A stretch of DNA of 64,000 bases from Vulcanimicrobiota bacterium (GTDB taxonomy: Bacteria > Vulcanimicrobiota > Vulcanimicrobiia > Vulcanimicrobiales > Vulcanimicrobiaceae): positions 416,001 to 480,000 of the forward strand of contig CAWGBN010000008.1 in NCBI GenBank assembly GCA_963820825.1, written 5' to 3'. Both the position numbers and the translations under genes were made by a program. The notes beneath the pieces were generated by a model. The model was not told the origin of the DNA, made no database searches, and saw nothing but the letters and a program-made list of their open reading frames with translations. Positions 1 to 64,000 of the stretch are shown here, in pieces. How positions within the stretch are numbered: position 1 is the stretch's first letter; every line of letters starts with the position of its first letter.

Positions 1-2073
1 GCGTACGGCGAGCTGCGCGAACAGTACGGCGACGAGGTCGGCCTCGCGGTGCGCAGCTCGGCGACGGCCGAAGATCTGCCGACGGCGAGCTTTGCCGGAC
101 AACACGAAAGTTTTCTCAACGTTCGCGGCGATGCGATGCTCCTCGAAGCCTATCGCCGCTGCCTCGCGAGCCTCTTCACCGAACGGGCGATTCACTACCG
201 GCTCGATCAAGGATTCGATCACTTCAAAGTTTCGCTCTCAGTCGGGATCATGAAGATGGTCCGCTCCGACCTCGCCTGCAGCGGCGTCGCCTTCACGCTC
301 GATACCGAGAGCGGCTTCCGCGACGTCGTGCTCGTCACCGGCGCTTACGGTTTGGGCGAGAACGTCGTGCAGGGGAACGTCGACCCCGACGAGTTCTACG
401 TACACAAGCCGACCTACGCGCAGGGTTACCGCGCGGTCTTGCGCCGCCGGCTGGGAAGTAAAGCGCTGCGGCTGATCTTCGCCGAAGGCGATCGTGCCGG
501 CACGACGACGCAGAACGTCGAGACCGACGAAAGCGATCGCAAGATCTTCTGCCTCCACGACTATGAAGTGCTCGAACTTGCCGGAACCTGCATCGCAGTC
601 GAACGCCACTACAGCGAGCTCGCCGGAACGCCGCTGCCGATGGATGTCGAATGGGCCAAGGACGGGTGCGACGGATTGATCTACTTGGTGCAGGCTCGTC
701 CCGAGACCGCCGCCTCGCGCAAGAGCGCGGCGATCGTCGATGAGTACCGGCTCGAAACGGCGGAGCAACCGGTCGTCGTCGGTCGCGCAGTGGGGACGTC
801 GGTCGCGGCCGGTCCCGTGCACGTCGTGCACGACGATACCGATCTCGCGCGCTTTCGCCCCGGCGACGTGCTCGTTGCCGAGAGCACGACGCCGGATTGG
901 GAGCCGGTGATGAAAAGCGCCGCGGCGATCGTCACCGATCGGGGCGGACGGACCTGTCACGCGGCGATCGTGGCGCGCGAGCTGGGAATTCCCGCGGTCG
1001 TCGGAACCGGCAACGCGACGCAACTGCTCGCAGCGCAGAGCGAGGCAACGATTTCGTGCGCTGCAGGCGAGGAGGGGCGCGTCTATCGCGGCCGGGTTCC
1101 GTTTACACGCAGCGAGGTGGACGTCGGCGAACTTCCGTCGCCTCCGGTGAAGCTGATGCTGACGCTCGCCGATCCCGAGAGCGCCTTCGCGCGCAGCTTT
1201 ATTCCCAACGACGGCGTCGGACTCGTGCGCATCGAGTTCATCGCCTCGGACGAGATTGCGGCACACCCGATGGCCCTGCTCCATCCCGAGCGGGTCGCCG
1301 ATGCCGCGGTGCGAGCGAGACTGCGCGAGCTCGCCGCAAACGACGGCAGCGGCCCGGAGTACTTCGTGCGCAAGCTGGCCGAAGGCGTGGGAACGATCGC
1401 GGCGGCATTCTATCCCAAGCCGGTCGTCGTGCGCATGTCCGATTTCAAATCGAACGAGTATGCGAAGCTGATCGGCGGCGCCGCTTTCGAACCCGTCGAG
1501 GCCAACCCGATGCTCGGCCTGCGCGGCGCGTCACGCTACACGCACCCGATGTACGCCGAGGCATTTGCCTTGGAGTGCGCGGCGATGAAGCGCGTGCGCG
1601 AGAAGATGGGATTGAACAACGTTATTCTCATGATTCCGTTCTGCCGGCGCACGGGCGAAGCGAAGGCGGTGGTCGAGCGCATGGACGAACTCGGACTGCG
1701 CCGCGGCGAGAACGGGCTGCAGCTCTACGTGATGTGCGAGATTCCCAACAACGTGGTGCAGATCGACGAGTTCTCGAAATACTTCGATGGGTTCTCGATC
1801 GGTTCGAACGACCTGACGCAACTCGTGCTCGGCGTCGACCGCGACTCCGACCTCGTTGCGCCGGAGTTCGACGAACGCGATCCCGGGGTGCTGGAGATGC
1901 TGCGCCAAGCCGTCACCGGAGCGCACCGCAACGGCCGCTACGTCGGCATCTGCGGACAGGCACCCTCGGATTATCCCGAGATGGCCGAGTTTCTCATCGG
2001 TCTGGGAATCGATTCGATCAGTCTCAATCCCGACAGCGTGATTGCAACGATGCGGCGGCTCGCGAACCGTTGA
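1..2073 (+). CDS. ppsA: Phosphoenolpyruvate synthase (5' end outside window)
   Basis: Open from base 1. Motifs AVRSSATAEDL, QARPET, GGRTCHAAIVARELG (phospho-His), EANPMLGLRG, GFSIGSNDLTQ, GICGQAPS. Confidence 0.96.
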   Translation, partial: AYGELREQYGDEVGLAVRSSATAEDLPTASFAGQHESFLNVRGDAMLLEAYRRCLASLFTERAIHYRLDQGFDHFKVSLSVGIMKMVRSDLACSGVAFTLDTESGFRDVVLVTGAYGLGENVVQGNVDPDEFYVHKPTYAQGYRAVLRRRLGSKALRLIFAEGDRAGTTTQNVETDESDRKIFCLHDYEVLELAGTCIAVERHYSELAGTPLPMDVEWAKDGCDGLIYLVQARPETAASRKSAAIVDEYRLETAEQPVVVGRAVGTSVAAGPVHVVHDDTDLARFRPGDVLVAESTTPDWEPVMKSAAAIVTDRGGRTCHAAIVARELGIPAVVGTGNATQLLAAQSEATISCAAGEEGRVYRGRVPFTRSEVDVGELPSPPVKLMLTLADPESAFARSFIPNDGVGLVRIEFIASDEIAAHPMALLHPERVADAAVRARLRELAANDGSGPEYFVRKLAEGVGTIAAAFYPKPVVVRMSDFKSNEYAKLIGGAAFEPVEANPMLGLRGASRYTHPMYAEAFALECAAMKRVREKMGLNNVILMIPFCRRTGEAKAVVERMDELGLRRGENGLQLYVMCEIPNNVVQIDEFSKYFDGFSIGSNDLTQLVLGVDRDSDLVAPEFDERDPGVLEMLRQAVTGAHRNGRYVGICGQAPSDYPEMAEFLIGLGIDSISLNPDSVIATMRRLANR

Positions 2074-2987
2074 GCCCGCATCTCGATCGGTTCATCGCGC
2101 GGTGCCGCGGCTTCGAGCCGATGCGCACCGCGGTGGTGTACCCGTGCGATGCCGTTGCGCTCGAGAGCGCGCTGGTGGCCGGTACGGCCGGACTTATCGC
2201 GCCCATCCTCGTCGGCAACGCGCGCGCGATCGCCGCGCTGGCGCGCTCTGAAAGACTCAGACTCGAGGGAGTAACGATCGTCGATGCCGCCGACGACCGC
2301 GATGCGGCGGCGCGCGCCGTCGAGCTAGCGCGCGACGGCACCGCCGAAGCGCTGATGAAGGGCAGTCTGCACTCCGACGTGCTCCTCCACGCCATCGCCG
2401 CGCCCGACTCGGGCTTGCATACGGAGCGCCGGCTCTCGCACGCATTCGTGCTCGACCTTCCGGCGCACTCCGAACCGCTGCTCGTCACCGACGCCGTCGT
2501 CAACATCGCACCCGATTTGCACGATAAGCACGATATCGTGCAGAACGCGATCGATCTCGCCCGCGCGCTGGGCATCGAAGAGATTCGCGTCGCGCTGCTC
2601 TCCGCGGTCGAAACGGTCAATCCCAAGATCCACTCGACCGTCGACGCAGCGGCGCTCTGCAAGATGGCCGACCGCGGACAGATCGTGGGCGCTGCGGTCG
2701 ACGGTCCACTCGCGCTCGACGACGCGCTCAGCACCGAAGTCGCCCGCGAGAAGGGCATCGTTTCGCCGGTCGCAGGACGCGCCAACGTTCTCGTGGTTCC
2801 GGAGTTCGAATCGGGGAACATACTGGCGAAGGCGATGATGCTCGTAGGCAGCGCGACGGCAGCGGGGCTCGTGCTCGGCGCACGCGTTCCGGTTGTTTTA
2901 ACCAGCCGAGCCGACACGATCGGCGCGCACGTCGCCTCGCTTGCGATCGCGCGCCTGCTTCACGCCTCGAGCGCTTGCGGATCCTAG
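2070..2987 (+). CDS. Phosphate acetyl/butyryltransferase (PTA_PTB family)
   Basis: TTG start overlaps ppsA stop (TTGA). Motifs ALMKGSLHSD, TDAVVNIAPDL, DGPLALDDA, GNILAK, GLVLGARVPVVLTSRAD. Confidence 0.9.
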   Translation: MSPHLDRFIARCRGFEPMRTAVVYPCDAVALESALVAGTAGLIAPILVGNARAIAALARSERLRLEGVTIVDAADDRDAAARAVELARDGTAEALMKGSLHSDVLLHAIAAPDSGLHTERRLSHAFVLDLPAHSEPLLVTDAVVNIAPDLHDKHDIVQNAIDLARALGIEEIRVALLSAVETVNPKIHSTVDAAALCKMADRGQIVGAAVDGPLALDDALSTEVAREKGIVSPVAGRANVLVVPEFESGNILAKAMMLVGSATAAGLVLGARVPVVLTSRADTIGAHVASLAIARLLHASSACGS

Positions 2988-3727
2988 CACTCAACCTTCG
3001 TGCCGGCGGCAACGCCGGCACCATTCCACAGATTGTCCGCCGCATCGCCCATCGCGATGCGGAGATCGTGGTGCTTTCGGAGTACCGGGATACCCGCGCC
3101 GGAGCTCTAGTGCGTGACGAACTCGGGCGGATCGGCCTGGGCAATCAGGCTTATACGCCGGCAAACCGCGGCAACGGCGTCTTAATCGCCGCCGCGTCGC
3201 ACTTTGACGCTCTGCCCAATCCCTTCGGTCTCCCCGACGAGGATTACCCGAACGCCGTTTTGCTCGCGCGCTTTCGTTCTATGCGCATGTACGGCGTCTA
3301 TCTGCCAGGGCAAGACCGGAAGCGGCCGCACCTGCGATGCCTCATCGCAGCCGCAAAGCAGCAGAATCAAGCCGGCGATGCGGCGATCTGCATCGGTGAC
3401 TTGAACTCCGGGCGCAACGAGACCGACATCGAGATCAACGTGCGATCCGGGCGACTTCGCGATGAGTTCAGCACCGCCGATCTCTACTACGAGCTCGAGC
3501 AAGAGTGGACCGAGGCCTGGGCGCACCTTCATCCCGGGGAGTACGAGTTCAGCTGGTATCCATTTCGCCGGGATCCGGGGTTTCGCAGCCGGGCCGGCTG
3601 GCGGATCGACAAGGCCTTTCTCTCGCCGGCGCTCCTACCGAAGCTCCAAGCAGCCGAGTACGATCACGTCTTCCGGCTCGATGGACTCAGCGACCACTCT
3701 GCGCTTATCGTCGATCTTGCTTTTTAA
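2975..3727 (+). CDS. Endonuclease/exonuclease/phosphatase (EEP, ExoIII-like) family protein
   Basis: N-terminal ILALNL, LSE, IGDLN, EFSW, WRID and SDH motifs. Confidence 0.8.
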   Translation: MRILALNLRAGGNAGTIPQIVRRIAHRDAEIVVLSEYRDTRAGALVRDELGRIGLGNQAYTPANRGNGVLIAAASHFDALPNPFGLPDEDYPNAVLLARFRSMRMYGVYLPGQDRKRPHLRCLIAAAKQQNQAGDAAICIGDLNSGRNETDIEINVRSGRLRDEFSTADLYYELEQEWTEAWAHLHPGEYEFSWYPFRRDPGFRSRAGWRIDKAFLSPALLPKLQAAEYDHVFRLDGLSDHSALIVDLAF

Positions 3728-4268
3728 AGGCTTTATGCGCGGCCTCGATGAGCTTATCGGCGTCTTTCCGGGAGCACTGGCCCTCGAACGTTATTTTATT
3801 ACCTTCCTCTTCCGAATACTCAACGAGAAAACGCTCGATGCCGTGTAACAGCTCTTTCGGGACGTCGCCAAGCTCCTCGAAGTCGTCGGTCTTGAGCGCG
3901 ACGCCTTTGCGCCGGCGGGGACATGCGACGAGCCGATCGTTCTTTACGCCATTCTTCTTGAGAAGAACTCCGCCGATGACGCGAACCTCCAGCAAACAGC
4001 CGGAAAAGGTCGGCGCATCGTTGAGAACCAGCACGTCGAGTGGGTCGCCGTCGTCTCCGAGCGTCTGCGGGATGAAGCCATAATCGTAAGGCCACATCAG
4101 GCCTTCGGCTAAGGTCATCTTCAGCCGCATAATCCCGTACTTCGGCTCGAATGCGAACTTGTGGCGAATGCCGGCCGGCGTTTCGATTACCGCGAAGACG
4201 AACTCTTTGTCCTTCGGCACCCGCGTCGGGATCATGTCGTAGTTCGTCGCGTTGACGGCCGTACTCAT
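3705..4268 (-). CDS. ppa: Family I inorganic pyrophosphatase (divergent)
   Basis: YGFIPQTLGDDGDPLDVLV signature. Confidence 0.85.
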   Translation of the reverse strand: MSTAVNATNYDMIPTRVPKDKEFVFAVIETPAGIRHKFAFEPKYGIMRLKMTLAEGLMWPYDYGFIPQTLGDDGDPLDVLVLNDAPTFSGCLLEVRVIGGVLLKKNGVKNDRLVACPRRRKGVALKTDDFEELGDVPKELLHGIERFLVEYSEEEGNKITFEGQCSRKDADKLIEAAHKAFKKQDRR

Positions 4269-4273
4269 GGTTA

Positions 4274-5119
4274 CTATCTACCACCTTCGAGACGTTGTGA
4301 ATACACGTGCGTAAACTCGGCGCCCAAAAGCACGATCTGCGCCGAATAGTTCGCCCAGATAAGAAAGATAACGATTCCGCCGAAGCTCCCATAGCCCCCA
4401 GAGAGCGCCGCGCGCCCGAGATACCACCCGAGCAGAGACTGACCGAACACGAATAATGCAGCGGATATCGCAGCACCCAGCCAAACCTCGTGCCAGGCGA
4501 TGCGGCGATCCGGTAGAGTCTTATAGATCGCAGCGAAGAGCAGCGTGACAAGAACGGCGGAGAGCGCGAAGTCGAGGATTTTGACCGAGAGGGGATTGGC
4601 GGGGAAGACCTGCGTCAGCGCGCCGGCGGCGACCGTCAACGTGGAGTTAATCGCGACCGACATCAGCAGAAGAAACGCGACCGCCAAGACCATTCCAAAT
4701 GAAAGCAGCCGCGTTCTCAGCGTTTGCAGAAGATTTTGCTTGGCCGGCGTAACGTCCCAGATCGTATTGAGCGCCTCTTGTAGCGAGCCGAAGAGCCCCA
4801 CGGCGCCCAATGCGAAGACGATCCAGCCGAGGATCTGCGCGATGGCTCCGGAGCGCCGTTGTGACAACGTTGCCGAGACGATCGACCTGACACCGCTCGC
4901 CGCCGGGACACCGGCCGTCCTGGACAGATAGTCGTAGAGCTCGGTGAGGGCACGCTGGTGCTCTCCTAAGAAAGCGCCGGCGATATCGACGACGACGATA
5001 ATGAGCGGCGCGATCGCAAAGAGCGTATAATATGCGATCGCCGCGCTCAGCCATTGCGCCTTGTGGCGCCGAAACTCCCCAAGCGTCTCCTTGACGAGCG
5101 AAAGAATAGGTGCGCTCGT
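4274..5119 (-). CDS. YihY/virulence factor BrkB family membrane protein; no canonical start codon at the expected N-terminus
   Basis: Frame stays open upstream of ORF 4274..4867 (SAPILSLVKETLGEFRRHKAQWLSAAIAYYTLFAIAPL), with LQEALNTIW and YGSFGG..W.NYSAQIVLLGAE motifs. ACG at 5119 sits where a start is expected. Confidence 0.85.
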   Translation of the reverse strand, partial: TSAPILSLVKETLGEFRRHKAQWLSAAIAYYTLFAIAPLIIVVVDIAGAFLGEHQRALTELYDYLSRTAGVPAASGVRSIVSATLSQRRSGAIAQILGWIVFALGAVGLFGSLQEALNTIWDVTPAKQNLLQTLRTRLLSFGMVLAVAFLLLMSVAINSTLTVAAGALTQVFPANPLSVKILDFALSAVLVTLLFAAIYKTLPDRRIAWHEVWLGAAISAALFVFGQSLLGWYLGRAALSGGYGSFGGIVIFLIWANYSAQIVLLGAEFTHVYSQRLEGGR

Positions 5120-5123
5120 GCGG

Positions 5124-5660
5124 TTAGCGCCTCGTCTGTTTCTTCCGCGCGGTCGCTCGCTTCGGCGACGATCGTTTCTTCGCCGAAGACTTTCGCACCG
5201 AGTTATTGCGGGCCGGCGCCATCATGCGGTCCTTTGCGGCCTGCATCGTCTCGCCAAGCTCCTCGAGCTCGTCGCCGTCGAGCAACTCGCGGGCGAGCGA
5301 GAAGATCGTCGACTCTTCTTCTTTGACGTGATGCTTGACGTTCTCGCCGAGCACCTGAACCTCGGCCTTGAACTGCTCGTCGGGCTGGCGTCCCGACTTG
5401 AGCAGGTCGATGAGCGTCTTGATCAGCCCGTGCTCGGTGTAGGCCTCGAAGACGTCGACGCTCTCCTCGGCCTCCTCGGCGCGATCTCGCAGCACGGGAT
5501 AGAAGTACTTCTCTTCAATTGTCGCGTGAACGGTTAACGCCGATTCGATCTGCTCGGCCAGAGCGTCGAGGCGCTCGTCGCCCGGTTCGCATTCCACCGC
5601 CTCGTCGAGCAGCGCCGCAACGGTACGGTGATCTTGCTTGAGTAGCGTCAATACGTCCAT
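5124..5660 (-). CDS. Hemerythrin (HHE) domain protein with basic tail
   Basis: LKQDHR, HATIEEKYFYP, EH, HHVKEEE motifs. AAGGAG RBS before ATG at 5660. Confidence 0.9.
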   Translation of the reverse strand: MDVLTLLKQDHRTVAALLDEAVECEPGDERLDALAEQIESALTVHATIEEKYFYPVLRDRAEEAEESVDVFEAYTEHGLIKTLIDLLKSGRQPDEQFKAEVQVLGENVKHHVKEEESTIFSLARELLDGDELEELGETMQAAKDRMMAPARNNSVRKSSAKKRSSPKRATARKKQTRR

Positions 5661-5687
5661 CGGTGAAATCTCCTTTCCACCGACGGT

Positions 5688-5714
5688 CTGCCCCATATCG
5701 CGACGGGCGAAACC
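5688..5714 (-). promoter_or_regulatory. Putative SigB/SigF-type general-stress promoter for hemerythrin-yihY-ppa
   Basis: GGTTT-N16-GGGCAG on the minus strand upstream of the RBS. Confidence 0.45.
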
Positions 5715-5720
5715 TCGCCG

Positions 5721-6722
5721 CTAGCCGGTATGTAGTACCGCGGCGCCGCGCAGCTCGTCGTGTTTGAGCATCGTGAGCGCGCGGTTCGCTTCGGCTAACG
5801 GCATGCCGACGGTATAGGTTTTGATCGGAATCTCACCGGCGATGCGCAGGAACTCTTCTCCGTCGGCGCGCGTGTTCGCGGTGACGCTGCGAATCTCGCG
5901 CTCGTAGAACAGGTCGCGTTCGTAGTCCAGCGGCGGAATCGGCGAGAGGTAGATTCCCGCGATTGCCAAGATGCCGCCGCGATCGAGCGATTCCAAGGCC
6001 GGCGGCACCAGATCGCCGGCCGGAGCGAAGAGAATCGCGGCATCGAGTGGTGCCGGCGGCTTCTCGGCCGCTTCGCCGATCCAGTCGGCGCCGAGCTCCT
6101 CTGCCAACTCGCGATGCACGCCCCCGCGGCTCATCACGAAGACGCGGCACTTCCAATGCTTGAGCACCTGCAGCGCGAGATGCGCCGAGCCGCCGAATCC
6201 GTAAAGTCCGACGATCGCGCCGGGAACGACGCCGGCGCGCTTGATCGCGCGAAAGCCGATGATCCCCGCGCAGAGCAGCGGTGCGGCGTGCTCGTCGTCG
6301 ATCTGCGGTGGGATTGCATAGGCGAAGTCTTCGCGCACGACCGCATACTCGGCGTAACCGCCGTCGTGATCCCACCCGGTGAAGCGCGCGTTGGGGCAGA
6401 GATTCTCGCGTCCGCGTCGGCAGAACGCGCAGGTACCGTCGGTCTCGCGCAGCCAGGCGATGCCGGCGCGATCGCCGAGCGCGAAGCGGCGGGTTCCCGA
6501 TCCGAGCGCTTCGACGACGCCGACGACTTCGTGGCCGGGAACGATCGAGGCATGCTTCGGCGCGAGCTCGCCCTCGGCGACGTGCAGATCGGTCCGGCAG
6601 ACCCCGCACGCGGTGACGCGCACGAGAATTTCTCCATCGCCGGCTTGGGGGCGCGGCCGCTCGACCAGACGCAGCGGATTGTTCTCGATCGGCGCAGGCC
6701 GCTCTAAAACGATCGCGCGCAT
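5721..6722 (-). CDS. Zinc-dependent alcohol dehydrogenase (AdhP-like MDR)
   Basis: CGVCRTDLH, GHEVVG, C..C..GRENLC, APLLCAG, GLYGFGGSA. Confidence 0.93.
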   Translation of the reverse strand: MRAIVLERPAPIENNPLRLVERPRPQAGDGEILVRVTACGVCRTDLHVAEGELAPKHASIVPGHEVVGVVEALGSGTRRFALGDRAGIAWLRETDGTCAFCRRGRENLCPNARFTGWDHDGGYAEYAVVREDFAYAIPPQIDDEHAAPLLCAGIIGFRAIKRAGVVPGAIVGLYGFGGSAHLALQVLKHWKCRVFVMSRGGVHRELAEELGADWIGEAAEKPPAPLDAAILFAPAGDLVPPALESLDRGGILAIAGIYLSPIPPLDYERDLFYEREIRSVTANTRADGEEFLRIAGEIPIKTYTVGMPLAEANRALTMLKHDELRGAAVLHTG

Positions 6723-6728
6723 CGTTGG

Positions 6729-7388
6729 TTACGGACGGATCGAAATGAGGTTCTCGACGTGGCTGACGCCGGGCAGGCTCCAGGCTGCGGCCGCGGCGTT
6801 CTCGCGGTCGAGCCAGGTTCGAACCGAGCCCGCAAGCGTGACCGCACCGCCGGAGAGCGTAATGGTGATGCCGCGCGCCTCCTGGTCGGCCGTACGTTCG
6901 AGTGCGTCATGAATCTTGCGCCGAATTTCGTCGGCGGTCAGTGGAATCTCCGCCTTGACCGCGATCAGATTGGCAACCGACCGCACACCGGTCACTCGGC
7001 GCGCTTCGGCAGCGGCTTCTTCGGCTTGACGGTGCCAGCGCACCTCACCGCTGAGCGTCACGCAGCCGTCTTGCACCAAAAACGTCACCTCGCGCGGAAT
7101 CATCGGATTCGCTTCGAACCGGCGCTCGATTGCAAGCGCGATGTCGGTCTCGGTCAGTTGGTGCGTCGCGGGGAGCTCCACGACGAGCTCGTCGGCGATG
7201 CCGCGAACGCCCCGCACGCGCTTGGCAGCATTTTCGGCGTTCCAGCGCTCGTCGAAGCTCGAAACGGTCCCCCGTAAGGTTACGACTCCATCGCGCACGG
7301 TTACCGCAATCTCCTCGGAGTTGATGCCGGGATCGAAAGCGATCTCCTCGATGATTCGCTCCTGGAGCTCCAGCGACGTCGCATCCAT
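6729..7388 (-). CDS. BON-domain (OsmY-like) protein, three BON domains
   Basis: Three repeats of G.VTL.G.V ... A...GV..V.N/D. Confidence 0.9.
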   Translation of the reverse strand: MDATSLELQERIIEEIAFDPGINSEEIAVTVRDGVVTLRGTVSSFDERWNAENAAKRVRGVRGIADELVVELPATHQLTETDIALAIERRFEANPMIPREVTFLVQDGCVTLSGEVRWHRQAEEAAAEARRVTGVRSVANLIAVKAEIPLTADEIRRKIHDALERTADQEARGITITLSGGAVTLAGSVRTWLDRENAAAAAWSLPGVSHVENLISIRP

Positions 7389-7394
7389 GCGCTC

Positions 7395-7426
7395 ACTCTA
7401 CGGGGCTCCTGCGAAAGTAATGCGAA
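7395..7426 (-). promoter_or_regulatory. TTC direct-repeat promoter, leaderless (BON-adh)
   Basis: TTCGC-N6-TTCGC-N10-TAGAGT-N6-ATG. Confidence 0.75.
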
Positions 7427-7432
7427 GAGAAG

Positions 7433-7464
7433 CTCATCGGTTCTTCACAGGAGAGGCATAGGGT
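7433..7464 (+). promoter_or_regulatory. TTC direct-repeat promoter, leaderless (HPF/RaiA gene)
   Basis: CTCAT-N6-TTCAC-N10-TAGGGT-N7-ATG. Confidence 0.6.
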
Positions 7465-7471
7465 TCACGTT

Positions 7472-7852
7472 ATGAGCGTTCCGGTACAAGTCACCTTCCG
7501 CGGCGTCGATCCATCGGACGCGCTGAGCGAGCTCATCGACAAAGAGGCCGCTAAGCTCGAGGCAATTTTCGCCCGAATCATCCGCTGCCACGTCACCGTC
7601 GAGAAGGTGGAGCGACACCTGCGCAACGGCGCGCCGTTCCAAGTCCGCATCGATTTGACCGTTCCCGGTGCAGAACTCGCGATCGACACGGCTCGAAGCC
7701 TTCGGGCTCCGGCCACCGACGACGAGACGCCGATGCGGCGCAAAAGCGCCGAAATCGACGCGATGCATAAAGACCCGGCACTGACGATTCGCGACGCCTT
7801 TCGCCGCGCGCGCCGGCGGCTGCAAGACTGGATCCGCCGCCGTCGGGAGTAG
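7472..7852 (+). CDS. HPF/RaiA (S30AE) ribosome-associated protein
   Basis: VQVTFRGVDPSDAL, IIRCHVTVE, VRIDLTVPG, IRDAFRRARRRL. Confidence 0.85.
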   Translation: MSVPVQVTFRGVDPSDALSELIDKEAAKLEAIFARIIRCHVTVEKVERHLRNGAPFQVRIDLTVPGAELAIDTARSLRAPATDDETPMRRKSAEIDAMHKDPALTIRDAFRRARRRLQDWIRRRRE

Positions 7853-7862
7853 CGCGCGCGGC

Positions 7863-8885
7863 TCAGGGTGATACAGGGGCGAGCGCGATCTTGCGGATCT
7901 CATTCGATCCCCAATCGACGACGTAGAGGGCGTTCTCCAGCGGATCGTAAGTCAGGTCTCCGGGCGTCGAAAAGCGCGCCGCCGCGCCGACTCCGTCGAC
8001 GCTGCCCGAGCTCTTCGCGCCAGCCAACGTCGTAACGTTCCCGCCGGCGTCGATTCTACGCACGGCATTATTCTGCGAATCGGCGACGTAGACGTTGTCG
8101 GCGGCGTCGCATGCGACGCCCGTCGGCCGATCGAAGCGAGCCGCCGATCGCGCGCCGTCGACGAAGCCGGCGCTCCGCGATCCGGCAAGCGTCGAAACCT
8201 TGCCGCTGTCGTCGATTGCTCGAATCTCGTTATTGCCGGTGTCGGCGACGTAGAGCGTATTCGATTCGCTGCAATAGGCGAGACCGTGCGGATCGTTCAG
8301 CGATTCCGCCAGCGTGGTCACTCGGCCGCGCGCATCGACCATGCGAATGCGATTGCGGCAGCCTTCGGCTACGTACAGCGCTCCTGAGTGTGGATCTGCG
8401 GCGAGTCCGGCGGCGCCGCCGTAGTGCGCGTTGCGCGGCGAGGCGTGTGCAAACCCCGAGGGATCTCCGGTGACGAATCGAGACCGGCCGTTCGCGGGAT
8501 CGATCGCAACGATACCGTCGAACTCCGGTGGCGGGGCGGCAGCCACCGAACCGCACGAAACGCCGCCGATCAAGACGTAGATTCGACGATCGTCCTGATG
8601 GAACGTCATCGCATTGGGCGAGACCGCATAGGCGAGTATCTCGACGTCGCCCAGTTGATCGATGCGCCAGATCGAATCCTTGTTCTCGACGTACGGCCCG
8701 AAGAACGGCACGGTTCCGGCTCCGTTCCAATAGCCGACGTAGATATCGCCGGTTACCGGGTCGCGCACGATTCCGTGCAGATGCGCGCCGGCCGTCGGAC
8801 CGCGCAGAAGATTCGCCTTGACGACGGTCGTGACCGTACCGGAGGCCGTCATCGTTACCGCGAGGAGGAGTGCGGCAAGGTTCAT
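7863..8885 (-). CDS. Secreted NHL-repeat beta-propeller protein
   Basis: Signal peptide. Repeats such as LYVADTGNNEIR, DG..AARF..P.G, VYVADSQNNAVR. Confidence 0.85.
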   Translation of the reverse strand: MNLAALLLAVTMTASGTVTTVVKANLLRGPTAGAHLHGIVRDPVTGDIYVGYWNGAGTVPFFGPYVENKDSIWRIDQLGDVEILAYAVSPNAMTFHQDDRRIYVLIGGVSCGSVAAAPPPEFDGIVAIDPANGRSRFVTGDPSGFAHASPRNAHYGGAAGLAADPHSGALYVAEGCRNRIRMVDARGRVTTLAESLNDPHGLAYCSESNTLYVADTGNNEIRAIDDSGKVSTLAGSRSAGFVDGARSAARFDRPTGVACDAADNVYVADSQNNAVRRIDAGGNVTTLAGAKSSGSVDGVGAAARFSTPGDLTYDPLENALYVVDWGSNEIRKIALAPVSP

Positions 8886-8888
8886 CGT

Positions 8889-10607
8889 TCAGCGCGTCAC
8901 TTCGTCGGAGACGTTCTGCCAATCGAGGTATGCCGGCGGCCGCGACGGCGGATGCGGAGGCGTCACGGGCCGCGAGACCGGCGCGGGCCGTGGCGGCGTT
9001 ACCGGAGCCGCGACGGGGGGCTGATACGGATGCGGTTCCACGGTATGCGGAACCGGTACGTAGCGGCGCGTGCTCTCGAACTGTTGCCATATCTGCGATG
9101 CCGGAGGAGCCTGCGGTTTGGCCGGGACGATCTGGTGCGATTGTTGGTAGAGCGTTTCGTGCACTTGCTGTTGCTGCGCGTGGAACTGCGTCCGATTCGG
9201 CAGCGCCGGCGCCGCAGAGAAGTGCGAACCGGTAAAGTCTTGCGACCAATGGACCGGCGTCTTTGGCGTCGCGCGTCCGAACTGCAGATTCGCCGACGTC
9301 GGCGTGACCGGCAACGCACCGCGCAAGAGCGTAACGCTCTTCAAGTGCGCCGGATCGATCGGAACCGGCGCGGAGAGGTTTCCGGAGCGAAATGCCGCGC
9401 CCGAGAGGCCCGACGCGCCCTTGGCCATGTTGCGATACGTCGTTACGACGCTCGAACCGTAAACGGCGTGCGTCTTAATCGGGATCAGCGGGTGCTGGAG
9501 ATGCGGCGGATTCGAGACGATGCGCGGTGGCGACGGCGGATGCGGGTGCGAATGCCAGGCGTTCCAGCCCGGATACCACGGGTAGAACGGCTCGTACGGC
9601 CAGAGCGGCACCCAACCCCAATACTGAAAGCCGAGCGCCGAGCCCCAGTAATCGCCGAAACCGAACCAGCCGACGACGGCAGGGTACCAGACCGGTCCGA
9701 GCCCTAAGCCGGGCGGATACCAGCACCAGCCGTTGGGTGCACACGAGAACCAATATCCGTAGTGAAAGGGCGCCCATCCCCACGGTTCGAGTGCGACCCA
9801 CGTCCAGCCGAAGCCGTCCTCCCATACCCACGAGCCATTGCGATACGGCGCCCAACCCTCGGAGACGGCGGGTGACCAAACCATCCCGTACGGCGGAACG
9901 TCGATCCAGTCTCCGTAAGCGTTGAGATCGTCGTATCCGGCGATGTTCGCGGGAACGTACGTATCGGTGTCGAGCGCGCTATCGATCGTGCGGTCGCGGC
10001 TCGCACTGAACGCGTCGAGCGCATCGCGCGGAGTCTCCGCGGTCGTCGTTATCGTCGGATTCGCCGCCTGACCCGTCGCCTCGATCGCCTGCCCCGAAAC
10101 CAGCGGATAGCGTTGCTGCGGCGTCACGATTTCGGCTTTGCCGTTCCGCGTGGAGAGAACCGTCGTTCCATCGACGGTCACGTCGACTCGAAACTCGCCC
10201 GCATCGGCGGCCTGCAGCGTCACCGAGGGCGTCTCGATCTCGCTGACGCCGCTCTCGGAATGCGCGATCGAAAGGATCAGGCTCCCCGCGGCGAGTTGCA
10301 CGTCGCGCGTCGAGTCGTCGTTGTTGACGATGCGAATCTGCGTCTGCCCTGCGAGGCGCAGCATCGTAAAACCATCGAGTTGGATCTCCGCTTGGCTACC
10401 GGCTTGCGTGGCCACGTAATCGCCCGGCAGGATCGGCGCGTTCACCCGGGCGGTCAGCTCGGTCTGGTCGTCCCCGCGCCGAATCACGACGCTGCCGCTT
10501 GCGATAACGCTCACGCGCGCGACGTCGGTGTTCTGCGCTGCCGCCGCAGGCAACGCCGCAAGCATTGCCGCGGCGATTACAAAGGCGAGCGGAACGAAGG
10601 TTCTCAA
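8889..10607 (-). CDS. Secreted FecR-like/DUF6600 protein with Pro-rich tail
   Basis: TTG start overlaps nitroreductase stop. Signal peptide, ARVS..G.V, DLNAYGDW, WAPYRNGSW.W, EPWGWAPFHYGYW. Confidence 0.8.
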   Translation of the reverse strand: MRTFVPLAFVIAAAMLAALPAAAAQNTDVARVSVIASGSVVIRRGDDQTELTARVNAPILPGDYVATQAGSQAEIQLDGFTMLRLAGQTQIRIVNNDDSTRDVQLAAGSLILSIAHSESGVSEIETPSVTLQAADAGEFRVDVTVDGTTVLSTRNGKAEIVTPQQRYPLVSGQAIEATGQAANPTITTTAETPRDALDAFSASRDRTIDSALDTDTYVPANIAGYDDLNAYGDWIDVPPYGMVWSPAVSEGWAPYRNGSWVWEDGFGWTWVALEPWGWAPFHYGYWFSCAPNGWCWYPPGLGLGPVWYPAVVGWFGFGDYWGSALGFQYWGWVPLWPYEPFYPWYPGWNAWHSHPHPPSPPRIVSNPPHLQHPLIPIKTHAVYGSSVVTTYRNMAKGASGLSGAAFRSGNLSAPVPIDPAHLKSVTLLRGALPVTPTSANLQFGRATPKTPVHWSQDFTGSHFSAAPALPNRTQFHAQQQQVHETLYQQSHQIVPAKPQAPPASQIWQQFESTRRYVPVPHTVEPHPYQPPVAAPVTPPRPAPVSRPVTPPHPPSRPPAYLDWQNVSDEVTR

Positions 10608-11200
10608 GATGTCTGCCAAAGAATCTGGGGTGCCGAGCGTCCGTGACTCACGGGCGCCTCGTCCGGGAAGCCGACGACGACGGCAAATACCGGCGTCCAT
10701 CCCGGCGGAATGCCGAGCTCGCGCTTCGTCTCGTCGAGCACGAGCCACGGCCGGGCAAAGCCGATCGGACACGTTCCGAGGCCTTCGGCAAAGGCGGCGA
10801 GCATGAGATTTTCGGCGGCTAGGCAGCAGTCTTCGGCGGCCTGCGTTTCGGGCGAGGTCGCAGAGATCACGATCAAGGCCGGCGCTCCGTGAAAGATGTC
10901 GACGTTGCCTTCGAGCAGGGTGCGGACGTGCGCGGGGATTGCACCGGCAAGGTCGAGCAGATGCGTGCGGGCGCGGTCGGAGTAGCCCCTCAGTCGCTGG
11001 GCACCGGTCACGACGGCAAAGGCCCATGGCTGCAGATTCATCGCGCTGGGCGCTTGAATCGCGGCATCGATCAGTTTTTCGAGCGCTGCGCGCTCGAGCG
11101 GTTCGCTCGTATAGCGGCGAATGGCGCGACGCTGATAAATCGCGTTGAGCACTTCGATCGCCTGCAGCGAGCCCATCATGTTCGCATTACCCGGCTTCAT
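10604..11200 (-). CDS. Nitroreductase family protein
   Basis: RRAIRRY, APSAMNLQPWAF, ENLMLAA..GLGTCPIG. Confidence 0.92.
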   Translation of the reverse strand: MKPGNANMMGSLQAIEVLNAIYQRRAIRRYTSEPLERAALEKLIDAAIQAPSAMNLQPWAFAVVTGAQRLRGYSDRARTHLLDLAGAIPAHVRTLLEGNVDIFHGAPALIVISATSPETQAAEDCCLAAENLMLAAFAEGLGTCPIGFARPWLVLDETKRELGIPPGWTPVFAVVVGFPDEAPVSHGRSAPQILWQTS

Positions 11201-11610
11201 GCAGCCGTACTCCCTTCGCGCAGCGCTCGACGTCGCGGCGTCAACAGTAGTTCGATCGCCGTTAGGAGCGCTTCGAATGCCTTAGCGCCGATCCGCGCTC
11301 CGATCGCTTCGTGGAAGAGCCTGGCCGCCGCATCGTCGTCGACCACGATCTCCCCGGACATCGTCGGAAGCGCAAAGCCCCCCTGATGGCTCCAGGTAAA
11401 CGCGATGGATAGGCGTCGTTTGACCGACCCGGCGGCGCGCCCGGCGAGAACGTAGACCGCGTCGATCGGTGCGGCGGCAAGTGAGGCCGGCGGGATTGCG
11501 ACCGTAAAAATGCTCGCCACCCCGCCCATGGTCGCCTCCATCAAGGATGCCAGCGCCTCGTCCGATCGAAGCCCGAGCCGGAAATTTGTCTCCAACGAAT
11601 GTCGATTCAT
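11197..11610 (-). CDS. Hypothetical protein, divergent paralog of 23994..24464 and 27461..27910
   Basis: GAGGAG RBS before ATG at 11610. W..ALPTMSGEI and F..AIG.RI motifs are shared with the paralogs. Confidence 0.65.
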   Translation of the reverse strand: MNRHSLETNFRLGLRSDEALASLMEATMGGVASIFTVAIPPASLAAAPIDAVYVLAGRAAGSVKRRLSIAFTWSHQGGFALPTMSGEIVVDDDAAARLFHEAIGARIGAKAFEALLTAIELLLTPRRRALREGSTAA

Positions 11611-11635
11611 GACCCTCTCCTCAAGCGATGCGGCC

Positions 11636-11667
11636 ATTGTACGGCCCGATTGAGAAACGCTGCGGAA
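11636..11667 (-). promoter_or_regulatory. TTC direct-repeat promoter, leadered (hypothetical-nitroreductase-DUF6600-NHL operon)
   Basis: TTCCG-N6-TTCTC-N10-TACAAT. Confidence 0.7.
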
Positions 11668-11714
11668 ATTCGTTCTTCTAAAGTCGGGGAATCGGGAAGA
11701 ACTTGGGAACCAAC

Positions 11715-11746
11715 TTCACCACGCTTTCCACCTTTCGCGTTAGGCT
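11715..11746 (+). promoter_or_regulatory. TTC direct-repeat promoter, leaderless (hypothetical-PRTase-esterase operon)
   Basis: TTCAC-N6-TTCCA-N10-TAGGCT-N6-ATG. Confidence 0.75.
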
Positions 11747-11752
11747 TCGCTC

Positions 11753-12253
11753 ATGGAAGCGACAAAGACCGAGATCGACCGCCTGCTCGAACGCAGCGGC
11801 ATCGCACCCCTCGAGATCCACGGAACCGATTCAAGCGCGGCCGCGCGCGGCGGGCGCGAAGGAAACCTGTGCATCGTTCGCAGCGACGGGCGGGACATCG
11901 CCGTCCTTACGGTCGGGAACGGCCGAGCCGACGGTCCGGTGCCGCATAATCTGGCGGAGGCTCTAGCGATCGTGCAGATGCTGCGAGCAAAGGCCGCGAT
12001 CCCCGACGACGCCAGCTTCGAGCACATGCTCGGCGATCTGCTGGTAAAGGCGACGAAGCTCTTCGAAGAGAGCGGTGCAACGAAGTTTGAACTCGGATCG
12101 CTTCGGCTTCACCCAACGTCGTATCACGCCGGCAGCGCGACCTTGATCCACGACAAACCGCTGCACGTGGGCGCACGGCTGGAGCCGGATAGTCACGATC
12201 GGCGCGCCGTCTTCGATCACCGTCACGGTGACTCGATAAAGAATCCGAAGTAG
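11753..12253 (+). CDS. Hypothetical protein, possibly a degenerate ATP-grasp (ADP-forming acyl-CoA ligase beta-like) domain
   Basis: Leaderless start. Weak pattern LLERSGIAP ... LGDLLVK ... KFELGSLRL. Confidence 0.6.
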   Translation: MEATKTEIDRLLERSGIAPLEIHGTDSSAAARGGREGNLCIVRSDGRDIAVLTVGNGRADGPVPHNLAEALAIVQMLRAKAAIPDDASFEHMLGDLLVKATKLFEESGATKFELGSLRLHPTSYHAGSATLIHDKPLHVGARLEPDSHDRRAVFDHRHGDSIKNPK

Positions 12254-12262
12254 GGCGCAGAG

Positions 12263-12937
12263 ATGGATTCGATGCCACGCTTTACCGATCGAGCCGCTGC
12301 GGGCCGGCAGCTTGCCGAGCGCCTGCGAGAGTACGCGGGGCGCCGCGATCTGCTCGTGCTCGCGCTTCCTCGCGGCGGCGTGCCGGTGGGTTACGAAGTC
12401 GCCAAAGCGCTCGATGCTCCGCTCGACGTCTACATCGTGCGAAAGCTCGGCGTCCCCGGCCACGAGGAGGTGGCGATGGGAGCCGTCGCTTCGGACGGAA
12501 GCTACGTCGTGGACGGCGGCATGATCGACGCGTGCGGCGTCTCGCTCAAAGACTTTCAAGTCGAGCTCGTGCACGAATTCGGCGAGCTCAAGCGGCGCGA
12601 GGTTGCCTATCGCGACGATCGGCCCGAACCCGATCCCTTTGGGAAGACCGTCATCGTCGTCGACGACGGCCTGGCCACGGGAGCCTCGATGTACTCCGCC
12701 GTCTCGGCCTTGCGTCAGCGCGAGCCGGCCGCGATCGTCGTCGCGGTACCGGTCGCGCCGCCCGAGACGTGCCGGTCGCTCGAGCGGGTCGCCGACCGCG
12801 TCGTCTGCCCGAATCAACCCGAGCCCTTCGGCGCGGTCGGCTACTACTACGCCGATTTCCGGCAGCTGCACGATGAGGACGTGCGGCGTTTACTCGAGCT
12901 CGCGCAGCGGAACGGAGCGTCATGGAGAGTCGCGTAG
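12263..12937 (+). CDS. Phosphoribosyltransferase (Rv0571c/Rv2030c N-terminal type)
   Basis: FTDRAAAGRQLA, LALPRGGVPV, RKLGVPGHEE.AMGA, VIVVDDGLATG. Confidence 0.92.
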   Translation: MDSMPRFTDRAAAGRQLAERLREYAGRRDLLVLALPRGGVPVGYEVAKALDAPLDVYIVRKLGVPGHEEVAMGAVASDGSYVVDGGMIDACGVSLKDFQVELVHEFGELKRREVAYRDDRPEPDPFGKTVIVVDDGLATGASMYSAVSALRQREPAAIVVAVPVAPPETCRSLERVADRVVCPNQPEPFGAVGYYYADFRQLHDEDVRRLLELAQRNGASWRVA

Positions 12938-14259
12938 CCGTCGACCTCGCCCACGCGCTGATCCCGCTCGCGGGAGAGCGCCGCGAACACGATGCCCTCT
13001 TCGAGATGATCGGCGACGCGCCGGTGGTCTTGATCGGCGAGGCGACGCACGGGACGCACGAGTTTTACCGCATGCGCGCCGAACTGACCAAAAGGCTGAT
13101 CACCGAAAAAGGCTTCACCGCCGTCTGCATCGAGGGCGACTGGCCCGACGCCTATCGCGTGAACCGTTACGTACGCGGTGCGAACGACGATGCCGAGGCG
13201 GTCGACGCACTCGGCGGGTTCATCCGCTTTCCGACGTGGATGTGGCGCAATGCCGACGTGCTCGACTTCGTCGGCTGGCTGCGCGAGTATAACGACTTCT
13301 GCCAAACCAGCGTGCGTCCGAAGGCCGGCTTCTACGGACTCGATCTCTATAGCATGTACGCCTCGATCGACGCCGTCCTCGCCTACCTCGACCGCATCGA
13401 TCCGGCTGCGGCGGCATCGGCGCGCCGGCATTACGAATGCTTGGAGGTCTACGCCGAGCACCCCGAACGCTACGGGATGGCAGCGGCGCACGGGTTGGAA
13501 CCGCGCTGCCGAAGCGAAGTGATCTCCGCGCTGCTGGAGATCCAGCGCAAGGCGGCGCAGTATGCACGGCTCGACGGGCGCGTCGCCGAGGACCAATACT
13601 TCTACGCCGAGCAGAATGCGCGCATCGTCGCCAACGCAGAGCGCTACTATCGCGCGATGATCGATTACTCGGCATCGACGTGGAATCTGCGCGACGAGCA
13701 CATGGCCGATACGCTCGATCGATTGCTGCATCACCTTGCCGGCCGTCAGGGCAGCGCCAAAGCGGTGGTTTGGGCGCATAACTCGCACGTCGGCAGCGCC
13801 GACGCGACCTCGATGTCGCAGCGCGGCGAGACGAACATCGGCGCGTTGAAGCGGCGGCAGTACGGCGACGACTGCATCGCCGTTGGTTTCTCGACCTATA
13901 CCGGCACCGTTACCGCCGCCTCCGATTGGCACGAGCCCGAAGAACGCAAGCGCGTCCGTCCCGCCCGAAACGACAGCTTCGAGTACACGTTTCACGCGCT
14001 CGGGGTGCCGCGCTTCTGGGTTCCGCTCCGGCCTTATCGGCCGCAGCTCGATGGCCTTCCGGCGGAAGCGCTCGAACGCGCGATCGGCGTGATCTATCGT
14101 CCGGATACCGAACTCCAGAGCCACTACTTCACCGCGCGGCTCATCGACCAGTTCGACGCGATCTACCACTACGACGTCACGCGCGCCGTCCAGCCCTTGG
14201 AGCGCAGCCGGCTCTGGCTCGAGGGCGAACCCCCCGAAGCCTATCCGACCGGAGAATGA
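12922..14259 (+). CDS. Erythromycin esterase family protein (Rv2030c C-terminal type)
   Basis: IGEATHGTHEFY, EGDWPDA, FPTWMWRN, WNLRDEHM, WAHNSHVG, ERAIGVIYRP. Confidence 0.92.
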   Translation: MESRVAVDLAHALIPLAGERREHDALFEMIGDAPVVLIGEATHGTHEFYRMRAELTKRLITEKGFTAVCIEGDWPDAYRVNRYVRGANDDAEAVDALGGFIRFPTWMWRNADVLDFVGWLREYNDFCQTSVRPKAGFYGLDLYSMYASIDAVLAYLDRIDPAAAASARRHYECLEVYAEHPERYGMAAAHGLEPRCRSEVISALLEIQRKAAQYARLDGRVAEDQYFYAEQNARIVANAERYYRAMIDYSASTWNLRDEHMADTLDRLLHHLAGRQGSAKAVVWAHNSHVGSADATSMSQRGETNIGALKRRQYGDDCIAVGFSTYTGTVTAASDWHEPEERKRVRPARNDSFEYTFHALGVPRFWVPLRPYRPQLDGLPAEALERAIGVIYRPDTELQSHYFTARLIDQFDAIYHYDVTRAVQPLERSRLWLEGEPPEAYPTGE

Positions 14260-14286
14260 GCGCTCGCTGCATAATGGGGGTAAGCG

Positions 14287-15552
14287 ATGAACGCGCTCGC
14301 GGAAGCCGGCGCCGAGCGGTTCGCGCTGCTTCTCGGACTCTCGCTCTTCTTCGGTTTTGCGTTTGAAGAGTTCTACTCCGACGATCTGCCGCGCCGGCCC
14401 GGCGGCGTTCGCACCTTTCCGCTCTTAGCGCTGGCCGGCGGGAGTCTCTACCTCGTCGAGCCGGAGTACGGCGCGGCCTTCATCGCAGGCCTGATAGTCG
14501 TCGGAACGTGGATCTACGCGTACGTGCGCCGCCAGAGCAAGAACGAGGCGAGCGCGGTCGAGGGCGCGTTCGTCGTTCCGGCCTGCAATCTGCTCGCGTA
14601 CTCGCTCGGAGCGATCGCGCTGACGCAGCCCCTCTGGCTCGCCGTCGGCGTTGCCGTCGCGGCGGTGTTGCTCTTAGGCGGACGCCGCACGCTGCACGAT
14701 TGGGCCGCACGCGTTTCGACGCAAGAGGTCGTTACCGCCGGACAGTTCCTGATTTTGGTCGGCGTCGTCTTGCCGCTGCTCGCCGGCCGGCCGCCGATTC
14801 CGTACACGTCGATCACGCCCTTCGGCGTTTGGCTTGCCGTCGTCGCCGTTTCGTCAATTTCGTACGCAAGCTATCTGCTGCAGCGTTACGTCTTTCCCAA
14901 CGGCGGTACGCTCTTGACCTCCGTCCTCGGCGGTCTCTACTCGTCGACCGCGACGACGGCGGTGCTCGCGCGCCGTCTGCGCGACGAAGGGGCCAGCGCA
15001 GAACTCGAGGCCGGTATCGTCGCGGCGACGGCGATGATGTACCTGCGCGTCCTCGTCGTCTGCTCGATCTTCAATCTCGCACTCGGGCGACTGCTGGTGC
15101 TTCCATTTCTCGCTCTCGCCGCGATCGCCGGCGCGCTCGCCGTGTGGCGCTTTCGTTCGGCAACGCGCTCGGCGCGCACGACTGATTTCCCGAATCCACT
15201 GCAGCTCTGGACGGCCCTGCTCTTTGCGCTGCTCTTCGTCGCCGTCTCGATGCTGGCAACGATCGCGCAGAGCCACTACGGCCGCTCGGGCGTCTTCGCA
15301 CTTGCCGGCATCGTCGGCGTGACCGATATCGATCCGTTCGTTTTGAGCCTCGCACAGGGCGGCGCGGCGGGCATCGGCTTGACCACGGCGGCCGCGGCGA
15401 TCGTCATCGCGACGTCGTCGAACAACGTGCTTAAGGCCATTTATACGATGCTCTTCTCGCGCGGGCGCGCCGGGGCGTTGCCGGCGGCGATGTTATGCGC
15501 GCTTGCCGCACTCGGCATTGCCGGCGCGCTCTTGCTGATTCGCTCGGTGTAA
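14287..15552 (+). CDS. MgtC/SapB-DUF4010 family membrane protein
   Basis: GGVRTFPL, LGGLYSSTATT, NPL, G.TDID motifs; many TM segments. Confidence 0.85.
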   Translation: MNALAEAGAERFALLLGLSLFFGFAFEEFYSDDLPRRPGGVRTFPLLALAGGSLYLVEPEYGAAFIAGLIVVGTWIYAYVRRQSKNEASAVEGAFVVPACNLLAYSLGAIALTQPLWLAVGVAVAAVLLLGGRRTLHDWAARVSTQEVVTAGQFLILVGVVLPLLAGRPPIPYTSITPFGVWLAVVAVSSISYASYLLQRYVFPNGGTLLTSVLGGLYSSTATTAVLARRLRDEGASAELEAGIVAATAMMYLRVLVVCSIFNLALGRLLVLPFLALAAIAGALAVWRFRSATRSARTTDFPNPLQLWTALLFALLFVAVSMLATIAQSHYGRSGVFALAGIVGVTDIDPFVLSLAQGGAAGIGLTTAAAAIVIATSSNNVLKAIYTMLFSRGRAGALPAAMLCALAALGIAGALLLIRSV

Positions 15553-15553
15553 A

Positions 15554-16009
15554 CTACGCCGCTTTTCTCTGCGCGGGCGGGTTTCGAACGATCAGTACGG
15601 GCACGCTCGACTCGCGCATGACGACTTCGGCGACGCTGCCCATGAGAAAATGCTGAAATCCGCGCCGGCCGTGCGTACCCATGACGATGAGGTCGGCACC
15701 GAGCCGTTCGGCATATTTGAGGAGCTCGAAGGCGGGTACGCCGGTGCGAATCTGCCCGGTGGCGGTGACGCCTTCCCGACAGGCCCGCTCGATCGCCTCG
15801 GTGACGGTCCGCCGCGCCGCAATCTCCATGTCGCGAACCACGATATCCATCGCCGGGCTCGGCGGAGAGGTGGCCGTGATCGCGATCGGATCGACGACGG
15901 AGCAGATGCCCAGCTCGGCCTTTTGGGCCTGCGCTAATCCCAGGGCAACCGAGAACGCCTTGGAGGCGGCTTCGGATCCGTCGAGCGCGACTGCAATCTT
16001 AGTGAACAT
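15554..16009 (-). CDS. Universal stress protein
   Basis: KIAVALDGSE, DLIVMGTHGRRG...GSVAE. Confidence 0.93.
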   Translation of the reverse strand: MFTKIAVALDGSEAASKAFSVALGLAQAQKAELGICSVVDPIAITATSPPSPAMDIVVRDMEIAARRTVTEAIERACREGVTATGQIRTGVPAFELLKYAERLGADLIVMGTHGRRGFQHFLMGSVAEVVMRESSVPVLIVRNPPAQRKAA

Positions 16010-16015
16010 GGGGCT

Positions 16016-16047
16016 AGCCTACGCTCGACTCTAGAATTCGTCGTGAA
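16016..16047 (-). promoter_or_regulatory. TTC direct-repeat promoter, leaderless (USP)
   Basis: TTCAC-N6-TTCTA-N10-TAGGCT-N6-ATG. Confidence 0.75.
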
Positions 16048-16064
16048 TTTTGAGGCCCCGGCTC

Positions 16065-16107
16065 TTCACAATCGCTTCACGGGAGCGTAACCGGAAACGG
16101 CTATTAT
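16065..16107 (+). promoter_or_regulatory. TTC direct-repeat promoter, leaderless (MacAB-type operon)
   Basis: TTCAC-N6-TTCAC-N6-GTAAC-N10-TATTAT-N6-GTG, i.e. three repeats in 11-bp phase. Confidence 0.65.
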
Positions 16108-16113
16108 GAGCGC

Positions 16114-17520
16114 GTGAGAACTCTCGTCATATCCGCCGCCCTGCTTGCTCTCGTCTTCGAATCGGCCTGCTCCGGGCAGGCGCCCGACCTCGTAACCGCG
16201 CGTGTGACCCGCGAGCCGATCGCGCAGACCGTAACCGCGTCGGGCACGCTGGCAGCACAAGACACCGTCTTGGTCGGCTCCCAAGTCTCGGGAACGATTC
16301 AGACGCTCTACGTCGATTACAACAGCCCGGTTCGTACGGGACAGGTGCTGGCGCGTCTCGATCCCAGCTTATTCGTCGCCGCGCTCGACCAAGCGAAAGG
16401 AACGCTCGGACAGCTCGAGGCGCAGAGCTCGGCGTCCTCGTCGTCGCTCTCGAGCTCGCTCTACAGCAGCTCGGCGGCTGCCGAGACCGCGCAATCGCAG
16501 CGCAAGCTGATCGTCGCGGCCGACGAAGACGTTCGCAAGACGCGCAGCGCTCTAGATCTTACGCTCTTGACGCTGCGGCGCGACCGCGCGCTGCTGCGTC
16601 AGGGCTACGTCGCGCAGAACGTGGTCGACAGCGATGTAACCGCGGTCGCAACGGCCCACGACGCCTATATCGCGGCGCAGACGTCGGCAAAGACCTCGCG
16701 TTACTCGAGCGCGGCGAGCGGCTACCAGGCCGGCAGCTCCGCCGCGCAAGCGAACGCAGCCGCATCCTCGGCACGCGCAAGCGATTCCGCAGTTCGTGCG
16801 GCAGAAGCGGCCGTGCGGCAAGCGCAGATCAATCTCGACCACGCTACGATCGTCTCTCCGGTCGACGGAACCGTCATCCAGCGCAACGTCTCGGTCGGCC
16901 AGACCGTCGCCGCGGCGCTCCAAGCGCCGACGCTCTTTACCATCGCGAAGAATCTCGCCAAGATGGAACTCGATATCGCCGTCGGCGAACCCGACGTCGG
17001 CGCCGTACGCGCCGGTCAGCGCGTATCGTTCACGGTGCTGGCCTATCCAGGCCGAACGTTCCTGGCGACGATCGATCAGGTGCGGCAGAATCCGACGGTC
17101 GTCAACAACGTCACGACCTACGATACGGTCGCGTATCCGAATAATCGCGACGGCGCGCTTCGCCCGGGAATGACCGCGAACGCGCAGATCACGATCGAAG
17201 ACTATCCCAACGCGGCGGTCCTTCCGCTCGCCGCGCTGCAGTGGCGACCTACTGCCGCCGTCGCAAAGCGGTACCGCATCGTCCCAGCACCCAACGGCGG
17301 CGAAGGCATTCCTGTAGGCTCGTCGGCGTGGGGGGCGACCGGCGCGACCGCAAACTTTGCGGTAGCGGTGGGGGCGCAAGGGAGCTGTTACGTGCTCGAA
17401 AACCGTACGCTGCGCGGCGTCGGCGTAACCGTGCTCGCGATCGACGGAACGCGGGTCGGCGTCAAAGTCGATGCCGGGCGTCTCGCGCCGGGCGATAACG
17501 TCGTCGTCGACATGCAATGA
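16114..17520 (+). CDS. MacA-type periplasmic adaptor (membrane fusion) lipoprotein
   Basis: Lipobox-like SAC, VGSQVSG.I..LYVDYNSPV..GQ, coiled coil, SPVDG.VI, LRPGMTA. Confidence 0.9.
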   Translation: MRTLVISAALLALVFESACSGQAPDLVTARVTREPIAQTVTASGTLAAQDTVLVGSQVSGTIQTLYVDYNSPVRTGQVLARLDPSLFVAALDQAKGTLGQLEAQSSASSSSLSSSLYSSSAAAETAQSQRKLIVAADEDVRKTRSALDLTLLTLRRDRALLRQGYVAQNVVDSDVTAVATAHDAYIAAQTSAKTSRYSSAASGYQAGSSAAQANAAASSARASDSAVRAAEAAVRQAQINLDHATIVSPVDGTVIQRNVSVGQTVAAALQAPTLFTIAKNLAKMELDIAVGEPDVGAVRAGQRVSFTVLAYPGRTFLATIDQVRQNPTVVNNVTTYDTVAYPNNRDGALRPGMTANAQITIEDYPNAAVLPLAALQWRPTAAVAKRYRIVPAPNGGEGIPVGSSAWGATGATANFAVAVGAQGSCYVLENRTLRGVGVTVLAIDGTRVGVKVDAGRLAPGDNVVVDMQ

Positions 17521-18225
17521 CTGCCACGATCGAAACCCACGATCTCTCCCGAATCTTCCGTACCGGCAAGACGGTGTTCGCCGCCGTCGACCGCGTCACC
17601 TTCGAGCTTGCGCCCGGCGAGTTCACCGCGATCATGGGACCGTCGGGCTCCGGCAAGTCGACCTTCATGAACGTCATCGGATGTCTCGATCGTGCCACCT
17701 CGGGGAGCTACGCTCTCGACGGCATCGACGTCGCGACGCAGACGCCCGAACAGCTCGCGGAGCTGCGCCGCAACAAGATCGGCTTCGTCTTTCAGCAGTA
17801 CAACCTGCTCCCGCGCACGAGCGCGCTGGAGAACGTCGAGCTGCCGATGATGTACGCCTCGGTCGCAGCCGGGCAGCGGCGCGCTCGCGCGACCGATGCG
17901 CTCCTCGACGTCGGGCTCGACGAGCCGCATCACCACTGTAATCCGAACGAGCTCTCCGGCGGCCAGCAGCAGCGCGTCGCCATCGCTCGCGCGCTCGTCA
18001 ACAAGCCCAGCTTGATTCTCGCCGACGAGCCGACCGGCGCGCTCGATTCGAAGACGTCGGCAGAGATCATGAAACTCTTCTTGCGCCTCAATCGCGAGCG
18101 CCGGATGACGATCCTCATGGTGACGCACGAGCTCGATGTCGCCCGCTACTCCAATCGCATCGTCTCGTTTCACGACGGCCGCATCGTCAAGACGAACCGG
18201 TCTTACGCGAAGCATCGGCGATCTC

Positions 18226-18229
<4 letters not shown>
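17517..18229 (+). CDS. MacB/LolD-type ABC ATP-binding protein (apparent frameshift near 18190)
   Basis: GPSGSGKS, LSGGQQQR, ILADEPTG, VTHE. Likely true stop is TGA 18227-18229 overlapping the permease GTG. Confidence 0.9.
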
Positions 18230-19448
<1,219 letters not shown>

Positions 19449-19489
19449 GCCGAATTGAGAAAAACTCGTGAAGCTTCTCCTATCCAGCG

Positions 19490-19521
19490 TTCACGGAGAA
19501 TTCCCGACGCTCTCGTAGGCT
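19490..19521 (+). promoter_or_regulatory. TTC direct-repeat promoter, leaderless (tandem USP)
   Basis: TTCAC-N6-TTCCC-N10-TAGGCT-N6-ATG. An inverted TTCAC-N6-TTCTC pair lies at 19457-19472. Confidence 0.75.
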
Positions 19522-19527
19522 AGAGTC

Positions 19528-20451
19528 ATGTTCACAAAGCTTTTGGTCGCCCTCGACGGCTCCCCGTGCGCCGAGCGCGCTTTCGAACTCGCGATGCGGC
19601 TCGCAAAGCTCGAAGGATCGAGACTCATTCTCTGCTCGGTCGCCGACCCGGCGCCGGTTTACGGCAGTCTCCAGCCCAACACCCTCATCGAGCATACGCT
19701 CGAGGAGATCCACCAGGAAGCCGAGCGCGTCGCCGGCGATGCCGCCGTTCGAGCGAAGGCCGCGGGCATCGTTGCCGAGGCGTGCGTCTTCGAAGGCGAA
19801 CCCGTCCATCAGATCGTTTCGCACGCCGCTGCGGCGCCGGTTGACGGAATCGTCATCGGCACGCACGGCCGCTCCGGATTCGCTCGCCTCTTTATGGGAA
19901 GCGTCGCCGAAGGCGTGCTCCGGGATGCGACGGTGCCGGTGATCGTCGTGCGGGCGGAGGCGAGCCTTGCGCCGCTTGCGCCCGACGCGACCTTCATCAC
20001 CCGAGTTCTCGTGCCTGTCGATGGCTCGGAGAACTCCCTGCGCGCAATCGACGTCGCCGTCGAGCTCGCCGCGAGCGCCGGCGCGGAAGTCGTCGTCGGT
20101 CACGCGATCAATCTCGGCGAGGCCGCGATGCTTAGCGGCGGTGAGGCGCAACTTCTGGCCGGCTGCCTAGAACTCGTCAAGGAGAAGGGCCAACACGTCC
20201 TCGCTGAAGCGCTCGCGCGCATCGGCAACCGCGTCCCCGCATCGTCTCAGATCGGCGAGGGCGAGCCGGTCGAGGCCATCGCGCAGCTCGTCGCGGAAGT
20301 CAAGCCGGAGTTCGTCGTCTGCGGAAGTCACGGACGCACGGGCTTGAACCGCGCGTTCATGGGCAGCGTCGCCGAGAGCGTGCTGCGCCACGCGCCGGTT
20401 CCCGTGATCGTCGTTCCGGCGAAGAGTATTAATAGTGTATCAGCGGCTTGA
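19528..20451 (+). CDS. Tandem-domain universal stress protein
   Basis: Two USP domains, each with DGS and G(T/S)HGR..GSVAE. Confidence 0.93.
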   Translation: MFTKLLVALDGSPCAERAFELAMRLAKLEGSRLILCSVADPAPVYGSLQPNTLIEHTLEEIHQEAERVAGDAAVRAKAAGIVAEACVFEGEPVHQIVSHAAAAPVDGIVIGTHGRSGFARLFMGSVAEGVLRDATVPVIVVRAEASLAPLAPDATFITRVLVPVDGSENSLRAIDVAVELAASAGAEVVVGHAINLGEAAMLSGGEAQLLAGCLELVKEKGQHVLAEALARIGNRVPASSQIGEGEPVEAIAQLVAEVKPEFVVCGSHGRTGLNRAFMGSVAESVLRHAPVPVIVVPAKSINSVSAA

Positions 20452-21040
20452 GAAATCGTCTCACCACGAGGACGACGACTGCGCCGCCAACCGCCGCGTA
20501 GAAAGCGAGCGCTGCATGCGCGCCCAGCGCCAAATACGTTCCAATCGCGAGGCCGAAAACTACTGCGATCGCGATGCTCGTCAACTGGTCGATTCCCCAG
20601 CGAATCTCGTCCGCCGGCAATTCGGCACGACGAACGACCAACCCAACAAGCAACATCGCACCGGCCAACGTGTAGACGATCGCCAATGAGAAGACGCACA
20701 TGCTCAGAAGGTGAGCTGGATTCTGGCCCAGTTCCGCGACGCGCACGGTGCTTTCAAAGAAAAATAGCGTCAGGATGAGCGTGCAGAGCATTCCAAAGTT
20801 CATCAGGATCATCGGTGCTTTAGGCACGAAGAACGAGCTAAACGTTCGGTGATGAAGCCACCAGAGCACCGCGATAAAGATAAATGCCGATATGAAGAAC
20901 GTGATGCTTTCCCAAAGGCCGAACATATCGGTTGCGTTCTTCGGCAGCACGAGATTTAGACCGAGTTGCGCGAGGCAGAATCCGATAACGATGTCGGAAA
21001 AGGCTTCGAGCCGGTGGGTGGTGTGCTGCGAACCGGTCAT
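20429..21040 (-). CDS. TMEM175/DUF1211 family (K+ channel-like) membrane protein
   Basis: RLEAFSD motif and W..HH..F; about 6 TM segments. Confidence 0.8.
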   Translation of the reverse strand: MTGSQHTTHRLEAFSDIVIGFCLAQLGLNLVLPKNATDMFGLWESITFFISAFIFIAVLWWLHHRTFSSFFVPKAPMILMNFGMLCTLILTLFFFESTVRVAELGQNPAHLLSMCVFSLAIVYTLAGAMLLVGLVVRRAELPADEIRWGIDQLTSIAIAVVFGLAIGTYLALGAHAALAFYAAVGGAVVVLVVRRFLKPLIHY

Positions 21041-21063
21041 GGAGGGCGGTCGCTGTGCGCCGA

Positions 21064-21765
21064 TTACGGGCGGCGGAGTTTGTAGCCGACGCCGTAGACG
21101 GTGACGACGTACGCCGGATTACGGTTGTCGGCTTCGATCTTTTTTCGCAGGTTGTTGATGTGACGGTCGAGCGTCCGTTCGTAGATCGTTCCGGAGTCCT
21201 GCAGACGATCGAGCATTACTGCACGCGTGAAGACTTCGCCGGGGCTGCTCGCCAGCACCGCGAGGATTCGAAACTCGGTTGCGGTGACGTTCGCCGTCCT
21301 TCCGCCGACGCGTATCTCGTGTGAGGCGAGGTCGATCTCCAGGTCGCCGATGCGCACGAGGTTTGCAGCACCAGGCTCCCCAGGCTTGTGCTCCTCGACA
21401 CGCCGCAGCAGCGCGCGAATGCGCGCCATCAACTCGCGCGGCGAGAACGGTTTGGTCATGTAGTCGTCGGCGCCGAGCTCCAGGCCGACGATGCGATCGG
21501 ACTCTTCGCCGCGTGCGGTGAGCATGATCGCCGGGACGCGCCGGCCGCTCGCCGCCGTTTCGCGCAGGACGTCGAGCCCGCTCCCGTCGGGCAAGCCGAC
21601 GTCGAGGATCATCATCTCGGGTTTCGACTCACGAATCAGCGCGAGTCGCCTCGCCACGGTCGTGCAGAGCGTCGTGATGCGAAACCGTCGCGGTCGCAGA
21701 TAGCTCTCGACGACTTCTGCGACTTTCGGCTCGTCCTCGACGACGAGGACGCGCTTGCCGTCCAT
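21064..21765 (-). CDS. OmpR/BaeR-family response regulator (compensating frameshifts near 21650-21695)
   Basis: VLVVEDE, ILDVGLPD, GLELGADDY.TKPFSPREL, RTLDRHINNLRKKIE, TVYGVGY. Confidence 0.92.
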   Translation of the reverse strand: MDGKRVLVVEDEPKVAEVVESYLRPRRFRITTLCTTVARRLALIRESKPEMMILDVGLPDGSGLDVLRETAASGRRVPAIMLTARGEESDRIVGLELGADDYMTKPFSPRELMARIRALLRRVEEHKPGEPGAANLVRIGDLEIDLASHEIRVGGRTANVTATEFRILAVLASSPGEVFTRAVMLDRLQDSGTIYERTLDRHINNLRKKIEADNRNPAYVVTVYGVGYKLRRP

Positions 21766-21770
21766 CGGTC

Positions 21771-23411
21771 TTACCAGGTTCGCATTCCCGGCGCGAGGTA
21801 TCCGGGATGGCGCAGAGTTCGCCGAGCGGCCCGGCGTACGCAAGGATCGCGAGCACGAGCGCGAGCGACGCCCCAGCGATAGAGGCTGCTGCAGCGGCCG
21901 CGGCGTCGTCACGCTCGCACTCGGCGGCGTTGCGAACACCACGTCGGGATCTGCGTCGGTTCTCGGTTCTTGACCAGCGTGCCGATCGCGACGGCGACGA
22001 ACGTACAGCGATGCTCAGGAAGAGGAAGAAACCGCCGGCCGCTGCGAGCAGCATGTACGGTTGCCAGGCGTTGGCCGCCGCGGCGCCCATGTAGTCGACT
22101 TCCGCGGTGCGCCGCGGCGCGCCGAGCAGGCCGGCGTAGTGCATCGAGAACGACATGATCAGCATGCCGAAGAACCAGAGACGCGTCTGAAAGAGCGCCC
22201 ACTCCGGCTTCCAGAGCGCGCGGCCGGTCAGCCGCGGAATCAGCCAGTAGGCGGCACCGAGGAACGTCAGCGCGACCGGGCCGCCGACGGTTACGTGAAA
22301 GTGACCGACGATCCAGATCGTGTTGTGCACGACCGTATCCATGCTGTACGACGCGTTGACCAGACCGCCGAAGCCGCCCAGGATGAAGAGGATCATGCCC
22401 AGCGCCGCACCGCTGAAGGTCGGGTCGTTCCAGGGCAGCGCCTTGACCGTGCCGATGAATCCGCGGCGTCCCTGTTTGATCGCGAAGAGCTCGAACGACG
22501 CGAAGATCGCAAAGGCGGTGATGAACGACGGAATCGCGACGCCGTACGTCGTGATCGTGTGCAGCATCTTCCAAACCGACGAGATGCCCGGCTCCATGAA
22601 CTCGTGATGGATGCCGACCGGCGTCGAGAGCAGGATCAGCATGATGAAGGTCAGCCGCGTCAGCGCGTCGCTAAAGACGTTTCCGCCGTAGCGCGTCGGA
22701 ATGATGTTATACCAAATGATGTAGGCGCCCATGATCCAGAAGTAGACCAGCGGATGGCCGAAGTACCAGAAGAACATCCGCGTCAGCATGACGTTGATGC
22801 CGGAGGTCCAGCCGAAGGCCCACGGGATCAGAAGGACCATCTCGGCGACGACGCCGAGCGTCGCGACGATCCACATGACGAACGTCGCGGCGGCGCAAAA
22901 GACGACGAGCGGAACCGGCTTGCCGGGATTCGTGCTTCCGGAAATAGTTGACGTTGGCGAAGATCTCGAAGGCGACGACCCAGGTGCCCAGCACCAGCAG
23001 CGTCGCGCCGACGTAGAACCACGGACTCGCTTTGAGCGGCGCGTAGAACGTGTAGAGCACGGTCGCGTCGCCCTTGAGGATCGTGACCGCGGCCATCGCG
23101 GTGCCGAGCAGCATGAGCCACCAGCCGAACCATCCGACGGCGAGGCTGCGCGTCGCGCGGTATCGCGCGGTAGGTTACGAAGAGCGATAGCCCGGTGATG
23201 AAGAACGTCGTGAAGACGAGCGCCATCAGCACGCCGTGCATCGTGAGCATGCGATAGTAGTCGAACCAACGCCGGCGCGCCGAAGGCGCCGGTGCGCGAA
23301 AATCCTTGAAAGACGCCGAAGATCGCGCCCGAGCGCGATCGCCGCCGTCGCGGTATAGATGTGCGCGATGATGACGCGGTTCTCGTTGCGAACTGCGTCT
23401 GACCCGGTCAC
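21771..23411 (-). CDS. cbaA: Cytochrome ba3-type (B-family) heme-copper oxidase subunit I, several frameshifts
   Basis: YYRMLTMHGVLMALVFTTFFI, VLYTFYAPL, FWYFGHPLVYFW, GIHHEF, HNTIWIVGHFH, GAPRRT. Confidence 0.92.
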
Positions 23412-23881
23412 TTATTTCACCTCGATCTTGGCAAACATGTTCTGATGGCCGAGTCCCGCAGTATTCGTGGCAGAGCAGTAGGTAGTCACCGGCGTGCGTG
23501 AACGTGTGCGTCTCCTCGTTCACCCAGCCGGGAACGACCATCATGTTGATGTCGGTTCGGGAATGAAGAAGCCGTGGACGACGTCCGCGCTCGTGACGTA
23601 GAACGTCACCCTGCTTCCGACCGGAACGTGCAGATCGGCCGGGTCGAATTCGAAGACGCGCGCGACGTAGTAGGCCTCGTACGATCCGTCCGCGCGCCGG
23701 TGCAGCCCGGGCTTGTCGAACGGCGGCGTCTGAGCGACCTTCGTGGGATCGATCTGCTGCATATCCGATGGGCGGATTGATGTTGTCGGCAAAGGCCGCA
23801 AAGGCGATCAACCCTAGGAAAAATGACGAGCATCCCCACGCCGAAGGTCAGCCACCAGCGTTCGTATCGGTGAATCTGCAT
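23412..23881 (-). CDS. cbaB: ba3-type oxidase subunit II (CuA), frameshifted
   Basis: MQIHRYERWW, IDP, TSADVVHGF, NMMVVPG, CHEYCG..HQNM. Confidence 0.9.
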
Positions 23882-23882
23882 C

Positions 23883-23997
23883 TTACCAGCGCACCCGCAG
23901 CAAGCACGTACATCGCGAACCAGAGAACCAGGAACGTCGCGCCCATTACAAAGACGAAGCGCAGCGTTCCGATGAGGGGAGCTTCTTCGTCTTTCAT
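23883..23997 (-). CDS. ba3-type oxidase small subunit IIa (about 37 aa, one frameshift)
   Basis: MKDEEAPLIGTLRFVFVMGATFLVLWFAMY: single TM helix directly before subunit II. Confidence 0.75.
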
Positions 23998-24464
23998 GAG
24001 CTCGTCGCACTCGATTTCGACTGCTCGTCGCGCAGGTAGGCCGTTTCGAGCTCGGAAGCGATCCGCTCCAGCAACGCCTGCGCGGTTACGGTTGCGATGC
24101 GACGGCCGATCGTGGCGTCGAAGGCCGCGCCCAGCACGCCGCCCGGGGGACGGTACGATCCCCGGAGCTCGAGCTGCGACGTCTCGTAGTTTTCGTCGGC
24201 GCGCACGGTCAGCTCGCCGTCGAACTCCGGATAGGGTCCCGCTTTCGGCTTCCAGTGCAGCCGCCACGGTTGGTCGAAATGCATCGGATCGTTCGCGGCG
24301 TCGTAGGTAACGACCACCTCGCGCACCAGATCCGCGCCCGGGAGCGCGGCGGTGAGGGTCAGCGTCCCGGGCGCACCGGTGCGAGCGGCGACAGCGCGCG
24401 CGAGATGACGCTGCGCGAGATGGTAGGGGCAGCGGACAATGCGCCGTTCCAGAAGCTCTGACAT
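23994..24464 (-). CDS. Hypothetical protein (possible SRPBCC-like fold), first gene of the ba3 operon
   Basis: W.P....P.F.G.L.V, L.GSY.PP.G..G..FDA.IG.RIA shared with 27461..27910. Confidence 0.75.
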   Translation of the reverse strand: MSELLERRIVRCPYHLAQRHLARAVAARTGAPGTLTLTAALPGADLVREVVVTYDAANDPMHFDQPWRLHWKPKAGPYPEFDGELTVRADENYETSQLELRGSYRPPGGVLGAAFDATIGRRIATVTAQALLERIASELETAYLRDEQSKSSATSS

Positions 24465-24470
24465 GGCCTC

Positions 24471-24502
24471 ATCCTAGCCATCACCTGCGAAGAACTATCG
24501 AA
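24471..24502 (-). promoter_or_regulatory. TTC direct-repeat promoter, leaderless (ba3 oxidase-response regulator operon)
   Basis: TTCGA-N6-TTCGC-N10-TAGGAT-N6-ATG. An inverted TTCCC-N6-TTCAC pair lies at 24510-24525. Confidence 0.75.
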
Positions 24503-24547
24503 TGGCGCCTTCCCAACTAATTCACAATTCGCAGGGCCAACCGCGAG

Positions 24548-25246
24548 CTAGGGTCTCTTCATTTTATAGCCGACGCCGTAGACGGTCACGATGTACTCGG
24601 GATTGCGCGGGTCCTTCTCGACCTTCTTGCGCAGGTTGTTGATGTGCCGGTCGAGCGTCCGCTCGTAGATCTCACCGTCGTCGCCGAGGCGGTCGAGCAG
24701 ATGCGAGCGGGTGAAGACCTCCCCCGGATTCTCCGCCAAGAGGGTAACGATCTTGAACTCGGTCGCCGTTAGATTCGCCGGCGCTCCGGCGACGCTGACC
24801 TCGTGAAAGTTGTGGTCGATCTCGAGCTCGCCGATGCGCGTTCGCCGGTTATTCTTGTGGCCGGTGGTCTGCTCTTCGGCCGTTCGGCGCAGGAGCGCGC
24901 GCACGCGCGCCACCACCTCGCGCGGCGAGAACGGCTTGGAGACGTAATCGTCGGCGCCGAGTTCCAAGCCGACGACCCGATCGGCTTCGTCGGAACGCGC
25001 GGTGAGCATGATCGTCGGAACGCGCGCGTTGGGCACCGAGACCGACCGAAGCACGTCGAGCCCGCTGCCGTCGGGCAGCGTGATGTCGAGCACGAGGACG
25101 TCGGGCGTGGAGCGCGCGATCGCCGCCGTCGCTTCGGCGACGTTCCCGCAGACGTCCACGATCATCCCCTCGCGCTCGAGATAGGCCTTGAGTACCTCGG
25201 CAATCTGCGGCTCGTCGTCGACCAGCAGAACCCGGCGTCGCTCCAT
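24548..25246 (-). CDS. OmpR/BaeR-family response regulator
   Basis: VLLVDDE, VLDITLPD, GADDYVSKPFSPREV, RTLDRHINNLRKKVE. ATG overlaps the upstream stop (TGATG). Confidence 0.94.
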   Translation of the reverse strand: MERRRVLLVDDEPQIAEVLKAYLEREGMIVDVCGNVAEATAAIARSTPDVLVLDITLPDGSGLDVLRSVSVPNARVPTIMLTARSDEADRVVGLELGADDYVSKPFSPREVVARVRALLRRTAEEQTTGHKNNRRTRIGELEIDHNFHEVSVAGAPANLTATEFKIVTLLAENPGEVFTRSHLLDRLGDDGEIYERTLDRHINNLRKKVEKDPRNPEYIVTVYGVGYKMKRP

Positions 25247-25422
25247 CAGAGCCCGTCCTGCCCCTGCAAGAGGTCGCGGGCTCCGCGCAGCGCGTCGGCG
25301 ACAGCCTCGAGCCGCGCCGGCGTCGGTGCGACCAGACCGTCGGCCATTCCCTCCACGTTGGCCAGAGCGACGGCTAACAGATTGCCGAGCTCGTGGCGAA
25401 CCGTCTCGCGACCCTCCTTCAT
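25246..25422 (-). CDS. Stand-alone HisKA/DHp mini-protein (58 aa), absent from the ORF track
   Basis: MKEGRETVRHELGNLLAVALANVEGMADGLVAPTPARLEAVADALRGARDLLQGQDGL: H-box plus BaeS-like E...DG...TP..L. Stop overlaps the RR start. Confidence 0.75.
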   Translation of the reverse strand: MKEGRETVRHELGNLLAVALANVEGMADGLVAPTPARLEAVADALRGARDLLQGQDGL

Positions 25423-25505
25423 TCTTTATTGGTAATCCGAGATTGGGCGGCTCGGGCCCTATCGAAACGGAGCCGCCAGCGGCAGAGCGAAGACCCGAGA
25501 AGTTC

Positions 25506-26651
25506 ATGGATGAGTCACTCTTTTCGCTCCGGGATATTGCGGGGAGCAGGTTCCCGCTGCTCGAGCACGCTCCGGACGCGACGATCATCGTCGACGGCGA
25601 GGGGATCATCCAGCTGGTCAACGCGCAGACCGAGCGGCTCTTCGGCTACTATCGCGAGGAGCTCATCGGCCAGGCCATCGAGATGCTCATCCCCAAGCGG
25701 TTCCACTCCCGGCACGTCGTGGAGCGAAAGGAGTACGCGTCCGAGCCGCGCGTCCGGCCGATGGGCGTCGGCCTCGAGCTCTTCGGCCTGCGCAAGGACG
25801 GCAGCGAGTTCCCGGTCGAGATCAGCTTGAGTCCGATCGCCACGCGCGAGGGGACCTTTATCGCCGGCGCGATTCGCGACGTGACCGAGCGCAAGGCGTT
25901 CGAAGCGCGCCTGCAGAGCCTCAATGCAGAGCTCGAGAAGGCGAGTCGCGCAAAAGACCAGTTCCTCGCCTCGATGAGCCACGAGCTGCGTACGCCGCTC
26001 AACGCCATTCTCGGCTTCACCGGAACCCTGCTCATGAAACTTCCGGGACCCCTCAACGAAGAGCAGGAGCGTCAGCTTCAAATCGTTCAATGGAGCGCCC
26101 GCCATCTGCTCTCGCTGATCAACGATATTCTCGATTTGGCCAAGGTGCAATCGGGAAAGCGCGAGCTTACCTACGAGCGAGTTCCGGTCAAAGAGGTGGT
26201 GGGAGACGTTGCCGCCTCGCTGGCATCGCTGGCCGAAGAGAAGGGTCTTGCATTCTCCCATGCCGTTGCGCCCAGCGCGGAGTTCGTTACGACCGACCGC
26301 CGCAGTCTGCGTCAGATCCTGCTGAACCTTACGCAGAATGCGATCAAGTTTACGGAACGCGGCGTCGTGCGAATCGACGTCAGCGCCGTCACGCGCAATG
26401 GGAGCGCGCGGCTCGCCATGAGCGTGATCGACACCGGCATCGGTATCAAGGGTGAGGACCTCGCACGCCTCTTCGAAGCCTTCGAACAGCTCGCCACGTC
26501 GAACGAGCGGCGTTTCGAAGGTACGGGGCTCGGACTTCATCTCTCGCGCACCCTCGCCGAACTTCTCGAGGGCGAGTTAACCGTTGCGAGCGAGCACGGG
26601 AAGGGGAGCACGTTTACGCTGACCTTGCCCCTGGCCGGCGCCGAGGGATAA
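25506..26651 (+). CDS. Cytoplasmic PAS (FixL-like) sensor histidine kinase
   Basis: PAS LIPKRFHSRH...RKDGSEFPVEISLS, H-box SHELRTPL, NAIKFT, DTGIGI, GTGLGL; no TM segment. Confidence 0.92.
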   Translation: MDESLFSLRDIAGSRFPLLEHAPDATIIVDGEGIIQLVNAQTERLFGYYREELIGQAIEMLIPKRFHSRHVVERKEYASEPRVRPMGVGLELFGLRKDGSEFPVEISLSPIATREGTFIAGAIRDVTERKAFEARLQSLNAELEKASRAKDQFLASMSHELRTPLNAILGFTGTLLMKLPGPLNEEQERQLQIVQWSARHLLSLINDILDLAKVQSGKRELTYERVPVKEVVGDVAASLASLAEEKGLAFSHAVAPSAEFVTTDRRSLRQILLNLTQNAIKFTERGVVRIDVSAVTRNGSARLAMSVIDTGIGIKGEDLARLFEAFEQLATSNERRFEGTGLGLHLSRTLAELLEGELTVASEHGKGSTFTLTLPLAGAEG

Positions 26652-27023
26652 GTGGTGCGAATCCTCGTTATCGACGACAATCCTGCGAATCTCGACCTGA
26701 TGCTCTACCTGCTGCGTGCTTTCGGCCACGAGGTCGAAGCGGCCGCCGACGGTCTCGCCGGATACGAAGCGCTCCAGCGCGATGGCTACGACCTCGTGTT
26801 GACCGATATTCTCATGCCGGGGATCGACGGTTATGAATTCGTGCGCCGCGTGAAGAGCGACGCTCGCTTCGCGTCGACGCCGGTCGTCGCGGTAACGGCG
26901 TTGGCGATGGACGCCGATCGCGCGCGAGTCGGTGCAGCCGGCTTCGACGGCTATATCACCAAGCCGATCGACCCCCAGCACTTCGTCGGCGAAATCGAGT
27001 CCTTTTTGGCGGGCCGCTTCTAG
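26652..27023 (+). CDS. Single-domain response regulator (DivK-like)
   Basis: VIDDN, LTDILMPG, AVTALAM, GFDGYITKPID. Confidence 0.9.
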   Translation: MVRILVIDDNPANLDLMLYLLRAFGHEVEAAADGLAGYEALQRDGYDLVLTDILMPGIDGYEFVRRVKSDARFASTPVVAVTALAMDADRARVGAAGFDGYITKPIDPQHFVGEIESFLAGRF

Positions 27024-27029
27024 CGACCG

Positions 27030-27398
27030 ATGGCGACCGTGCTCGTTGCCGACGACGATCGCCACACGCGCTTTCTCGTCAAGACCGTCCTCACGCACGT
27101 CGGGCACACCGTGATCGAGGCCGCCGACGGCGCCGACGCACTCACGCGTGCCCGCACCGAGACGCCCGACCTGATCCTGCTCGATCTTTCGATGCCGGGG
27201 ATGAGCGGCCCCGAATTTATCCGCGCGCTCCGCGCCGATCCGCGCACGCAGCCGACCAAAGTCGCCCTCTACACCGCGACGCCGTTGAACGCCGCGCTTC
27301 GCGATTTCATGGAGATCTACGGAATCGAACACGTCGTGCCCAAACCGGCCGAGCCCGCGCAACTGATCGAGGCAATAGAACGCGCCCTCTCCGGGTAA
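27030..27398 (+). CDS. Single-domain response regulator
   Basis: VADDD, LLDLSMPG, YTA, KP. Confidence 0.88.
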   Translation: MATVLVADDDRHTRFLVKTVLTHVGHTVIEAADGADALTRARTETPDLILLDLSMPGMSGPEFIRALRADPRTQPTKVALYTATPLNAALRDFMEIYGIEHVVPKPAEPAQLIEAIERALSG

Positions 27399-27422
27399 AC
27401 AAAGAAGTGATGGGAACGCACG

Positions 27423-27454
27423 TTCGCCGGTTCTTCTCATTAAATTGGTAGATT
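27423..27454 (+). promoter_or_regulatory. TTC direct-repeat promoter, leaderless
   Basis: TTCGC-N6-TTCTC-N10-TAGATT-N6-ATG. Confidence 0.75.
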
Positions 27455-27460
27455 GATCGC

Positions 27461-27910
27461 ATGCCGCGGTTAAGTGATAGGACCGCGATCGATTGTTCCG
27501 TGGAGCAAGCGTCGAAGGGGATCGATTGCTTTTTAGATTCGCTCAAAGGGAGAGACGGAGTCGCGCGTCTTCGCCTGCGCGTTCCCGCCGACGGACCGAT
27601 GCTCGGTATCGCGATCGACCGAGAGGTTCGGATCGAGGTGCGTCCGCCATCTGAGGTCGGCGGGGCTATGGCGATGGGTTGGAAGCCCGAGGGAACGGTC
27701 GCTCTTCCAACGTTCGAGGGGACGCTCGTTGCACAGAGCGACGGAGATCCGAATGTAACGTACCTCGACCTCGACGGCTCCTACACGCCGCCTTTCGGCG
27801 CGGCGGGACAACTCTTCGACGCGGCCATCGGCAAACGCATCGCGCAAGCGACGGCGCGCGAGTTTCTCAAAGACCTCAAGGCCGCAATCGAAAAATCCCT
27901 GTCATCCTGA
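27461..27910 (+). CDS. Hypothetical protein, paralog of 23994..24464
   Basis: WKPEG..LPTFEGTL, LDGSYTPPFGAAG.LFDAAIGKRIA. Confidence 0.75.
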   Translation: MPRLSDRTAIDCSVEQASKGIDCFLDSLKGRDGVARLRLRVPADGPMLGIAIDREVRIEVRPPSEVGGAMAMGWKPEGTVALPTFEGTLVAQSDGDPNVTYLDLDGSYTPPFGAAGQLFDAAIGKRIAQATAREFLKDLKAAIEKSLSS

Positions 27911-27960
27911 CACTTCGGCTCGGCGCGAAGCGAAACTCGCTCAGGACCGCGCTTCGCGCG
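27900..27960. repeat. REP-like palindromic element between convergent genes
   Basis: GTCATCCTGA...GCTCAGGAC plus CGCGAAGCG/CGCTTCGCG. Related termini at 39240 and 39663-39677. Confidence 0.55.
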
Positions 27961-27975
27961 GGCGTTAATGAAGGT

Positions 27976-29064
27976 TTACGGGGCCAGGAACAGGTGCTGG
28001 AACTTGTGGCTGCAGTTGCTCGGTCCGCCAAGGCAGCGTAACGAGAGCTTCGGCTTCGCGCTTGATTTCATCGGCAGATCCCACACGTTGAGATCGCCGG
28101 TACCGGCGTCGAGCGTGTAGTAGCTGTAGCGGTACGTGTCGGCGGCGAGCGCGCCGATCAGCGCGTTGATGTGCGCGTCGGGAAATCGTCCCTCTGACGG
28201 AGGAAGGAACGGTTGCGGAAACTGGGCCGTCACGGTAACGGGCGGCGACGGCGGCGAGCCGGGCTTCGGCGATTGCAGTTGGCCGAAGTATTGACCCAGC
28301 AGGAGTCCCGGTGCATTTTGCGCGGTCGGGGGCCATTCGCTCGAATCGACGAAATCGGCCTGCGCCAGATCGAGGCCGAGCGAACCCGGTGGCCGCGCGT
28401 AGGGAAAACTGATCTTGAAGAGTCGCGAGCGCGGCGGGACCGCCGTGTTGCTCGCGTAGACGTAGAGCGCCGCATTGATATCGAAGCGTCCCTGCACTAG
28501 CGTCGTAAAGCCAGCGGTCTTTGAACCCGGCGCGCCAAAAATGATCGTCACCGCGGCGACGCTCGTCTTCTTGATCGGCGTGCGAAGCTCGGTAATCACC
28601 GGGCCGAGATCATTAAGCAACCACAGATTCTGATTCGGGTCGACTTCGAGATCGACGAGCTCGGCGCCGGATTGGCCCATGTTCGTGATCGCCGGGTTGA
28701 GCTGAAGTTGCAAGCGCGCGTGCGACCGCTCGAACGATACGATCGGCGGCTTGAAAAAACGAAGCTCGGTAGGACTCGCGATGACAACGTTTCCGTATTG
28801 ATCGACCGTGATCTGCGGCGCAACCCCAAGCCCCGGCCACTCGGTAAGCGTCCTCTCCGGCTTCGAATCTTGCTGGAGGGGCAGCCGGTACTGGTAGAGC
28901 GTCCCGTTATGGTCGACGTAGAGAAGTCGCGCCGCCGGCGTGGCGGTCGGTAACGGCGGCTGTGAGATCCCGATCGGCGCCGGACCGCTCGCGCCACAAC
29001 CTGAGACGATCGCTGCGATTGCGGCCATGGCGGCGAGGGTGACAAAAATCGTCGAGAGCTTCAT
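27976..29064 (-). CDS. Hypothetical lipoprotein (possible beta-propeller)
   Basis: Lipobox VSGC; last gene of the operon. Confidence 0.75.
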   Translation of the reverse strand: MKLSTIFVTLAAMAAIAAIVSGCGASGPAPIGISQPPLPTATPAARLLYVDHNGTLYQYRLPLQQDSKPERTLTEWPGLGVAPQITVDQYGNVVIASPTELRFFKPPIVSFERSHARLQLQLNPAITNMGQSGAELVDLEVDPNQNLWLLNDLGPVITELRTPIKKTSVAAVTIIFGAPGSKTAGFTTLVQGRFDINAALYVYASNTAVPPRSRLFKISFPYARPPGSLGLDLAQADFVDSSEWPPTAQNAPGLLLGQYFGQLQSPKPGSPPSPPVTVTAQFPQPFLPPSEGRFPDAHINALIGALAADTYRYSYYTLDAGTGDLNVWDLPMKSSAKPKLSLRCLGGPSNCSHKFQHLFLAP

Positions 29065-29804
29065 TCGTCGAGGCTTCCGAAGACCGGCCCGATGGACGTA
29101 CCGGACTTGGGATCAAAGAGGAAGAGCGAGAGACGGCTTGCGTTGTGAAATGGCAATGCGTTCTGCGAATCGAACGAATTGATTTGCGCGGGCACAGCAG
29201 TGCCGATCGGTCTCGGTGTACCGACGTAGCCGCCGAAATCGGAAACGCTTTTCCCCACCGTCACCGTGGCGAGGTTGCCGAATTTGGCGCTGCCGAGCTG
29301 CTTGAAGTTCGAGTCCGTAGAAACTTGGAAGCTGCCGAAGCTGGCTTGACGCATCGAGGGCGCGGCCGCGTAAAGAGAGAGCTGCGCGCTCCCGGTGCTC
29401 GCCGGTTCTTCGAACGCAAGCACCTTATAGTGCGGGTACGATCCTACCACGATCAACGTGTAGCGCTTCCCCGCGCTCAGCGCGGCCGTCTTCAGCGGAC
29501 CGACCGAATAACCCAACGGGTTGCGGGCCGTCAATGAGAGCGCGCCCGCCGTCACGTTAGTGAACGACGAGAACGTCCCGTATACGAACGGCGAAACGGC
29601 CGTCTGCGAGTTGGCTTGCAGGTACGCGTTGGTGCCGATGTCTTGCGGGTAGCCGTTAATCAGCGCTTCGAGCGAGGGCGCACCGTCGGCGTAGCGTACG
29701 CGCGCCGTGCCGGCTCGCGCGGGCATCGCGCTCGAGGACGAGCCCGAGCCGCCGCAGCCGGCGAGCGTGAGCGCTAGCGCGCAAATTGCGTGTAGAGTCT
29801 TCAA
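29061..29804 (-). CDS. DUF4397-like lipoprotein
   Basis: Lipobox LAGC, ARVRYADGAP, L.AGKRYTL. Confidence 0.7.
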   Translation of the reverse strand: MKTLHAICALALTLAGCGGSGSSSSAMPARAGTARVRYADGAPSLEALINGYPQDIGTNAYLQANSQTAVSPFVYGTFSSFTNVTAGALSLTARNPLGYSVGPLKTAALSAGKRYTLIVVGSYPHYKVLAFEEPASTGSAQLSLYAAAPSMRQASFGSFQVSTDSNFKQLGSAKFGNLATVTVGKSVSDFGGYVGTPRPIGTAVPAQINSFDSQNALPFHNASRLSLFLFDPKSGTSIGPVFGSLDE

Positions 29805-29824
29805 CCTTTTGGCATTTCGGTGGT

Positions 29825-29860
29825 GTTTACGCGCGCCGCACCGCTGCGGCGCGCGTAAAC
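29825..29860. terminator. Perfect 16-bp hairpin downstream of pstS (terminator or mRNA stabiliser)
   Basis: GTTTACGCGCGCCGCA-CCGC-TGCGGCGCGCGTAAAC. Confidence 0.7.
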
Positions 29861-29883
29861 GTTGCTTGCTGACTGTCCCGTAT

Positions 29884-31335
29884 CTACTGGAGGCAGGGGT
29901 GGTGATGGGTGGTTCCGTTGAGTGCTTTGAGGACCGCGCTGTGCATCGAGGCGTTGAAGGGAGCGTATTCGATGCTCTTCAGGTAAGTCGTTGCCGCCGA
30001 CGAGACGAGATACTTGATAAGGGTGGTCTTATCGGCGACGTGGATGCCGTTATTGTTGCCGTAGAAGTCTAGGTACGTAGGACCGACGATCGGGTACGTT
30101 CCCGACGGCGGATTATCGTAGAGGTTGGGCGGTAGGTAGAGCTGGCACCACGGCGTGCTGGAACCGAGCGGGTTGCCGTCGGCACCCCCGCCGTATTGAA
30201 TATGCGAGGCGGTGATTTTCTTCAGGGCGCCTGCGACGGCCGACCTGTTTGTCGGGCTTACGAAGATCGCCGTACCACCGGCGCCACCGTTTTGCAGGAG
30301 CGCCTGACCGACCTTCGGGCTGGCCGAGGCCGCCCAGGCGCCTTCCACGTAACCCGTGGCGTAAGGCGTTGATTGAATGGCCGCGAGCACGCCGGGATTG
30401 CCGCTTTCGCCGATGAAGTTGCTGCCGCTGGCCTGCATGCCGTTCGGACCCGGCCAGAGCTGGTTGATGCCGAAGGTCCACGCTGCGCTGCGGCTCGGCG
30501 AACCGTACGGGGGCGCGTTGTACGGCGCACCGAAACTGCCGTTACAGAGCGAGTTGTAGTCAGTCGTAAGAACGAACGTCGTGCCGCTCTTATCGGAACG
30601 GTAGTAGAAGGTAATCGGCTCGGATTTGCCGCCGGTCACCGACTTGCCGTTGTCGGCCGTGATCGCCCCATCGTTCCAGTTGCCGATGGTTCCGTTGGCG
30701 ATCGCGCAGTAAGTCCAGGTGGAGAGTTGAATCTGCTTGTTGACCGCCTTGAAGTCACCCGGCCGGAAGCCGTAGGCGATCGGGCCCCCGAAGACCGGGA
30801 TTTCGAAGGGCTGACCCCAGGTTACGGATCCCGTCAGACGGCCTTTGTAGTAGGTCGTGCCCGAGGTGCAGCACTCGGTCGACGCCATCGCCGCGTCGCT
30901 GCCGGCGAAGTCGGGAGGATCTTGGCGACCGCCGAGGCCTGTCGGCGACGCGCCGAGCGGCGCGCAGGGATCCGTCGTCGTGCCGTTATTGCTTTCGAAT
31001 GCGGCGCGGCCGAATCCGCTGCCGGTTAAGCAGTAGTAGATCGTTCCCGTTCCGCCATAGTTGGCGAAGAGAGAACCTGTCCCGGGCGGCGGTTGCGGAT
31101 CGGTGTATGAGCCGACCGGTTGACTTCCGAGGTTGTAGGCGTACGCTGCGAAGGTGGAGCCGCCCGCATGGAGATCTTGCGGGCCGTTGTCGTCGTGGCG
31201 GATGCGGGAGTGCGACGCCGGCGTGTTCGGAATCGCGGATACGCCCGCACCAGATCCGGCCGTGCCGCCATTACAAGCGCTCAAAACGAGCGCCGGGATG
31301 GCTGCCAAGGCCAGCGTAGCGAGAGTGTTTTTCAT
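29884..31335 (-). CDS. pstS: PstS-family phosphate-binding lipoprotein
   Basis: Lipobox LSAC, GGSTF, TGSGFG, DFAGSD, RSDKSGTT, GNPGV, GYVE, YPIVGPTY. Confidence 0.85.
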   Translation of the reverse strand: MKNTLATLALAAIPALVLSACNGGTAGSGAGVSAIPNTPASHSRIRHDDNGPQDLHAGGSTFAAYAYNLGSQPVGSYTDPQPPPGTGSLFANYGGTGTIYYCLTGSGFGRAAFESNNGTTTDPCAPLGASPTGLGGRQDPPDFAGSDAAMASTECCTSGTTYYKGRLTGSVTWGQPFEIPVFGGPIAYGFRPGDFKAVNKQIQLSTWTYCAIANGTIGNWNDGAITADNGKSVTGGKSEPITFYYRSDKSGTTFVLTTDYNSLCNGSFGAPYNAPPYGSPSRSAAWTFGINQLWPGPNGMQASGSNFIGESGNPGVLAAIQSTPYATGYVEGAWAASASPKVGQALLQNGGAGGTAIFVSPTNRSAVAGALKKITASHIQYGGGADGNPLGSSTPWCQLYLPPNLYDNPPSGTYPIVGPTYLDFYGNNNGIHVADKTTLIKYLVSSAATTYLKSIEYAPFNASMHSAVLKALNGTTHHHPCLQ

Positions 31336-31370
31336 GTAAGGGTATCCTCTTTGCTTTCGGTTGGAGTGCA

Positions 31371-33344
31371 TCAACGGGGGTAAGCCGGACGGGCCTTGGC
31401 CTGACCGGAACCTTTAGTGATAACGAGGGCGATCGGCGCGTTCAAGCCCGTAGCCGAGCCCGAAATCGTTAACGATGGCTTGACGCTTCCGTTTTTGCTT
31501 GATGGGAATGCATCGATCGCATTGTTGAAATCGTCCGCGACGAAGAGCGTCGCGCCGTAGAGAGCAATCGTCGGGAAGAACGGCACGAGCGGATTGCTCT
31601 GATTGACACACGATGGATTAGACGTAAAGACGCCATCGAGCGTCAAGACGCGCAATGGGGCTTCGCTGGGCTGGCTCCCGCCTCCCGAGCCTGACGCAAA
31701 TACGTTCGTGCGTCCCTGGCACTCGGGATAGCTGCTCTTCGTGAACTCTTCGAGCGAATTGGCGATGAAAACTTCGGAGTTCAGGCTAAGCGCGACGTCC
31801 GTCGTTAGTCCGGGCGTGAGTTCGGTTTTGGTGTTCCAGGGTATCGTGCGCGACGGATTCACGGCCGGTTTGTTATAGTCCGAGGCCGGGGCAATGAAGA
31901 GGCCGTAGACCGGGCCGAGCGTCGAGTGGAGTGCACCGTTGACGTAGAAGTTGCCGGCCGCATCGAGCGTTAGTCCGGTTGGACCTGCATAGCGAATCTC
32001 CGGCGATAGGAACTCCCACGCATTTGCCGGCGCCGCAGCGCCCGAGCTTCCCGGCGCATAGATCAACACGGCGTCGTTACCGCCGTTGCCGTCAAGGTTC
32101 GTGGCGCCGTACGTCACCAAGTCATCGGATGTATCGAAAGCCATATACTGCGGGAAGAGCGCCGTCTTCGTCGATTTGTCGGCGGTCAACACCGCGGTCG
32201 GCTGCGAGTTGCCGCTGGCATCCGGGGAGTAAATAGCCACCTCGTTGCCCGCATCCGGCTTGCCGCTCGACGGCGAGAAGCCTTCCTGATTGTCGAAGTA
32301 ACCGACGTAGAGATTGTTGTTCGAATCGACCGCGATGCTGCGCGCGTAGAGCTTCGAGTCGAGTTGAAGCGTGCGTACGGGCGCGGCATTGCCTTTCGCC
32401 GAGCCGTCATACTCGGTGACGGTCGCGTCTTGGCCGTCACTCGTCCCGAGGTTGAGCGCGTAGATCGTGCCGACCGGGGGCGGCGGCTGTTTGCCGCGCA
32501 AGGTAAAGGGCGCCTTTGCGCTTCCCGCGCTAGGGCCATCGATCGCTGCCTGAACCGTGACCGATCCGGCTTGTTCGTAGCCGTCATACGCCAGGGTAAT
32601 GCCCGAAGTTGGCTTTTCGATCGTTAGCTGCGTTCCGGAATGGCCGCCCGCGTGCAGCAGGAAGGCGTTGTTGGTGTCACCCTGGATAGAGAGCGCGATC
32701 GGCGAGGCGAATTTGCTCGGGCCGATGATCTGCGCGCCGCTCGCGTCGTACGCCGCCAGCGTCACGTCTGATTTTACCGGCGTACCGCGCTTGGCGTGGT
32801 TCGGTACGAGGGCTAGCCCGAGCGATGCGATGATGCCGTTGAGGGTTAGCGATAGCTTGTTGCTAATTTGCACGCCGCCGCCGCCCGCGGCGATCTGGGC
32901 CCGCACGCTGCCGACTGAAAGAACTGCGCCGGTTGCGTTGGTTCCCTCATAGGTCGTCACCGAGAATACGTCGTTGCCGGGCGATCCGGACGCCGTCGCG
33001 GAGCAGACGGTACCGCCGCTCTCGAGCTTGCAGCCACGCGCCTCTGGGACGGTATTGATCGTCGTCGGATTGACGCCGGTGACGCCGCCGCCATCAACCG
33101 ACGTCAGCTGAATCACCAGGGATTGCGTGTTGACGGAAATATAATCGTGCCGGATTCCGCTTCGGCTACCACCCGATGGGACCGTGACGACGACTTTGAC
33201 GTCGACGAGTTTCGTTGGCGGCGGCCCCGAACCGCCGCCGGAGTTCACGACCGATCCGAGAGGCAGTCCGCCGCCTCCGCCACACGCTGTCAGCAGACAA
33301 ATCACGCCGGTAGCAACGGTGCGATTCATCGCAGGGCGAATCAT
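31371..33344 (-). CDS. Lipoprotein with NHL-like beta-propeller C-terminus
   Basis: Lipobox LTAC; repeats IAVDSNNNLYV, GLTLDAAGNFYV, ISGSATGLNAP. Confidence 0.75.
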   Translation of the reverse strand: MIRPAMNRTVATGVICLLTACGGGGGLPLGSVVNSGGGSGPPPTKLVDVKVVVTVPSGGSRSGIRHDYISVNTQSLVIQLTSVDGGGVTGVNPTTINTVPEARGCKLESGGTVCSATASGSPGNDVFSVTTYEGTNATGAVLSVGSVRAQIAAGGGGVQISNKLSLTLNGIIASLGLALVPNHAKRGTPVKSDVTLAAYDASGAQIIGPSKFASPIALSIQGDTNNAFLLHAGGHSGTQLTIEKPTSGITLAYDGYEQAGSVTVQAAIDGPSAGSAKAPFTLRGKQPPPPVGTIYALNLGTSDGQDATVTEYDGSAKGNAAPVRTLQLDSKLYARSIAVDSNNNLYVGYFDNQEGFSPSSGKPDAGNEVAIYSPDASGNSQPTAVLTADKSTKTALFPQYMAFDTSDDLVTYGATNLDGNGGNDAVLIYAPGSSGAAAPANAWEFLSPEIRYAGPTGLTLDAAGNFYVNGALHSTLGPVYGLFIAPASDYNKPAVNPSRTIPWNTKTELTPGLTTDVALSLNSEVFIANSLEEFTKSSYPECQGRTNVFASGSGGGSQPSEAPLRVLTLDGVFTSNPSCVNQSNPLVPFFPTIALYGATLFVADDFNNAIDAFPSSKNGSVKPSLTISGSATGLNAPIALVITKGSGQAKARPAYPR

Positions 33345-34540
33345 GGATAAACCTTCGTGAGGAGGTCGGAGGTCGTGACGTCGGCTTGTCCGCTGGGGCC
33401 TTTGATCAGCGGCAGTTGCGAGAGGTTCTTGGGATAGGAGGCCTCGAAGGCGGGATAGTCGACGCCCGCCGCATAGACTTCGTACGTTTGCTTCGGACAG
33501 ATCGTCGGTGATTTCTGTCCCGATTGGGTGAGCGGTCCGATGTCGTCGGGCAACGCGAGACCTTGTGCGCCGGCCTTATGCGTAACGACGGTGTAGAACG
33601 CATCATTTTGATGGGACGACTGGACGCAGGCGGGTTGCCCGCTGCCACCCAGCGCGCGCACAACCACCAGCGCCTCGCTCGTACCAGGTGGAGCGTCGAC
33701 GTTAATGGTTCCGCCCCCCTTGCGATCGGGTGTGAACGACGGAGTCGCAAATTGCGGGAGCGGCGTCAGATTGGTGAGCTGTGCGCCGGTCGCGAGAATT
33801 CCCGGCGGGGGCGTTGGGGTGCCGTTGGGACCTGGTGAAGGCGTTGGATCTTGCGGCGTGTCGTAAGCCGGCGGCACCGCGGCGTAGAGATTGTACTTAC
33901 CGACAACCGGCGCGACGGCGAAATCGGTGAAGCCGAGCGAATACCCTTTCCATCCTAGCGCGATGACTTGCGGACCCTCGGCCGGATAGGCCGGCGGTCC
34001 GCCGTACCAAGACTCCTCGTTGTCGCCGTAGATCGGAAGATTGTAGGAAACGAACAACGGTGTCGTGCCGTTCCCCGGCCCCGAGTCGGAGTTGCACGCG
34101 CAGAGCCCGTATCCGAAGGCACCGCTTGTGGAGCGCTTCAAGCCACCGGGTGCCGGCGGAACCCATTGCGTTTGATTGAGCGTCCCCCAGGTGATATGGT
34201 TGCTGCCAAAATCCGAACCCGCCGATTGAACGTCGCTGCCGGTCTCGGTCGAGGTCAGCACGTTGAAGCTGCTGGGACCGATGATCATCGGCACGTTGTA
34301 CAGCGTGCCCGAGAGCCCGTCTTTCTGACGCAGCGTTTCGACGATATTGAGCCCGTAGGCGACGCTCAGCCCGCCATTAAACGACATCGTCGCCACCCCA
34401 ACGGCGAACTGCATCTTGCTGGTCGCTGCCGGATCGAGCGACGTCACCGTCGGCTCCGACGCACCGCCATTGCCGCAGCCGACGATGACCGCGGCAGCGA
34501 CGGCCGTGCCGAGCAGTCCAAAGCCAAGTCGTACGTTCAT
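33341..34540 (-). CDS. Hypothetical lipoprotein
   Basis: ATG at 34540 overlaps the receptor stop; lipobox IVGC. Confidence 0.75.
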   Translation of the reverse strand: MNVRLGFGLLGTAVAAAVIVGCGNGGASEPTVTSLDPAATSKMQFAVGVATMSFNGGLSVAYGLNIVETLRQKDGLSGTLYNVPMIIGPSSFNVLTSTETGSDVQSAGSDFGSNHITWGTLNQTQWVPPAPGGLKRSTSGAFGYGLCACNSDSGPGNGTTPLFVSYNLPIYGDNEESWYGGPPAYPAEGPQVIALGWKGYSLGFTDFAVAPVVGKYNLYAAVPPAYDTPQDPTPSPGPNGTPTPPPGILATGAQLTNLTPLPQFATPSFTPDRKGGGTINVDAPPGTSEALVVVRALGGSGQPACVQSSHQNDAFYTVVTHKAGAQGLALPDDIGPLTQSGQKSPTICPKQTYEVYAAGVDYPAFEASYPKNLSQLPLIKGPSGQADVTTSDLLTKVYP

Positions 34541-37500
34541 ATCGTCACCTGGTAGTAGAGGCGGAACGAGATCGGCGGTTCGTTGGGATAGGTCAGATAC
34601 GGCTGGTTGCCGTGCGCGGCGAGATCGGGGGGCGCATAGGGCGCCGTGGAATACGTGCACGGCGCGTTACCGCTCGCGAGTCCGGTGCTCACCGGAGATC
34701 CGTAGCAGCCGTTATAGACCGGCACGTTGTAGAGCTCGTTGAAGAGATTGACGATCTGGATTCCAAAGACGGATTGCGCGATGCTGCGCGTCGGCGGCCG
34801 GTACTCAACGGTGAGATCGGCATCGACCCGCGGCGTGGTGAGAAATCCGCCGGGTAAGCCGCGCTCGGCAATGCCGCGCGTCGCCGCGATGTTGGGCTTG
34901 GTGCAGGTGCCCGGATCGAGCGGATCGATGTAGCCGGGCGTATCGGAGTAAATCGTGGCCAGCGCGGTGTTGGGAACGATGACCGGGATCCCGTTGCAGT
35001 AGACCGCCGTGAAGTAGCCCGCGCCGTAGGGATAGCCGGAGTTGGCGTAGATGACGGGATTGAAGCGCCAGCCGTGGCTGTTCTTGTAGTTGAAGGCCGC
35101 GTTGAGCTGAAAGGGCGAAAGATCGGGCGAGCGATAGACGGTCCCCAAAGCCAGCGCCGCCGGTTGCAGGAACGTTCCCGGCGGTTCGTTGCCGAATTGG
35201 CTGATATAGGTGGCGCCGATCTGCCAAGAGAGGCCCAGTGGAACTTCCTTGTTGTAGAGTGCCTCGATTCCCATAGCCTTTTGAATGCCGAGATTGGAAT
35301 ATTGCACGTCGCCGAAAACCGGCGAGCCCGTCTGGTAGTTGAAACCAATGATCTGCGCAGTCTGCTCGATGACGTTGTAGCCGCGCCGGTAGAACGGCGT
35401 CAGTTTGATCGCCGAACCATCGCGAAACTCGTGCGCCCAAGAAAAGTCGATGTTGGTAAACGTCGCCCCCACCAACGGCGCCTCGAGCGTCGAGCTGCCG
35501 AAACGGTAGTCGCGCGTGAGCCAATAGAGTTGATCGGCGTAACTGCCGCAGGTTTGATTGGCCAGCGGTCCGCAGTACTGCGCCGCTTTTCCCGTTGAGT
35601 TGTCATACGATGGAATGGTGTTGAAGGCGGTATAGGGCGCGCGGCTGACATCGGCGCCGATCAGACTGGGCAGCGGCATCGAGAGCGTGTGCCCGAAACC
35701 CACCCGAAACGTATCGCGCTGATCGGGGATGTAGGTCGCGTCGAGATGGGGTTCGTAGAGACGCTGATGTTCGGCCGCCGGGATCGTGGCGGGAGCGCCT
35801 GCTTGCGTCGGAATCAGGAAGTTGTAGCCGTCTAAGCGTAATCCGGCCTCAGCCTTCCAGCGATCGCTCATGTCGACGGTATCTTGCAGATAGGCGCCGT
35901 ACTGTTGCTGCGTGACCGTTTGAACGTCTTCCTCAAACGGAAAGCGCACGCCGCCGGGAAACCACGCGTTCAAATATCCGCAGTTACTCGTCAAGCGCAC
36001 TTGCGCGCAAAACCCCGGCGAGAAGAAGTCTTGCTCTAGGCCTTGCTGCGCTGCCGGGTTGTTGTTCGGCAGCAGCCCGGTGTACGTATAGGGCAACGGC
36101 AGCGGCTGCAGCGGATGCGTGATCGGATAGGTGATGATATACGCCGGCGTCGTCAATGCAGTGTACGACGTAAAGTCGTAGCGATCGCCGTAGGGCTGCA
36201 CGTACTCGTAAAGGCCGCCGTACTTGAGCGTATTCTTGCTGCCGATCTGCGTCGTACCGTCGAGCTGCCCCGCCGTGCGCGAGCCGCCGTAGGGATTGGC
36301 GTAGATCCCTTGGGCCGGCATGATCTGCGACTGATCGCTCCAGGTGCGCCAGTAGCGCGTGGTCAGCAGCGTGCTGCCGCCTACGTTGATCCCGTACTCG
36401 AACTTATAGGCCAGAAACGGGCTCTTGCGCTCGTCGGCCTGCGAAACGAACGCATAGGTATTGGGCTGACCCGGAAAGAGCGGAAGCAGATTGTCGCAGG
36501 CATAGTTCTGCTGCAGGCTGTTGATCGGACCGTTGGGACCGACGATCGGGTAGGGTGCGCACTTGCCCGCGGTGGTGCCGCCCGAGATGTAGGGCAGATA
36601 CTGGAAGCCGCCGTAGTCGAGCGTCTGATCGATCGACTGGTCTTGGATGAAGAACTGCAGCCGCTGGTTGTTGTTCTTACCGAACCGGTAGATCAAGTTA
36701 TCGAGAAAGTCGTTCGACGCCAAGAACTGCGGCGAGTAGTAGACCAAGTTGGGATCGATCGTGCTGCCCAAGGTCGATGCGTTGGTCCCCAGCGTCCCCA
36801 GCGTGTTGGCCGCCGTGCCCGCAATCCCGTACTGAAAGGACCGGCGAATCCCGATGAACCCGGCATAGTTGGAGAGCCGCTGGCTGGGATCGGCCCAACC
36901 CCATTCCAAGCCCAGTTGGTGCAGGTAGGGAAAGAGCAGCGCCTCGGTATCGACGTGCAGATAGGTCGGGTAGGTGCCGTTCTTGGCGGTAAAGAGCACC
37001 AGGCCCGTGCCGGTGTCGCCGTGGGTTGCGTCGCCGGCACCCGGAATCAACTGCACGCCGCCCACCCCGTTGAGCAGGTTGAAGTTGCCGATGTTCTGCA
37101 GCGTATTCTGCAGATTGGCCGTCGGTGTCGTGTAGTCGATCCCCTCGAACTCATAGGCGGCCTCAAAAGCAAAGCCGCCCCGAATCGAGACCGTGCCGGT
37201 CTTATCGATCGTGACGCTGGGAATGCTGCGCAGCAGATCTTCCTCGCGCGCGTTGAACGATTTGCCCATCACCGTCTGAATCTGCGCGCCGGTCACCGTG
37301 TAAGTATCGATCGTCATCCCGTGCTGAAAGGCGCTCCCGGCACCGCGCGCATGGGTCGTCGCGATGATCTTGAGCGTCTTGGAGAGCGCCACCGGGATCG
37401 CTTGCTGCGAGCCGTTGAGCACGACCACGGTATTGGCGTAGGGCAGATACCCGCTGTGGGTCACCGAGAGCGAGTACGTGTCGGGCAGCACCGAGAGAAA

Positions 37501-37776
37501 GCGAAAGGTGCCCTTGGCGTCGGTGACCGTCTTATACGTGCCGCTGGGCGATTTGACCACCACCTGCGCACCTTCGATCGCCGCGTGACTCTTGTCGTCG
37601 CTGACCGTGCCCGAAATAATCCCGCCCGTCTCGGCGAGCACGCGTGCGTGGGATAGGGCCATGCAGCAGAACAGAAAAAAGAAGACGCGCTTCTTGACCC
37701 GGAGCAGGCTCTTGATCAAATTCGACTTCGACTCCCAGCAGCAACAAGAGTCTACGGTTCTACCGAAGCTCTCCAT
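34537..37776 (-). CDS. TonB-dependent receptor-like outer-membrane protein with N-terminal carboxypeptidase-regulatory-like domain (start may be TTG 37719)
   Basis: Signal peptide, G.ISGTV.D..TDAKG.F, plug LLRSIPSV..SIRGG, YLQDT..W..EAGLRLD, NLFN, C-terminal YYQVTI. Confidence 0.85.
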   Translation of the reverse strand: MESFGRTVDSCCCWESKSNLIKSLLRVKKRVFFFLFCCMALSHARVLAETGGIISGTVSDDKSHAAIEGAQVVVKSPSGTYKTVTDAKGTFRFLSVLPDTYSLSVTHSGYLPYANTVVVLNGSQQAIPVALSKTLKIIATTHARGAGSAFQHGMTIDTYTVTGAQIQTVMGKSFNAREEDLLRSIPSVTIDKTGTVSIRGGFAFEAAYEFEGIDYTTPTANLQNTLQNIGNFNLLNGVGGVQLIPGAGDATHGDTGTGLVLFTAKNGTYPTYLHVDTEALLFPYLHQLGLEWGWADPSQRLSNYAGFIGIRRSFQYGIAGTAANTLGTLGTNASTLGSTIDPNLVYYSPQFLASNDFLDNLIYRFGKNNNQRLQFFIQDQSIDQTLDYGGFQYLPYISGGTTAGKCAPYPIVGPNGPINSLQQNYACDNLLPLFPGQPNTYAFVSQADERKSPFLAYKFEYGINVGGSTLLTTRYWRTWSDQSQIMPAQGIYANPYGGSRTAGQLDGTTQIGSKNTLKYGGLYEYVQPYGDRYDFTSYTALTTPAYIITYPITHPLQPLPLPYTYTGLLPNNNPAAQQGLEQDFFSPGFCAQVRLTSNCGYLNAWFPGGVRFPFEEDVQTVTQQQYGAYLQDTVDMSDRWKAEAGLRLDGYNFLIPTQAGAPATIPAAEHQRLYEPHLDATYIPDQRDTFRVGFGHTLSMPLPSLIGADVSRAPYTAFNTIPSYDNSTGKAAQYCGPLANQTCGSYADQLYWLTRDYRFGSSTLEAPLVGATFTNIDFSWAHEFRDGSAIKLTPFYRRGYNVIEQTAQIIGFNYQTGSPVFGDVQYSNLGIQKAMGIEALYNKEVPLGLSWQIGATYISQFGNEPPGTFLQPAALALGTVYRSPDLSPFQLNAAFNYKNSHGWRFNPVIYANSGYPYGAGYFTAVYCNGIPVIVPNTALATIYSDTPGYIDPLDPGTCTKPNIAATRGIAERGLPGGFLTTPRVDADLTVEYRPPTRSIAQSVFGIQIVNLFNELYNVPVYNGCYGSPVSTGLASGNAPCTYSTAPYAPPDLAAHGNQPYLTYPNEPPISFRLYYQVTI

Positions 37777-37882
37777 GCAAGATGCTAATCGTTAGCGGGT
37801 TATGGCTGCATCCCGGGAATGCGCGAATGGTTAAGGCATCGGCAACGCGACTTTATCGAATCATAAGGAAATTCGCCAAACC

Positions 37883-39190
37883 TTAATGTTCCTCGTTTTT
37901 CTGCGTGTCGGCGATCTGCCAGCGCGAACGTAAGCCGAGCCGCCCGAGAATCGAACTGACGTGCCGCTCGACGGTATGTTCGCTGATCTGCAAGGCCACG
38001 GCCACCTCGCGGTTGCGCGCGCCTCGACGAATCAACTGGGCGACCTGCTCCTCACGGCCCGTTAGCGTGGACCCGCTCGGGCGTCCACGCGGGCGCCGCT
38101 CGCCGGCCGGCTCTTGCGCCACGAGCAGCCGCATCGCTTCGTTCGTCCAACGGCGCAGACCCATCGCACTGAATGCTCGCGCGGCATCGCCGGCATCGTC
38201 GATCCAGCCGCCGCGTTCGCCCGATCGCGAAAAGAGATGGGCGCGCGCGAGCAGGTGGTGCGCGTGCAGATAGGGTCGAGCCGGGGCGATGACCGCCGCG
38301 AAAGCCTCGACCGCGAAGCGCGCTTCCTCGATATCGCCGCACTGTGCGGCAGTCGCGAAAAGCTCGACGGCGCTCGCCGCGCTATCTGCTTGGAAGAGCG
38401 CGCGGCGCAAAGCGATCGCGACGGGCGTTGGCGTTCCCGGACCCGGCGTCCGCGACCCGACGAGCACGGCCACCGTTGCCGCGATCGCGGACTCGGACAG
38501 ATCGCAGCGCAGCGCGGTATCGAGCATCCCGGGCGAGGTCCATTCGGGTAGCGCGGCGTCGTCGCCGAGCTCGACGGCAAGTTGCGCGCCCGTCGCTGCA
38601 AAGAGCGCGAGCTCTTCGGGCGAACGAGCGGCTGCGCGACCGCGCGCCACCAGAGCTTCGGCGCGCTCGAGGTCGCCCGCATCGAGCGCGAGCCCGGCCG
38701 CGGCCGCAACCGCGCGCAGCAGCCAACTCTGGAACCCATGCGCTTCGGCCAGGGCGATTGCGTCGTCGATCGACGTGCGCGCAAGGATCACGTCGCCGAA
38801 GAGCAACGCATGCTGCGCCAAACGTTCGCGTGCCGCGACAGCAAGGTGGAAGCGCCGCTGCGCCATCGCGCGGTCGTGGGCGGCCCGCAACGAGTCGAAG
38901 GTGCCGACGGGGCCGGCCGCCCACGCGAGCACGACACCGGCGACGATATGGTCTTCAGGGCTCGGCTCGAGGCTCGTCGCCCCATAGTAAGCAGCGACCT
39001 CGGCACCCGTTCGGCATGCAAGCAAGTCGGCATCGACGAATCGCGCCAGGCCGCGGTCGTCCCCCGCCAGCGCGCAGAGTGCCGCGCGCTCGCGTAGCGG
39101 CGCGCGGGCAAGCGTGAGCTCGGCCGAAGCTTCCCTCAGCCGGCATTGCGCGATTAAGCCGTCGATCTTCTGCTCATCGAAGATCATCAA
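37883..39190 (-). CDS. LuxR-family HTH regulator with helical (TPR-like) N-terminus
   Basis: LTGREEQVA.LI..GARNREVA..L.ISEHTVERHVSSILGRLGLRSR. Confidence 0.85.
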   Translation of the reverse strand: MMIFDEQKIDGLIAQCRLREASAELTLARAPLRERAALCALAGDDRGLARFVDADLLACRTGAEVAAYYGATSLEPSPEDHIVAGVVLAWAAGPVGTFDSLRAAHDRAMAQRRFHLAVAARERLAQHALLFGDVILARTSIDDAIALAEAHGFQSWLLRAVAAAAGLALDAGDLERAEALVARGRAAARSPEELALFAATGAQLAVELGDDAALPEWTSPGMLDTALRCDLSESAIAATVAVLVGSRTPGPGTPTPVAIALRRALFQADSAASAVELFATAAQCGDIEEARFAVEAFAAVIAPARPYLHAHHLLARAHLFSRSGERGGWIDDAGDAARAFSAMGLRRWTNEAMRLLVAQEPAGERRPRGRPSGSTLTGREEQVAQLIRRGARNREVAVALQISEHTVERHVSSILGRLGLRSRWQIADTQKNEEH

Positions 39191-39239
39191 AGCCTAATCT
39201 AGCAAGCGATTCTTAAGTGCCCATTATCCCTTCCGCTAC

Positions 39240-39305
39240 GTCATCCTAAGGACGCGCATCCCGGCGCCCTTCGACTGCTCTCTGCGCTCGCGCTCTGGGT
39301 GACAC
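39240..39305. repeat. REP-like element (GTCATCC...CCTTCGAC...GGGTGACAC)
   Basis: Shares CCTTCGAC and GCTC.GG.TGACAC with 39638-39677. Confidence 0.55.
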
Positions 39306-39363
39306 ATCTAGACGCGCTGCGCCCGGGCGACAAGGAGTTTGAACTGTGTCACGGCCACTACAA

Positions 39364-39393
39364 ACGAGGCGCCGCATTACTGCGACGCCTCGT
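39364..39393 (-). terminator. Probable intrinsic terminator of the minus-strand ncRNA
   Basis: ACGAGGCGTCGCA-GTAA-TGCGGCGCCTCGT, then TTGT. The one non-Watson-Crick pair is G-U only on the minus strand. Confidence 0.6.
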
Positions 39394-39549
39394 GCGTTTC
39401 GATGTGTCGACGACCTGATACGTTGCCGACGATATCACATCTGCAGCGACTTCGCAACGGCTTTGGTCCGTTCCGGCTGGAGCGCCCGGGAATCGAACCC
39501 GGAGCCGATCGGCGTATCAGATCGTCGGTCGACACCATCGAAGCGCCCC
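39394..39549 (-). ncRNA. Structured ncRNA of unresolved class; 39549-39478 folds as a 72-nt tRNA/tmRNA-like domain
   Basis: GGGGCGC/GCGCTCC-A acceptor with G3-U70 and T-arm CCGGG-TTCGATT-CCCGG. The 5' about 40 nt can alternatively pair with 39394-39429. Confidence 0.6.
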
Positions 39550-39591
39550 AGCCCATCTCATTCACGCGGTGAAGACGCAATGACAATGCGA

Positions 39592-39621
39592 CGAAGGCGC
39601 GCTTCGATTAGCGCGCCTTCG
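39592..39621. terminator. Perfect 12-bp hairpin
   Basis: CGAAGGCGCGCT-TCGATT-AGCGCGCCTTCG, downstream of 39687..40925. Confidence 0.5.
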
Positions 39622-39637
39622 CTCAAACGTCGCTCGT

Positions 39638-39677
39638 CCTTCGACACGCGCGCTCCGCGCGCGGCTCAGGATGACAC
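39638..39677. repeat. REP-like element
   Basis: CCTTCGACACGCGCGCTCCGCGCGCGGCTCAGGATGACAC. Confidence 0.55.
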
Positions 39678-39686
39678 ATTTCAGAG

Positions 39687-40925
39687 CTACGGGATCAAGC
39701 GGAAGACCGTGCCGTAGTATTCGGCGGCGCCGCCCCAGAAGGTCGTTCCGTAGAGAACGCCGTTGACGTTTCGCAGACCCGCTTCGGGATTTGCACCGTT
39801 GGGATCGCCGCGGAAGCGATAGACGACGTGTTCGGTTCCGAAGTGGTCGGTGCGGAAGATCGTACCGCAGCGATAGTAGCCGTCCTTGCGAACGGCGCCC
39901 GACGAAATGCATTGGTTGGCCTTATGCGGACTATAACCGCCGCCGGTCGTCGTGCCGTAGAGCTGCCCGTTAACGTTGGAGAGGCCAGCAACGGGATATG
40001 CACCGTCGAGTTTAAAGCCGAAGCTATGGATCACGAGCTCGTGGCCTTGCGGCGTCATCTCGTAGATCGTTCCTCGCTCCTCCTCTCCGCCGCCGCGGGT
40101 CGTTCCGAAAAAGACGCCGTTGTAGTAGAGCAGCGTGCCGTTGGGCCCTTTTCCATCGCCGTTCGTGACCGCAAAACTATGCAGGACCTTCTCTTGACCT
40201 AACGCGTTGATCCGATAGACGCTTCCGCCCGATTCGGTCTTGCCGCCGGCGAGCGTCACGCCGTAAAGCCAGTTGTTGACGCGAACGAGCCCGCCGCCGG
40301 GATGTCCGCCGTCGCTCGGCGCCCCGGCAAAGCTATGGAGCACGGTCTCGTCGCCGGCTGGATCGACGGCAAAGACGATGCCGCGATCGTGTTTGCCGCC
40401 CTGACGCGTCGTGCCGTAGAGAACTCCGTTGACAACGAGCAATCGCGATTCGGGATCGGTGCCGTCGCTCGGTCTGCCGAAGTTGTAAACGACGTGTTCG
40501 CTGTCGCCGGGACTCATCGAGTAGACGGTTCCGCCGCCGTGCACGCCGCCGGCGGAGGTGGTACCGTAGAGCTGCCCGTTGAGTGAGACCAGATCCGCCA
40601 GCGGATACGCGCCGTCGGGCGTTCCGGTAAATTTGTGGACGGTGCGGAACTTGCCAAGCGGGCTGATCGCAAATACCGTGCCGTAGCCGGCGCCGTACGA
40701 CGAAGTCGTTCCGTAGAGCGTGCCTTTGACGTTGACGAGCGAGGCTTGCGGCTCCCCGCCGCTCATCTCGCCTTTAAAGCTGTAAAGCGTTACCAAGTTA
40801 GCACTCTCGGGCGACGTTCGAAACGCCGCGTCGGTAAGCGAGCCACCGGGCAGCGCCCCGCCTCCGGCGATTCGGGAACAGCCAACGATGAGAAGAGAGC
40901 AAGCAATCAATGTAAGAGTGCGCAC
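39687..40925 (-). CDS. Lipoprotein with 'GloVer'-type tandem repeats (LYGTT..GG..G.GTVF), beta-propeller
   Basis: GGAGG RBS, GTG start, lipobox IVGC, about 7 repeats of L/VHSF..DG..P...L....G.LYGTT. Confidence 0.85.
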   Translation of the reverse strand: MRTLTLIACSLLIVGCSRIAGGGALPGGSLTDAAFRTSPESANLVTLYSFKGEMSGGEPQASLVNVKGTLYGTTSSYGAGYGTVFAISPLGKFRTVHKFTGTPDGAYPLADLVSLNGQLYGTTSAGGVHGGGTVYSMSPGDSEHVVYNFGRPSDGTDPESRLLVVNGVLYGTTRQGGKHDRGIVFAVDPAGDETVLHSFAGAPSDGGHPGGGLVRVNNWLYGVTLAGGKTESGGSVYRINALGQEKVLHSFAVTNGDGKGPNGTLLYYNGVFFGTTRGGGEEERGTIYEMTPQGHELVIHSFGFKLDGAYPVAGLSNVNGQLYGTTTGGGYSPHKANQCISSGAVRKDGYYRCGTIFRTDHFGTEHVVYRFRGDPNGANPEAGLRNVNGVLYGTTFWGGAAEYYGTVFRLIP

Positions 40926-40991
40926 GACGACCCTCCGAGTGCCGCAGCGAGGCGGCAAAAACGTTGCTTTCCGTTCTGCGATACGGCTCTC

Positions 40992-48100
<7,109 letters not shown>

Positions 48101-48131
48101 AGTCACTCTCCTACAGGATAGCCCTTGGTTT

Positions 48132-48157
48132 GTTCCCACTCTTTCGGCGGTATTAAC
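48132..48157 (-). promoter_or_regulatory. Putative SigB/SigF-type promoter for the hybrid kinase
   Basis: GTTAA-N15-GGGAAC upstream of the RBS. Confidence 0.4.
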
Positions 48158-48195
48158 GTAAGGACTTTTGTTCAATAGGAGCTGGAGACGGAGGT

Positions 48196-49694
48196 ATGGT
48201 GCGCTCGCTCGACGCTCGGCCGAGCGCGGCTCGACCGCGTCCTCGCGTGCTGGTGCGAGCGGGCCGCGCGTTGACGCTCTCGCCGATCTGCACCAAGCTC
48301 TTACGCAGATCGCCGCAATCGGTCGTTGCGCGATTTCGGCGGACCACTGCGCGATCGAGATCGCCACCCCCGAGACGGCCTCGCATTCGCGCGAGGCCGG
48401 CGCGTGCCGGGCGACGAGCGGTGACTCGATCGTGAAGAGCCGCTCAGCGACGGCCGCGATACCCTCGGCACGATTACCTGCGCGAGTCGGCATCGGCGAA
48501 CGGCTACGACGAGGCCGCGCGTAAAGCGCTGAAAATCCTCGCCACGGAGCTCGGCATCGTCATCGCGAGCCAAGCATTGACGCGGCGCGAGCACCGCGTC
48601 GCCGACCGGCTCCAGCGCGCGCTGCTCCCCGAGCACCTTCCCGAGATTCCCGGTGCCGAGTTTCACGCCTCCTACCGCCCGGCGAGCGACGAAGCCGAGG
48701 TCGGCGGCGATTGGTTCGATGCGTTCCACTCTTCCCGACCGGCGCGTCGCCGATCTCGGTCGGCGACGTCGCCGGCCACGGATTCGAAGCGGCGGTCATT
48801 ATGGGTGAGGTGCGCCAAGCGATCCGCACCGCCGCGGTCGCCGCGCAGAGTCCGGCGGCGGTGCTCGATTACGTCAACCGGATCATCGGCTTGCGCGAGC
48901 CGGTCGAAATCGTAACGGCGATCTTCGGAATCTACGATCCCGAGACGAGCACGCTGACCTACGCCTCCGCCGGACACCCGCCGCCGCTCTTTGCGCTGGC
49001 AAACGGCTTGGTGCGACGGCTTCCGTCGGGGAGTCTCCCGCTCGGCTGCGTGGAGTCGCTGGGAAGCCGCGATTGGACGGTGACGCTCCCGGCGGGTTCG
49101 CAAGTAGTCTTCTACACCGACGGGCTGATCGAAAACGAACGCGACCTGATCGCCGGCGAGAAGCGGCTCGTCGACGCGGTTAAGGCGTTAACCCTGGAAC
49201 GCCGCGTCGCTGGGGCCGTCTGCGGCGATCCCGCGCTCGCGGTCGAAGAACGAATCTTCAACGGCGCTTCGAATCGCGACGACGCGGCGGTGCTCGTTCT
49301 CTGTCGTGAAGCACCCATTTCGCGTTACGTTTTCTCGGCAGTGGATACCGTCGCGCCGATCGCGCGCGCGATCATCGGTGACGACCTCGACGGGCTGGGT
49401 ATCGATGACGAGCGGCGCTTCGGCGTACTCGTCGCCGTCGGCGAAGCAGTTGCCAATGCGGTGGAGCACGCCTATCGCGGCGGCGACCCGGGATTGATCC
49501 GCTTCGAGATGGCGCGCGAAGAGGGTCTCTTCGTCGTGACCGTTGAGGACTTCGGACGATGGAGACCCTTCGTGCGCCGCGAGGAGCGCGGCCGAGGTAT
49601 CGAACTGATGCACGCGTTCATGGACGGCGTGCAGATCCACTCCACGCACGAATCGACTCGAATCGTGCTGAAGGCGCAGCTAGCCGGCGCTTAG
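48196..49694 (+). CDS. Sensor-SpoIIE/PP2C phosphatase fused to an RsbW-type HATPase, frameshifts in the N-terminal part
   Basis: GGAGG RBS, LQRALLP, EVGGDWFD, VGDVAGHG, AGHPPP, YTDGLIE, DDAAVL, then EAVANAVEHAY, VEDFGRW, RGRGI. Confidence 0.88.
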
Positions 49695-50311
49695 GGATCC
49701 CAACTCGAACGGCCGGTCGGCGACGAAGTTGGCGCCGCCGTTGCCTGCTGGCCGGGCTTCGCGTACTTGCCCACGACCAGCACGTCGCGCATTCCCGAAT
49801 GATAGTGGAAGGCACAGCCGATCAGATAGATGCCGTCTTTGACCAGTGTCATCGTGACCGATTTTCCGTGAGCGATCGGGCCGCTTGCGTAACCGGAGGC
49901 GAGTTTGCCGTCTCCCTTTGCCTTGACCGAGAGAATCGGGTCCTTCGGAAAGACCGCGGGCGCCTTGGCGATCACCTTCACGACGTCGAGCGTATGCGTG
50001 TTGCTCTTCGAGAGGTTGTGAATCGTGATCTTCGTGCCGGGCGGAAAGCCGAGCGCTTGCGAGCGGGTTTGTTGCGTATAGCCGCCCAGCGTCGCCTTCC
50101 ACTTCGACGATTTTAGTTCTCCGAGCCCTTCGCCCGGGAGCTCTTCGCCGATGGTATCCTTCGGCATCGTTGCGTACATCGCGAGATCGCCGACCGGCGG
50201 CAGCATCACCGTATTCCCGCCCATGGCGCTGCCGTTGGTCATGCGTCCGCCGCAGGCGCTGATCGCAAGACCCGCGATCGCCAGCCCGACGGCAATAAGT
50301 CTCCTGGACAT
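49691..50311 (-). CDS. Cupredoxin-like (type 1 copper) lipoprotein
   Basis: Lipobox ISAC; HTL plus CAFHYHSGM. Confidence 0.75.
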   Translation of the reverse strand: MSRRLIAVGLAIAGLAISACGGRMTNGSAMGGNTVMLPPVGDLAMYATMPKDTIGEELPGEGLGELKSSKWKATLGGYTQQTRSQALGFPPGTKITIHNLSKSNTHTLDVVKVIAKAPAVFPKDPILSVKAKGDGKLASGYASGPIAHGKSVTMTLVKDGIYLIGCAFHYHSGMRDVLVVGKYAKPGQQATAAPTSSPTGRSSWDP

Positions 50312-50331
50312 CTTCTCCCCCTTACTGATAG

Positions 50332-50952
50332 CTATGGTTGATAGCTCGAATGTGAACTCGGCGACTGCGTCGACCGCGGCGGCGGCGTCGCCTGCGGCCC
50401 GGGGGTAGCGTGGACGGCGACGACCAGCACGTCGCGCATTCCCGAATGATAGTGGTACGCGCAGCCGATTAAATAGATGCCGGCTTTGGCGAGCGTCACC
50501 GTCACCGATTTACCCGGCTTGATCGGACCGCTCGCGTAACCGAGTTGGAGTTTACCGCCGCCTTTGGGGGGGATCGAAAGCTTTGGATTTGCCGGGAAGA
50601 CCGCGGGCGGCTTGGTGACCACCTTCACGACGTCGAGCGTGTGCGTGATCTTCGACGAGAGATTGCGAATCGTGATCTTCGTGCCGGGCGGAAATCCGAG
50701 CGCTTGCGAGTAGTGCGTCTGCGTATATCCGCCGAGCGTCGCGACCCACTTCTTGGATTTGATCGTACCGAGCCCTTCGAACGGAAGCTCCTCGCCGATC
50801 GTGTCCTTTGGAACGTTTGCGAAGAGTGCCAGATCGCTATCGATCTGCGGAAGGACGACCGTGCCTCCACCGCGGCCAGCGCCCGCGCCGCCGCACGCGG
50901 CGACGGCGAGGCCTGCAAGGGCGACGGCCAGCGCGATAAATTTCCTCACCAT
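50332..50952 (-). CDS. Cupredoxin-like lipoprotein, tandem paralog
   Basis: Lipobox VAAC; HTL plus CAYHYHSGM. Confidence 0.75.
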   Translation of the reverse strand: MVRKFIALAVALAGLAVAACGGAGAGRGGGTVVLPQIDSDLALFANVPKDTIGEELPFEGLGTIKSKKWVATLGGYTQTHYSQALGFPPGTKITIRNLSSKITHTLDVVKVVTKPPAVFPANPKLSIPPKGGGKLQLGYASGPIKPGKSVTVTLAKAGIYLIGCAYHYHSGMRDVLVVAVHATPGPQATPPPRSTQSPSSHSSYQP

Positions 50953-50958
50953 TCCCCG

Positions 50959-50990
50959 ACTCTAGGCCGGGGGCATGAAGAAAGTCTAAA
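50959..50990 (-). promoter_or_regulatory. TTC direct-repeat promoter, leaderless (cupredoxin pair)
   Basis: TTTAG-N6-TTCAT-N10-TAGAGT-N6-ATG. Confidence 0.55.
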
Positions 50991-51000
50991 AACGCCGGCT

Positions 51001-52060
51001 CTAGACGTTCAAGCGAAGGCGCATGCTCGTCTCGGTCGTCGCCCCGCTCTCCGGGTCGGTGACGACGATTCGCACGGTCACGGTCTGCTGCCCCATCAGC
51101 GTCGTCAGCCGCACCGCGAGCTGAAAGTTCCCGCGCGGGCCGGCCGTCACCGTGTCGCTGAAATTCCCCGGTCGACGCGGGAGAGGGACCGGCGGTTATG
51201 CGAACACGCCCGTTTGCGACCGTGTTTCCCGAGATGGTGAAGTTCCGGCCGACGGCCGCGTTCGGCGCCGGCTGGTAGATCGTGAGCGGCATCTCCGGAC
51301 GCAGGACCGTGAAGGACCAGGCGCGATCGAAGGTGACCCCGCCGGGACCACGGCCCGCGACGCGCACGGTATGGCTGCCGAATGCGAGCGGCGCCGGCGG
51401 TTTAAAGGAAAAGCCGGTGGCCGAGACTCCGCTCTGCATCGTTCTGTTCGCGTCGTCGAGCCAAACGCGCACGCTTGCGGCATCGACGTTACGCGTGAAC
51501 TGCGCCCTGATCAGCGCGAACCGGTCGCGGGTCTCGCCTCCCGGCGACGGCTGCTGCGCCCGCAACCGCACCTCGGGTGGCGGATTCGGCGGCGGCGGCA
51601 TCGGTGGACGCGGATTCGGCGGGGGCGGCACGGGACCCGACATTTGAATCGCAACGACACTCGTCGATGCATCGTATCCGACGTTGGCACCGAGCGATTG
51701 TGCGACGAAACGCAGCGGAACGTAGGTCGTCGCGCCTACGATGAACGGGGCGACGTCGAGGGTCTGCACTTGCCCGTTGACGGTCGCTTGCGTCGAGCCG
51801 ATGTGGAGTGAGATCGTCGTGCTCTCTTTGGTCGCATTGATCGTACCGGCCGAGTAGACGACCGCGGCGCCGAGCCGCTCGAATATTCCACGCAGTGGAA
51901 CGAAGACGCGCCCGACGCGTTCGATCGGACCCGGATTGAGGTAGAGCGGCTGACCGTTGACCGTAACCGTGACCTGCTGCGCGAGCGCCGGCGGCGAACC
52001 CGCCAGAGCGAGTGCGACGATCAGAGCCGCGGCGAGGCGGCGATGCGACGTTGCGAACAT
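51001..52060 (-). CDS. Secreted copper-amine-oxidase N-terminal (stalk) domain protein, frameshift near 51160
   Basis: GRVFVPLRGIFERLGA, TYVPLRFVAQSLGA, Pro linker, Ig-like C-terminus ending RLNV-stop at 51001. Confidence 0.8.
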
Positions 52061-52072
52061 GAGGTGGCCTTT

Positions 52073-53350
52073 TTACCGGCCGGCTGTGGCGCCCTGCCCC
52101 TTCGCTCGCTCCTCGGCCTCCGCACGCAGTTGTGCGAGCAGCACGATGCGGACCATCTCGATTCCCGGCGACAGAAGGACCCAGTACCGTCGAAAGCGCC
52201 GGCGGCTCTGCGGATCCGTCGCGAGCGCACGCGTCTGGGTTCGGGCAATCGAGGCGTGCTCGCCGAGCGGGTCGATGCGCAAGTTGAAGGCGATCTTGAC
52301 GTACCCCGGGATGTCGAAACGCTTGAACTCGACCGGACTCAAGCCGCGAAAGACCGGTTCGCTCTCCCACGGTTTGGTGACGGCACCAAAGACCAACTCA
52401 CGCCCGGTCTCTTCGCCGACGATCCTCCATCCGAGATCGTCGAGTTGTTCGAGCAGCGCGTGACGCGGCTCGCGCTCTGGGTGATGGCCCCGCATAAGGA
52501 TTTGTCGCGCGCGAAAGAGCGCCTGAACGATCGGAGAGCGTTCGAGATCCGTCTCGCGCATCGCGTCGAATGCCAGTGCCGCCGGAGCGTCGATCTTGGT
52601 CTCATGATCGAGGCAAACGTCGTATTGCGGCATCGACTCGTCGAGCAGCGAACTCGCGCGCTTGGTGTTGCCAAAACGTGCCCACGCCACGGCGGCGTAG
52701 CTCAAATACGCCGCTGCGGCGACGAGGCCGAATCCCGCGACGACCCGGATCGGTCTTTCGCCCCACGCGTGCCGCCGCCGCATGTCGGATCGCGCGAGGC
52801 ACTCCATGCGACCCAACCATCGCGAGCAGTCCTTTTCACCCGGCGCACCGGCGTTTCCGACGAGCGTTACGCGCACTGGAGCGACGCCGATCATCCTCAA
52901 CATACGCGTTAGGCTCTTGATCATGTGGGCGCCGAAATAGCTGCGGTAGACGAGGGCGGGCATACCCATCGTCACGACCAGCCGCGCGGATTTTCCACCC
53001 AGTAGCCTTTTGCCGGAGCGATCGCCGGCGGCGACCACCAAACCCGGCCGAAAGAGTTGTTCGATCAATCCCTTGAGCAACGCGGGCATATCACCGATCC
53101 AAAGCGGAAAGAAAAAGACCAACTGATCGGCCCACGCAATGTCGTGCTGCGCCGCTTGGACTGCTTCGGGCGCGGTGCCCTTGAAAAAGTCGTCGTAGGT
53201 GCGAAGGATCGGGAACTCCAATCGCGAGACGTCGACGACGCGCACTTCACCCCCGGCCGCCGTCATCGCTTGCGCGTATCGGCCCGCAAGGACCCGATTG
53301 AGACGCTCTTCCGACGGATCGGGGTGACCGACGATGATGGTGGACTTCAA
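52073..53350 (-). CDS. Flavodoxin-2 NAD(P)H:quinone oxidoreductase fused via a TM helix to a DUF2867-like domain
   Basis: GGAGG RBS and TTG at 53350; GHPDP, WAD.LVFFFPLW..MPALLKG, TMGMP; C-terminal SLLD..MPQYD, KIAFN, T.T..TD..SRRRFRRYW. Confidence 0.8.
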   Translation of the reverse strand: MKSTIIVGHPDPSEERLNRVLAGRYAQAMTAAGGEVRVVDVSRLEFPILRTYDDFFKGTAPEAVQAAQHDIAWADQLVFFFPLWIGDMPALLKGLIEQLFRPGLVVAAGDRSGKRLLGGKSARLVVTMGMPALVYRSYFGAHMIKSLTRMLRMIGVAPVRVTLVGNAGAPGEKDCSRWLGRMECLARSDMRRRHAWGERPIRVVAGFGLVAAAAYLSYAAVAWARFGNTKRASSLLDESMPQYDVCLDHETKIDAPAALAFDAMRETDLERSPIVQALFRARQILMRGHHPEREPRHALLEQLDDLGWRIVGEETGRELVFGAVTKPWESEPVFRGLSPVEFKRFDIPGYVKIAFNLRIDPLGEHASIARTQTRALATDPQSRRRFRRYWVLLSPGIEMVRIVLLAQLRAEAEERAKGQGATAGR

Positions 53351-53379
53351 GTTATGTGCCTCCGAAGCTTGACGGCGGC

Positions 53380-53411
53380 ATCCTAGCACGCCATCGGGAA
53401 GGCCTGAGGAA
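53380..53411 (-). promoter_or_regulatory. TTC direct-repeat promoter, leadered
   Basis: TTCCT-N6-TTCCC-N10-TAGGAT. Confidence 0.7.
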
Positions 53412-53512
53412 GATCCTGAAAAGCGGGGGGCTACTAAGCAAGCGGGAAAAGGAGGAGCGATCTCAAAAGGGTCGGCTTTCCCAGACTTCTGTTTTACTTT
53501 TTGGAGGTTTGT

Positions 53513-55054
53513 GTGCTTCGCTTCAGCTTAAGATCGGCACTAATTACGACTGCCGCGACCTTGGCGGTTGGAGTGGCCGGATGTTCCGGCGGCCATTCCA
53601 TGCTGCCGGGTGTGTCGCAACAGACGCTTGCGACCTGGCGCCACAGCCACCCGGGGCGAATCACGCGAATGGCAAGTCCTCCGGATTACATGCAGCTAGA
53701 ATGGCTGATGACCGACGGCACCGTTCTCGCGCAGAGCGGATCGAACTGGAGCACCTTCTGGCTCCTCACGCCCGACTCGACCGGCAGCTACTCAAACGGA
53801 ACGTGGACGCAGGTCGGCTCGCTGCAGTCGGGCTACGGTCCCGACGCCGCAGCCGCGGACGTGCTCGCAAACGGCCTGTTCGTGATCACCGGCGGCGAGT
53901 ACAACGAGCCGGGCAACGGGTACGATCTTCAGCTCACCAATCTCGGCGCCGTCTACGATCCGATCAAGAAGACGTTCACGCCGCTCGGACATCCAAAGAA
54001 GTGGGGCTGGATCGGCGACTCTCCTTCGACGGTTCTCGCCGACGGACGCCTGCTCGTCGGTCAAAAGCTTAGCGAACAAGACGCGTACGTCGATCCGAAG
54101 ACGCTGACTTGGAAGGTCGTTAGCCATAAAGGCAAAGCGGACTTCAATGCCGAGGAAGGCTGGACGCTGCTCGCGAGCGGTAAGATCCTCACCGCCGACG
54201 TAAAGAACGCGCCGAACTCCGAGCTCTACGATCCGTCGACGAGCAAGTGGACGTCGGCCGGTTCGACGATCGTCGACCTGCACTCGCCGTCGCCATATGG
54301 ATGTTTGCTCTACGGCCCGAGCCTCTGCTACTACCCGCCGGGCGAGATCGGTCCGTCGATCCTGCGTCCCGATGGAACTGTCTTCTACACCGGATCCTAT
54401 TCGAGCGGGTACGGCCCGGGACACACCTCGGTCTACAATTCGAAGACGAACTCGTGGACGAAGGGACCCGACTTTCCCAACGGCGACAACGCCGGCGACA
54501 ACTTTGCGGTTCTCGAACCGAGCGGCAACGTCTTAGTCTTCGGTGGTAGCGGCACTGCGTACGAATGGAACGGCACGACGCTCACGCAGCTCAACGGCGT
54601 CAACGAGAGCGGCTCGCCGCTGCTATTGCCGACCGGCCAAATCCTGCTGCTAAGCAACTCGGCCGTTCTCTACACGCCGACCGGTTCGCCGAAGGCGGGC
54701 TGGGCGCCGAAGATCTCGACCTTCCCGTCGAGCATCAGCGCCGGCCAGACGTATAAGATCACCGGCAAGCAGTTCAATGGTTTGAGCCAAGCGGTGGCAT
54801 TCGGCGACGAGTATCAGAACGCGACGAACTACCCGCTCGTGCGAATTAGCATGAACTCGGGCGGCAAGGTCTACTATGCGCGAACGCACGATCACAGCAC
54901 GATGGGCGTTGCAACCGGAAAGAAGACGGTCTTCACCTACTTCGACGTCCCCTCGAACATCGTCTCGGGAGGGGCGACGCTCCAAGTGGTCGCCAACGGC
55001 ATCGCGTCAAAGCCGGTCAACGTGACGGTTTCGGGAGCGGGCCACCGGCATTAG
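53513..55054 (+). CDS. Kelch/galactose-oxidase-like beta-propeller lipoprotein
   Basis: GGAGG RBS and GTG, lipobox VAGC, L..DG.VL, GGEYN, YDP..W repeats, ATNYPLVR, LQVVANGIAS. Confidence 0.8.
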   Translation: MLRFSLRSALITTAATLAVGVAGCSGGHSMLPGVSQQTLATWRHSHPGRITRMASPPDYMQLEWLMTDGTVLAQSGSNWSTFWLLTPDSTGSYSNGTWTQVGSLQSGYGPDAAAADVLANGLFVITGGEYNEPGNGYDLQLTNLGAVYDPIKKTFTPLGHPKKWGWIGDSPSTVLADGRLLVGQKLSEQDAYVDPKTLTWKVVSHKGKADFNAEEGWTLLASGKILTADVKNAPNSELYDPSTSKWTSAGSTIVDLHSPSPYGCLLYGPSLCYYPPGEIGPSILRPDGTVFYTGSYSSGYGPGHTSVYNSKTNSWTKGPDFPNGDNAGDNFAVLEPSGNVLVFGGSGTAYEWNGTTLTQLNGVNESGSPLLLPTGQILLLSNSAVLYTPTGSPKAGWAPKISTFPSSISAGQTYKITGKQFNGLSQAVAFGDEYQNATNYPLVRISMNSGGKVYYARTHDHSTMGVATGKKTVFTYFDVPSNIVSGGATLQVVANGIASKPVNVTVSGAGHRH

Positions 55055-55060
55055 ATCGAC

Positions 55061-55882
55061 GTGGCGCACGTCGTCACGCACCGCGAGTTCAAGCTGTTGT
55101 TGCAGGCGGAGTGCTTCCCAACGAAGCGCTCCGTCATCGCCTTCAACGACGAGCTCGCGCAGATCGCCACGAAACTGCACGTCGATTACGAAGAGTTCGA
55201 CGCGCTCGAGTCGGGCCTGAGGCAGGTCCGCTTCTTCGACACCCCCGACCAGCTCTTCCGTAAGAACAGCATCATTCTGCGCATCCGGCGCGATCAAAGC
55301 TCCGGCTGGCCGGACGAGACCTGGGAGGTAACCTTCAAGCGGCGCTCGTCCGATTATCAGAAGGCCGCTGACTTCGAAGTTGCCTGCTCGTTAGGCATCA
55401 AGGAACGGCGCAAGTTCAAGGAAGAGATCCTGCGAGGCGACGAGATCGGCTCCGTGCGGCGCATCTTCTCGAACAACAACGTCCTCGAATCTCCGTTACA
55501 GAACTTCAGCGCACCGATGTCGCGGATCGCCGACATCTTTCGCGGGCTAAACGATTTCGGGTTCGATCCGAACGCAACGGTCGCCCCAGTCAACGACGCG
55601 CGGGTCTTCGAGATCCAATCGAAGCTCGGTCTGCTGAACTTCGGGAAGGACGTCGCGGCGCATATGGACCTTGCGGTCTGGGTGCGTCCGACGAACGACG
55701 CGTTCAACGTGGTCGTCGCCGAGCTCGCCTTTGCCTATAAGATCTTGGGAACGACGGCAAAAGCGCAAGCCGGTCACGAAGCGGCCGATCGATTCTTCAA
55801 AGAGATTCAAGAGCCGCTGCGCGACCGGCTCGCGCAAGGTACGACGAAGACCGCGCTGATCTACGGGGTCGCCGAGGTCTGA
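55061..55882 (+). CDS. CYTH/VTC-like triphosphate tunnel metalloenzyme
   Basis: REFKLLL, FFDTPD..F....ILRIR, VTFKRR, KFKEE, ELAF, C-terminal TKT. Confidence 0.7.
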   Translation: MAHVVTHREFKLLLQAECFPTKRSVIAFNDELAQIATKLHVDYEEFDALESGLRQVRFFDTPDQLFRKNSIILRIRRDQSSGWPDETWEVTFKRRSSDYQKAADFEVACSLGIKERRKFKEEILRGDEIGSVRRIFSNNNVLESPLQNFSAPMSRIADIFRGLNDFGFDPNATVAPVNDARVFEIQSKLGLLNFGKDVAAHMDLAVWVRPTNDAFNVVVAELAFAYKILGTTAKAQAGHEAADRFFKEIQEPLRDRLAQGTTKTALIYGVAEV

Positions 55883-56284
55883 CTACCCCGGCGGCGGCGG
55901 AGGCTGGCCTCCGGTAATCGCCGTCGCGTAGAAGTTTTCACCCTGCCAGTAGCCGTGCGCGACAATTTGCCGGCCGACCGCGACGCGTCCGGTCGTTTGA
56001 TTGTCGAGCGCCGCGGAGTCGTCGATGACGACCTGGCGCCCGGTGAGCTGCAGCGTCACGAGATGGCCTTTAACGCTTACGATCGTGCCGGCGACGACTT
56101 CATGCTTGTACGTCGTCGTTGGACAGCTGTCGTTCGGCGTCCAAACGTCGCCCTGCCAGCTGCCGCATGCCGAATCGACATACGGCGGCGCGGCTGGAGG
56201 CGGCGGCGCTCCTTGCGCGAGTGCGGTCGCACCGGCGGTAAGCGTGCCGGCGGCCGCTATAAGGATCGTAATGAGTGCTTTCAT
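55883..56284 (-). CDS. Secreted hypothetical protein (possible OB-fold)
   Basis: Signal peptide MKALITIL..ALA; GTIVSVKG, VGRQIVAHGYW. Confidence 0.65.
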   Translation of the reverse strand: MKALITILIAAAGTLTAGATALAQGAPPPPAAPPYVDSACGSWQGDVWTPNDSCPTTTYKHEVVAGTIVSVKGHLVTLQLTGRQVVIDDSAALDNQTTGRVAVGRQIVAHGYWQGENFYATAITGGQPPPPPG

Positions 56285-56342
56285 AGCTCTCTGCTTTCCC
56301 AATCGCGTTTTCTTCAAAGCGCGACCGAGCGTTCGCACGCGA

Positions 56343-56379
56343 GCGGCGGTGAGCGGAGCGATCTCCGCTCACCCGCCGC
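56343..56379. terminator. Hairpin downstream of the Hsp20 gene
   Basis: GGTGAGCGGAG-CGAT-CTCCGCTCACC. Confidence 0.55.
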
Positions 56380-56384
56380 CGTGG

Positions 56385-56819
56385 TTATGCGGATTTAACC
56401 TCGATCTTTTTTGGGGCGATCGGTCGTGCCGGCGTCAAAAGAACCTTAAGCACGCCTTTCTCGATCGTCGCGGAGACGCTCTCGGCATCGAGGTCTTGCG
56501 GCAGCGTGACGCTGCGCGAGAACGAGCCGCGGCGCATCTCGCGCCGATGGTACTTGACGTCCTTCTTCTCGCTTTTTTCGACGTGCTGACCGCTGACCGT
56601 CACGGTGCCGCCGTCGACTTCCACGTTGATTTCGCTCGGATCGTAGCCCGGCGTCGCCATCTCCAACACGTACTTGCCGTCCTTTTCGTAGAGATCGAGC
56701 GGCGCAAGCACGTTCTGATACCGCGTGGCCGGCCATTGCATATCGAAGAACGAATCGAACATTTGGTCGAGTAGCGCGAGGTCGCCACCGTTACCATCCC
56801 TTGTTTTTAGCAGAGTCAT
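56385..56819 (-). CDS. Hsp20/alpha-crystallin small heat-shock protein
   Basis: DLYE, PG, RRE...GSFSRSVTLP, A....GVL.V, C-terminal IEV. Confidence 0.93.
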   Translation of the reverse strand: MTLLKTRDGNGGDLALLDQMFDSFFDMQWPATRYQNVLAPLDLYEKDGKYVLEMATPGYDPSEINVEVDGGTVTVSGQHVEKSEKKDVKYHRREMRRGSFSRSVTLPQDLDAESVSATIEKGVLKVLLTPARPIAPKKIEVKSA

Positions 56820-56868
56820 AACTTGAGTTTCCTTCCTTACTTACTCCATATCAATGTTATACGTGCCG

Positions 56869-56900
56869 ATTCTAGCGCGTCGCTGAGAAAAACTAGAGAA
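56869..56900 (-). promoter_or_regulatory. TTC direct-repeat promoter, leadered (Hsp20)
   Basis: TTCTC-N6-TTCTC-N10-TAGAAT. Confidence 0.78.
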
Positions 56901-57537
56901 AGCGCGCGAACCATTCCCGCGCGAGCCGCGCAACTTCGGCGAGCGTCCCCGGCTCTTCAAAGAGATGCGTCGCGCCCGGCACGATTGCGATTTGCCGGGG
57001 CGCGGTCATTCGAGCCGCGGCCTCCCGGTTAAGCCGGAGAACCACCTCGTCCGCACCGCCGACGACGAGCAGCGTCGGCGCCGCAACGCGCGACAGGTAG
57101 GCTCCCGCGAGATCGGGACGTCCGCCGCGCGAGACGACGGCACCGACGTGCTTCGGTAACGATGCCGCCGCGACGAGCGCGGCTGCAGCGCCGGTGCTCG
57201 CGCCGAAGTATCCGATCGGCAAGTCGCGCACGGTCGGCTCTTCCAGCGCCCACTTGGTCGCCGCGACGAGCCGTTTGGCCAAGAGTCCGATGTCGAACCG
57301 AAGCGCCGCCGTTCGCCGGTCGACCGACTCCTCTTCGGGAGTGAGCAGATCGAAGAGCAACGATGCGATATTGCCTTCGGCGAGCGCGTCGGCGACGAAG
57401 CCGTTGCGCGGACTATGGCGGCTGCTGCCGCTGCCGTGCGCGAAGAGCACCAAACCGGTCGCCTTCGCGGGGCGTCTCAAGAACGCAGGGCCGACGATTC
57501 CCTTGCCGATCCGCACGTCGATTTCCGAAAGATTCAC
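56893..57537 (-). CDS. Dienelactone hydrolase-like alpha/beta hydrolase (Rv0571c C-terminal type)
   Basis: FAHGSGSSRHSPRN, FDIGLLA.RL, GYFGASTGAAAAL, SRGGRPDLAG, GATHLFEEPG. Confidence 0.9.
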   Translation of the reverse strand: MNLSEIDVRIGKGIVGPAFLRRPAKATGLVLFAHGSGSSRHSPRNGFVADALAEGNIASLLFDLLTPEEESVDRRTAALRFDIGLLAKRLVAATKWALEEPTVRDLPIGYFGASTGAAAALVAAASLPKHVGAVVSRGGRPDLAGAYLSRVAAPTLLVVGGADEVVLRLNREAAARMTAPRQIAIVPGATHLFEEPGTLAEVARLAREWFARFL

Positions 57538-57545
57538 GCCTTCCC

Positions 57546-57577
57546 ATGGTATCCGATACTTGGGAAGCACCCGGGAA
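57546..57577 (-). promoter_or_regulatory. TTC direct-repeat promoter (hydrolase)
   Basis: TTCCC-N6-TTCCC-N10-TACCAT-N8-GTG. Confidence 0.75.
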
Positions 57578-57583
57578 GCAGGC

Positions 57584-57615
57584 TTCCTCGGCGATTCTCG
57601 ATTTCGCGGTAGCAT
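57584..57615 (+). promoter_or_regulatory. TTC direct-repeat promoter, leaderless (ABM-like gene)
   Basis: TTCCT-N6-TTCTC-N10-TAGCAT-N6-ATG. Confidence 0.75.
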
Positions 57616-57621
57616 CGCCCC

Positions 57622-57981
57622 ATGGAAAGACGGTATGCGGCGATTGACGGCGCGGCCCCGGTATCGGTATTGCGGCTGATCGAGGTCTCGCCCGACGATT
57701 TCGAACGCCTTTACGGCGAGATCGCGAGCTTCATGAACGGTCCCGGCGCGGAATTGCCGGGCCTCATCGAGACGCAACTCTTCGGCAGCGTGGATCGTAC
57801 GCGAATTGCAATCCTCGTGCACTTCCGCTCGCACCGCGACTGGGTACACGCGCAGTGGGACGTGCGGCTCGGCGAACTCCTCGAAGAGATCGTCACCAAC
57901 TCGGCGGCGATCGACTTCAATCTCTACCGCACCGACCGGTTCCCAACGGAGACCACGAAGCAGGGTATCGCGCAGAGCTGA
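57622..57981 (+). CDS. ABM (antibiotic biosynthesis monooxygenase)-like dimeric alpha/beta barrel protein
   Basis: LPGLIETQLFGSVDRTRI pattern; about 120 aa. Confidence 0.6.
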   Translation: MERRYAAIDGAAPVSVLRLIEVSPDDFERLYGEIASFMNGPGAELPGLIETQLFGSVDRTRIAILVHFRSHRDWVHAQWDVRLGELLEEIVTNSAAIDFNLYRTDRFPTETTKQGIAQS

Positions 57982-59093
57982 AGGAGCGTCGAAAAGAGCA
58001 CGAGGCCGACGACGGAGCGATCGACGAGTATGCCGGAGATGACGCTGCCGGCAAACCAGGCCGCGCCGAAGATGAGGTCGTAGAGACCGAAGCTCGTCGC
58101 CCGGCGCCGATGGGCGAGCACGCCGGCAACGAGCGCCAATAAGAGCGCATCCTGCACGGCGATGCCGACGCCCCAGAGCGCGACGCCCACCCCGGCAACG
58201 GCACCGCCGCCCAAGAACGCCAACGGCGTCGCGATTGACGTCAACGCAATTGCGATCCCGACGATCTCTCTCCCACCGCGGTCGAAGAGACGCCCGAGAA
58301 TCGGCGAGGCAATCGCGCCGACCGCCATCGCAACCGCGAACCAGATCGAAATCGCCGGCGCGCTTGCGACGTGATCTCGTTGAAAGCGAAAAGCGATCAA
58401 GGCAAAATCGACGTATCCGGCCGCGACGAGCGCGCCGCCGATTGCGTAGCGGCGAAAGGCCGACCGGTCGCGGATCGCCGGCCCCGACTCGCCCGCATCG
58501 GACGGCATGAACGCACGCCCGGCCGGCGTCGCAATCGCCAAGAACGTCAGCGTAAGCAATGCCGGAACGATGAGTATGCCGAAACCCATCGTGTAGCCGC
58601 CGCGCGCAATTGCCAGCGCGACGACGAGTGGACCGACCGTCGCACCGGTTTGATCGAGAAACTCGTTGATGCCGAAGGCGCGTCCGCTCCCCAGCGATCG
58701 GCCGGCGTGCGAGAGCATCGCCGCGGTCACGGGTTTGCGGATGCCGCGCCCGACGCGTTCGCCGATCAAAAGACCCGCGGCCGCCGGCCAGCTCCCTACC
58801 AGCGCGAGCGCCGGAACGCAGAGCATATTGATCGTATAGCCGACCCAAACGTCGAGCCAATAGAGGCCCGTACGATCGGCGATGACGCCGGCAACGGAGC
58901 GGATCGCATATCCTGCAAGCTCGCCGCCGCCGGCGACCGCACCGACGACCGCTCCGTTCGCACCGAGATGACCGAGAAAGGCACCGGCAACGCCGCGTCC
59001 GCCTTCGTACGTGAAATCGGCGAACGCATTGACGACGCCGATCAGTAAGACGAACCGGAGCGCTAACGACTTAGATAATGGTGCTTGACCCAT
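57924..59093 (-). CDS. MFS transporter
   Basis: FADFTYEGGR, G.IADRTG, ERVGRGIRKP, G.AFG..E..DQ.GA, G.LFDR; about 12 TM segments. Confidence 0.9.
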   Translation of the reverse strand: MGQAPLSKSLALRFVLLIGVVNAFADFTYEGGRGVAGAFLGHLGANGAVVGAVAGGGELAGYAIRSVAGVIADRTGLYWLDVWVGYTINMLCVPALALVGSWPAAAGLLIGERVGRGIRKPVTAAMLSHAGRSLGSGRAFGINEFLDQTGATVGPLVVALAIARGGYTMGFGILIVPALLTLTFLAIATPAGRAFMPSDAGESGPAIRDRSAFRRYAIGGALVAAGYVDFALIAFRFQRDHVASAPAISIWFAVAMAVGAIASPILGRLFDRGGREIVGIAIALTSIATPLAFLGGGAVAGVGVALWGVGIAVQDALLLALVAGVLAHRRRATSFGLYDLIFGAAWFAGSVISGILVDRSVVGLVLFSTLLQLCAIPCFVVSVGNRSVR

Positions 59094-60196
59094 TTTGCCC
59101 ACGCGTTGGCAGGCGTGCCGTTGTAATCGGAGATCAGCACGCCGCATCCGCCCCACGTGTCCCAGGTCCAGGCTTCATATCCGGCGCCGTGTGCGTCGGC
59201 CCAGTTCAGGAACGTGGGGACGTAACCGCGGGTGCAGTCCGAGCCGCCGTAGGTCTCACCGGTCTCGCCGAAGATCATCGGCACGACCTTGGTGATCGGC
59301 CGCATGCTCGAGTCGAAGCACGCAGTCGTATCGCACTGATTCTTACCGTAGACGTGGGCTTCGGCAATGAGCTGATTCCGCGGATCCTTCGGCCGGGACT
59401 CGAGCCATGTCGAACCGTCGTATTTCGACCCGCCGATCTTTCCGCAGGCATTCGCGTAATTAATGCACGGTATCGAGATGACGCCGCTATAACCGGCCTT
59501 TCGCATGAGATTCACCGCTTGCTGCATCGCGGCGGTCTGATAGTAGGCGTTGCTCGGGCCGTAAGTCGCTTCGTTGTCGCAGCCCTTCTTCATGAAGCAT
59601 TTCCAATCGACGGTCGTCTCGCCCCAGGGCGCGAGAATGACGTTTGGATCGTTTTTGAACGTCGCGGCCATGCTCGTCCACATGTCCGGCGAGTGATCCT
59701 CGTCGGGCGCGGCGGGTTGGTAGGTGGCCTGATACGAGCCGGGTGCGCCCCACATCAACGACACCTCGGCGTACATTCCGTGCTGATGCAAGAGGTTGAC
59801 GTAATCGACGATCGCGTTGATGTAGTTCTTGCCGGCGTACTGCTGCTTGATGCCGTTGATGTCGAGCCAGCAATCTTCATTGAGCAGCACGCGCACGACG
59901 TTGACGTTCCAGGTCGTCATCGCTTGAACCGACGCAGCGTCGTTCGGTCCGTCGAAGATCCCCCACCCTTGCACGCACGCGTACTCGGTTCCAGAGCGGT
60001 TGATTCCGTGAAGATCGATCGCGTTGTCGCTACCGTCGACGAGATGATTTCCGGAGACGCGAATTCCGGTCAGGGTCGTCCGGTGCTGCTTTGCCGAAGC
60101 TGCCGCGCCCGACGGCACCGTGCCCGCAGCCGGATTGCCGGTACAGGCTGCGACGACGAGAATCGTGAGGAGCAGCGGAAGGCGGCGGTTCGTCAT
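59063..60196 (-). CDS. GH5 (cellulase family) glycoside hydrolase lipoprotein
   Basis: Lipobox VAAC; HGINRSGTEYACVQGWGIFDGP, VRVLLNEDCW, HVY, GETGE, WTW. Confidence 0.85.
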   Translation of the reverse strand: MTNRRLPLLLTILVVAACTGNPAAGTVPSGAAASAKQHRTTLTGIRVSGNHLVDGSDNAIDLHGINRSGTEYACVQGWGIFDGPNDAASVQAMTTWNVNVVRVLLNEDCWLDINGIKQQYAGKNYINAIVDYVNLLHQHGMYAEVSLMWGAPGSYQATYQPAAPDEDHSPDMWTSMAATFKNDPNVILAPWGETTVDWKCFMKKGCDNEATYGPSNAYYQTAAMQQAVNLMRKAGYSGVISIPCINYANACGKIGGSKYDGSTWLESRPKDPRNQLIAEAHVYGKNQCDTTACFDSSMRPITKVVPMIFGETGETYGGSDCTRGYVPTFLNWADAHGAGYEAWTWDTWGGCGVLISDYNGTPANAWAKWVKHHYLSR

Positions 60197-60257
60197 GGCG
60201 GCGGTAGTTCTTCACACCCGGGCGGAAAGCCCGGCGAAGGCGTGATAGAATCGGCGA

Positions 60258-60773
60258 ATGGCGCTGCGCTGCGACGATGGGATAGTGCTGCGGGCCCCGT
60301 GCGCCGGCGATGCGGAAGCGTTGACGAAGCACGCAAACCATCGCGACGTCTGGATCAACCTGCGCGATGCGATGCCGCATCCATACGCTTTGGACGATGC
60401 GGCGCGTTGGATCGGCCGCATCGCGGACGAAAGGCCTCGAGTCAACTTCATCATCGACCTCGGCGGTGAAGCGATCGGGGGTATCGGCCTGATCGTCGGA
60501 ACCGACATCGAGCGCACCGCAGCCGAGGTTGGTTACTGGCTTGGCCCCGAGCATTGGGGCCACGGCATCGCGACGTCCGCGTTGCGCCGGATATGCCGAT
60601 ATGCGTTTGACGATCTCAAGCTTCTGCGACTCTTCGCTACGCCCATCGTCTGGAATCCGGCCAGCTTTCACGTCCTCGAAAAGGCCGGGTTCCAGCGAGA
60701 AGGGATCATGCGCAGCGCCTGCGTCAAGGACGGGCAGGTAATGGACATGGCGTTGTACGCCCTGACTCTCTAA
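60258..60773 (+). CDS. RimJ/RimL-type GNAT acetyltransferase
   Basis: AEVGYWLG..HWGHGIAT, NPAS.HVLEKAGF.REG; leaderless TAGAAT-N6-ATG. Confidence 0.9.
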   Translation: MALRCDDGIVLRAPCAGDAEALTKHANHRDVWINLRDAMPHPYALDDAARWIGRIADERPRVNFIIDLGGEAIGGIGLIVGTDIERTAAEVGYWLGPEHWGHGIATSALRRICRYAFDDLKLLRLFATPIVWNPASFHVLEKAGFQREGIMRSACVKDGQVMDMALYALTL

Positions 60774-60815
60774 GTATGGCGGTCCTCAATCCGAAAGAAC
60801 GGGTACCTATCTGAG

Positions 60816-61226
60816 ATGCCTAAGAGTCAAAGCCAAGTCAGCGAGTCTCCCTCCAAGCTGATCGATGCAAGAATCCGGGAGTATGATGACTGGCGGGGTG
60901 CGACGCTCTCCCGAGTTCGCAGTTTGATCCAGCAGGCCGACCCCGACGTCGTCGAGGAGTGGAAGTGGAGAGGCGTTCCGGTGTGGGCGCACGACGGGAT
61001 GATCTGCACTGGCGAGATTTACAAAAGCGTCGTCAAGCTGACGTTCGCCAAGGGAGCTTCCTTAAAAGATCCTGACGGTCTGTTCAACTCCAGCCTCGAT
61101 GGAAACGTCAGGCGCGCCATTGACATTCGCGAAGGCGAGCGCATCGACGAAGCCGCTCTGAAGAGGCTCATACGTGCCGCCGTCGAGCTGAACGCCAAGA
61201 GCAAGCGCAAGCGCTCGTCAGGGTGA
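60816..61226 (+). CDS. DUF1801 (YdhG-like) protein
   Basis: DWRG.TL..VR.LI..ADP.VVEEWKW, KLTFAKGASL.DP..LFNSSL.GN.RRAID. Confidence 0.88.
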   Translation: MPKSQSQVSESPSKLIDARIREYDDWRGATLSRVRSLIQQADPDVVEEWKWRGVPVWAHDGMICTGEIYKSVVKLTFAKGASLKDPDGLFNSSLDGNVRRAIDIREGERIDEAALKRLIRAAVELNAKSKRKRSSG

Positions 61227-61254
61227 CGCAGCAGGGGCGGCGAACGCTGTAACG

Positions 61255-62061
61255 ATGGTGCAGAAGTATCGTTACGGTGAGATGACTTGGCCGGAGGTGA
61301 AGGCTGCCGCGGCCCGGCCGTGCGTCGCGATCGTACCGATTGCGACGCTGGAAGATCACGGACTCCATCTGCCGATCGACACCGATTTGCTGCTCTGCAC
61401 GAGCGTCTGCGAGCTCGCGGCGTCGCGGGCGGGCGATCGCGTGGTGCTCGTTCCGCCGATCAATCACGGATATAGCCCGCACCACATGGACTTCCCCGGC
61501 GCGATTACGATCGACGCGCACACGCTCATCGACTACGGTCTCGACGTCTGCAAGAGTCTGGCGCATCACGGATTCGAGCGCATCCTCATCGTCAACGGTC
61601 ACGGAAGCAACGCCCCGTTCATCGACATCATCGCGCGGCTCTGCGTCGTGCAGACCGACGCGCTCGCCGCCGCGGTCAGCTACTGGGCCGCCCCCGGCGT
61701 GCGCGAAGCCGCCGAGTCGCTGCGCGAATCCGAACAGGTCGGCGGGATGAATCACGCGTGTGAGTTCGAGACCTCGCTCTATCTCGCGCTGCGTCCCGAT
61801 CTCGTCGACATGAGTAAGGCCGTCCACGAGCTCTCGCATCGACCGTCGCAGAGTTACTGGACCGACCTCGTCGCCGGCGACGGTCCGCTCGCGATGATGG
61901 AACACTGGAGCCAACTCAGCGAGAGCGGCGTAATGGGCGATCCGACGAAGGCGTCGGCGGAAAAGGGACGCATACTGCTCGACGCTGCCGCCGACGGAAT
62001 CGTCGAGCTCGTCGACGAACTGCTCGCCCGCGAGAGCCGTCCGCGCACCGATCATCATTGA
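61255..62061 (+). CDS. Creatininase/MftE-like amidohydrolase family protein
   Basis: EDHGLHLPIDTD, GYSPHH..FPG, VNGHGSN, HACEFETS, GVMGDP..A.AEKG. Confidence 0.88.
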   Translation: MVQKYRYGEMTWPEVKAAAARPCVAIVPIATLEDHGLHLPIDTDLLLCTSVCELAASRAGDRVVLVPPINHGYSPHHMDFPGAITIDAHTLIDYGLDVCKSLAHHGFERILIVNGHGSNAPFIDIIARLCVVQTDALAAAVSYWAAPGVREAAESLRESEQVGGMNHACEFETSLYLALRPDLVDMSKAVHELSHRPSQSYWTDLVAGDGPLAMMEHWSQLSESGVMGDPTKASAEKGRILLDAAADGIVELVDELLARESRPRTDHH

Positions 62062-63281
62062 AGCGGTACTGGATACCGCCGCTCGGGCTTGCGTTCGGAC
62101 AGCTCTGTCACGGGCTTTCGTGGATGCTCGCCCTCTGGATCGCGCTTCGCATCGGCGTCGGCGGTCTCTCGCTCGCGGAGATCGGGTGGATCCATCTCGT
62201 CGCGCTCGGCTGGCTGACGATGACCGCGCTCTCGATCCTGCTTCACGCCATCCCGAGCTTTCTCGACGTCGACTGGCGATTCGAAAGCCTCGCGCGTTAC
62301 TCCCTGGGATTCTTCGCCGCGGCGGTTACGGCGTTCGTCATCGCCTTTCTCGCGGCGCCCGAGTTGCTCTGGATCGTGGCAATCGCCGTCGCGCTGACGC
62401 TGATCGTCTATCTCGCAACGGCGGGGCTCACGCTCCATCAAGCGTTGCGCTCGACCGATCGGATCGCTCGTGCCGTCGCGCGCGCGTTTGCGATTACATT
62501 CTTCCTGCTCTTCGTCGCAATCGTGCTCGGCGCGGCCAGCGCCTGGATCTTCTCCGAGCTGAGCCGCCCCGCGTGGCTCTTCGCGATCCCGCCGGCGCAC
62601 GGAAGCATCGCGCTCTTCGGATGGTTGACCCTTCTGATCTACGGCGTTTCGGCGCGAACGCTCCGTCCGATCACCGGCAATCGCTCGCAGCATCCCATGC
62701 TTCATATCGTTACCGGAACGGCAACGCTAATCGGCGCGGTGCTGCTCGCCGGCGGAACGGCATCGCGCATTGCTTGGCTCGCGTGGCTGGGCGGAGGCTC
62801 CATCGCGGCCGGGGCGATCGCCTATGCCGCCGACGTCGCATCGATTCTCGCCGGAGCAACCGTGCGCTATCGCGTGCCGCAATGCTTCATCGCCGTTGCG
62901 GTCGCGTGGTTGGGCGTCACCCTCGCACTGGGCGCCGGCGTACTCGCGGGAATGCCGTGGCAAGCCGCCTTCGGCTTCGTCATGCTCGCTGGTTGGGCCG
63001 GACAGATGGTCAACGGACACATCTTTCACATCGGCGTGCGGCTGGTCTCGACGATCTACCGCGGCGACGATGACGAAACGCCGCCTGAGGAGCTTCTCGA
63101 CCCCGCCCGGCCGTGGTTGGCCTTCGCCGCGATGCAACTCGCGGTCGCGTGCGTTGCCGCCGGCCTCGTATTCGAAAGCGCGCCGTTGACGGCCGCCGGG
63201 GCGATCTGCGGAGTGGCCGGATGGCTCGCAATCGTCGCCGCAATCGCACGCGCGCGCTCGAGTGCCGAGCGGCCAATTTGA
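62058..63281 (+). CDS. Multi-pass membrane protein (NnrS/heme-copper-like His pattern)
   Basis: About 12 TM segments; H...LGW and H....GW motifs; start overlaps the upstream stop. Confidence 0.65.
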   Translation: MKRYWIPPLGLAFGQLCHGLSWMLALWIALRIGVGGLSLAEIGWIHLVALGWLTMTALSILLHAIPSFLDVDWRFESLARYSLGFFAAAVTAFVIAFLAAPELLWIVAIAVALTLIVYLATAGLTLHQALRSTDRIARAVARAFAITFFLLFVAIVLGAASAWIFSELSRPAWLFAIPPAHGSIALFGWLTLLIYGVSARTLRPITGNRSQHPMLHIVTGTATLIGAVLLAGGTASRIAWLAWLGGGSIAAGAIAYAADVASILAGATVRYRVPQCFIAVAVAWLGVTLALGAGVLAGMPWQAAFGFVMLAGWAGQMVNGHIFHIGVRLVSTIYRGDDDETPPEELLDPARPWLAFAAMQLAVACVAAGLVFESAPLTAAGAICGVAGWLAIVAAIARARSSAERPI

Positions 63282-63330
63282 TAGCGATTTGAACCACGCG
63301 CCCGCTCGCGCGTGGTAAACTCGCCGAGGC

Positions 63331-64000
63331 ATGCTCTCGAGATCGCCGGTGCGACGCTTGCTCTGTCTGCTTGCCTCGGTCGCGGCGTTCCCGCTCCTCG
63401 CGGCACCCGCACGCGCGTCGGTTCCGCAAACGTTCTCCTTCACGGTAGCCCGCGCGCCGCACCCCTTGCCGCTCGACCCGAGCCTCGCCGATCCGGCATG
63501 GGGCGCCGGGCTCGTGCCGACCGGAAACGGAGCGTGGGAGAACGTGACGACCCGGTCTCCCTCGCGCTTCGCCACGTCGGCCTATCTGCTCTACGACGAC
63601 AAGAATCTCTACGTCGCCTTCAAGGCCGATCAACCCGGCGTGCCGATCGTCGCGGCGCAAACGGCGAACGACACGGGCTTCGGCCTCGATGATTTCGTCG
63701 GTATCGGCGTCGATACGAGCGGAACCGGCAGCCAAGTCTATTACTTCGAGACGACGCCGCGCGGCGTTCGATACGAACAGGCCAATGAGAACACACGCTT
63801 CCGTCCGCGCTGGAGCGCAGCCGGGACGACGGCATCGGGGTCGTGGAGCGCGGTCATGATCGTCCCGCTCGACGTCCTCCGCGTGCCGCGCGGCGGAAAG
63901 CAGACCTGGCGCTTGCAGTTCGTTCGCGGTATCGCGTCGCGCGGCGAACATCTCTCGTGGGTCTGGGATCCGATCATGTCGGACGCGCCGAGCGGCCAGT
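63331..64000 (+). CDS. Secreted CBM9-like/DUF5916-type protein, runs off the window
   Basis: Open from ATG 63331: signal peptide, LD..LADPAW, LLYDDKNLYVAF, DDFVGIGVDT, WSAVMIVPL. Confidence 0.75.
   Translation, partial: MLSRSPVRRLLCLLASVAAFPLLAAPARASVPQTFSFTVARAPHPLPLDPSLADPAWGAGLVPTGNGAWENVTTRSPSRFATSAYLLYDDKNLYVAFKADQPGVPIVAAQTANDTGFGLDDFVGIGVDTSGTGSQVYYFETTPRGVRYEQANENTRFRPRWSAAGTTASGSWSAVMIVPLDVLRVPRGGKQTWRLQFVRGIASRGEHLSWVWDPIMSDAPSGQ

What the first reader, a model, noticed from the sequence alone, without database searches (positions are those of the whole stretch)
7395..57615. Candidate 14-promoter regulon defined by TTCnn-N6-TTCnn-N10-TAnnnT
Seen: promoters at 7395, 7433, 11636, 11715, 16016, 16065, 19490, 24471, 27423, 50959, 53380, 56869, 57546 and 57584 carry TTC-type pentamers in 11-bp phase, ending exactly 10 nt before a TAnnnT hexamer. 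A few pentamers are degenerate (CTCAT, TTTAG, GTAAC). Established: 11-bp direct repeats that replace the -35 element 10 bp upstream of -10 are the PhoB/OmpR activator geometry. Inference: one OmpR-family regulator co-activates USPs, Hsp20, HPF, BON/ADH, nitroreductase, PRTase/esterase, hydrolase, cupredoxins and the ba3 oxidase across two blocks about 22 kb apart. I do not recognise a described regulon with this box and gene set.
Basis: partly seen in the sequence, partly recalled or inferred. Interest (0 to 1): 0.9.

Follow-up and report, generated by a model that had tools for sequence, protein, structure and literature searches.

The report
Stress regulon with TTC-repeat promoters
An uncultured soil bacterium (Eremiobacterota) puts about two dozen stress-survival gene units behind one rigid promoter design, most likely switched on by a haem-type sensor kinase and its OmpR-type regulator; this is a new wiring of a known kind of low-oxygen survival programme.

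Summary
TTC-N8-TTC-N12-TANNNT occurs 12 times in the window against 0.10 expected, and 35 times in the 2.98 Mb genome against 4 for the reversed pattern. Only this exact spacing is enriched.

Thirteen of the 14 sites form one box type (TTCnC-N6-TTCtC). The site at 50959 belongs to a second type (TTYAGACTTTCTTCAY). That type persists in relatives lacking the candidate regulator.

About half the boxes have four half-sites: GAA-N8-GAA-N6/7-TTC-N8-TTC.

The likely regulators are two paralogous OmpR-type response regulators (24548-25246 and 21064-21765). They share a recognition helix that no other regulator in the genome has. A FixL-like haem-PAS kinase (25506-26651) lies next to the first one. 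Kinase, regulator and both flanking box promoters are conserved together in 10 of 24 same-genus genomes, and the box is enriched only in those.

The box resembles the CreB/BlrA cre/blr tag. The gene set resembles the DosR/OsdR dormancy regulons, but the regulator type differs.

Verdict: a new variant of a known kind. This scan has noted analogous islands with other wiring in other phyla.

The parts
7395..7426 (-). Type-B box plus -10 (TAGAGT). ATG 6 nt downstream. Drives BON (6729-7388), Zn-ADH (5721-6722) and hemerythrin (5124-5696).
7433..7464 (+). Divergent partner promoter with distal CTC, proximal TTCAC and TAGGGT. ATG of short HPF (7472-7852) 7 nt downstream. With 7395-7426 it forms a four-half-site element with a 6-nt gap.
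11636..11667 (-). Type-B box plus TACAAT. First usable in-frame ATG 25 nt downstream (137-aa protein of no known family, 11197-11610).
11715..11746 (+). Type-B box plus TAGGCT. ATG 6 nt downstream. Drives a 166-aa unknown protein, a phosphoribosyltransferase (12263-12937), an erythromycin-esterase-family protein (12922-14259) and DUF4010 (14287-15552).
16016..16047 (-). Type-B box plus TAGGCT. ATG 6 nt downstream. Drives universal stress protein 15554-16009.
16065..16107 (+). Three phased pentamers (TTCAC 16065, TTCAC 16076, GTAAC 16087), then TATTAT at 16102-16107. GTG 6 nt downstream. Drives an HlyD-like protein (16114-17520) and an ABC ATPase (17517-18320).
19490..19521 (+). Type-B box plus TAGGCT. 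ATG 6 nt downstream. Drives tandem-domain universal stress protein 19528-20451.
24471..24523 (-). Type-B box plus TAGGAT (24471-24502), with an inverted pair of half-sites at 24510 and 24521 although no divergent gene exists. ATG 6 nt downstream. Drives the SRPBCC-fold protein p156 (23994-24464), cytochrome oxidase subunit II/I genes, RR1 and a TMEM175-like channel. The promoter is conserved in 7 of 10 relatives' loci.
27404..27454 (+). Inverted pair (GAA at 27404 and 27414) plus type-B box and TAGATT. ATG 6 nt downstream. Drives p149 (27461-27910), a paralogue of p156.
53380..53411 (-). Type-B box plus TAGGAT. Drives a flavodoxin-fold NAD(P)H oxidoreductase (52073 to about 53350). The start is uncertain, about 29 nt downstream.
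56869..56900 (-). Type-B box plus TAGAAT. 49-nt leader. Drives Hsp20 (56385-56819).
57546..57577 (-). Type-B box plus TACCAT. GTG 8 nt downstream. Drives a dienelactone-hydrolase-like alpha/beta hydrolase (56893-57537).
57584..57615 (+). Divergent partner (6-nt gap) plus TAGCAT. ATG 6 nt downstream. Drives a 119-aa protein of no known family (57622-57981).
24548..25246 (-). RR2, an OmpR-type response regulator of 232 aa. Candidate box-binding activator. Recognition helix ERTLDRHINNLRKK.
25506..26651 (+). Soluble histidine kinase with a FixL-like PAS domain (proximal His conserved), divergent from RR2. No box in the 260-nt intergenic region.
26652..27398 (+). Two single-domain receiver proteins (26652-27023 and 27030-27398), conserved behind the kinase.
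21064..21765 (-). RR1, a paralogue of RR2 (60% identical, same recognition helix), at the end of the box-driven oxidase operon.
50959..50990 (-). NOT part of this regulon. Type-A box (TTTAGACTTTCTTCAT) plus TAGAGT. ATG 6 nt downstream. Drives two pseudoazurin-like 206-aa proteins (50332-50952 and 49691-50311).

Best explanation
The boxes are class-II-type activator sites for an OmpR-family response regulator.

Proposed mechanism:
- RR2 binds head-to-tail to two TTCnC pentamers 11 bp apart. Its paralogue RR1 has the same recognition helix and probably binds as well.
- The promoter-proximal pentamer ends 10 nt before a TANNNT hexamer, in the place of a -35 element. From there the regulator recruits the housekeeping RNA polymerase.
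- Transcription starts at or next to the start codon, giving leaderless mRNAs.
- In about half of the sites a second pair of pentamers lies head-to-head on the same face of the helix. This allows divergent promoters to share one element.
- The input is probably the soluble kinase next to RR2. Its PAS domain resembles the haem domain of FixL, so the signal is likely oxygen or a related gas or redox cue.
- RR1 sits at the end of a box-driven operon and would give positive feedback.

The output is a low-oxygen or stress survival set. It includes universal stress proteins, Hsp20, HPF, BON, alcohol dehydrogenases, pyruvate-phosphate-dikinase-type enzyme, PfkB kinase, malic enzyme, a haem-copper oxidase, a NirK-like protein, a cupredoxin and hydrolases.

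What is shown: the motif, its rigid geometry, its conservation, and its co-occurrence with the kinase and RR2.
What is inferred: binding, activation, the signal and the transcription start sites.
For: Enrichment: 12 matches against 0.10 expected in the window. In the genome, 35 against 4.

Rigid spacing: only N8 and N12 are enriched. No other position between the pentamers and the hexamer is conserved, so the sites are not copies of one sequence.

Leaderless layout: ATG or GTG exactly 6 nt after the hexamer in 11 of 35 strict sites.

Regulator identity:
- RR1 and RR2 are OmpR-type.
- Their recognition helix is unique among the OmpR-type proteins of the genome (12 Trans_reg_C matches; alignment).
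- The helix is invariant in all RR2 and RR1 orthologues of the genus and of the sister family.

Co-occurrence:
- Kinase orthologues (67% identity or more) occur in 10 of 24 same-genus genomes.
- RR2 orthologues (67% or more, full length) occur in exactly the same 10.
- The narrower pattern TTCNNBN5TTCNCRN9TANNNT gives 32 hits in those 10 genomes (control 10), 7 in the other 14 (control 8), and 17 in this genome (control 0).

Promoter conservation:
- The two promoters flanking the RR2-kinase-REC-REC cluster keep their half-sites, hexamer and ATG while the spacers diverge. The strict box is present at the p156 promoter in 7 of the 10 kinase-centred loci and at the p149 promoter in 4 of 10. An eighth p156-type box lies next to RR2 on another contig of G007.
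- Orthologous targets keep boxes in relatives: the BON operon in G014, a divergent USP pair in G002 and pyruvate phosphate dikinase in G013. Hsp20 in three sister-family genomes has the same geometry.

Four half-sites: 16 of 35 sites, against 17 of 1406 control repeat pairs.

Kinase: the PAS domain matches FixL haem domains at E about 1e-22, with the proximal histidine aligned.

Box precedent: RR2's best NCBIfam match is CreB. Its documented site is TTCAC-N6-TTCAC (PMC4689548, introduction passages; also seen upstream of E. coli creD).
Against: - There are no binding, expression or transcription-start data.
- Relatives are kin, so the co-occurrence counts overstate independence.
- G011 holds the kinase and RR2 but has 0 hits to the narrow pattern, and G007 has only 1.
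- G016 has neither gene in an 86%-complete assembly, yet its Hsp20 promoter keeps the proximal half-box.
- The RR2-kinase intergenic region has no box.
- A head-to-head pair of tandem sites is unusual for OmpR-type regulators.
- RR2 scores below the cut-off of every NCBIfam equivalog.
- The FixL distal arginine is not conserved (Leu in the aligned position), so haem binding and ligand are uncertain.
- I sorted sites into type A and type B partly by eye. Five outlying sites are borderline: C6:675591 and C8:554207, 631943, 645203 and 651915.
Confidence: 0.65

Rival explanations
1. The box is an operator for a repressor. The -10-only promoters would be constitutively active, and a protein bound from about -37 to -12 would occlude RNA polymerase until stress relieves it. 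The protein could be RR2/RR1 or another factor.
For: The box overlaps the region polymerase must occupy. Many high-GC bacteria use promoters with a weak or absent -35 (recalled). Canonical TTGAC-N17-TANNNT is only modestly enriched here: 34 against 10-28 for the reversed control and 11-21 at other spacers.
Against: A repressor site need not keep a base-exact distance to the hexamer. Here only one spacing out of 14 tested is enriched. This is what a protein-polymerase contact predicts. Symmetric elements serve two divergent promoters at mirrored, equal distances.
Confidence: 0.12
2. The box is bound by a different transcription factor. Candidates are another OmpR-type regulator of the genome or a symmetric dimer/tetramer that reads the inverted arrangement (Rex- or Crp-like). 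The linkage to RR2 and the kinase would then be neighbourhood only.
For: The outer upstream half-sites often read TTGTGAA, which resembles the Rex half-site in TTGTGAA-W4-TTCACAA (PMC2883068, abstract in the search listing). The genome has 12 Trans_reg_C matches, that is 10 OmpR-type proteins besides RR1 and RR2. A GerE-type protein lies at 37883-39190.
Against: The inner half-sites are 6-7 nt apart, not 4. The most conserved unit is the direct repeat, which is present in all sites, whereas the inverted pair is present in only 16 of 35. The box is at control level in the 14 same-genus genomes without RR2 and the kinase. Both flanks of the RR2 cluster carry the box in relatives.
Confidence: 0.15
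3. All 14 sites, including 50959, belong to one regulon under a single regulator.
For: Geometry, hexamer type and leaderless layout are the same at 50959. A regulator reading TTC pentamers might tolerate both box types.
Against: The type-A box is a near-invariant 16-mer shared by about nine sites. It is present in G018 and G022, which lack RR2 and the kinase and have 0 type-B-pattern hits. One copy heads an operon ending in a different OmpR-type regulator. That regulator is 80-86% conserved in 4 of 4 relatives tested, three of them without RR2.
Confidence: 0.08

Closest known systems
cre/blr tag of the CreBC (E. coli, Pseudomonas) and BlrAB (Aeromonas) two-component systems
   Same: The site is a direct repeat TTCAC-N6-TTCAC read by an OmpR-type regulator (PMC4689548, passages; seen upstream of E. 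coli creD). CreB is the best NCBIfam match of RR2.
   Different: RR2 scores 210.5 bits against a cut-off of 273 and is 41% identical to E. coli CreB. The partner kinase is a soluble PAS kinase, not CreC, and there is no creD. In E. coli the tag lies further upstream of creD, not fused to the -10 at a fixed 10 nt. The gene set is unrelated.
PhoB-type promoter architecture (pho box replacing the -35 element)
   Same: Two 11-bp phased direct repeats, with the proximal one about 10 bp upstream of the -10 and no -35 hexamer (recalled textbook knowledge; the geometry here was tested).
   Different: The half-site sequence and the regulon differ. RR1 and RR2 fall below the PhoB model cut-off. Here the promoters are mostly leaderless and often symmetric with four half-sites.
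DevR/DosR dormancy regulon of Mycobacterium tuberculosis and OsdR regulon of Streptomyces coelicolor
   Same: The gene content matches: many universal stress proteins clustered around the two-component system, a small heat-shock protein, Zn alcohol dehydrogenase, pyruvate phosphate dikinase divergent from a partner gene, and redox proteins. A haem-based kinase provides the input (PMC5069765, introduction, Table 1 and discussion passages).
   Different: Those regulators are NarL/LuxR-type and read a 16-20 bp palindrome (AGGGCCGATCGGCCCT for OsdR). No such palindrome lies in C8:396-480 kb. Here the regulator is OmpR-type, the site is a direct repeat, and the kinase sensor is PAS rather than GAF.
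FixL-FixJ oxygen-sensing system
   Same: The kinase PAS domain aligns with FixL haem domains (E about 1e-22) with the proximal histidine conserved. Single-domain receiver genes lie beside the kinase, reminiscent of FixT (recalled, not tested).
   Different: The partner regulator is OmpR-type, not FixJ-type. The distal arginine is not conserved. The match to NCBIfam FixL is far below its cut-off (165.5 against 850).
Corynebacterium glutamicum PhoR and CopR sites
   Same: These are tandem 8-9 bp repeats with 11-bp period. The reverse complement of the PhoR optimum CCTGTGAAaatCCTGTGAA reads TTCACAGG twice. That is close to the proximal TTCnCAGG seen here. One CopR tandem repeat in a divergent intergenic region activates both promoters (PMC3353115, passages).
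   Different: Phylum, regulons and signals differ. No four-half-site mirror arrangement or leaderless design is described in the passages read.

Membership tests
OmpR/PhoB-type class II activator promoter | Direct repeats with about 11-bp period | tested here: met
   Only N8 between TTC triplets is enriched: 35 against 4-11 for the other spacings from 4 to 13.
OmpR/PhoB-type class II activator promoter | Proximal repeat at a fixed distance from the -10, in place of a -35 element | tested here: met
   Only N12 (pentamer plus 10 nt) is enriched: 35 against 2-8. No conserved -35 positions.
OmpR/PhoB-type class II activator promoter | Cognate winged-helix response regulator genetically linked to the sites | tested here: met
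   RR2 is flanked by two boxes and RR1 lies inside a box-driven operon. Both are conserved with the boxes in relatives.
OmpR/PhoB-type class II activator promoter | Regulator binds the repeats and activates on phosphorylation | not testable with these tools
   Needs EMSA or DAP-seq and transcription assays.
CreBC/BlrAB cre regulon | TTCAC-N6-TTCAC tag | tested here: met
   The consensus of 26 curated sites is TTCnC-N6-TTCtC. An exact TTCAC-N6-TTCAC lies at 16065-16080. The tag sequence is taken from PMC4689548.
CreBC/BlrAB cre regulon | Regulator is a CreB orthologue | tested here: not met
   NF008296 scores 210.5 bits (RR2) and 194.2 bits (RR1) against a cut-off of 273. Identity to E. coli CreB is 41%.
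CreBC/BlrAB cre regulon | CreC-type kinase and creD neighbour | tested here: not met
   The neighbouring kinase is a soluble PAS kinase. No CreC or CreD family hit in the window.
DevR/DosR-OsdR dormancy regulon | NarL/LuxR-type regulator | tested here: not met
   The regulators linked to the boxes carry Trans_reg_C, not GerE.
DevR/DosR-OsdR dormancy regulon | GC-rich palindromic Dev/OsdR box | tested here: not met
   GGGMC-N4-GKCCC occurs 0 times in C8:396-480 kb and 10 times in the genome.
DevR/DosR-OsdR dormancy regulon | Gene content (USPs, sHsp, ADH, PPDK, redox proteins) clustered around the sensor system | tested here: met
   Pfam assignments of the genes behind the boxes, compared with PMC5069765 Table 1.
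FixL-type haem-PAS oxygen sensor | PAS domain homologous to the FixL haem domain with the proximal histidine | tested here: met
   E 1e-22 to 4e-23 to FixL chains. The 'SRH' with the ligand histidine aligns.
FixL-type haem-PAS oxygen sensor | Distal-pocket arginine and actual haem/O2 binding | tested here: not met
   The aligned position of the distal Arg is Leu. Haem binding itself is not testable here.
Rex operator | Inverted repeat TTGTGAA-N4-TTCACAA | tested here: not met
   Inner half-sites are separated by 6 nt (8 sites), 7 nt (5), 9 nt (2) or 5 nt (1), never 4. The direct repeat is the constant unit.

The most novel reading that the evidence does not exclude
The regulon is built as a unit for survival when translation is shut down. 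A symmetric four-site OmpR-type element fires one or two promoters that start at the start codon, in a genome where such leaderless starts are otherwise rare. TANNNT lies 6 nt before the first ATG/GTG of 45 of 3128 ORFs, against about 16 at other distances, and 8 of the 45 carry the box. The regulon itself encodes a ribosome hibernation factor. Leaderless mRNAs would then be the class still translated under oxygen or energy limitation. The circuit (haem-PAS kinase to CreB-like regulator) would be a further independent wiring of the dormancy gene set, beside DosR-type, sigma-54-type and Crp/Fnr-type ones.
Probability: 0.25. Interest if true: 0.7.

Novelty: new variant of a known kind. Interest (0 to 1): 0.45.

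Why it matters
Eremiobacterota (Vulcanimicrobiota) are abundant in soils, have few cultured members, and have no described regulon. Two full-text searches found nothing relevant: 'Eremiobacterota' with 'universal stress protein' gave 0 papers, and with 'response regulator' gave 4, with none of the 3 listed on this topic.

The finding gives a concrete, testable circuit for how such a bacterium may survive oxygen or energy limitation: a sensor, regulators, a cis-element and about two dozen target units.

It also adds a case of non-orthologous regulator replacement. The same survival gene set as in mycobacteria and streptomycetes sits under an OmpR-type box instead of a NarL-type palindrome.

The base-exact geometry, the mirror-image four-site elements and the regulon-specific leaderless design make it a clean model for activator-polymerase contacts in an unstudied phylum.

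Tried and rejected
- Iterating a position weight matrix over the genome drifted. It picked up a conserved coding stretch of phosphoesterase paralogues and ordinary TTGAC-type promoters. I therefore went back to strict patterns.
- My first count of leaderless starts was swamped by internal ATG/GTG codons. I replaced it with a count at the first start of each ORF.
- A Rex operator, a Crp-type dyad and an alternative-sigma -35 were considered and rejected on spacing.
- DosR/OsdR-type palindromes were sought and not found in the island.
- Pfam and NCBIfam gave nothing for p137, p166, p119 and p190.
- The P-type ATPase gene divergent from a USP (L001:3264) shares a four-half-site element. It has no TANNNT at the canonical distance, so I left it out.
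- A literature search for a ResD consensus found no usable passage, so I make no claim about ResD.
- The first cre-tag search was swamped by mammalian CREB and was refined.
- Look-ups of earlier scan notes by place (relatives) and with seven words found nothing.
- No protein-complex job was run.

Full report
**Where the window lies.** The window is G000:C8:416001-480000 of a 2.98 Mb, 9-contig, 64% G+C genome. The protein atlas agrees: the nearest clusters of one window protein are Vulcanimicrobiota.

**The observation.**
- The strict pattern TTC-N8-TTC-N12-TANNNT matches 12 times in the window against 0.10 expected.
The twelfth (57962, minus strand) is antisense in a gene end and is probably chance.
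- Genome-wide there are 35 matches against 4 for the reversed pattern.
- I varied the distance to the hexamer from 6 to 19 and the repeat spacing from 4 to 13. Only N12 and N8 stand out: 35 against 2-8 and against 4-11.
- Positions between the triplets are not conserved, so the sites are not copies of one sequence.
The fixed-spacing motif is not equally frequent elsewhere.

**Promoter anatomy.**
- A start codon lies exactly 6 nt after the hexamer in 11 of 35 strict sites.
- In the window a start codon lies 6-8 nt after the hexamer in 11 of the 14 sites. The other three (11636, 53380, 56869) have leaders of about 25, 29 and 49 nt.
- In this genome such a layout is rare. TANNNT sits 6 nt before the first ATG/GTG of 45 of 3128 ORFs, against 7-33 at other distances. 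Eight of those 45 carry both TTC triplets.
- Canonical TTGAC-N17-TANNNT promoters also exist (34 against 11-21 at other spacers), so a -35 element is used elsewhere.
- Transcription starts themselves could not be tested.

**Four half-sites.**
- In 16 of 35 sites an inverted pair GAA-N7-9-GAA lies 4-9 nt upstream. The same holds for only 17 of 1406 control TTC-N8-TTC pairs.
- The usual form is GAA-N8-GAA-N6/7-TTC-N8-TTC, so all four pentamer centres are about 11 bp apart.
- Some of these elements serve divergent gene pairs: 7395/7433, 57546/57584 and C8:415564/415603.
- Others have no divergent gene (24471, 27423), yet they keep all four half-sites in relatives.

**Two box types.**
- The site at 50959 belongs to a tighter family, TTYAGACTTTCTTCAY, with about nine members in the genome.
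- Type-A boxes are present in G018 and G022, which lack the candidate regulator.
- One type-A box heads an operon of an unknown protein, SCO1/SenC, a 441-aa protein and a different OmpR-type regulator.
- That regulator is 80-86% conserved in 4 of 4 relatives tested, three of them without RR2.
- Type-A targets include a HiPIP-like protein and the two pseudoazurin-like proteins of the window.
- A copper or redox regulon is a reasonable guess. The C. glutamicum CopR site, read as its reverse complement, shares TCTTCA with the type-A box (PMC3353115).

**Genes behind type-B boxes** (Pfam and NCBIfam).
- In the window:
  - BON, Zn-ADH and hemerythrin
  - a short HPF
  - two USP units
  - an unknown protein with phosphoribosyltransferase, an erythromycin-esterase-family protein and DUF4010
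  - an HlyD-like protein with an ABC ATPase
  - p156 with oxidase subunits, RR1 and a TMEM175-like channel
  - p149
  - a flavodoxin-fold NAD(P)H oxidoreductase (not a nitroreductase)
  - Hsp20
  - an alpha/beta hydrolase
  - a 119-aa unknown protein
- Outside the window:
  - two more USP units
  - a PfkB kinase divergent from an 810-aa PEP-utilising enzyme that runs into window 1-2073
  - two phosphoesterases
  - a Zn-ADH
  - malic enzyme
  - a NirK-like protein
  - a cupredoxin
  - an MmyB-like regulator
  - three unknown proteins
- p156 and p149 are paralogues (29% identical) of a phylum-restricted family. The predicted fold is SRPBCC/START (pLDDT 85). The best structural matches are TTHA0849, aromatase/cyclases and CoxG, with TM about 0.5.

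**The candidate regulators.**
- RR2 (24548-25246) and RR1 (21064-21765) are OmpR-type and 60% identical.
- They share the recognition helix ERTLDRHINNLRKK, which no other OmpR-type protein of the genome has.
- Divergent from RR2 lies a soluble kinase. Its PAS domain matches FixL haem domains (E about 1e-22) and DosP, with the proximal histidine aligned but the distal arginine replaced.
- Two single-domain receivers follow the kinase.
- No terminator-like site lies on the minus strand between p156 and RR1 (weak evidence), so RR1 is probably co-transcribed from the 24471 promoter.

- Kinase orthologues (67-75% identity) occur in 10 of 24 same-genus genomes.
- Full-length RR2 orthologues (67-79%) occur in exactly those 10, with fragments in G003 and G024.
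- RR1-like paralogues (60-61%) occur in G001, G009 and G012 only.
- In the loci around the kinase, the cluster p156 / RR2 / kinase / REC / REC / p149 is conserved.
- The strict box is present at the p156 promoter in 7 of the 10 kinase-centred loci and at the p149 promoter in 4 of 10, with degenerate copies in two more. G007 has the p156-type box next to RR2 on another contig.
- In the alignments the half-sites, the hexamer and the ATG are invariant while the spacers vary.
- The narrower pattern TTCNNBN5TTCNCRN9TANNNT counts 32 in the 10 kinase-positive genomes (control 10), 7 in the 14 others (control 8), and 17 in G000 (control 0).
- G000 thus has the largest set, and 17 of its 35 strict sites lie in C8:397-474 kb.
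- Orthologous targets keep boxes: BON-USP-DUF4010 in G014, a divergent USP pair in G002 and the PEP-utilising enzyme in G013. Hsp20 in three sister-family genomes has the same geometry.
- The recognition helix is invariant through genus and sister family. It changes at two positions in class-level relatives, and their enriched boxes look different.
- Against the reading: G011 has the genes but no narrow-pattern hit. G016 keeps half a box at Hsp20 without the genes in an 86%-complete assembly. Kin are not independent.

**Comparison with known systems.**
- The half-site and spacing are those of the cre/blr tag TTCAC-N6-TTCAC (PMC4689548; E. coli creD upstream).
- CreB is RR2's best NCBIfam hit but falls below the cut-off. 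The kinase, neighbours and regulon differ, so this is not a CreBC system.
- The geometry is that of PhoB-type promoters (recalled).
- The gene set parallels the DevR and OsdR regulons (PMC5069765). Those use NarL-type regulators and a palindrome, which is not found in this island.
- Earlier notes of this scan describe similar survival islands wired to sigma-54 or Crp/Fnr-type regulators in other phyla. I did not check those notes.

**Verdict.** This is a new variant of a known kind, of moderate interest.

Noticed in passing
window 50959-50990; G000 C8:2619, 5154, 5195; C2:390542; C6:329246, 668012; C7:14339, 114429: A second box family, TTYAGACTTTCTTCAY, has the same geometry. It lies in front of pseudoazurin-like, HiPIP-like, SCO1/SenC and unknown proteins, and of an operon ending in its own OmpR-type regulator. 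It is present in relatives without RR2 and the kinase. It may be a copper or redox regulon.
   Followed up: partly
window 21629-23811: The cytochrome oxidase subunit I and II reading frames are broken in this genome. Subunit II is an 86-aa ORF and subunit I is spread over two frames, with its ORF running into RR1. The G014 orthologues are intact (155 aa, and one long ORF). These are either pseudogenes or indel errors of the assembly.
   Followed up: partly
window 23994-24464 and 27461-27910: p156 and p149 are paralogues of a Vulcanimicrobiota-restricted family with a predicted SRPBCC/START fold. Structural matches include CoxG, a lipid/quinone-binding type. They are the most conserved targets and flank the two-component cluster.
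   Followed up: partly
whole genome G000: Leaderless-type starts (TANNNT 6 nt before the first ATG/GTG) are rare: 45 of 3128 ORFs, with a background of about 16. They are concentrated in the box promoters.
   Followed up: partly
window 11627-11629: At the 11636 promoter the position where other sites have ATG reads ATC, out of frame with the downstream ORF. The usable ATG is 25 nt after the hexamer.
   Followed up: no
G012, nine places (e.g. C22:172684, 173082, 173492): A near-identical promoter-like sequence, TTCCTnGCGATTTCTCACTnGGCTG, is repeated nine times in one relative, three of them within 1 kb. It looks like a multi-copy element or gene family.
   Followed up: no
G040, G031, G034, G035, G039 (class-level relatives): The same geometry appears with another consensus, TTCA-N7-TTTCAG (G040: 22 matches against 5 control). 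The RR2-like regulators in at least three of them (G031, G034, G040) carry a two-residue variant of the recognition helix.
   Followed up: no
window 44439-47976: Two large proteins consist of arrays of HAMP domains (4-6 stretches matched in each). They lie beside CheR-like, receiver and GAF-kinase genes, between the two blocks of box promoters.
   Followed up: no
L001:12283-13134 (G000 C8:408283-409134): An IS110-family transposase lies inside the 77-kb region that holds half of the genome's boxes.
   Followed up: no
L001:3226-3266 (G000 C8:399226-399266): A P-type cation ATPase gene is divergent from a box-driven USP and shares its four-half-site element. It lacks a TANNNT at the canonical distance.
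   Followed up: partly

Follow-up and report, generated by a model that had tools for sequence, protein, structure and literature searches.

We regard the locus described here, at a probability of roughly 55%, as the module that controls a gene island of the dormancy or low-oxygen type, with a relay running from a soluble PAS kinase through a single-domain receiver (REC) and a 58-residue DHp hairpin (mini-DHp) to the OmpR-type response regulators RR2 and RR1. The window, i.e., the whole 64,000-nucleotide stretch of DNA that was analyzed, belongs to a metagenome assembly of an uncultured soil bacterium of the Eremiobacterota (Baltobacteraceae). All five gene types described in the initial annotation were found where it had placed them, and open reading frames (ORFs) and Pfam confirmed its arrangement of a soluble PAS kinase with two receivers, divergent from the mini-DHp/regulator pair. 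On the plus strand, a soluble PAS-HisKA-HATPase_c histidine kinase (381 aa; 25506..26651; Pfam and PDB phmmer) is followed by REC1 (26652..27023; DivK/PleD-like by Pfam and PDB matches), which begins immediately past the kinase stop, then by REC2 (27030..27398; Pfam, with PDB matches including PleD, CheY, and Spo0F) and the SRPBCC-fold protein P149. The kinase start was set from ortholog N termini, which puts the PAS domain right at the N terminus. Acceptor residues were invariant among 19 orthologs, both in REC1 (D9, D52, T82, and K104) and in REC2 (D8, D9, D52, and K105). The minus strand carries, in order, mini-DHp (25246..25422, its 58 residues being encoded at 25249-25422; alignments, AF2, and HisKA match), RR2 (OmpR family, 232 aa; 24548..25246; Pfam), the SRPBCC paralog P156, a ba3-type oxidase, and, as the final gene of the operon, RR1 (OmpR family, REC plus Trans_reg_C, 233 aa; 21064..21765; Pfam). 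RR1 and RR2 share 60% identity, and their recognition-helix regions are near-identical. The 83-nt divergent intergenic region (25423..25505) contains the blocks TAATCCGCGA and GCCCTAYCG, kept in the genus as judged by eye from the sequences of 15 loci.

The two motifs singled out in the initial annotation, LIPKRFHSRH and RKDGSEFP, both lie inside the PAS domain of the kinase. In a PDB phmmer search, the 14 closest solved relatives of this domain were all heme-PAS proteins, led by BjFixL (E = 1e-20), RmFixL (4e-16), and E. coli DosP (3e-11); one further match, 10jx, has a cofactor not known to us, and LOV domains formed the next class, beginning at 1e-5. His70 (codon 25713-25715) aligned with the proximal heme His of FixL and DosP (H200 and His77, respectively) and was kept in 21 of 22 kinase orthologs, with Gln in the remaining one. 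The position of FixL Arg220 and DosP Arg97 is an invariant Leu in these 22 orthologs, while Met86, 16 residues past His70, was kept in 21. The initial annotation had proposed a FixL-like heme PAS domain, and the FixL/DosP affiliation and proximal His stood. The kinase also shares the PAS-HisKA-HATPase order with FixL of Bradyrhizobium and Sinorhizobium. However, its distal Arg220 position is Leu, and it is partnered by a pair of single receivers plus OmpR-type regulators rather than by LuxR-type FixJ, so the system is not FixL. Replacement of the O2-binding Arg also leaves O2 sensing putative. We infer that the PAS domain probably binds heme via His70, that Met86 may serve as a second ligand, and that the kinase probably senses a gas, which need not be O2, or the redox state. 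In an ungapped alignment with DosP (EcDOS), His70 fell on the proximal His, whereas the Met and Arg of DosP aligned with Val88 and Leu90. For Fimbriimonas FG214, a report describes a proximal His156 and, sixteen residues on, Met172 as a possible alternative distal ligand (bioRxiv 10.64898/2026.03.15.711900); the His70/Met86 spacing is the same (16), a comparison of spacing alone and not of aligned residues. DosP and FG214 are heme-PAS sensors in which the protein itself supplies the sixth ligand; their outputs are phosphodiesterase or HTH, in contrast to the kinase output here.

The mini-DHp is a helical hairpin whose H-box reads RHELGN (His10), and it has neither a CA nor a sensor domain. Its AF2 model is a hairpin with a pLDDT of 92; the top Foldseek rows were the DHp domains of HK853, SrrB, and PhoR, none at E ≤ 0.001. 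A weak HisKA match (E = 0.006 to 0.05, under the curated Pfam cutoff) appeared in five of nine members, and the family libraries searched gave no name. The absence of a name, together with the occurrence of frame-broken genes in this assembly, could be taken to mean that mini-DHp is a decaying fragment and that the divergent operons are unrelated neighbors in a stress island. We disfavor this explanation as very improbable. The ORF was kept in all nine aligned loci of the same genus, with a median dN/dS of 0.11 (26 usable of 36 pairs), and purifying selection acts on it. Several sources had independently called 265 small homologs (51 to 102 aa, E ≤ 1e-3), and the phospho-accepting His and H-[EDQ]-x-x-N motif were present in all 120 small homologs among the matches listed. 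The mini-DHp TGA overlaps the RR2 ATG, a translational coupling echoed by gaps of 0 to 4 nt in seven of eight relatives compared, and mini-DHp pairs with the kinase operon in most CA-less loci (below). Mini-DHp is not a chance ORF.

On sequence grounds, mini-DHp was shown to share ancestry with the DHp of a short soluble kinase built of an N-domain, a DHp, and a CA domain. In nine loci from other genera, a protein of 234 to 290 aa with an N-domain, a homologous DHp, and a HATPase comes after the RR2 ortholog, and about 90 of 120 longer homologs among the matches listed have a CA domain. Some sources label these long relatives BaeS. BaeS/AdeS-type HisKA kinases pair with OmpR-family regulators, and the top PDB profile match of mini-DHp was the AdeS H-box region, with the common pattern HEL...GxIDGv but a nonsignificant E of 0.14. 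Unlike those kinases, the mini-DHp family is without a transmembrane or HAMP sensor part, and its Cybelea group also lacks the CA domain. Neither a full-length short-kinase ortholog nor an orphan CA domain was found in the bacterium's own genome.

A census of 80 species-level loci comprised 47 that were CA-less and 33 that were CA-bearing. The relay via mini-DHp put forward in the initial annotation drew its support here from comparative genomics: the PAS kinase was adjacent in 43 of the 47 CA-less loci and in none of the 33 CA-bearing ones, an association that overstates the count of independent events because the genomes are related. Two further CA-less loci were cut by contig ends, and in the last two (L071/L106 and L123) a REC2-like gene was the sole partner adjoining the DHp, with the PAS kinase 11 kb away in one of these genomes. 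RR2 did not adjoin mini-DHp in 14 CA-less loci. The five-gene synteny raised in the initial annotation held in part, with all five genes adjacent in 21 of the 80 loci and the core pair of kinase operon and mini-DHp present in 43. A search that recovered Hpt domains from 9 of the 14 known genomes serving as a positive control found none above the Pfam cutoff, either in the 85%-complete genome of the bacterium itself or across the 41 genomes searched from its genus.

The loss of the CA domain beside a PAS kinase would be accounted for equally well if the PAS kinase had replaced the old kinase and phosphorylated RR2 and RR1 directly, leaving mini-DHp as an RR2 phosphatase or a docking or insulating partner and REC1 and REC2 as phosphate sinks or separate outputs. 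We consider this unlikely but deserving of serious weight. The H-E-x-x-N motif, which in HisKA kinases is linked to phosphatase function, is invariant, and class-level relatives have the kinase-REC operon without mini-DHp and apart from an intact RR2 kinase, so the receivers have, or once had, another role. However, phosphatase activity is not known to depend strictly on the phospho-accepting His that all of the listed small homologs retain. Past the His, most positions of the H-box region are not shared between the PAS kinase and mini-DHp, so that a common regulator specificity is not evident, and the kinase is always co-encoded with two or three receivers. The same association would also fit a split kinase in which the mini-DHp His receives its phosphoryl group in trans from the PAS-kinase CA domain, after which mini-DHp phosphorylates RR2, with the receivers off the path; in EnvZ work, separated DHp and CA domains can reportedly complement each other in vitro. 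This arrangement seems improbable, given that an intact H-box DHp is already present in the PAS kinase and that L071/L106 and L123 keep the REC2-like receiver, rather than the kinase, beside the DHp. Taken together, the link between CA loss and PAS-kinase adjacency, His conservation, dN/dS, and the lack of detected Hpt domains favor, short of proof, a relay in which the kinase signals through a REC and then mini-DHp to RR2/RR1.

In the proposed relay, the PAS kinase, probably with heme bound via His70, would respond to gas or redox state, autophosphorylate, and pass the phosphoryl group to the operon-encoded REC1 and/or REC2. The phosphorylated receiver would then phosphorylate His10 of mini-DHp, which would hand the group on to the translationally coupled RR2 and probably also to its paralog RR1. 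We infer every phosphotransfer step, the identity of the shuttle receiver, and the regulator that binds the promoter repeat (below). In this reading, mini-DHp is the remnant of the short cytoplasmic kinase that once belonged to RR2, stripped of its N-domain and its ATP-binding CA domain, and would act as a minimal Spo0B/ChpT-like phosphotransferase. The predicted order of parts matches that of Spo0F-Spo0B-Spo0A in Bacillus and CckA-ChpT-CtrA in Caulobacter: kinase, stand-alone or intermediate receiver, His on a DHp-like hairpin, and DNA-binding regulator. The literature views Spo0B, ChpT, and PhyT as phosphotransferases that derive from kinases (PMC9981736, PMC3433190, PMC5898713), and proteins of the Spo0B/ChpT type are described as retaining a degenerate CA-like domain (PMC3433190). 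Here, by contrast, only a hairpin of 50 to 60 aa remains, and CA-bearing and intermediate forms persist in sister genera.

The SRPBCC genes and the oxidase were absent from the initial annotation. The ba3-type (B-family) heme-copper oxidase (subunits I and II; 21766..23881, minus strand; COX1 Pfam) has the Thermus ba3 oxidase 1ehk as its closest solved relative (E = 5e-84), and its orthologs are 91 to 95% identical. Its genes are split over three frames in the assembly, with COX1 matches in two; one of the apparent frameshifts lies at a T-run near 23820. A further kinase gene, located elsewhere in the genome, shows the same kind of break, which makes indel errors of the assembly the probable explanation. 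A small hydrophobic ORF read from the sequence (49 aa; 23848..23997, minus strand), possibly ba3 subunit IIa by its likeness, has a start that overlaps the P156 stop (ATGA). P156 (23994..24464, minus strand) had no match in a Pfam search; its AF2 model (pLDDT of 86) and Foldseek matches to the ZhuI ARO/CYC (3e-5), TTHA0849, and M. smegmatis CoxG indicate an SRPBCC/START fold. Its paralog P149 (27461-27910 on the plus strand, within 27399..27910; alignment), with a promoter of its own, is 29% identical.

The "TTC boxes" of the initial annotation proved to be a conserved, locally enriched direct repeat, YYGNGAA-N4-HYGNGAA with 11-bp spacing, whose TTC form is read on the opposite strand. In the promoter of the P156-oxidase operon (24465..24547, minus strand; alignment of seven genomes and pattern searches), the repeat TTGTGAA-N4-TTGGGAA (24527-24510) is followed by the box TTCGATAGTTCTTCG (24502-24488) and the -10 element TAGGAT (24476-24471), and these blocks were invariant in all seven aligned genomes. 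The P156 ATG lies 6 nt past TAGGAT, so the mRNA is likely leaderless. The P149 promoter, upstream of 27461 on the plus strand, has a TTCGCCGGTTCTTC box, 12 nt, TAGATT, 6 nt, and the ATG, and that of its ortholog in L021 contains the repeat. Further repeat-motif promoters precede a ribosome hibernation factor gene (7409..7426, plus; gene 7472-7852, Pfam Ribosomal_S30AE), ORF 11753-12253 (11692..11709, plus), with genes for a phosphoribosyltransferase and an erythromycin-esterase-like protein downstream, a universal stress protein (USP) gene (16065..16082, minus; gene 15554-16009), a tandem-USP gene (19455..19472, plus; gene 19528-20451, Pfam), and ORF 57622-57981, without a known family (57560..57577, plus). 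The composite promoter pattern had eight matches in the genome, seven of them inside C8:415578-473560, versus zero to one in each of ten simulated genomes; the repeat motif alone had 8 of its 29 genome matches in the 65 kb here, against 0.63 expected. The strict pattern, derived from the bacterium's own genome, transfers poorly, with seven matches in three of five relatives and only three near the cluster. The repeat marks seven predicted promoters, likely leaderless, that are clustered in a dormancy-like island. A LuxR-type regulator is also encoded in the window; assignment of the repeat to RR1 and RR2 is presumptive.

Phosphorylated RR2 and RR1 would bind this repeat and switch on the ba3 oxidase/SRPBCC operon and further genes of the island, among them those for the USPs and the ribosome hibernation factor. 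The island content resembles that of the DosR regulon and the lxa locus: several USPs, Hsp20/alpha-crystallin, a ribosome hibernation factor, phosphoribosyltransferase and erythromycin-esterase-like genes, and a terminal oxidase. DosS and DosT rely on heme-GAF domains for sensing, and DosR belongs to the NarL type, whereas the system here has a PAS kinase, receivers, mini-DHp, and OmpR-type regulators. The low-oxygen-induced lxa locus holds six USPs and an alpha-crystallin (PMC3721108); low-oxygen induction here is putative. The layout of a sensor kinase beside a 58-residue kinase remnant suggests how multistep bacterial relays can arise.

The ORF listing and Pfam searches resolve two divergent operons, set apart by an 83-nt intergenic region between the kinase and the mini-DHp. 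On the plus strand, a 381-aa PAS-HisKA-HATPase_c kinase that begins directly with its PAS domain (25506-26651) is followed by the single-domain receivers REC1 (26652-27023) and REC2 (27030-27398) and by P149 (27461-27910). The minus strand carries the mini-DHp (25249-25422), a 58-aa H-box helical hairpin protein without an ATP-binding kinase (CA) domain or sensor domain, then RR2 (24548-25246), P156 (23994-24464), a small hydrophobic ORF, oxidase subunits II and I, and RR1 (21064-21765); RR1 and RR2 are both OmpR type (REC plus Trans_reg_C). The kinase, receivers, mini-DHp, and twin regulators are placed just as the initial annotation described; the oxidase and the two SRPBCC genes, P156 and P149, were absent from that description. 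The oxidase, whose best match is Thermus 1ehk (E = 5e-84), belongs to the ba3 type, and its subunit I orthologs are 91 to 95% identical. In the assembly behind the window (2.98 Mb, 9 contigs, 85% complete), the oxidase genes (21629-23881, minus strand) are split over three frames, with one break at a T-run near 23820. Since an unrelated GAF-type kinase and its LuxR-type regulator on contig C7 (locus L078, G000:C7:209500-214500) are each likewise broken into two or three frames, the oxidase breaks are likely assembly indel errors and not real pseudogenes, and other apparent pseudogenes of this genome need the same caution.

Several observations show that the mini-DHp is a genuine gene. Its stop codon, TGA, overlaps the ATG of RR2. 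In an alignment of nine same-genus copies, 23 columns do not vary, R9-H10-E11-L12 and N14 among them. Over the 43-codon core, dN/dS has a median of 0.11; of 36 pairs, 26 were usable and 10 were left out as saturated at synonymous sites. Searching 5.8 billion proteins with a profile returned 265 small homologs (E ≤ 1e-3); the 120 listed are 51 to 102 aa long (median, 58), have no Pfam domain, are nearly all called "hypothetical protein" where named, and without exception keep H-[E/D/Q]-x-x-N. The AlphaFold2 model is a helical hairpin (helices 2-27 and 35-56; pLDDT 92). Matches to the HisKA model and to solved DHp domains are weak: Pfam HisKA (PF00512) gave matches in five of the nine members at E ≤ 10 (E = 0.006 to 0.05), the window copy scoring 14.2 bits against a gathering cutoff of 26.9, and the best hit of a PDB profile search was AdeS (E = 0.14), a weak hint. 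Foldseek with the model returned nothing at E ≤ 0.001, its top rows being the DHp domains of HK853, SrrB, and PhoR, and Pfam searches gave no match to PF01627 (Hpt). A complex prediction of two mini-DHp copies with REC2 (score, 0.25; mark, 0.32) has no bearing on binding either way.

The origin of the hairpin can be read from its longer relatives. In a class-wide search, the mini-DHp profile had matches in 248 of 385 genomes, a tally that takes in five genomes flagged unpublished, and in many genera the match sits in open frames of 240 to 650 aa. Among 16 such loci that we fetched, the RR2 ortholog is seen to be followed by a 234- to 290-aa protein composed of a ~60-aa helical N-domain, the same DHp (RHE[IL]GNALSIAQANVEG..DG), and a normal HATPase_c; the mini-DHp is 47 to 59% identical to the DHp segment of these kinases, and the long homologs carry PF02518. 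The 120 longer homologs listed comprise about 90 with a CA domain, 26 limited to N-DHp or DHp, and 4 DHp-SRPBCC fusions. Another intermediate, at L071:4934-5731 in a related genome, joins N-domain and DHp in frame to an SRPBCC protein. A separate class of 177- to 178-aa N-DHp proteins (clusters P0144, P0145, P0152, and others) bears ~60 extra C-terminal residues, with neither a CA domain nor any Pfam domain. We did not find a full-length ortholog of RR2's short kinase in the window's own genome, which is 85% complete.

Loss of the CA domain is associated with a neighboring PAS-kinase operon. One genome per species was scanned for the DHp signature, and the resulting 80 loci were sorted by tblastn. 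The PAS kinase lay within the ~3-kb flanks of 43 of the 47 loci with a CA-less DHp and of none of the 33 with a CA-bearing DHp, although the census genomes are related and independent events are therefore far fewer than these counts suggest. In the 43 loci, the DHp is followed directly by the regulator (24 loci), by the SRPBCC gene (5 loci), or by something else (14 loci). The remaining four CA-less loci comprise two with a REC2-like gene alone beside the DHp (in the one such genome checked, the PAS kinase lies 11 kb off) and two cut by contig ends. Kinase operon and CA-less DHp are paired in these 43 loci, and all five genes of the model in the initial annotation lie side by side in 21 of the 80. 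In a first sample, 8 of the 11 same-genus genomes with a close kinase ortholog retained the entire cluster. Class-level relatives keep kinase-REC1-(REC)-REC2 by itself, with an intact RR2-kinase pair elsewhere in the genome. Loci L131 and L133 have RR2 followed by a CA-less DHp, ordered as in the ancestral pair, and there the kinase-REC1-REC2 operon converges on the DHp, with ~48 nt from the DHp match to the end of REC2. In loci L135, L138, and L139 (from "FW021" bins), two copies of the ancestral pair of OmpR regulator and N-DHp-CA kinase stand in tandem with USP genes between them, an arrangement suggesting that RR1 and RR2 arose by duplication of a two-component pair.

The boldest reading of these distributions, with a probability a little below one half (about 0.45), is as follows. 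The previously unnamed 50- to 60-aa DHp-only family of Eremiobacterota would be the smallest natural histidine phosphotransferase, formed when the cognate kinase partner of an OmpR regulator, newly adjoined by a heme-PAS kinase/receiver operon, lost both its N-domain and its CA domain; the surviving stages (full kinase, N-DHp, DHp-SRPBCC, and bare DHp) would record a two-component pair turning into a four-step phosphorelay, on which a second, quinone or lipid input may act through SRPBCC proteins. The association of CA loss with the kinase would equally be explained if the mini-DHp were a phosphatase only, or if it were one half of a split kinase. A candidate orphan CA domain, matched in a 139-aa frame of contig C7, proved to be a piece of a different, frameshift-broken GAF-type kinase and was rejected as a split partner.

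For a phosphotransferase mini-DHp, the other parts of a relay are at hand. The PAS kinase has the domains of an autokinase (HisKA, E = 5e-22; HATPase_c, E = 2e-28). Across 19 sequences, the acceptor residues D9, D52, T82, and K104 of REC1 are invariant, as are D8, D9, D52, and K105 of REC2, with T82 nearly so. Neither the genome itself nor any of 41 congeneric genomes, of which 40 are ≥90% complete, yielded an Hpt above the Pfam cutoff; as a control, this search detected Hpt in 9 of 14 genomes. RR1 and RR2 share 60% identity, and their recognition helices are almost the same. Because the receiver pockets are complete and invariant and Hpt was not found, we favor a path in which phosphoryl groups would pass from the PAS kinase to a REC, then to His10 of the mini-DHp, and on to RR2 and probably RR1. 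RR2's short kinase would have dropped its ATP-binding domain once another phosphoryl source adjoined, retaining the part that holds the phospho-His and recognizes RR2. REC2 is the tentative shuttle, since a REC2-like gene stays beside the DHp where the kinase does not. The FATGUY motif, which according to PMC9981736 marks intermediary receivers, was not seen by eye in REC1 (VVAVTALAM) or REC2 (ALYTATP), so this criterion gives no help. We infer every transfer step and hold the full mechanism to be slightly more likely than not.

The proposed relay has the same working order as Spo0F/Spo0B/Spo0A and CckA/ChpT/CtrA, and features of the Spo0F/Spo0B/Spo0A kind are present: an autokinase with H-box and CA, receivers with a full pocket, and regulators with an output domain. 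The second His carrier of such relays is a dimeric four-helix bundle or an Hpt domain; the candidate here is a predicted hairpin (pLDDT 92) with an invariant His, and it is not an Hpt. Known kinase-derived phosphotransferases keep a CA-like domain (PMC3433190). Phrase searches of one literature library for stand-alone DHp proteins found no paper on a natural DHp-only protein.

A phmmer search of all PDB chains placed the sensor closest to the FixL and DosP heme domains: its top relatives were BjFixL (E = 1e-20), 10jx (3e-19), RmFixL (4e-16), and Escherichia coli DosP (3e-11). The 14 best matches were FixL or DosP, besides 10jx, an unannotated multisensor kinase entry, and LOV domains formed the next class, from 1e-5. 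His70 aligns with the His of the SRHD segment in BjFixL, the proximal heme ligand His200, and, ungapped over 112 residues, with the proximal His of DosP. Of 22 orthologs, 21 retain this His and one has Gln. The position of FixL Arg220 and DosP Arg97 is held by Leu90 in ungapped alignments, and by Leu in the orthologs printed; BjFixL Arg220 is the distal Arg that contacts bound O2. The DosP Met aligns with Val88. Met86 (motif RPMG), 16 residues past His70, is also kept in 21 of 22 orthologs. FG214, a heme-PAS protein, has His156 and Met172 at this same distance, and bioRxiv 10.64898/2026.03.15.711900 considers its Met172 a possible alternative distal ligand; the likeness is one of spacing alone and not of alignment. 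Judged from sequence, heme binding by the PAS domain is plausible. An O2 switch in the manner of FixL is not supported, and redox state, NO, or CO may just as well be the signal. The FixL likeness named in the initial annotation accordingly holds for overall similarity and the proximal His; the distal Arg and a FixJ-type partner are absent.

The FixL and DosP heme domains are kin of this sensor. The system itself belongs to neither FixL nor DosR, because it lacks defining features that were each tested for: a distal Arg, a regulator of FixJ/NarL type, and a GAF sensor. The FixL system has a FixJ-type (LuxR/NarL family) partner, in place of which two single-domain RECs and adjacent OmpR-type regulators occur here; the DosR system pairs a NarL-type regulator with GAF-heme kinases, as opposed to OmpR-type regulators and a PAS sensor.

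Upstream of P156, all seven aligned genomes share a strikingly conserved region of 83 nt. Its elements are, in order, TTGTGAA-N4-TTGGGAA, which on the plus strand gives TTC boxes, the box TTCGAnAGTTCTTCG, a -10-like TAGGAT, and, 6 nt on, the ATG, a layout that suggests a leaderless mRNA. The "TTC boxes" of the initial annotation are therefore confirmed as a conserved repeat, which we read as YYGNGAA-N4-HYGNGAA. With ≤2 mismatches allowed, it occurs six times in the window against 1.66 expected, a count reached in none of 100 shuffles. A composite pattern (repeat, 25 to 50 nt, TAnnnT, 5 to 8 nt, ATG/GTG) occurs at eight places genome-wide, seven of them within C8:415578-473560 on the window's own contig, compared to zero or one hit in each of ten simulated genomes. 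Its targets are genes for a PEP-utilizing enzyme, a ribosome hibernation factor, and two USPs; ORF 11753 with the phosphoribosyltransferase and erythromycin-esterase-like genes behind it; P156 with the oxidase; and ORF 57622. Starts in this island lie 5 to 8 nt past a TAGGNT/TAGATT -10-like hexamer (24465-24476, 27449-27460, 19516-19527, 16010-16021, 11741-11752, and 7459-7471), a distance short enough that the transcripts are probably leaderless. A second conserved box, TTCGnnnGTTCTTC, lies 12 nt before the -10 hexamer in the P156 (24488-24502, minus strand) and P149 (about 27412-27427, plus strand) promoters, in the place expected of a -35.

An 11-bp spacing fits winged-helix OmpR/PhoB-type dimers, and the repeat so spaced fits the two OmpR-type regulators encoded here as putative binders; a LuxR-type regulator is also encoded in the window. 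The strict composite pattern, derived from the window's own genome, gave seven matches in three of five relatives, three of these near the cluster. With two of the five relatives lacking a match, we rejected it as a general rule, overfitted to this genome. Of 17 loci scanned, 3 have the motif upstream of the P156 ortholog and 1 has it upstream of the P149 ortholog. Two identical 76-nt matches in one relative, far apart at G071:C1:1715332-1715407 and 2386826-2386901, presumably represent a repeated element outside the regulon.

The window also encodes a hemerythrin, a triple-BON protein, a Zn-dependent alcohol dehydrogenase, a pyrophosphatase, Hsp20, and a TMEM175-like channel, contents that resemble the mycobacterial DosR regulon. 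By this analogy, the initial proposal of a hypoxia switch built from different parts is a reasonable hypothesis; a search for public sequencing runs covering 23900-27950 listed none. Below one motif promoter, a phosphoribosyltransferase gene precedes an erythromycin-esterase-family gene (12263-14259, plus strand); the two domains occur fused in a mycobacterial DosR-regulon protein. A second signaling cluster in the window contains a SpoIIE-type phosphatase fused to an anti-sigma-kinase-like HATPase_c_2 (48711-49694, plus strand), near a six-HAMP array protein (44439-46409) and a two-REC protein (41967-43091).

P156 and P149, neither of which has a Pfam match, are 29% identical, and one paralog closes each divergent operon; the P149 alignment omits L016, a relative whose P149 gene has an internal stop. 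The AlphaFold2 model of the SRPBCC protein (pLDDT 86) matches START/Bet v 1-like proteins, namely ZhuI (E = 3e-5), TTHA0849, and Mycobacterium smegmatis CoxG; its fold is similar to that of CoxG, a quinone carrier. DHp is fused in frame to SRPBCC in at least four protein clusters as well as in L071, as if replacing the CA domain. From these natural fusions, we speculate that an SRPBCC ligand-binding protein acts on the mini-DHp.

Simple kinase-regulator pairs are thought to be the source of phosphorelays. Spo0B, ChpT, and PhyT, the phosphotransferases known to derive from kinases, are old, and no intermediates are known to survive. What is new here is a candidate bare-hairpin phosphotransferase together with surviving evolutionary intermediates: a single bacterial class still contains the CA-bearing ancestor type and partial forms alongside the bare hairpin. 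Since CA loss tracks one specific event, adjacency to the PAS kinase/receiver operon, the origin of a relay becomes testable with a few small soluble proteins, and a working mini-DHp would set the minimal size for a His-phosphotransfer protein. For Eremiobacterota, an abundant, uncultured phylum of soil and peat, the proposed sensor, relay, DNA motif, and regulon provide a first regulatory model for dormancy-type genes.

Follow-up and report, generated by a model that had tools for sequence, protein, structure and literature searches.

The window analysed here, a stretch of 64,000 nucleotides from a soil bacterium of the Vulcanimicrobiota (contig CAWGBN010000008.1, positions 416,001 to 480,000), contains a 58-codon gene, mini-DHp, which is real and under selection, as judged from its copies in 42 genomes, their fixed start and stop positions and a low dN/dS. 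On balance, we lean towards reading its product as a minimal, probably bifunctional phosphotransferase of the Spo0B/ChpT/PhyT kind, through which phosphate would pass from a PAS kinase to a receiver, to His10 and then to an OmpR-type regulator. More tentatively, mini-DHp may be the smallest natural DHp-type phosphotransferase, and phosphorelays may have been born repeatedly in the following way: a receiver-bearing PAS kinase would arrive, the ATPase (CA) domain would erode stepwise, and the DHp would become a free, kinase-fused or START-fused relay station. The features of the locus are given in Table 1.

Table 1. Features of the mini-DHp locus, in coordinates of the window
Feature	Position	Strand	Remarks
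RR2, second OmpR-family regulator	21064..21765	-	60% identical to RR1; Asp invariant in 18/18
Haem-copper oxidase subunit II and I genes	21629..24010	-	Co-oriented, downstream of RR1; frameshifted in the assembly
START/SRPBCC (helix-grip) fold protein	23994..24464	-	Downstream of RR1
RR1, OmpR-family regulator (REC + Trans_reg_C)	24548..25246	-	Asp54 invariant in 42/42
mini-DHp	25246..25422	-	58 aa; two-helix hairpin; His10 and H+4 Asn14; no sensor or ATPase domain
Divergent intergenic region	25423..25508	.	Conserved two-box DNA motif
Divergent cytoplasmic PAS-HisKA-HATPase kinase	25506..26651	+	Motifs intact; His in 43/43
REC1, single-domain receiver	26652..27023	+	Asp52 invariant in 40/40
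REC2, single-domain receiver	27030..27398	+	Asp52 invariant in 60/60
Second START-like protein	27461..27910	+	End of the kinase-receiver operon

A short gene maintained by purifying selection

The preliminary description had pointed to a 58-aa frame with His10 at this place, and the translation of the window contains the peptide that it quoted. The overlap which it reported between the TGA of mini-DHp and the ATG of RR1 is present in the window, but it is not conserved across the genus: a one-base overlap occurs at 5 of the 31 loci with a located regulator start, and the other 26 have gaps of 0-7 nt (10 loci have no located start). The assembly has many frameshifts, and an artefactual origin of mini-DHp was therefore checked. 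Of the 67 candidates from a near-length protein search (the query counted), 63 are 50-64 aa long and match at E<=0.01; by their labels, the homologs come from Candidatus Cybelea and Eremiobacteraeota. One copy each is present in 42 of the 91 genus genomes, without internal stops and in open frames of 40-171 aa, and in none of the genus genomes does a full kinase take its place. The H-box is visible at 41 of the 42 fetched genus loci, the remaining locus being cut. At 41/41 loci an ATG or GTG lies 7-9 codons ahead of the His and a stop 45-51 codons past it.

The conservation pattern is that of a coding sequence. His10 is found in 40/40 genus sequences, Glu at H+1 in 39/40 and Asn at H+4 in 40/40, and mini-DHp contains the HisKA motif H-D/E-x-x-T/N (PMC7005713; papers cited by PMC number are represented here by excerpts). 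The median pairwise dN/dS is 0.138 (40 distinct sequences, 46 codons) and that of the RR1 receiver 0.226 (60 codons, 37 sequences), and the three other frames of mini-DHp give 1.2-3.8; all these ratios are rough, as synonymous sites are near saturation. Second codon positions are invariant at 23/46 codons, compared with 1/46 for third positions. Thus, the conservation of His and frame and the syntenic homologs of about 60 aa, to which the preliminary description had looked for confirmation, were both found, with RR1 following the gene at each of the 42 genus loci.

Frequent single-base frameshifts were also seen in ABC transporter, oxidase and kinase genes (17517-19448 and 21629-24010 of the window, and other contigs). 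This pattern is typical of an unpolished long-read assembly, and apparent split genes there deserve distrust.

Domain class and predicted structure

The HisKA profile of Pfam (PF00512), suggested as a check in the preliminary description, gives a weak match to mini-DHp (14.2 bits, E 0.046) that lies below the gathering cut-off of 26.9, and the gene is absent from the 11 HisKA matches of its own genome. A search of NCBIfam gave no match, and a PDB sequence search gave 7 chance matches (best E 0.42). The AlphaFold monomer is a hairpin of two helices (residues 2-27 and 35-57, pLDDT 90), for which the top Foldseek matches include the DHp domains of HK853 and SrrB, none of them at E<=0.001. From what is known of DHp domains, mini-DHp presumably forms a homodimer with a four-helix bundle; a complex prediction of two mini-DHp copies with REC2 reached a median of 0.29 against a mark of 0.32.

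Two assignments were rejected. Membership of the Hpt family (PF01627) is ruled out by the lack of an Hpt match and by a predicted fold of only two helices instead of a monomeric four-helix bundle. Membership of BaeS/BaeR fails because mini-DHp has no match and both its relatives and RR1 fall far below the NCBIfam cut-offs. Full-length relatives match BaeS/PnpS models, with 124-129 bits for BaeS_SmeS (cut-off 500), and so the BaeS-class resemblance proposed in the preliminary description is a loose one. Its view of the regulator as BaeR-like needs qualifying: RR1 scores 194.7 bits against BaeR (cut-off 380), CreB scores higher, and on these profile scores RR1 is an OmpR-family regulator, not BaeR proper.

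Gene neighbourhood

RR1 lies directly after mini-DHp at 42/42 genus loci and is the ancestral cognate partner and the predicted final acceptor. On the other side, an intact divergent PAS kinase, the predicted phosphate source, is found at 39 of the 41 loci having upstream DNA, normally followed by REC1 and REC2; of the remaining two, one has a kinase stub and one has no kinase. The genome of the locus without a kinase (G007) carries the cluster on another contig. REC2 and mini-DHp each occur in 42 of the 91 genus genomes, 41 of which have both, and the two mismatches are contig ends. REC1 was not found in one genome (G105) that keeps REC2 and mini-DHp, and for this reason REC2 is preferred to REC1 as the donor: REC2 is the best candidate intermediate, and REC1 is a candidate intermediate or sink. 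RR2, which has no adjoining kinase gene, is a possible second acceptor. In the window's own genome (85% complete), neither an Hpt protein nor a second member of the DHp family of mini-DHp was found; a stand-alone matching ATPase gene was found neither there nor at the 42 genus loci.

Two genomes of irregular layout were seen. In G024 (74% complete), an RR1-like gene has no mini-DHp within 14 kb, and REC2 was not found in that genome either. In G031, one contig has the regulator and kinase cluster without mini-DHp. The two half-loci of this genome (L089 and L095) are complementary, one with mini-DHp, regulator and kinase stub and the other with regulator and kinase cluster but no mini-DHp, and may represent a duplication with reciprocal loss or a mixed bin.

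The two-box motif lies just upstream of the mini-DHp start, its boxes being 23-24 nt apart at 21/42 loci, and is a candidate promoter or regulator site; a sigma-70 promoter scan of the same intergenic region gave no match. No ribosome-binding site is obvious by eye before the mini-DHp start, and a leaderless transcript or a regulator site is possible. The oxidase genes likely belong to the regulated island, and Usp genes also occur near the locus.

Several further features of the surroundings were observed. In some genera, three single-domain receivers, not two, stand behind the PAS kinase (L122, L123, L132, L155, L160-L164). Proteins of the START/SRPBCC fold form an unannotated family that is common in the phylum; several of them often lie close to the relay, and they have a Cys-Pro motif whose Cys is kept in 38/39. 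A TMEM175-like potassium channel gene (20429-21040, Pfam E 1e-9) lies directly downstream of RR2, a position in which it was seen only here and in a single close relative.

States of the ATPase domain across the family

The homolog of mini-DHp in many sister genera, and also in two outgroup families, is a sensorless kinase with DHp and CA domains, usually encoded just downstream of a related regulator. By sequence comparison, mini-DHp descends from a BaeS-like DHp+CA kinase without a sensor, which other genera have kept intact. The preliminary description had reasoned that a full-length kinase in relatives would make the gene a deletion remnant or an artefact. No such kinase occurs within the genus, in line with its reading, yet other genera do have the full sensorless kinase, and for these two reasons mini-DHp is seen as an old truncation kept by purifying selection rather than a recent leftover or an error of assembly.

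The family profile matches 145 of 234 family genomes (a tally that includes two unpublished genomes, on which no other result depends). Beyond the genus there are 111 genomes with a match, and the gene was read in 91 of them. The CA domain may be intact, lack its G-boxes (in genera other than that of the window only), be reduced to a 121-residue stub or be missing altogether, the DHp then standing with or without an N-terminal helical hairpin. In a tree of 101 DHp+regulator rows, there are two lineages with intact and dead forms mixed in each. The tree needs at least 16 state changes (one frameshifted intact gene being scored dead), and the AU test rejects a topology with all CA-dead copies in one clade (p 1.6e-130). 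The tree itself gives no direction; we infer that the change is loss of CA. In a 50%-identity library, 82 of the best 150 of 263 matches end within 70 residues of the H-box, where short matches may include contig fragments, and 11 have both G-boxes.

One genome holds a tandem array of three regulator-kinase pairs (L031:3409-9296, L032:6467-12091, L033:7962-13775), in which one kinase has an intact CA, one a G-box-less CA and one no CA and no His; the regulator of the His-less copy has shifted specificity residues. The N-terminal hairpin, of about 50 residues, precedes the DHp in one lineage (L018-L021, L105-L164) and is kept in many CA-less copies, but is absent from the genus of the window. 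Intact ancestors (L022, L040-L050 of family f3, and many f1 loci) have conserved Cys pairs before and within CA, and they often end in a C-terminal CxxC and adjoin oxidase and Usp genes. A redox- or metal-sensing function of these sensorless kinases is possible.

CA state and feeder kinases

We defined a feeder as an ortholog of REC1 or of a PAS-kinase-REC hybrid. Outside the genus, a feeder is present in 53 of the 59 genomes with a stand-alone CA-dead DHp, compared with 4 of the 27 intact-only genomes (Fisher p 1e-11, inflated by kinship). Within the lineage of the window gene, a REC1 ortholog occurs in 41/46 CA-dead genomes versus 2/10 intact-only ones; in the other lineage, 12/13 CA-less genomes have a feeder (11 hybrids at >=56% identity and one REC1 cluster) versus 2/17 intact-only ones. 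Feeders mostly differ between the two deep lineages, kinase plus single receivers in one and hybrid in the other, where the hybrid usually lies near the CA-less copy. Five genomes whose only visible CA-less copy is a hybrid fusion were left out of these counts as circular, and five full-length genes with one motif off pattern, as well as one frameshifted gene, were counted as intact. Only 5 independent pairs lie on supported branches; of these, 3.8-3.9 agree and 0-0.1 oppose (median p 0.125; rows of family f2 and two intact rows from fusion genomes were omitted).

Exceptions occur on both sides. No feeder was found in six CA-dead genomes (G145, G148, G202, G204, G255 and G238, the last with a cut contig), and intact kinases occur together with a feeder in G178, G200, G261 and G274. 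In outgroup family f3, 5/12 genomes have a REC1 ortholog alongside an intact kinase, and at the 4 loci fetched this ortholog lies beside a PAS kinase. Hpt domains are encoded elsewhere in the genome in 4 of the 5 hybrid-bearing genomes examined.

Fusions were seen as well. In 6 genomes, spread over 4 genera, an in-frame fusion places a DHp that has its His but no CA in front of a PAS-kinase-REC hybrid (six complete copies, one truncated at the end of a contig and one short). A CA-less DHp is fused to a START-fold domain in three database proteins (P0064-P0066), and a fusion in G241 reads the same as P0064; the START domain of all these proteins is a homolog of the START/SRPBCC protein encoded downstream of RR1. 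Hybrids of the order DHp-PAS-DHp-CA-REC, whose additional N-terminal DHp bears a His and lacks a CA, were noted at L178:5005-7242, L179:4850-6291, L180:4096-5817, L182:4822-6987, L183:5657-8164, L185:5694-7865 and L199:3689-5968. Several of them are divergent from an OmpR-type regulator, and their built-in putative transfer domain is not an Hpt.

Specificity residues

Specificity positions were taken from PDB titles and placed with a receiver offset that is our assumption. At the receiver-facing positions of the DHp and the alpha-1 positions of the regulator, there is no change after CA loss. No signature was found in the sequences that would mark a new receiver partner once CA is lost, and the DHp surface has not shifted towards the differing alpha-1 residues of REC1 and REC2. 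The DHp of the PAS kinase is alike in outgroup genomes with intact kinases, with no sign of rewiring to RR1. By-eye inspection of REC1 and REC2 did not reveal a motif of the FATGUY type, as described for intermediate receivers in an excerpt of PMC9981736. His and the H+4 Asn are unchanged in all f1 copies, and at H+1 a drift from Glu to Asp follows the loss of CA (21 Asp and 34 Glu versus 2 and 31; p 0.0009, with kin not independent).

Comparison with known systems

Spo0B and ChpT both retain a CA-like alpha/beta domain, and the ChpT chain in PDB entry 4fmt has 208 residues. The position of the mini-DHp stop (41/41 loci) leaves no such degenerate domain of the Spo0B/ChpT/PhyT class, and the PDB sequence search gave no match to Spo0B or ChpT. 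The claims that the gene encodes a DHp only, with a conserved His, coupled to a response regulator and smaller than Spo0B and ChpT, were borne out. Lacking both a degenerate CA and a sequence match, mini-DHp is not placed as a member of the Spo0B/ChpT/PhyT class, though it would work alike. What is new is that it lacks even the degenerate ATPase domain of the known DHp-type phosphotransferases.

In the split kinases Rv0600c/Rv0601c-TcrA and the CheA-type Hik36/Hik43 (PMC7656254), the phosphoacceptor is encoded apart from the ATPase, as in mini-DHp, but they have a dedicated ATPase partner gene, and none was found for mini-DHp in its 85%-complete genome or at the 42 genus loci. A close parallel is PhyT (PhyP) of Sphingomonas melonis, in which phosphate runs from Pak kinases to SdrG, PhyT and PhyR (PMC5898713). 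Like mini-DHp, PhyT is a kinase-derived DHp protein with a conserved His, encoded beside its regulator and served by a single-domain receiver as donor (a prediction in the case of mini-DHp); it was first taken for a phosphatase (PMC5898713). Unlike mini-DHp, PhyT is membrane-anchored, with a putative sensor, a degenerate ATPase domain and an H-box of the HWE type according to excerpts of its description, whereas mini-DHp has no sensor and no CA, is of the HisKA type and works beside an OmpR-family regulator.

Spo0B and ChpT are DHp-type His transfer proteins from degenerated kinases, an origin also considered for PhyT, and the excerpts name no intermediates (PMC5898713, PMC5231405). In contrast to Spo0B and ChpT, intact, eroding and minimal forms coexist in the mini-DHp family, and the loss is repeated. 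In its gene content, the family also repeats both known layouts: a kinase with single receivers (KinA-Spo0F-Spo0B-Spo0A) and a hybrid kinase (CckA-ChpT-CtrA). Proteins classed as 'stand-alone HisKA' phosphotransfer proteins in P2CS resemble mini-DHp in having a His-bearing HisKA-like domain without an ATPase, as do archaeal 'HisKA, no HATPase' proteins, which differ in having PAS/GAF sensors. A role in phosphotransfer or as phosphatases has been speculated on in print for such proteins (PMC4618731, PMC9953108, PMC5847659). As excerpted, these classes are annotation bins that are rare per genome, whereas mini-DHp is a conserved, selected family below the Pfam cut-off with a defined set of partners. 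The DHp-only domain A of EnvZ and EnvZ[AAB] resemble the natural forms in being an isolated or an extra fused DHp; they are laboratory constructs, and the activity of the isolated DHp is disputed (PMC8971529). Literature searches of partial coverage gave no published description of the mini-DHp family or of a natural relay with a bare DHp.

How new signalling architectures arise has been called unclear, with relays being simplified and a repeated invention of the Spo0 relay judged unlikely (PMC6136694, excerpt). Here, a single small family spans intact kinases, forms without G-boxes, stubs, bare DHps and fusions, with at least two lineages involved. Such a graded, repeated series of losses opens the origin of phosphorelays to testing: one can ask if a bare DHp is able to relay, if a relay can do without the pseudo-ATPase domain and at what step a kinase turns into a transfer protein. 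The proteins are small and predicted to be soluble, and their reconstitution in E. coli would be feasible. The family also represents a class of relay components that pipelines miss, being under 60 aa and scoring too low for the Pfam cut-off, and it could supply synthetic circuits with a part of 58 aa.

Proposed phosphorelay and alternative explanations

In the relay that we propose, mini-DHp would be a histidine phosphotransferase pared down to the DHp hairpin. The sensorless kinase of RR1 would have shed its ATPase domain when phosphate became available from another kinase. The divergent PAS kinase would autophosphorylate and pass its phosphate to a single-domain receiver (REC2, perhaps REC1), from which it would move to His10 of mini-DHp and on to Asp54 of RR1, and perhaps to RR2 too. 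Dephosphorylation of RR1 through the kept His/H+4 Asn motif is probably an additional role of mini-DHp. The START-fold neighbour may tune it, and the oxidase and Usp neighbours allow a guess that the signal may be redox or oxygen.

The relay is the simplest fit, because RR1 needs a phosphate source, ATP can no longer be bound by its own kinase, the residues that face the regulator have stayed the same and the PAS kinase gives no sign of rewiring. Every phosphoacceptor along the route is invariant (His10, the kinase His and the Asp of REC1, REC2 and RR1). The co-occurrence with feeders, the in-frame hybrid fusions, the layout in the genus and the window's own 85%-complete genome, in which neither an Hpt nor a second DHp member was found, point the same way, and PhyT, a degenerate kinase that relays phosphate from SdrG~P to PhyR, provides a precedent (PMC5898713). 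Against the relay, the co-occurrence within the genus may reflect inheritance of one island, the DHp has not shifted towards REC1 or REC2, the independent pairs are only 5, and there are the feeder exceptions, the f3 genomes with REC1 as well as an intact kinase, the CA-less f2 copies without a His (3/3), the G031 contig with a kinase cluster but no mini-DHp and the Hpt domains in 4/5 hybrid genomes. The preliminary description had left open a role as phosphotransferase, phosphatase or decoy; the gene context of the family favours phosphotransfer from the PAS kinase and receivers, which it had not mentioned.

A dedicated phosphatase or phosphate drain for RR1 and RR2 is a rather unlikely alternative. 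Cross-talk, small phosphodonors or direct action of the PAS kinase would then phosphorylate the regulators, and mini-DHp would only remove the phosphate, by hydrolysis or back into REC1 and REC2. Conservation does not separate this from the relay, since His-x-x-x-Asn is also the phosphatase motif of HisKA proteins (PMC7005713), and it is these two residues that are fixed in f1 while H+1 drifts. CA-less HK853 was active as a phosphatase in vitro at pH 8 (reported second-hand in PMC7005713), and the unchanged regulator-facing residues of the DHp would suit such an activity. However, phosphatase activity is stimulated by a nucleotide-bound CA (PMC7005713), and the DHp of EnvZ alone was inactive as a phosphatase in one cell test, contrary to an earlier report (PMC8971529). 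A phosphatase would also leave the kinase needed for RR1 unexplained, the DHp of the PAS kinase showing no rewiring, and it gives no account of why CA loss tracks receiver-bearing kinases or of the hybrid fusions.

It is still less probable that mini-DHp is a non-catalytic decoy or adaptor, which would sequester RR1 or the kinase DHp, perhaps under START control, and keep its His for binding and not for chemistry. CA-less copies can persist without relaying, as in family f2, where they have lost the His in 3/3 and remain beside regulators. DHp-START fusions exist, and EnvZ variants devoid of catalytic activity reduced output through sequestration (PMC8971529). Yet no genus sequence has lost the His (kept in 40/40), nor has any of the 56 CA-less copies compared outside f2, a set that includes 12 genus rows, and feeder kinases would be superfluous for a pure decoy.

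We regard as improbable the view of mini-DHp as half of a split kinase, whose His10 would be phosphorylated in trans by a stand-alone CA or by the CA of the PAS kinase in a heterodimer; it would leave the receivers unexplained. The PAS kinase gene does adjoin mini-DHp, an engineered EnvZ with an additional DHp stays active (PMC8971529), and two-gene kinases such as Rv0600c/Rv0601c are known (PMC3544749). In the 85%-complete genome, however, no CA of the family of mini-DHp was found (best match to other kinases <=42%), the one short HATPase frame near the kinase type belongs to a GAF kinase, as its frameshifted end, and the H+1 residue used in autophosphorylation drifts. Finally, the idea that mini-DHp is a nonfunctional leftover of a deleted kinase, or an artefact of the assembly, is largely refuted and would be very surprising: assembly frameshifts are many and homologs elsewhere are full kinases, but the same short gene recurs, its start and stop positions fixed, in 41 further genomes, and its dN/dS of 0.138 and the excess of invariant second over third codon positions (23/46 versus 1/46) are those of a gene under constraint.

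Follow-up and report, generated by a model that had tools for sequence, protein, structure and literature searches.

A hitherto undescribed small-RNA module in soil bacteria of the Eremiobacterota: a tRNA-like domain and its putative antisense partner

Can one bacterial RNA be kept by selection both as a tRNA look-alike and as a long rod, and to what class would such an RNA belong? The question is raised by the minus strand of a 64,000-nucleotide stretch of DNA, called the window below (positions 416,001-480,000 of the forward strand of contig CAWGBN010000008.1, assembly GCA_963820825.1), from a Vulcanimicrobiota bacterium of the Vulcanimicrobiaceae with a genome completeness of 85%. A first-pass annotation had marked 39364-39621 as a structured RNA with a tRNA-like alanine acceptor and a competing long-stem fold, and had offered four readings: a tmRNA-like RNA, a Y-like RNA, a 6S-like RNA or a switchable tRNA mimic. 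The locus proves genuine: it is a small-RNA module of soil-dwelling Eremiobacterota that had not been described before (Table 1). The last of the four readings fits; the other three fail, and a predicted internal promoter had been overlooked. The marked interval does hold the module, but its 5' end (39620-39593) is a separate hairpin 3' of the upstream gene; homology to relatives begins only near 39553. The minimum free energy (MFE) of a 301-nt stretch was -149.9 kcal/mol, versus -118.9 ± 5.7 kcal/mol for 100 shuffles, none of which equalled it (z = -5.44).

Table 1 Features of the module in the window
Feature	Position	Strand	Description
P1 -35-like hexamer TTGTCA	39581..39586	-	family consensus cTTGyC
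P1 -10-like GAATGA	39558..39563	-	family consensus G(G/T)GAT(G)GA, 17 nt past -35
Leader GCU	39550..39552	-	predicted P1 start at G 39552
tRNA-like domain	39478..39549	-	72 nt, G1 = 39549, A73 = 39478
Acceptor	39549-39543 with 39485-39479	-	GGGGCGC/GCGCUCC, G3·U70
D arm	39541-39529	-	UCGA-UGGUG-UCGA after single U8
Anticodon-like arm	39528-39505	-	bulged 7-bp stem
T arm	39502-39486	-	CCGGG-UUCGAUU-CCCGG
Trailer GC	39476..39477	-	pairs with leader; acceptor helix becomes 10 bp in primary transcript
Variable linker hairpin H1 (GGAACGG...CCGUUGC)	39454..39474	-	3' strand overlaps P2 -35
P2 -35 hexamer TTGCGA	39452..39457	-	TTGCG invariant, 23/23 copies
P2 extended -10	39429..39437	-	TG 39437-39436, n, TATCGT 39434-39429
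Antisense segment	39398..39423	-	from predicted P2 start, about 39423-39421
Distal helix	39421-39408 with 39527-39514	-	pairs anticodon-like 5' strand and loop
D-region helix	39406-39398 (CACAUCGAA) with 39542-39533	-	pairs D region
Terminator-like hairpin	39360..39392	-	GC-rich 11-bp stem 39392-39365, loop AGUAAU, then UUUGU

The tRNA-like domain and its two pairing partners

The letters of the 72-nt domain match the earlier description of a T arm, a 7-bp acceptor with G3·U70, A73, a short D region and no encoded CCA (GCC directly follows A73), and covariation among homologues supports the cloverleaf. In 91 distinct copies 96.8% of the cloverleaf cells were paired, versus 85.3% in shuffles (0 of 500 reached the observed value). 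The acceptor was 98.6% paired with both-side changes in four of its seven pairs, the T stem was 99.3% paired with such changes in three of five pairs, and the anticodon-like stem had changed on both sides in six of seven. Pair 7:66, for example, is CG in 48 copies, UG in 18, UA in 17 and GC in 6. The search pattern did not include the acceptor; invariance of the T loop in copies L069-L148 follows from the construction of that pattern. G3·U70 is present in 84 of 89 copies, G-C occurring there only once, and A73 in 87.

The domain has the 7-bp acceptor, 5-bp T stem and TΨCRA-type T loop of a canonical tRNA, and its G3·U70 and A73 within a 7-bp acceptor are the features of an AlaRS substrate, found also in nine of eleven units of a sister family (f3). 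It has no 5-bp anticodon stem, 7-nt loop with U33 or fixed anticodon, the best-supported lower stem being seven pairs with a bulge. At the position equivalent to U33, 62 of 89 copies have U and 27 have C, and the 'anticodon' is GAU-like in the window's own family (f1) and GUC-like in f3. ARAGORN reported 39475-39550(-) as 'tRNA-???' with a 4-nt anticodon, and the best-scoring member of the Rfam tRNA clan was tRNA-Sec, whose 24.8 bits fall short of the gathering score, 47. The domain keeps the upper half of a tRNA, including a GG-containing D loop, above a non-decoding lower half of free sequence. Across 86 copies the open reading frames agree neither in frame nor in start or length, and are absent from some; hence no frame is conserved, and a coding role was rejected, as was a tmRNA-like tag whose end would lie in the terminator loop.

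The near-complement reported 3' of the domain is likewise real, although we assign it to 39421-39398 rather than to 39394-39429. The distal helix was 94.7% paired, with both-side changes in all 14 of its pairs (91 copies), and sliding the partner by one to three columns lowered pairing to 31-43%; the D-region helix was 89.5% paired and mostly conserved. The anticodon-like 5' strand thereby covaries with a local and with a distal partner, each fold being supported across the 91 distinct copies. As the two folds share nucleotides they exclude each other, and since compensatory changes in these homologous copies maintain the cloverleaf as well as the long-range helix, the structure lies far beyond chance. 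The same specificity is seen in duplex energies from 49 copies: A with A'' averaged -14.7 kcal/mol for cognate and -7.6 for non-cognate pairs, and A with A' -8.3 versus -5.8. The terminator-like hairpin recognized earlier also holds up, its stem being 97.6% paired with both-side changes in 11 of 11 pairs; its U run is short in the window copy and longer in relatives, and a generic scan did not call it.

A four-strand exchange model, with the M region (the P2 -10 region) pairing with A' and A'', was rejected. Cognate and non-cognate energies were nearly equal (-7.0 versus -6.1 kcal/mol with A', -7.6 versus -6.8 with A'') and the column scan was ambiguous.

Promoter-like motifs, folding path and a proposed switch

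Ahead of the domain, T, T and G stand at -35 to -33 from the C of the CU leader in 57, 56 and 46 of 88 distinct upstream regions, and positions -14 to -7 are G67, G59, G60, A65, T61, G43, G68 and A50 (88 copies). The predicted start is G in 84 of 88. This conservation suggests a promoter, P1. Its -10 element departs from TATAAT and neither element was called by a generic sigma-70 scan; by its letters P1 would be a weak promoter. Leader positions -1, -2 and -3 pair with A73, +1 and +2 in 79, 81 and 88 of 89 copies, and -4 pairs with +3 in only 30; trailer +1 is G in 78 and +2 is C in 81 of the 89. These three pairs, which include U-1 with A73, could hinder RNase P. The helix may also be used unprocessed, in which case alanylation would be impossible.

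About 45 nt 3' of the domain a second promoter, better than P1 and on the same strand, is predicted (P2). TTGnnn, a spacer of 17 nt (76 copies) or 18 nt (9) and TAnnnT were found in 85 of 87 copies, 84 of the 85 having TG ahead of the hexamer. Positions 3-5 of that hexamer are unconstrained in sequence, and in 23 copies TG and TA were invariant with the final T at least 90% conserved. The overlapping hairpin H1, which is predicted by folding the 3' domain one sequence at a time, varies in length and sequence from copy to copy. Since a conserved promoter-like element sits between the complementary parts, a separate antisense RNA is to be expected, and the complement is probably also made in this short form. 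Two promoters and one terminator would give two RNAs, a read-through RNA of ~190 nt and an antisense RNA of ~60 nt. P1 would start ~3 nt ahead of the 72-nt domain and P2 at the first base of the antisense segment, which complements tRNA-like nucleotides 8-38 and is followed by the terminator-like hairpin.

The conserved P2 letters could instead be a motif that acts in the RNA. The locus would then have no internal promoter and make one bistable RNA of ~190 nt, a kinetic switch that forms the cloverleaf first and the rod later. That both folds covary, and that the rod was the full-length MFE fold in all 45 copies evaluated, is as expected of such an RNA; moreover, when the window copy was scanned for generic promoters and terminators, nothing was called (P2 has 8 of 12 hexamer matches there), and P2 was not called in copy L165. 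We think a single bistable RNA, in which TTGCG...TG-n-TAnnnT would mark RNA contacts or a protein-binding site, possible but unlikely. The motif has the form of a promoter, with a -35 hexamer, a spacer constant in length though not in sequence, TG, and T1, A2 and T6 of a -10 hexamer whose interior is free. In f3, TATAAT stands at the identical spacing within different flanks, and the scan of one f3 copy (L171) called TTGCAA-17-TAGAAT and a terminator. Eight of 12 copies that lack the tRNA-like 5' part retain P2, the antisense segment and the terminator, and no covariation links the M region to A' or A''.

The rod lay on average 16.7 kcal/mol below the cloverleaf plus separately folded 3' domain. 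In the growing chain an acceptor-containing fold was the minimum from nt 74-76 in 24 of 26 copies, and the rod became the minimum only from nt 114-158; direct-path barriers were estimated at 14-44 kcal/mol. The reading we favor, with moderate confidence, is that of an alanine-type tRNA mimic which its own antisense RNA, acting either in cis or in trans, would turn off; the module is self-contained and protein-free. In the on state the 5' part of the nascent long RNA would fold as the cloverleaf, which could be recognized by RNase P, 3' processing enzymes, the CCA-adding enzyme and AlaRS. The antisense segment would contact the exposed loop first (UGAUAC with GUAUCA), in cis as part of the read-through RNA or in trans as the P2 RNA. 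Pairing would then spread along the anticodon-like stem and on into the D arm until a duplex of ~30 bp had replaced the cloverleaf, the off state. Should every long RNA read through, the mimic would be mostly self-inhibiting. A GUAUCA-like word lies 6-7 nt past the P2 -10 in 36 of the 55 copies in which the word was located.

In the host, tRNA genes with an encoded CCA stand alongside tRNA genes without one (examples are Ala-UGC, Ile-GAU and Met), and therefore a CCA-adding route must exist; processing of the mimic by 3' cleavage and CCA addition is, on this gene content, predicted to be feasible. Among candidate users of alanyl-tRNA, the genome has an NFACT_N gene, relevant to RqcH-type alanine tailing; FemAB and LPG_synthase_C were not found in the 85% complete assembly.

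The roles could also be reversed. The short antisense RNA or a released 3' trailer might be an effector on mRNAs, with the tRNA-like domain as a sponge or as a processing or stabilizing handle, for which tRNA-linked small RNAs and tRNA 3' external transcribed spacer sponges are precedents. The 3' part resembles a typical small RNA in that a terminator lies behind a single-stranded 5' seed, the words GUAUCA and CACAUCGAA are conserved, and 39366-39445 matched the Hfq-binding RNA isrJ (RF01393) below threshold (30.5 bits against a gathering score of 37, E = 0.0015), which does not place it in that family. However, this 'seed' has a hypervariable middle that changes in step with its own tRNA-like partner alone, which argues against shared mRNA targets because such targets would keep the seed constant. 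Complementary sites elsewhere in the genome were limited to tRNA T-arm matches and matches of 13-16 nt, the best (14-16 nt) being at chance level and none extended, and a mere handle would not need the conserved G3·U70 and A73. We regard an mRNA effector as rather improbable.

Distribution and genomic setting

The window copy is one member of a multicopy family of ~190-nt elements, with up to eight copies per genome and some tandem arrays. By blastn, 29 of 36 genomes of the same genus had matches. A covariance model (R1) found the module in 76 of 151 genomes of the class and 24 of 49 genera, distributed as 72 of 115 genomes in f1, 0 of 3 in a second family (f2) and 3 of 32 in f3; in a sample of the phylum it matched 45 of 71 f1 genomes and none of 70 genomes from 19 other families. 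At the thresholds used, the module was not found in 43 of the 115 family genomes and is therefore dispensable. An exact-motif search of species genomes returned 83 stretches, almost all with titles of Eremiobacterota or Vulcanimicrobiota metagenome-assembled genomes. The module was seen in Eremiobacterota only. A sequencing run (X1) that is labelled transcriptomic but is probably of DNA (share 0.04) contained short contigs of relatives with the conserved parts only.

The sister family f3 has eleven units in ten loci with the same layout and different body sequences. The nine units with an intact G3·U70/A73 domain differ from f1 in D arm and body, ten of the eleven have TTGnnn, 17 nt and TAnnnT, often as a perfect TATAAT, and the duplex of the 5' body with the post-P2 segment was worth -38 to -55 kcal/mol versus -20 to -29 for shuffled sequences. 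The family f3 is an independent replicate of the architecture. A pattern search that allowed one mismatch also matched tRNA-Sec genes (...CTCCCGCC), and only individually inspected matches were used.

In f1, 21 of 30 loci are tail-to-tail with rlmN, which together with a family 4 uracil-DNA glycosylase (UDG) and glyQS makes up the recurrent neighbors. The window copy is not so placed, and the host rlmN on contig C7 has no module copy beside it; we treat the rlmN adjacency as synteny, not as partnership. No neighbor recurred in more than two of the ten f3 loci, and no conserved protein partner was found beside the module in f1 or f3 loci.

Multicopy, patchy occurrence, tandem arrays, truncated copies and copies broken by REP-like insertions are what a decaying tRNA gene or a selfish repeat, such as a mobile-element remnant or DNA-level hairpin without RNA function, would leave. 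Such an origin is scarcely credible given hundreds of compensatory cells in four helices, the terminator's among them, G·U pairs on the transcribed strand, promoter- and terminator-like signals conserved in a single orientation, and an architecture kept across two bacterial families despite the difference in sequence. No transposase or integrase recurs beside the module. A phage origin was rejected, a search of viral contigs having given 0 matches.

Relation to known RNAs and possible role

The tRNA-like properties of tmRNA are described in PMC3985003 and PMC3929946. The module shares with tmRNA (SsrA) a GGGG start, G3·U70 and A73, a canonical T arm, a GGU-UCGAC-like D region and a non-decoding lower half. 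It differs in having a real 4-bp D stem, a closed anticodon-like hairpin and multiple copies, and in lacking a tag frame with resume codon, pseudoknots and an encoded CCA. We know of no antisense partner of tmRNA. The host has a standard tmRNA elsewhere in the genome (112.8 bits) and a single SmpB gene.

Bacterial Y RNAs (YrlA/Yrn1) are, like the module, non-coding RNAs that join a tRNA-mimicking module to a long stem, and both have a T arm. According to PMC4201824, YrlA of M. smegmatis is cut by RNase P and has CCA added to it; by the definition given there, the word and arm order of a Y RNA are absent from the module, whose arms follow the unpermuted tRNA order and whose usual word is UUGCGAAG, which we read as a -35 box (GCCGAAUG occurs only in copy L016). 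A TROVE/Ro60 gene (PF05731) neither adjoins the module nor was found in the 85% complete genome. The ~190-nt rod recalls 6S RNA, but the module does not match the 6S model, a rod with a central open-promoter-like bubble, and a separate full-length 6S candidate, below threshold (34.5 bits), lies on another contig (G000:C6:255454-255638). No Rfam family reached its gathering score in the window, and within 39100-39900, at E up to 10, only the T arm of permuted tmRNA appeared (12.9 bits), with no 6S or Y match. A divergent or degenerate tmRNA, Y RNA or 6S RNA is thus very improbable.

Closer likenesses are found in RNA pairs. In hok/sok and AapA1/IsoA1 mRNAs, a metastable 5' fold forms during transcription and gives way to stabler long-range 5'-3' pairing; in both types of locus one strand covaries with two partners, the antisense RNA has the stronger promoter, tandem and orphan copies occur and the pairing region diverges fast. 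The module shares the two-stage fold as predicted, the dual covariation, a putative antisense RNA with a predicted stronger promoter, the tandem and orphan copies and the fast divergence of the pairing region. It differs from type I toxin-antitoxin systems in having no toxin peptide, in that its antisense gene is an inverted repeat on the same strand rather than an overlap on the opposite strand, and in that the object regulated would be a tRNA mimic. In type VIII pairs (SdsR/RyeA, CreT/CreA) both partners are RNA and one acts on the tRNA pool; the module has no Cascade or crRNA-like component, and its candidate toxin would itself be the tRNA mimic. In ColE1 RNA I/RNA II a cloverleaf-like RNA meets its complement through loops and pairing redirects the partner's fold, but there both strands of a single stretch are transcribed and the RNAs govern plasmid replication, whereas the module RNAs would be same-strand, chromosomal and without a replicon.

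The allo-tRNAs and tRNAOther of soil bacteria are, according to PMC5389517, non-canonical chargeable cloverleaves, some of them with alanine identity, that may have no part in translation and were suggested to be regulatory RNAs or linked to toxin-antitoxin loci. Allo-tRNAs combine 8/4 or 9/3 acceptor/T branches with real anticodon arms; the module has a 7/5 branch, a lower stem of 7 bp with a bulge, and an antisense segment cognate to it. In the literature and Rfam, subscription journals being outside our coverage, we found neither a tRNA mimic with a linked antisense RNA nor a paper joining Eremiobacterota with a tRNA-like RNA.

What the mimic would do is a matter for speculation. It might be one half of an RNA-RNA addiction or defence cassette, a tentative proposal to which we give a low likelihood. 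In such a cassette the alanine-charged mimic would poison or reprogram a tRNA-dependent step (translation, RqcH-type alanine tailing or tRNA processing), the antisense RNA from the stronger promoter would hold it in check, and the hypervariable stem would separate up to eight orthogonal specificities per genome. As a side observation, the cognate-specific pairing, orphan antisense copies (those 8 of 12) and a predicted stronger antisense promoter are features that a putative RNA-RNA toxin-antitoxin pair could have.

To our knowledge non-coding tRNA mimicry in bacteria comprises few classes, chiefly tmRNA and some Y RNAs. To these the module adds a third class, distinct in structure and from a phylum that has barely been cultured. 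The evidence for selection on both exclusive folds is unusually clean, with one strand and two covarying partners in ~90 copies from two bacterial families. It raises the questions of whether alanine-charged, non-decoding tRNA mimics are used outside trans-translation, of co-transcriptional folding as a timer and of toxin-antitoxin-like modules made of RNA only. Were the addiction cassette true, this would be the first toxin-antitoxin-like system with a tRNA look-alike as its 'toxin'. The hypervariable, self-matched stem is a natural set of orthogonal RNA-RNA pairs.

The RNA unit in the window and its neighbors

On re-reading, the tRNA-like sequence that the first-pass annotation had reported on the minus strand was confirmed, and the near-complement and terminator-like hairpin that it placed downstream are also present, the latter as an 11-bp GC hairpin followed by UUUGU. 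The RNA stretch folds much better than its own shuffles (z = -5.44). The interval first proposed also took in a 10-bp hairpin downstream of the stop codon of the upstream gene, which is no part of the RNA family. For the protein of that gene no Pfam match was found. On each side of the RNA gene stands a REP-like element (GUGUCAUCCUGAGC...GUCGAAGGAC type), and a similar element interrupts the copy of the tRNA-like domain at another locus (L028).

Coordinates of the RNA unit and of other features mentioned in the text (in the window unless a genome or locus is named)
Feature	Position	Strand	Remarks
tRNA-like domain	39549-39478	minus	GGGGCGC-U-UCGA-UGGUG-UCGA-C-(24-nt hairpin)-CU-CCGGG-UUCGAUU-CCCGG-GCGCUCC-A
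P2, -35	39457-39452	minus	TTGCGA; 17-nt spacer
P2, extended -10	39437-39429	minus	TG-a-TATCGT
Antisense segment	39421-39398	minus	complementary to 39542-39514
Word upstream of P1	39612-39600		weaker form
Hairpin after stop codon	39620-39593		outside the RNA family
Upstream gene	39687-40958	minus	423 aa; six GloVer tandem repeats (TIGR03803, 228 bits)
REP-like element	39677-39636	minus	39636-39677 covered by many unrelated contigs of run X1 (labeled transcriptomic, probably DNA)
REP-like element	39305-39266	minus	
tRNA-Gly(CCC) call	21553-21642	plus	ARAGORN, 90 nt; atypical start/end (CGCCGTTTCGCG...AATCAGCGC)
6S candidate (L182)	G000:C6:255454-255638	plus	own genome; full-length; 34.5 bits versus gathering score 46.4, E = 2.7e-5
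NFACT_N protein gene	G000:C5:30253-30753	minus	own genome; RqcH/NEMF-like, 78.7 bits
Deletion derivative	L050 2683-2650		same place as L013 2683-2650

Infernal searches gave no Rfam family at its gathering score in the whole 64 kb, and thus no standard family above cut-off at the RNA unit. Relaxed thresholds gave isrJ over the 3' part of the unit (30.5 bits versus a gathering score of 37), tRNA-Sec (24.8 versus 47), mascRNA (22.2 versus 42.5) and, for permuted tmRNA, a sub-cut-off match of 17 nt in the T arm (12.9 bits). ARAGORN reported the domain as 'tRNA-???' with a 4-nt anticodon. Three classes raised in the first-pass annotation were discarded. A tmRNA-like RNA was rejected because the units share no reading frame and the genome has a standard tmRNA elsewhere (112.8 bits) plus one SmpB gene. 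The Y-like option fell because a search of the genome, which is 85% complete, turned up no TROVE gene, the arms stand in unpermuted order and the YrlA motif occurs in one copy only. A 6S-like RNA was dismissed because there is no 6S match at the unit and a separate candidate lies elsewhere in the genome.

No protein gene was found to travel with the RNA. Even rlmN, which stands tail-to-tail with it at 21 of 30 loci of the window's family (RlmN 371 bits versus a cut-off of 290), is absent beside the window's copy and in the sister family. In the window's family (L041-L061) this tail-to-tail position is the chief syntenic location of RNA arrays, with a gene for a family 4 uracil-DNA glycosylase before rlmN and, at some loci, one for glycine-tRNA ligase on the far side. 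RlmN also methylates A37 of tRNAs; nothing in these data points to a functional link with the RNA.

Distribution of the family

The unit occurs once in its own genome. By blastn, 29 of 36 same-genus genomes matched, always from about 39553 to about 39362, and several held multiple copies. Apparent 'tRNA-only' matches were really divergent full-length units; 5'-truncated and insertion-broken copies were also found among relatives. A covariance model (R1), built after alignment of 23 full-length units of 184-201 nt (A1), matched 76 of 151 genomes of the class, including 72 of 115 in the window's family (24 of 49 genera, at most 8 copies per genome) and, weakly, 3 of 32 in the sister family, with none of 3 in another family; 'not found' means below the thresholds used, and the tallies take in an unpublished genome (G153), the sequence of which was not used. 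In a sample of the phylum, 45 of 71 genomes of the window's family matched, as did 0 of 70 from 19 other families. An exact two-block motif gave 83 stretches in the species-genome collection. The titles shown were nearly all Eremiobacterota/Vulcanimicrobiota MAGs or 'bacterium' bins (the named MAGs were Ca. Cybelea, Ca. Aquilonibacter, Baltobacteraceae and Vulcanimicrobiaceae), and the four that name other phyla were all short contigs from automated bins. Viral contigs gave no motif matches, which leaves a phage-borne origin unsupported. Units also occur in tandem, repeating about every 310-320 bp, and the stretches between them contain no reading frames (e.g. L050). At L050 a deletion derivative has the acceptor 5' strand almost abutting the T arm and acceptor 3' strand, and is minihelix-like, without the predicted antisense-binding region. 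No earlier publication of the family was found in Rfam 15 or in the literature searched, outside subscription journals.

Covariation of two folds and conservation of the layout

Pairing was counted in an alignment of 91 distinct rows to R1 (A3). As R1 was built on the long fold, these counts lean to that fold, and cloverleaf counts from the same alignment gain nothing. Cloverleaf cells were 96.8% paired versus 85.3% in shuffles (0 of 500 reached it), although such controls overstate significance because the copies are related. Slid partners, which like the cross-family replicate are free of this problem, gave 39-47%. Pairs changed on both sides numbered 4 of 7 in the acceptor (98.6% paired), 6 of 7 in the anticodon-like stem (90.0%), 3 of 5 in the T stem (99.3%) and 11 of 11 in the terminator (97.6%); the D stem was invariant, with no changed pairs (100%). 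In the long fold, the helix between the distal antisense segment and the anticodon-like 5' strand plus loop had all 14 pairs changed on both sides (94.7% paired), and the adjoining helix of the D region with CACAUCGAA was 89.5% paired and conserved, without covariation. A smaller hand-made alignment gave the same picture. In an alignment-free test of 49 copies, the 5' strand paired with its own distal segment at -14.7 kcal/mol versus -7.6 with those of other copies, and with its own local 3' strand at -8.3 versus -5.8. One set of columns has two pairing partners, and the distal helix runs across the acceptor stem. A duplex of about 30 bp with nucleotides 8-47 in one strand is incompatible with nucleotides 7 and 49 stacked in an acceptor/T minihelix; hence, from geometry, the folds should exclude each other, as the first-pass annotation had proposed for its long stem, and both folds covary.

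Prompted by the weak match in the sister family, we inspected eleven of its units, at ten loci in ten genomes. In nine the domain is intact (GGGG(G/A)...), with G3·U70 and with GCC next after A73. The D arm (e.g. CCGC-UGGU-GCGG) and the lower stem and loop (CUGUCAC-like) differ from those of the window's family, and the leader is GGUU, which pairs with AGCC. TTGnnn, 17 nt and TAnnnT, often a perfect TATAAT, occur in ten of the eleven; one spacer is 19 nt. For these nine, pairing of nucleotides 8-45 with the 60 nt past the hexamer comes to -38 to -55 kcal/mol, versus -20 to -29 (± about 4) for shuffled tails. At L171 a generic scan reports a terminator plus TTGCAA-17-TAGAAT, against a chance expectation of 0.1 promoter-like sites; at L165 it reports a terminator only. 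The same layout in different letters is the strongest argument that selection keeps layout, not sequence. Two of these units (L165 and L169) have an extra GC-rich hairpin between A73 and P2; such a loop (e.g. ACCACAGGUCUGA) is complementary to the anticodon-like arm of its own unit and therefore could make a second, kissing-loop contact.

Two promoter-like elements accompany the folds. The region upstream of 88 distinct copies has a conserved TTG (57/56/46 of 88), a gap of 17 nt, G(G/T)GAT(G)GA, a gap of 6 nt and the G (84 of 88) that opens the GCU leader; this element, P1, would be a promoter with a poor -10. The linker carries a better motif, P2, in which TTGCG, TG and TA are all invariant and a T five bases later nearly so. 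Of 87 copies, 85 show its pattern of TTGnnn, spacer and TAnnnT, the spacer being 17 nt long in 76 and 18 nt in 9; the extended -10 TG occurs in 84 of the 85, and hexamer positions 3-5 vary freely. The antisense segment opens with a GUAUCA-like word, located in 55 copies; in 36 of these it lies 6-7 nt past the hexamer, so a P2 transcript would be about 60 nt, starting with the antisense and ending at the shared terminator. P2, antisense segment and terminator are kept in 8 of 12 units lacking the 5' part. A generic scan of the window called neither element (P2 has 8 of 12 hexamer matches). From these sequence patterns we infer that both are used as promoters. In about 13 of the 37 upstream regions listed, a further conserved word, CGCGGATTAA(N)CGAACG or CGGACGAGTCGAAC, precedes the P1 -35, some 45-75 nt before P1 (L040, L050, L051, L054, L058, L041, L053, L059 and others); it may be either a site for a regulator or the terminus of another element.

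Alanine marks and a proposed switch

The identity set for AlaRS consists of G3·U70 plus A73. Of 89 distinct copies, 84 retain G3·U70 (G-C once) and 87 retain A73, in keeping with the alanine-type acceptor first read in the window; the acceptor was not part of the search pattern behind most copies. Pair 7:66 is CG in 48, UG in 18, UA in 17 and GC in 6. Hence, as read from its sequence, the upper half of the domain carries alanine marks. The GCU leader pairs across A73 and the trailer (U-1:A73 in 79 of 89, C-2:+1 G in 81, G-3:+2 C in 88), with the next position at chance level (30 of 89), and the primary transcript would therefore have a 10-bp helix. ARAGORN made 47 calls in the genome, with tRNA genes both having and lacking encoded CCA, so CCA addition must exist in the organism. 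The bodies of its three tRNA-Ala genes differ from the tRNA-like domain. The 90-nt tRNA-Gly(CCC) call in the window looks doubtful because a normal 74-nt tRNA-Gly(CCC) is found elsewhere in the genome. The genome encodes an NFACT_N protein, of a family that performs alanine tailing with tRNA-Ala in other bacteria, and this protein is a conceivable user of an Ala-charged mimic.

The minimum-energy full-length structure was the rod in all 45 copies evaluated (7 of 52 were skipped, being missed by the T-loop expression), with an energy 5.6-36.7 kcal/mol (mean 16.7) lower than that of the cloverleaf and 3' domains folded apart. In growing chains the acceptor-stem fold was the minimum from nucleotides 74-76 in 24 of 26 copies, and long-range pairing took over only at nucleotides 114-158. 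A direct-path heuristic put the barrier between the states at 14-44 kcal/mol, a value that sets a ceiling; strand displacement that begins at the loop could proceed much faster.

The RNA thus has a tRNA-shaped 5' domain with alanine marks and a cognate complementary segment, with selection on both pairings, and a promoter-like box stands just before the complement, which shares its terminator. Of the options in the first-pass annotation, a switchable tRNA mimic fits selection on both pairings, with switching itself the proposed step. The 5' domain would fold first and become accessible to enzymes that recognize the upper half of tRNAs. Its complement, supplied by the same chain as it grows or by a separate P2 RNA, would nucleate on the exposed loop and unzip the lower half and D arm, with loss of the L-shape; the duplex of about 30 bp would in addition be a target for enzymes of the RNase III type. 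The hypervariable stem with a matched partner in every unit, the predicted stronger antisense promoter (P2), the orphan antisense copies, the patchy occurrence and the tandem duplication of units are all likenesses to antisense-controlled toxin-antitoxin loci.
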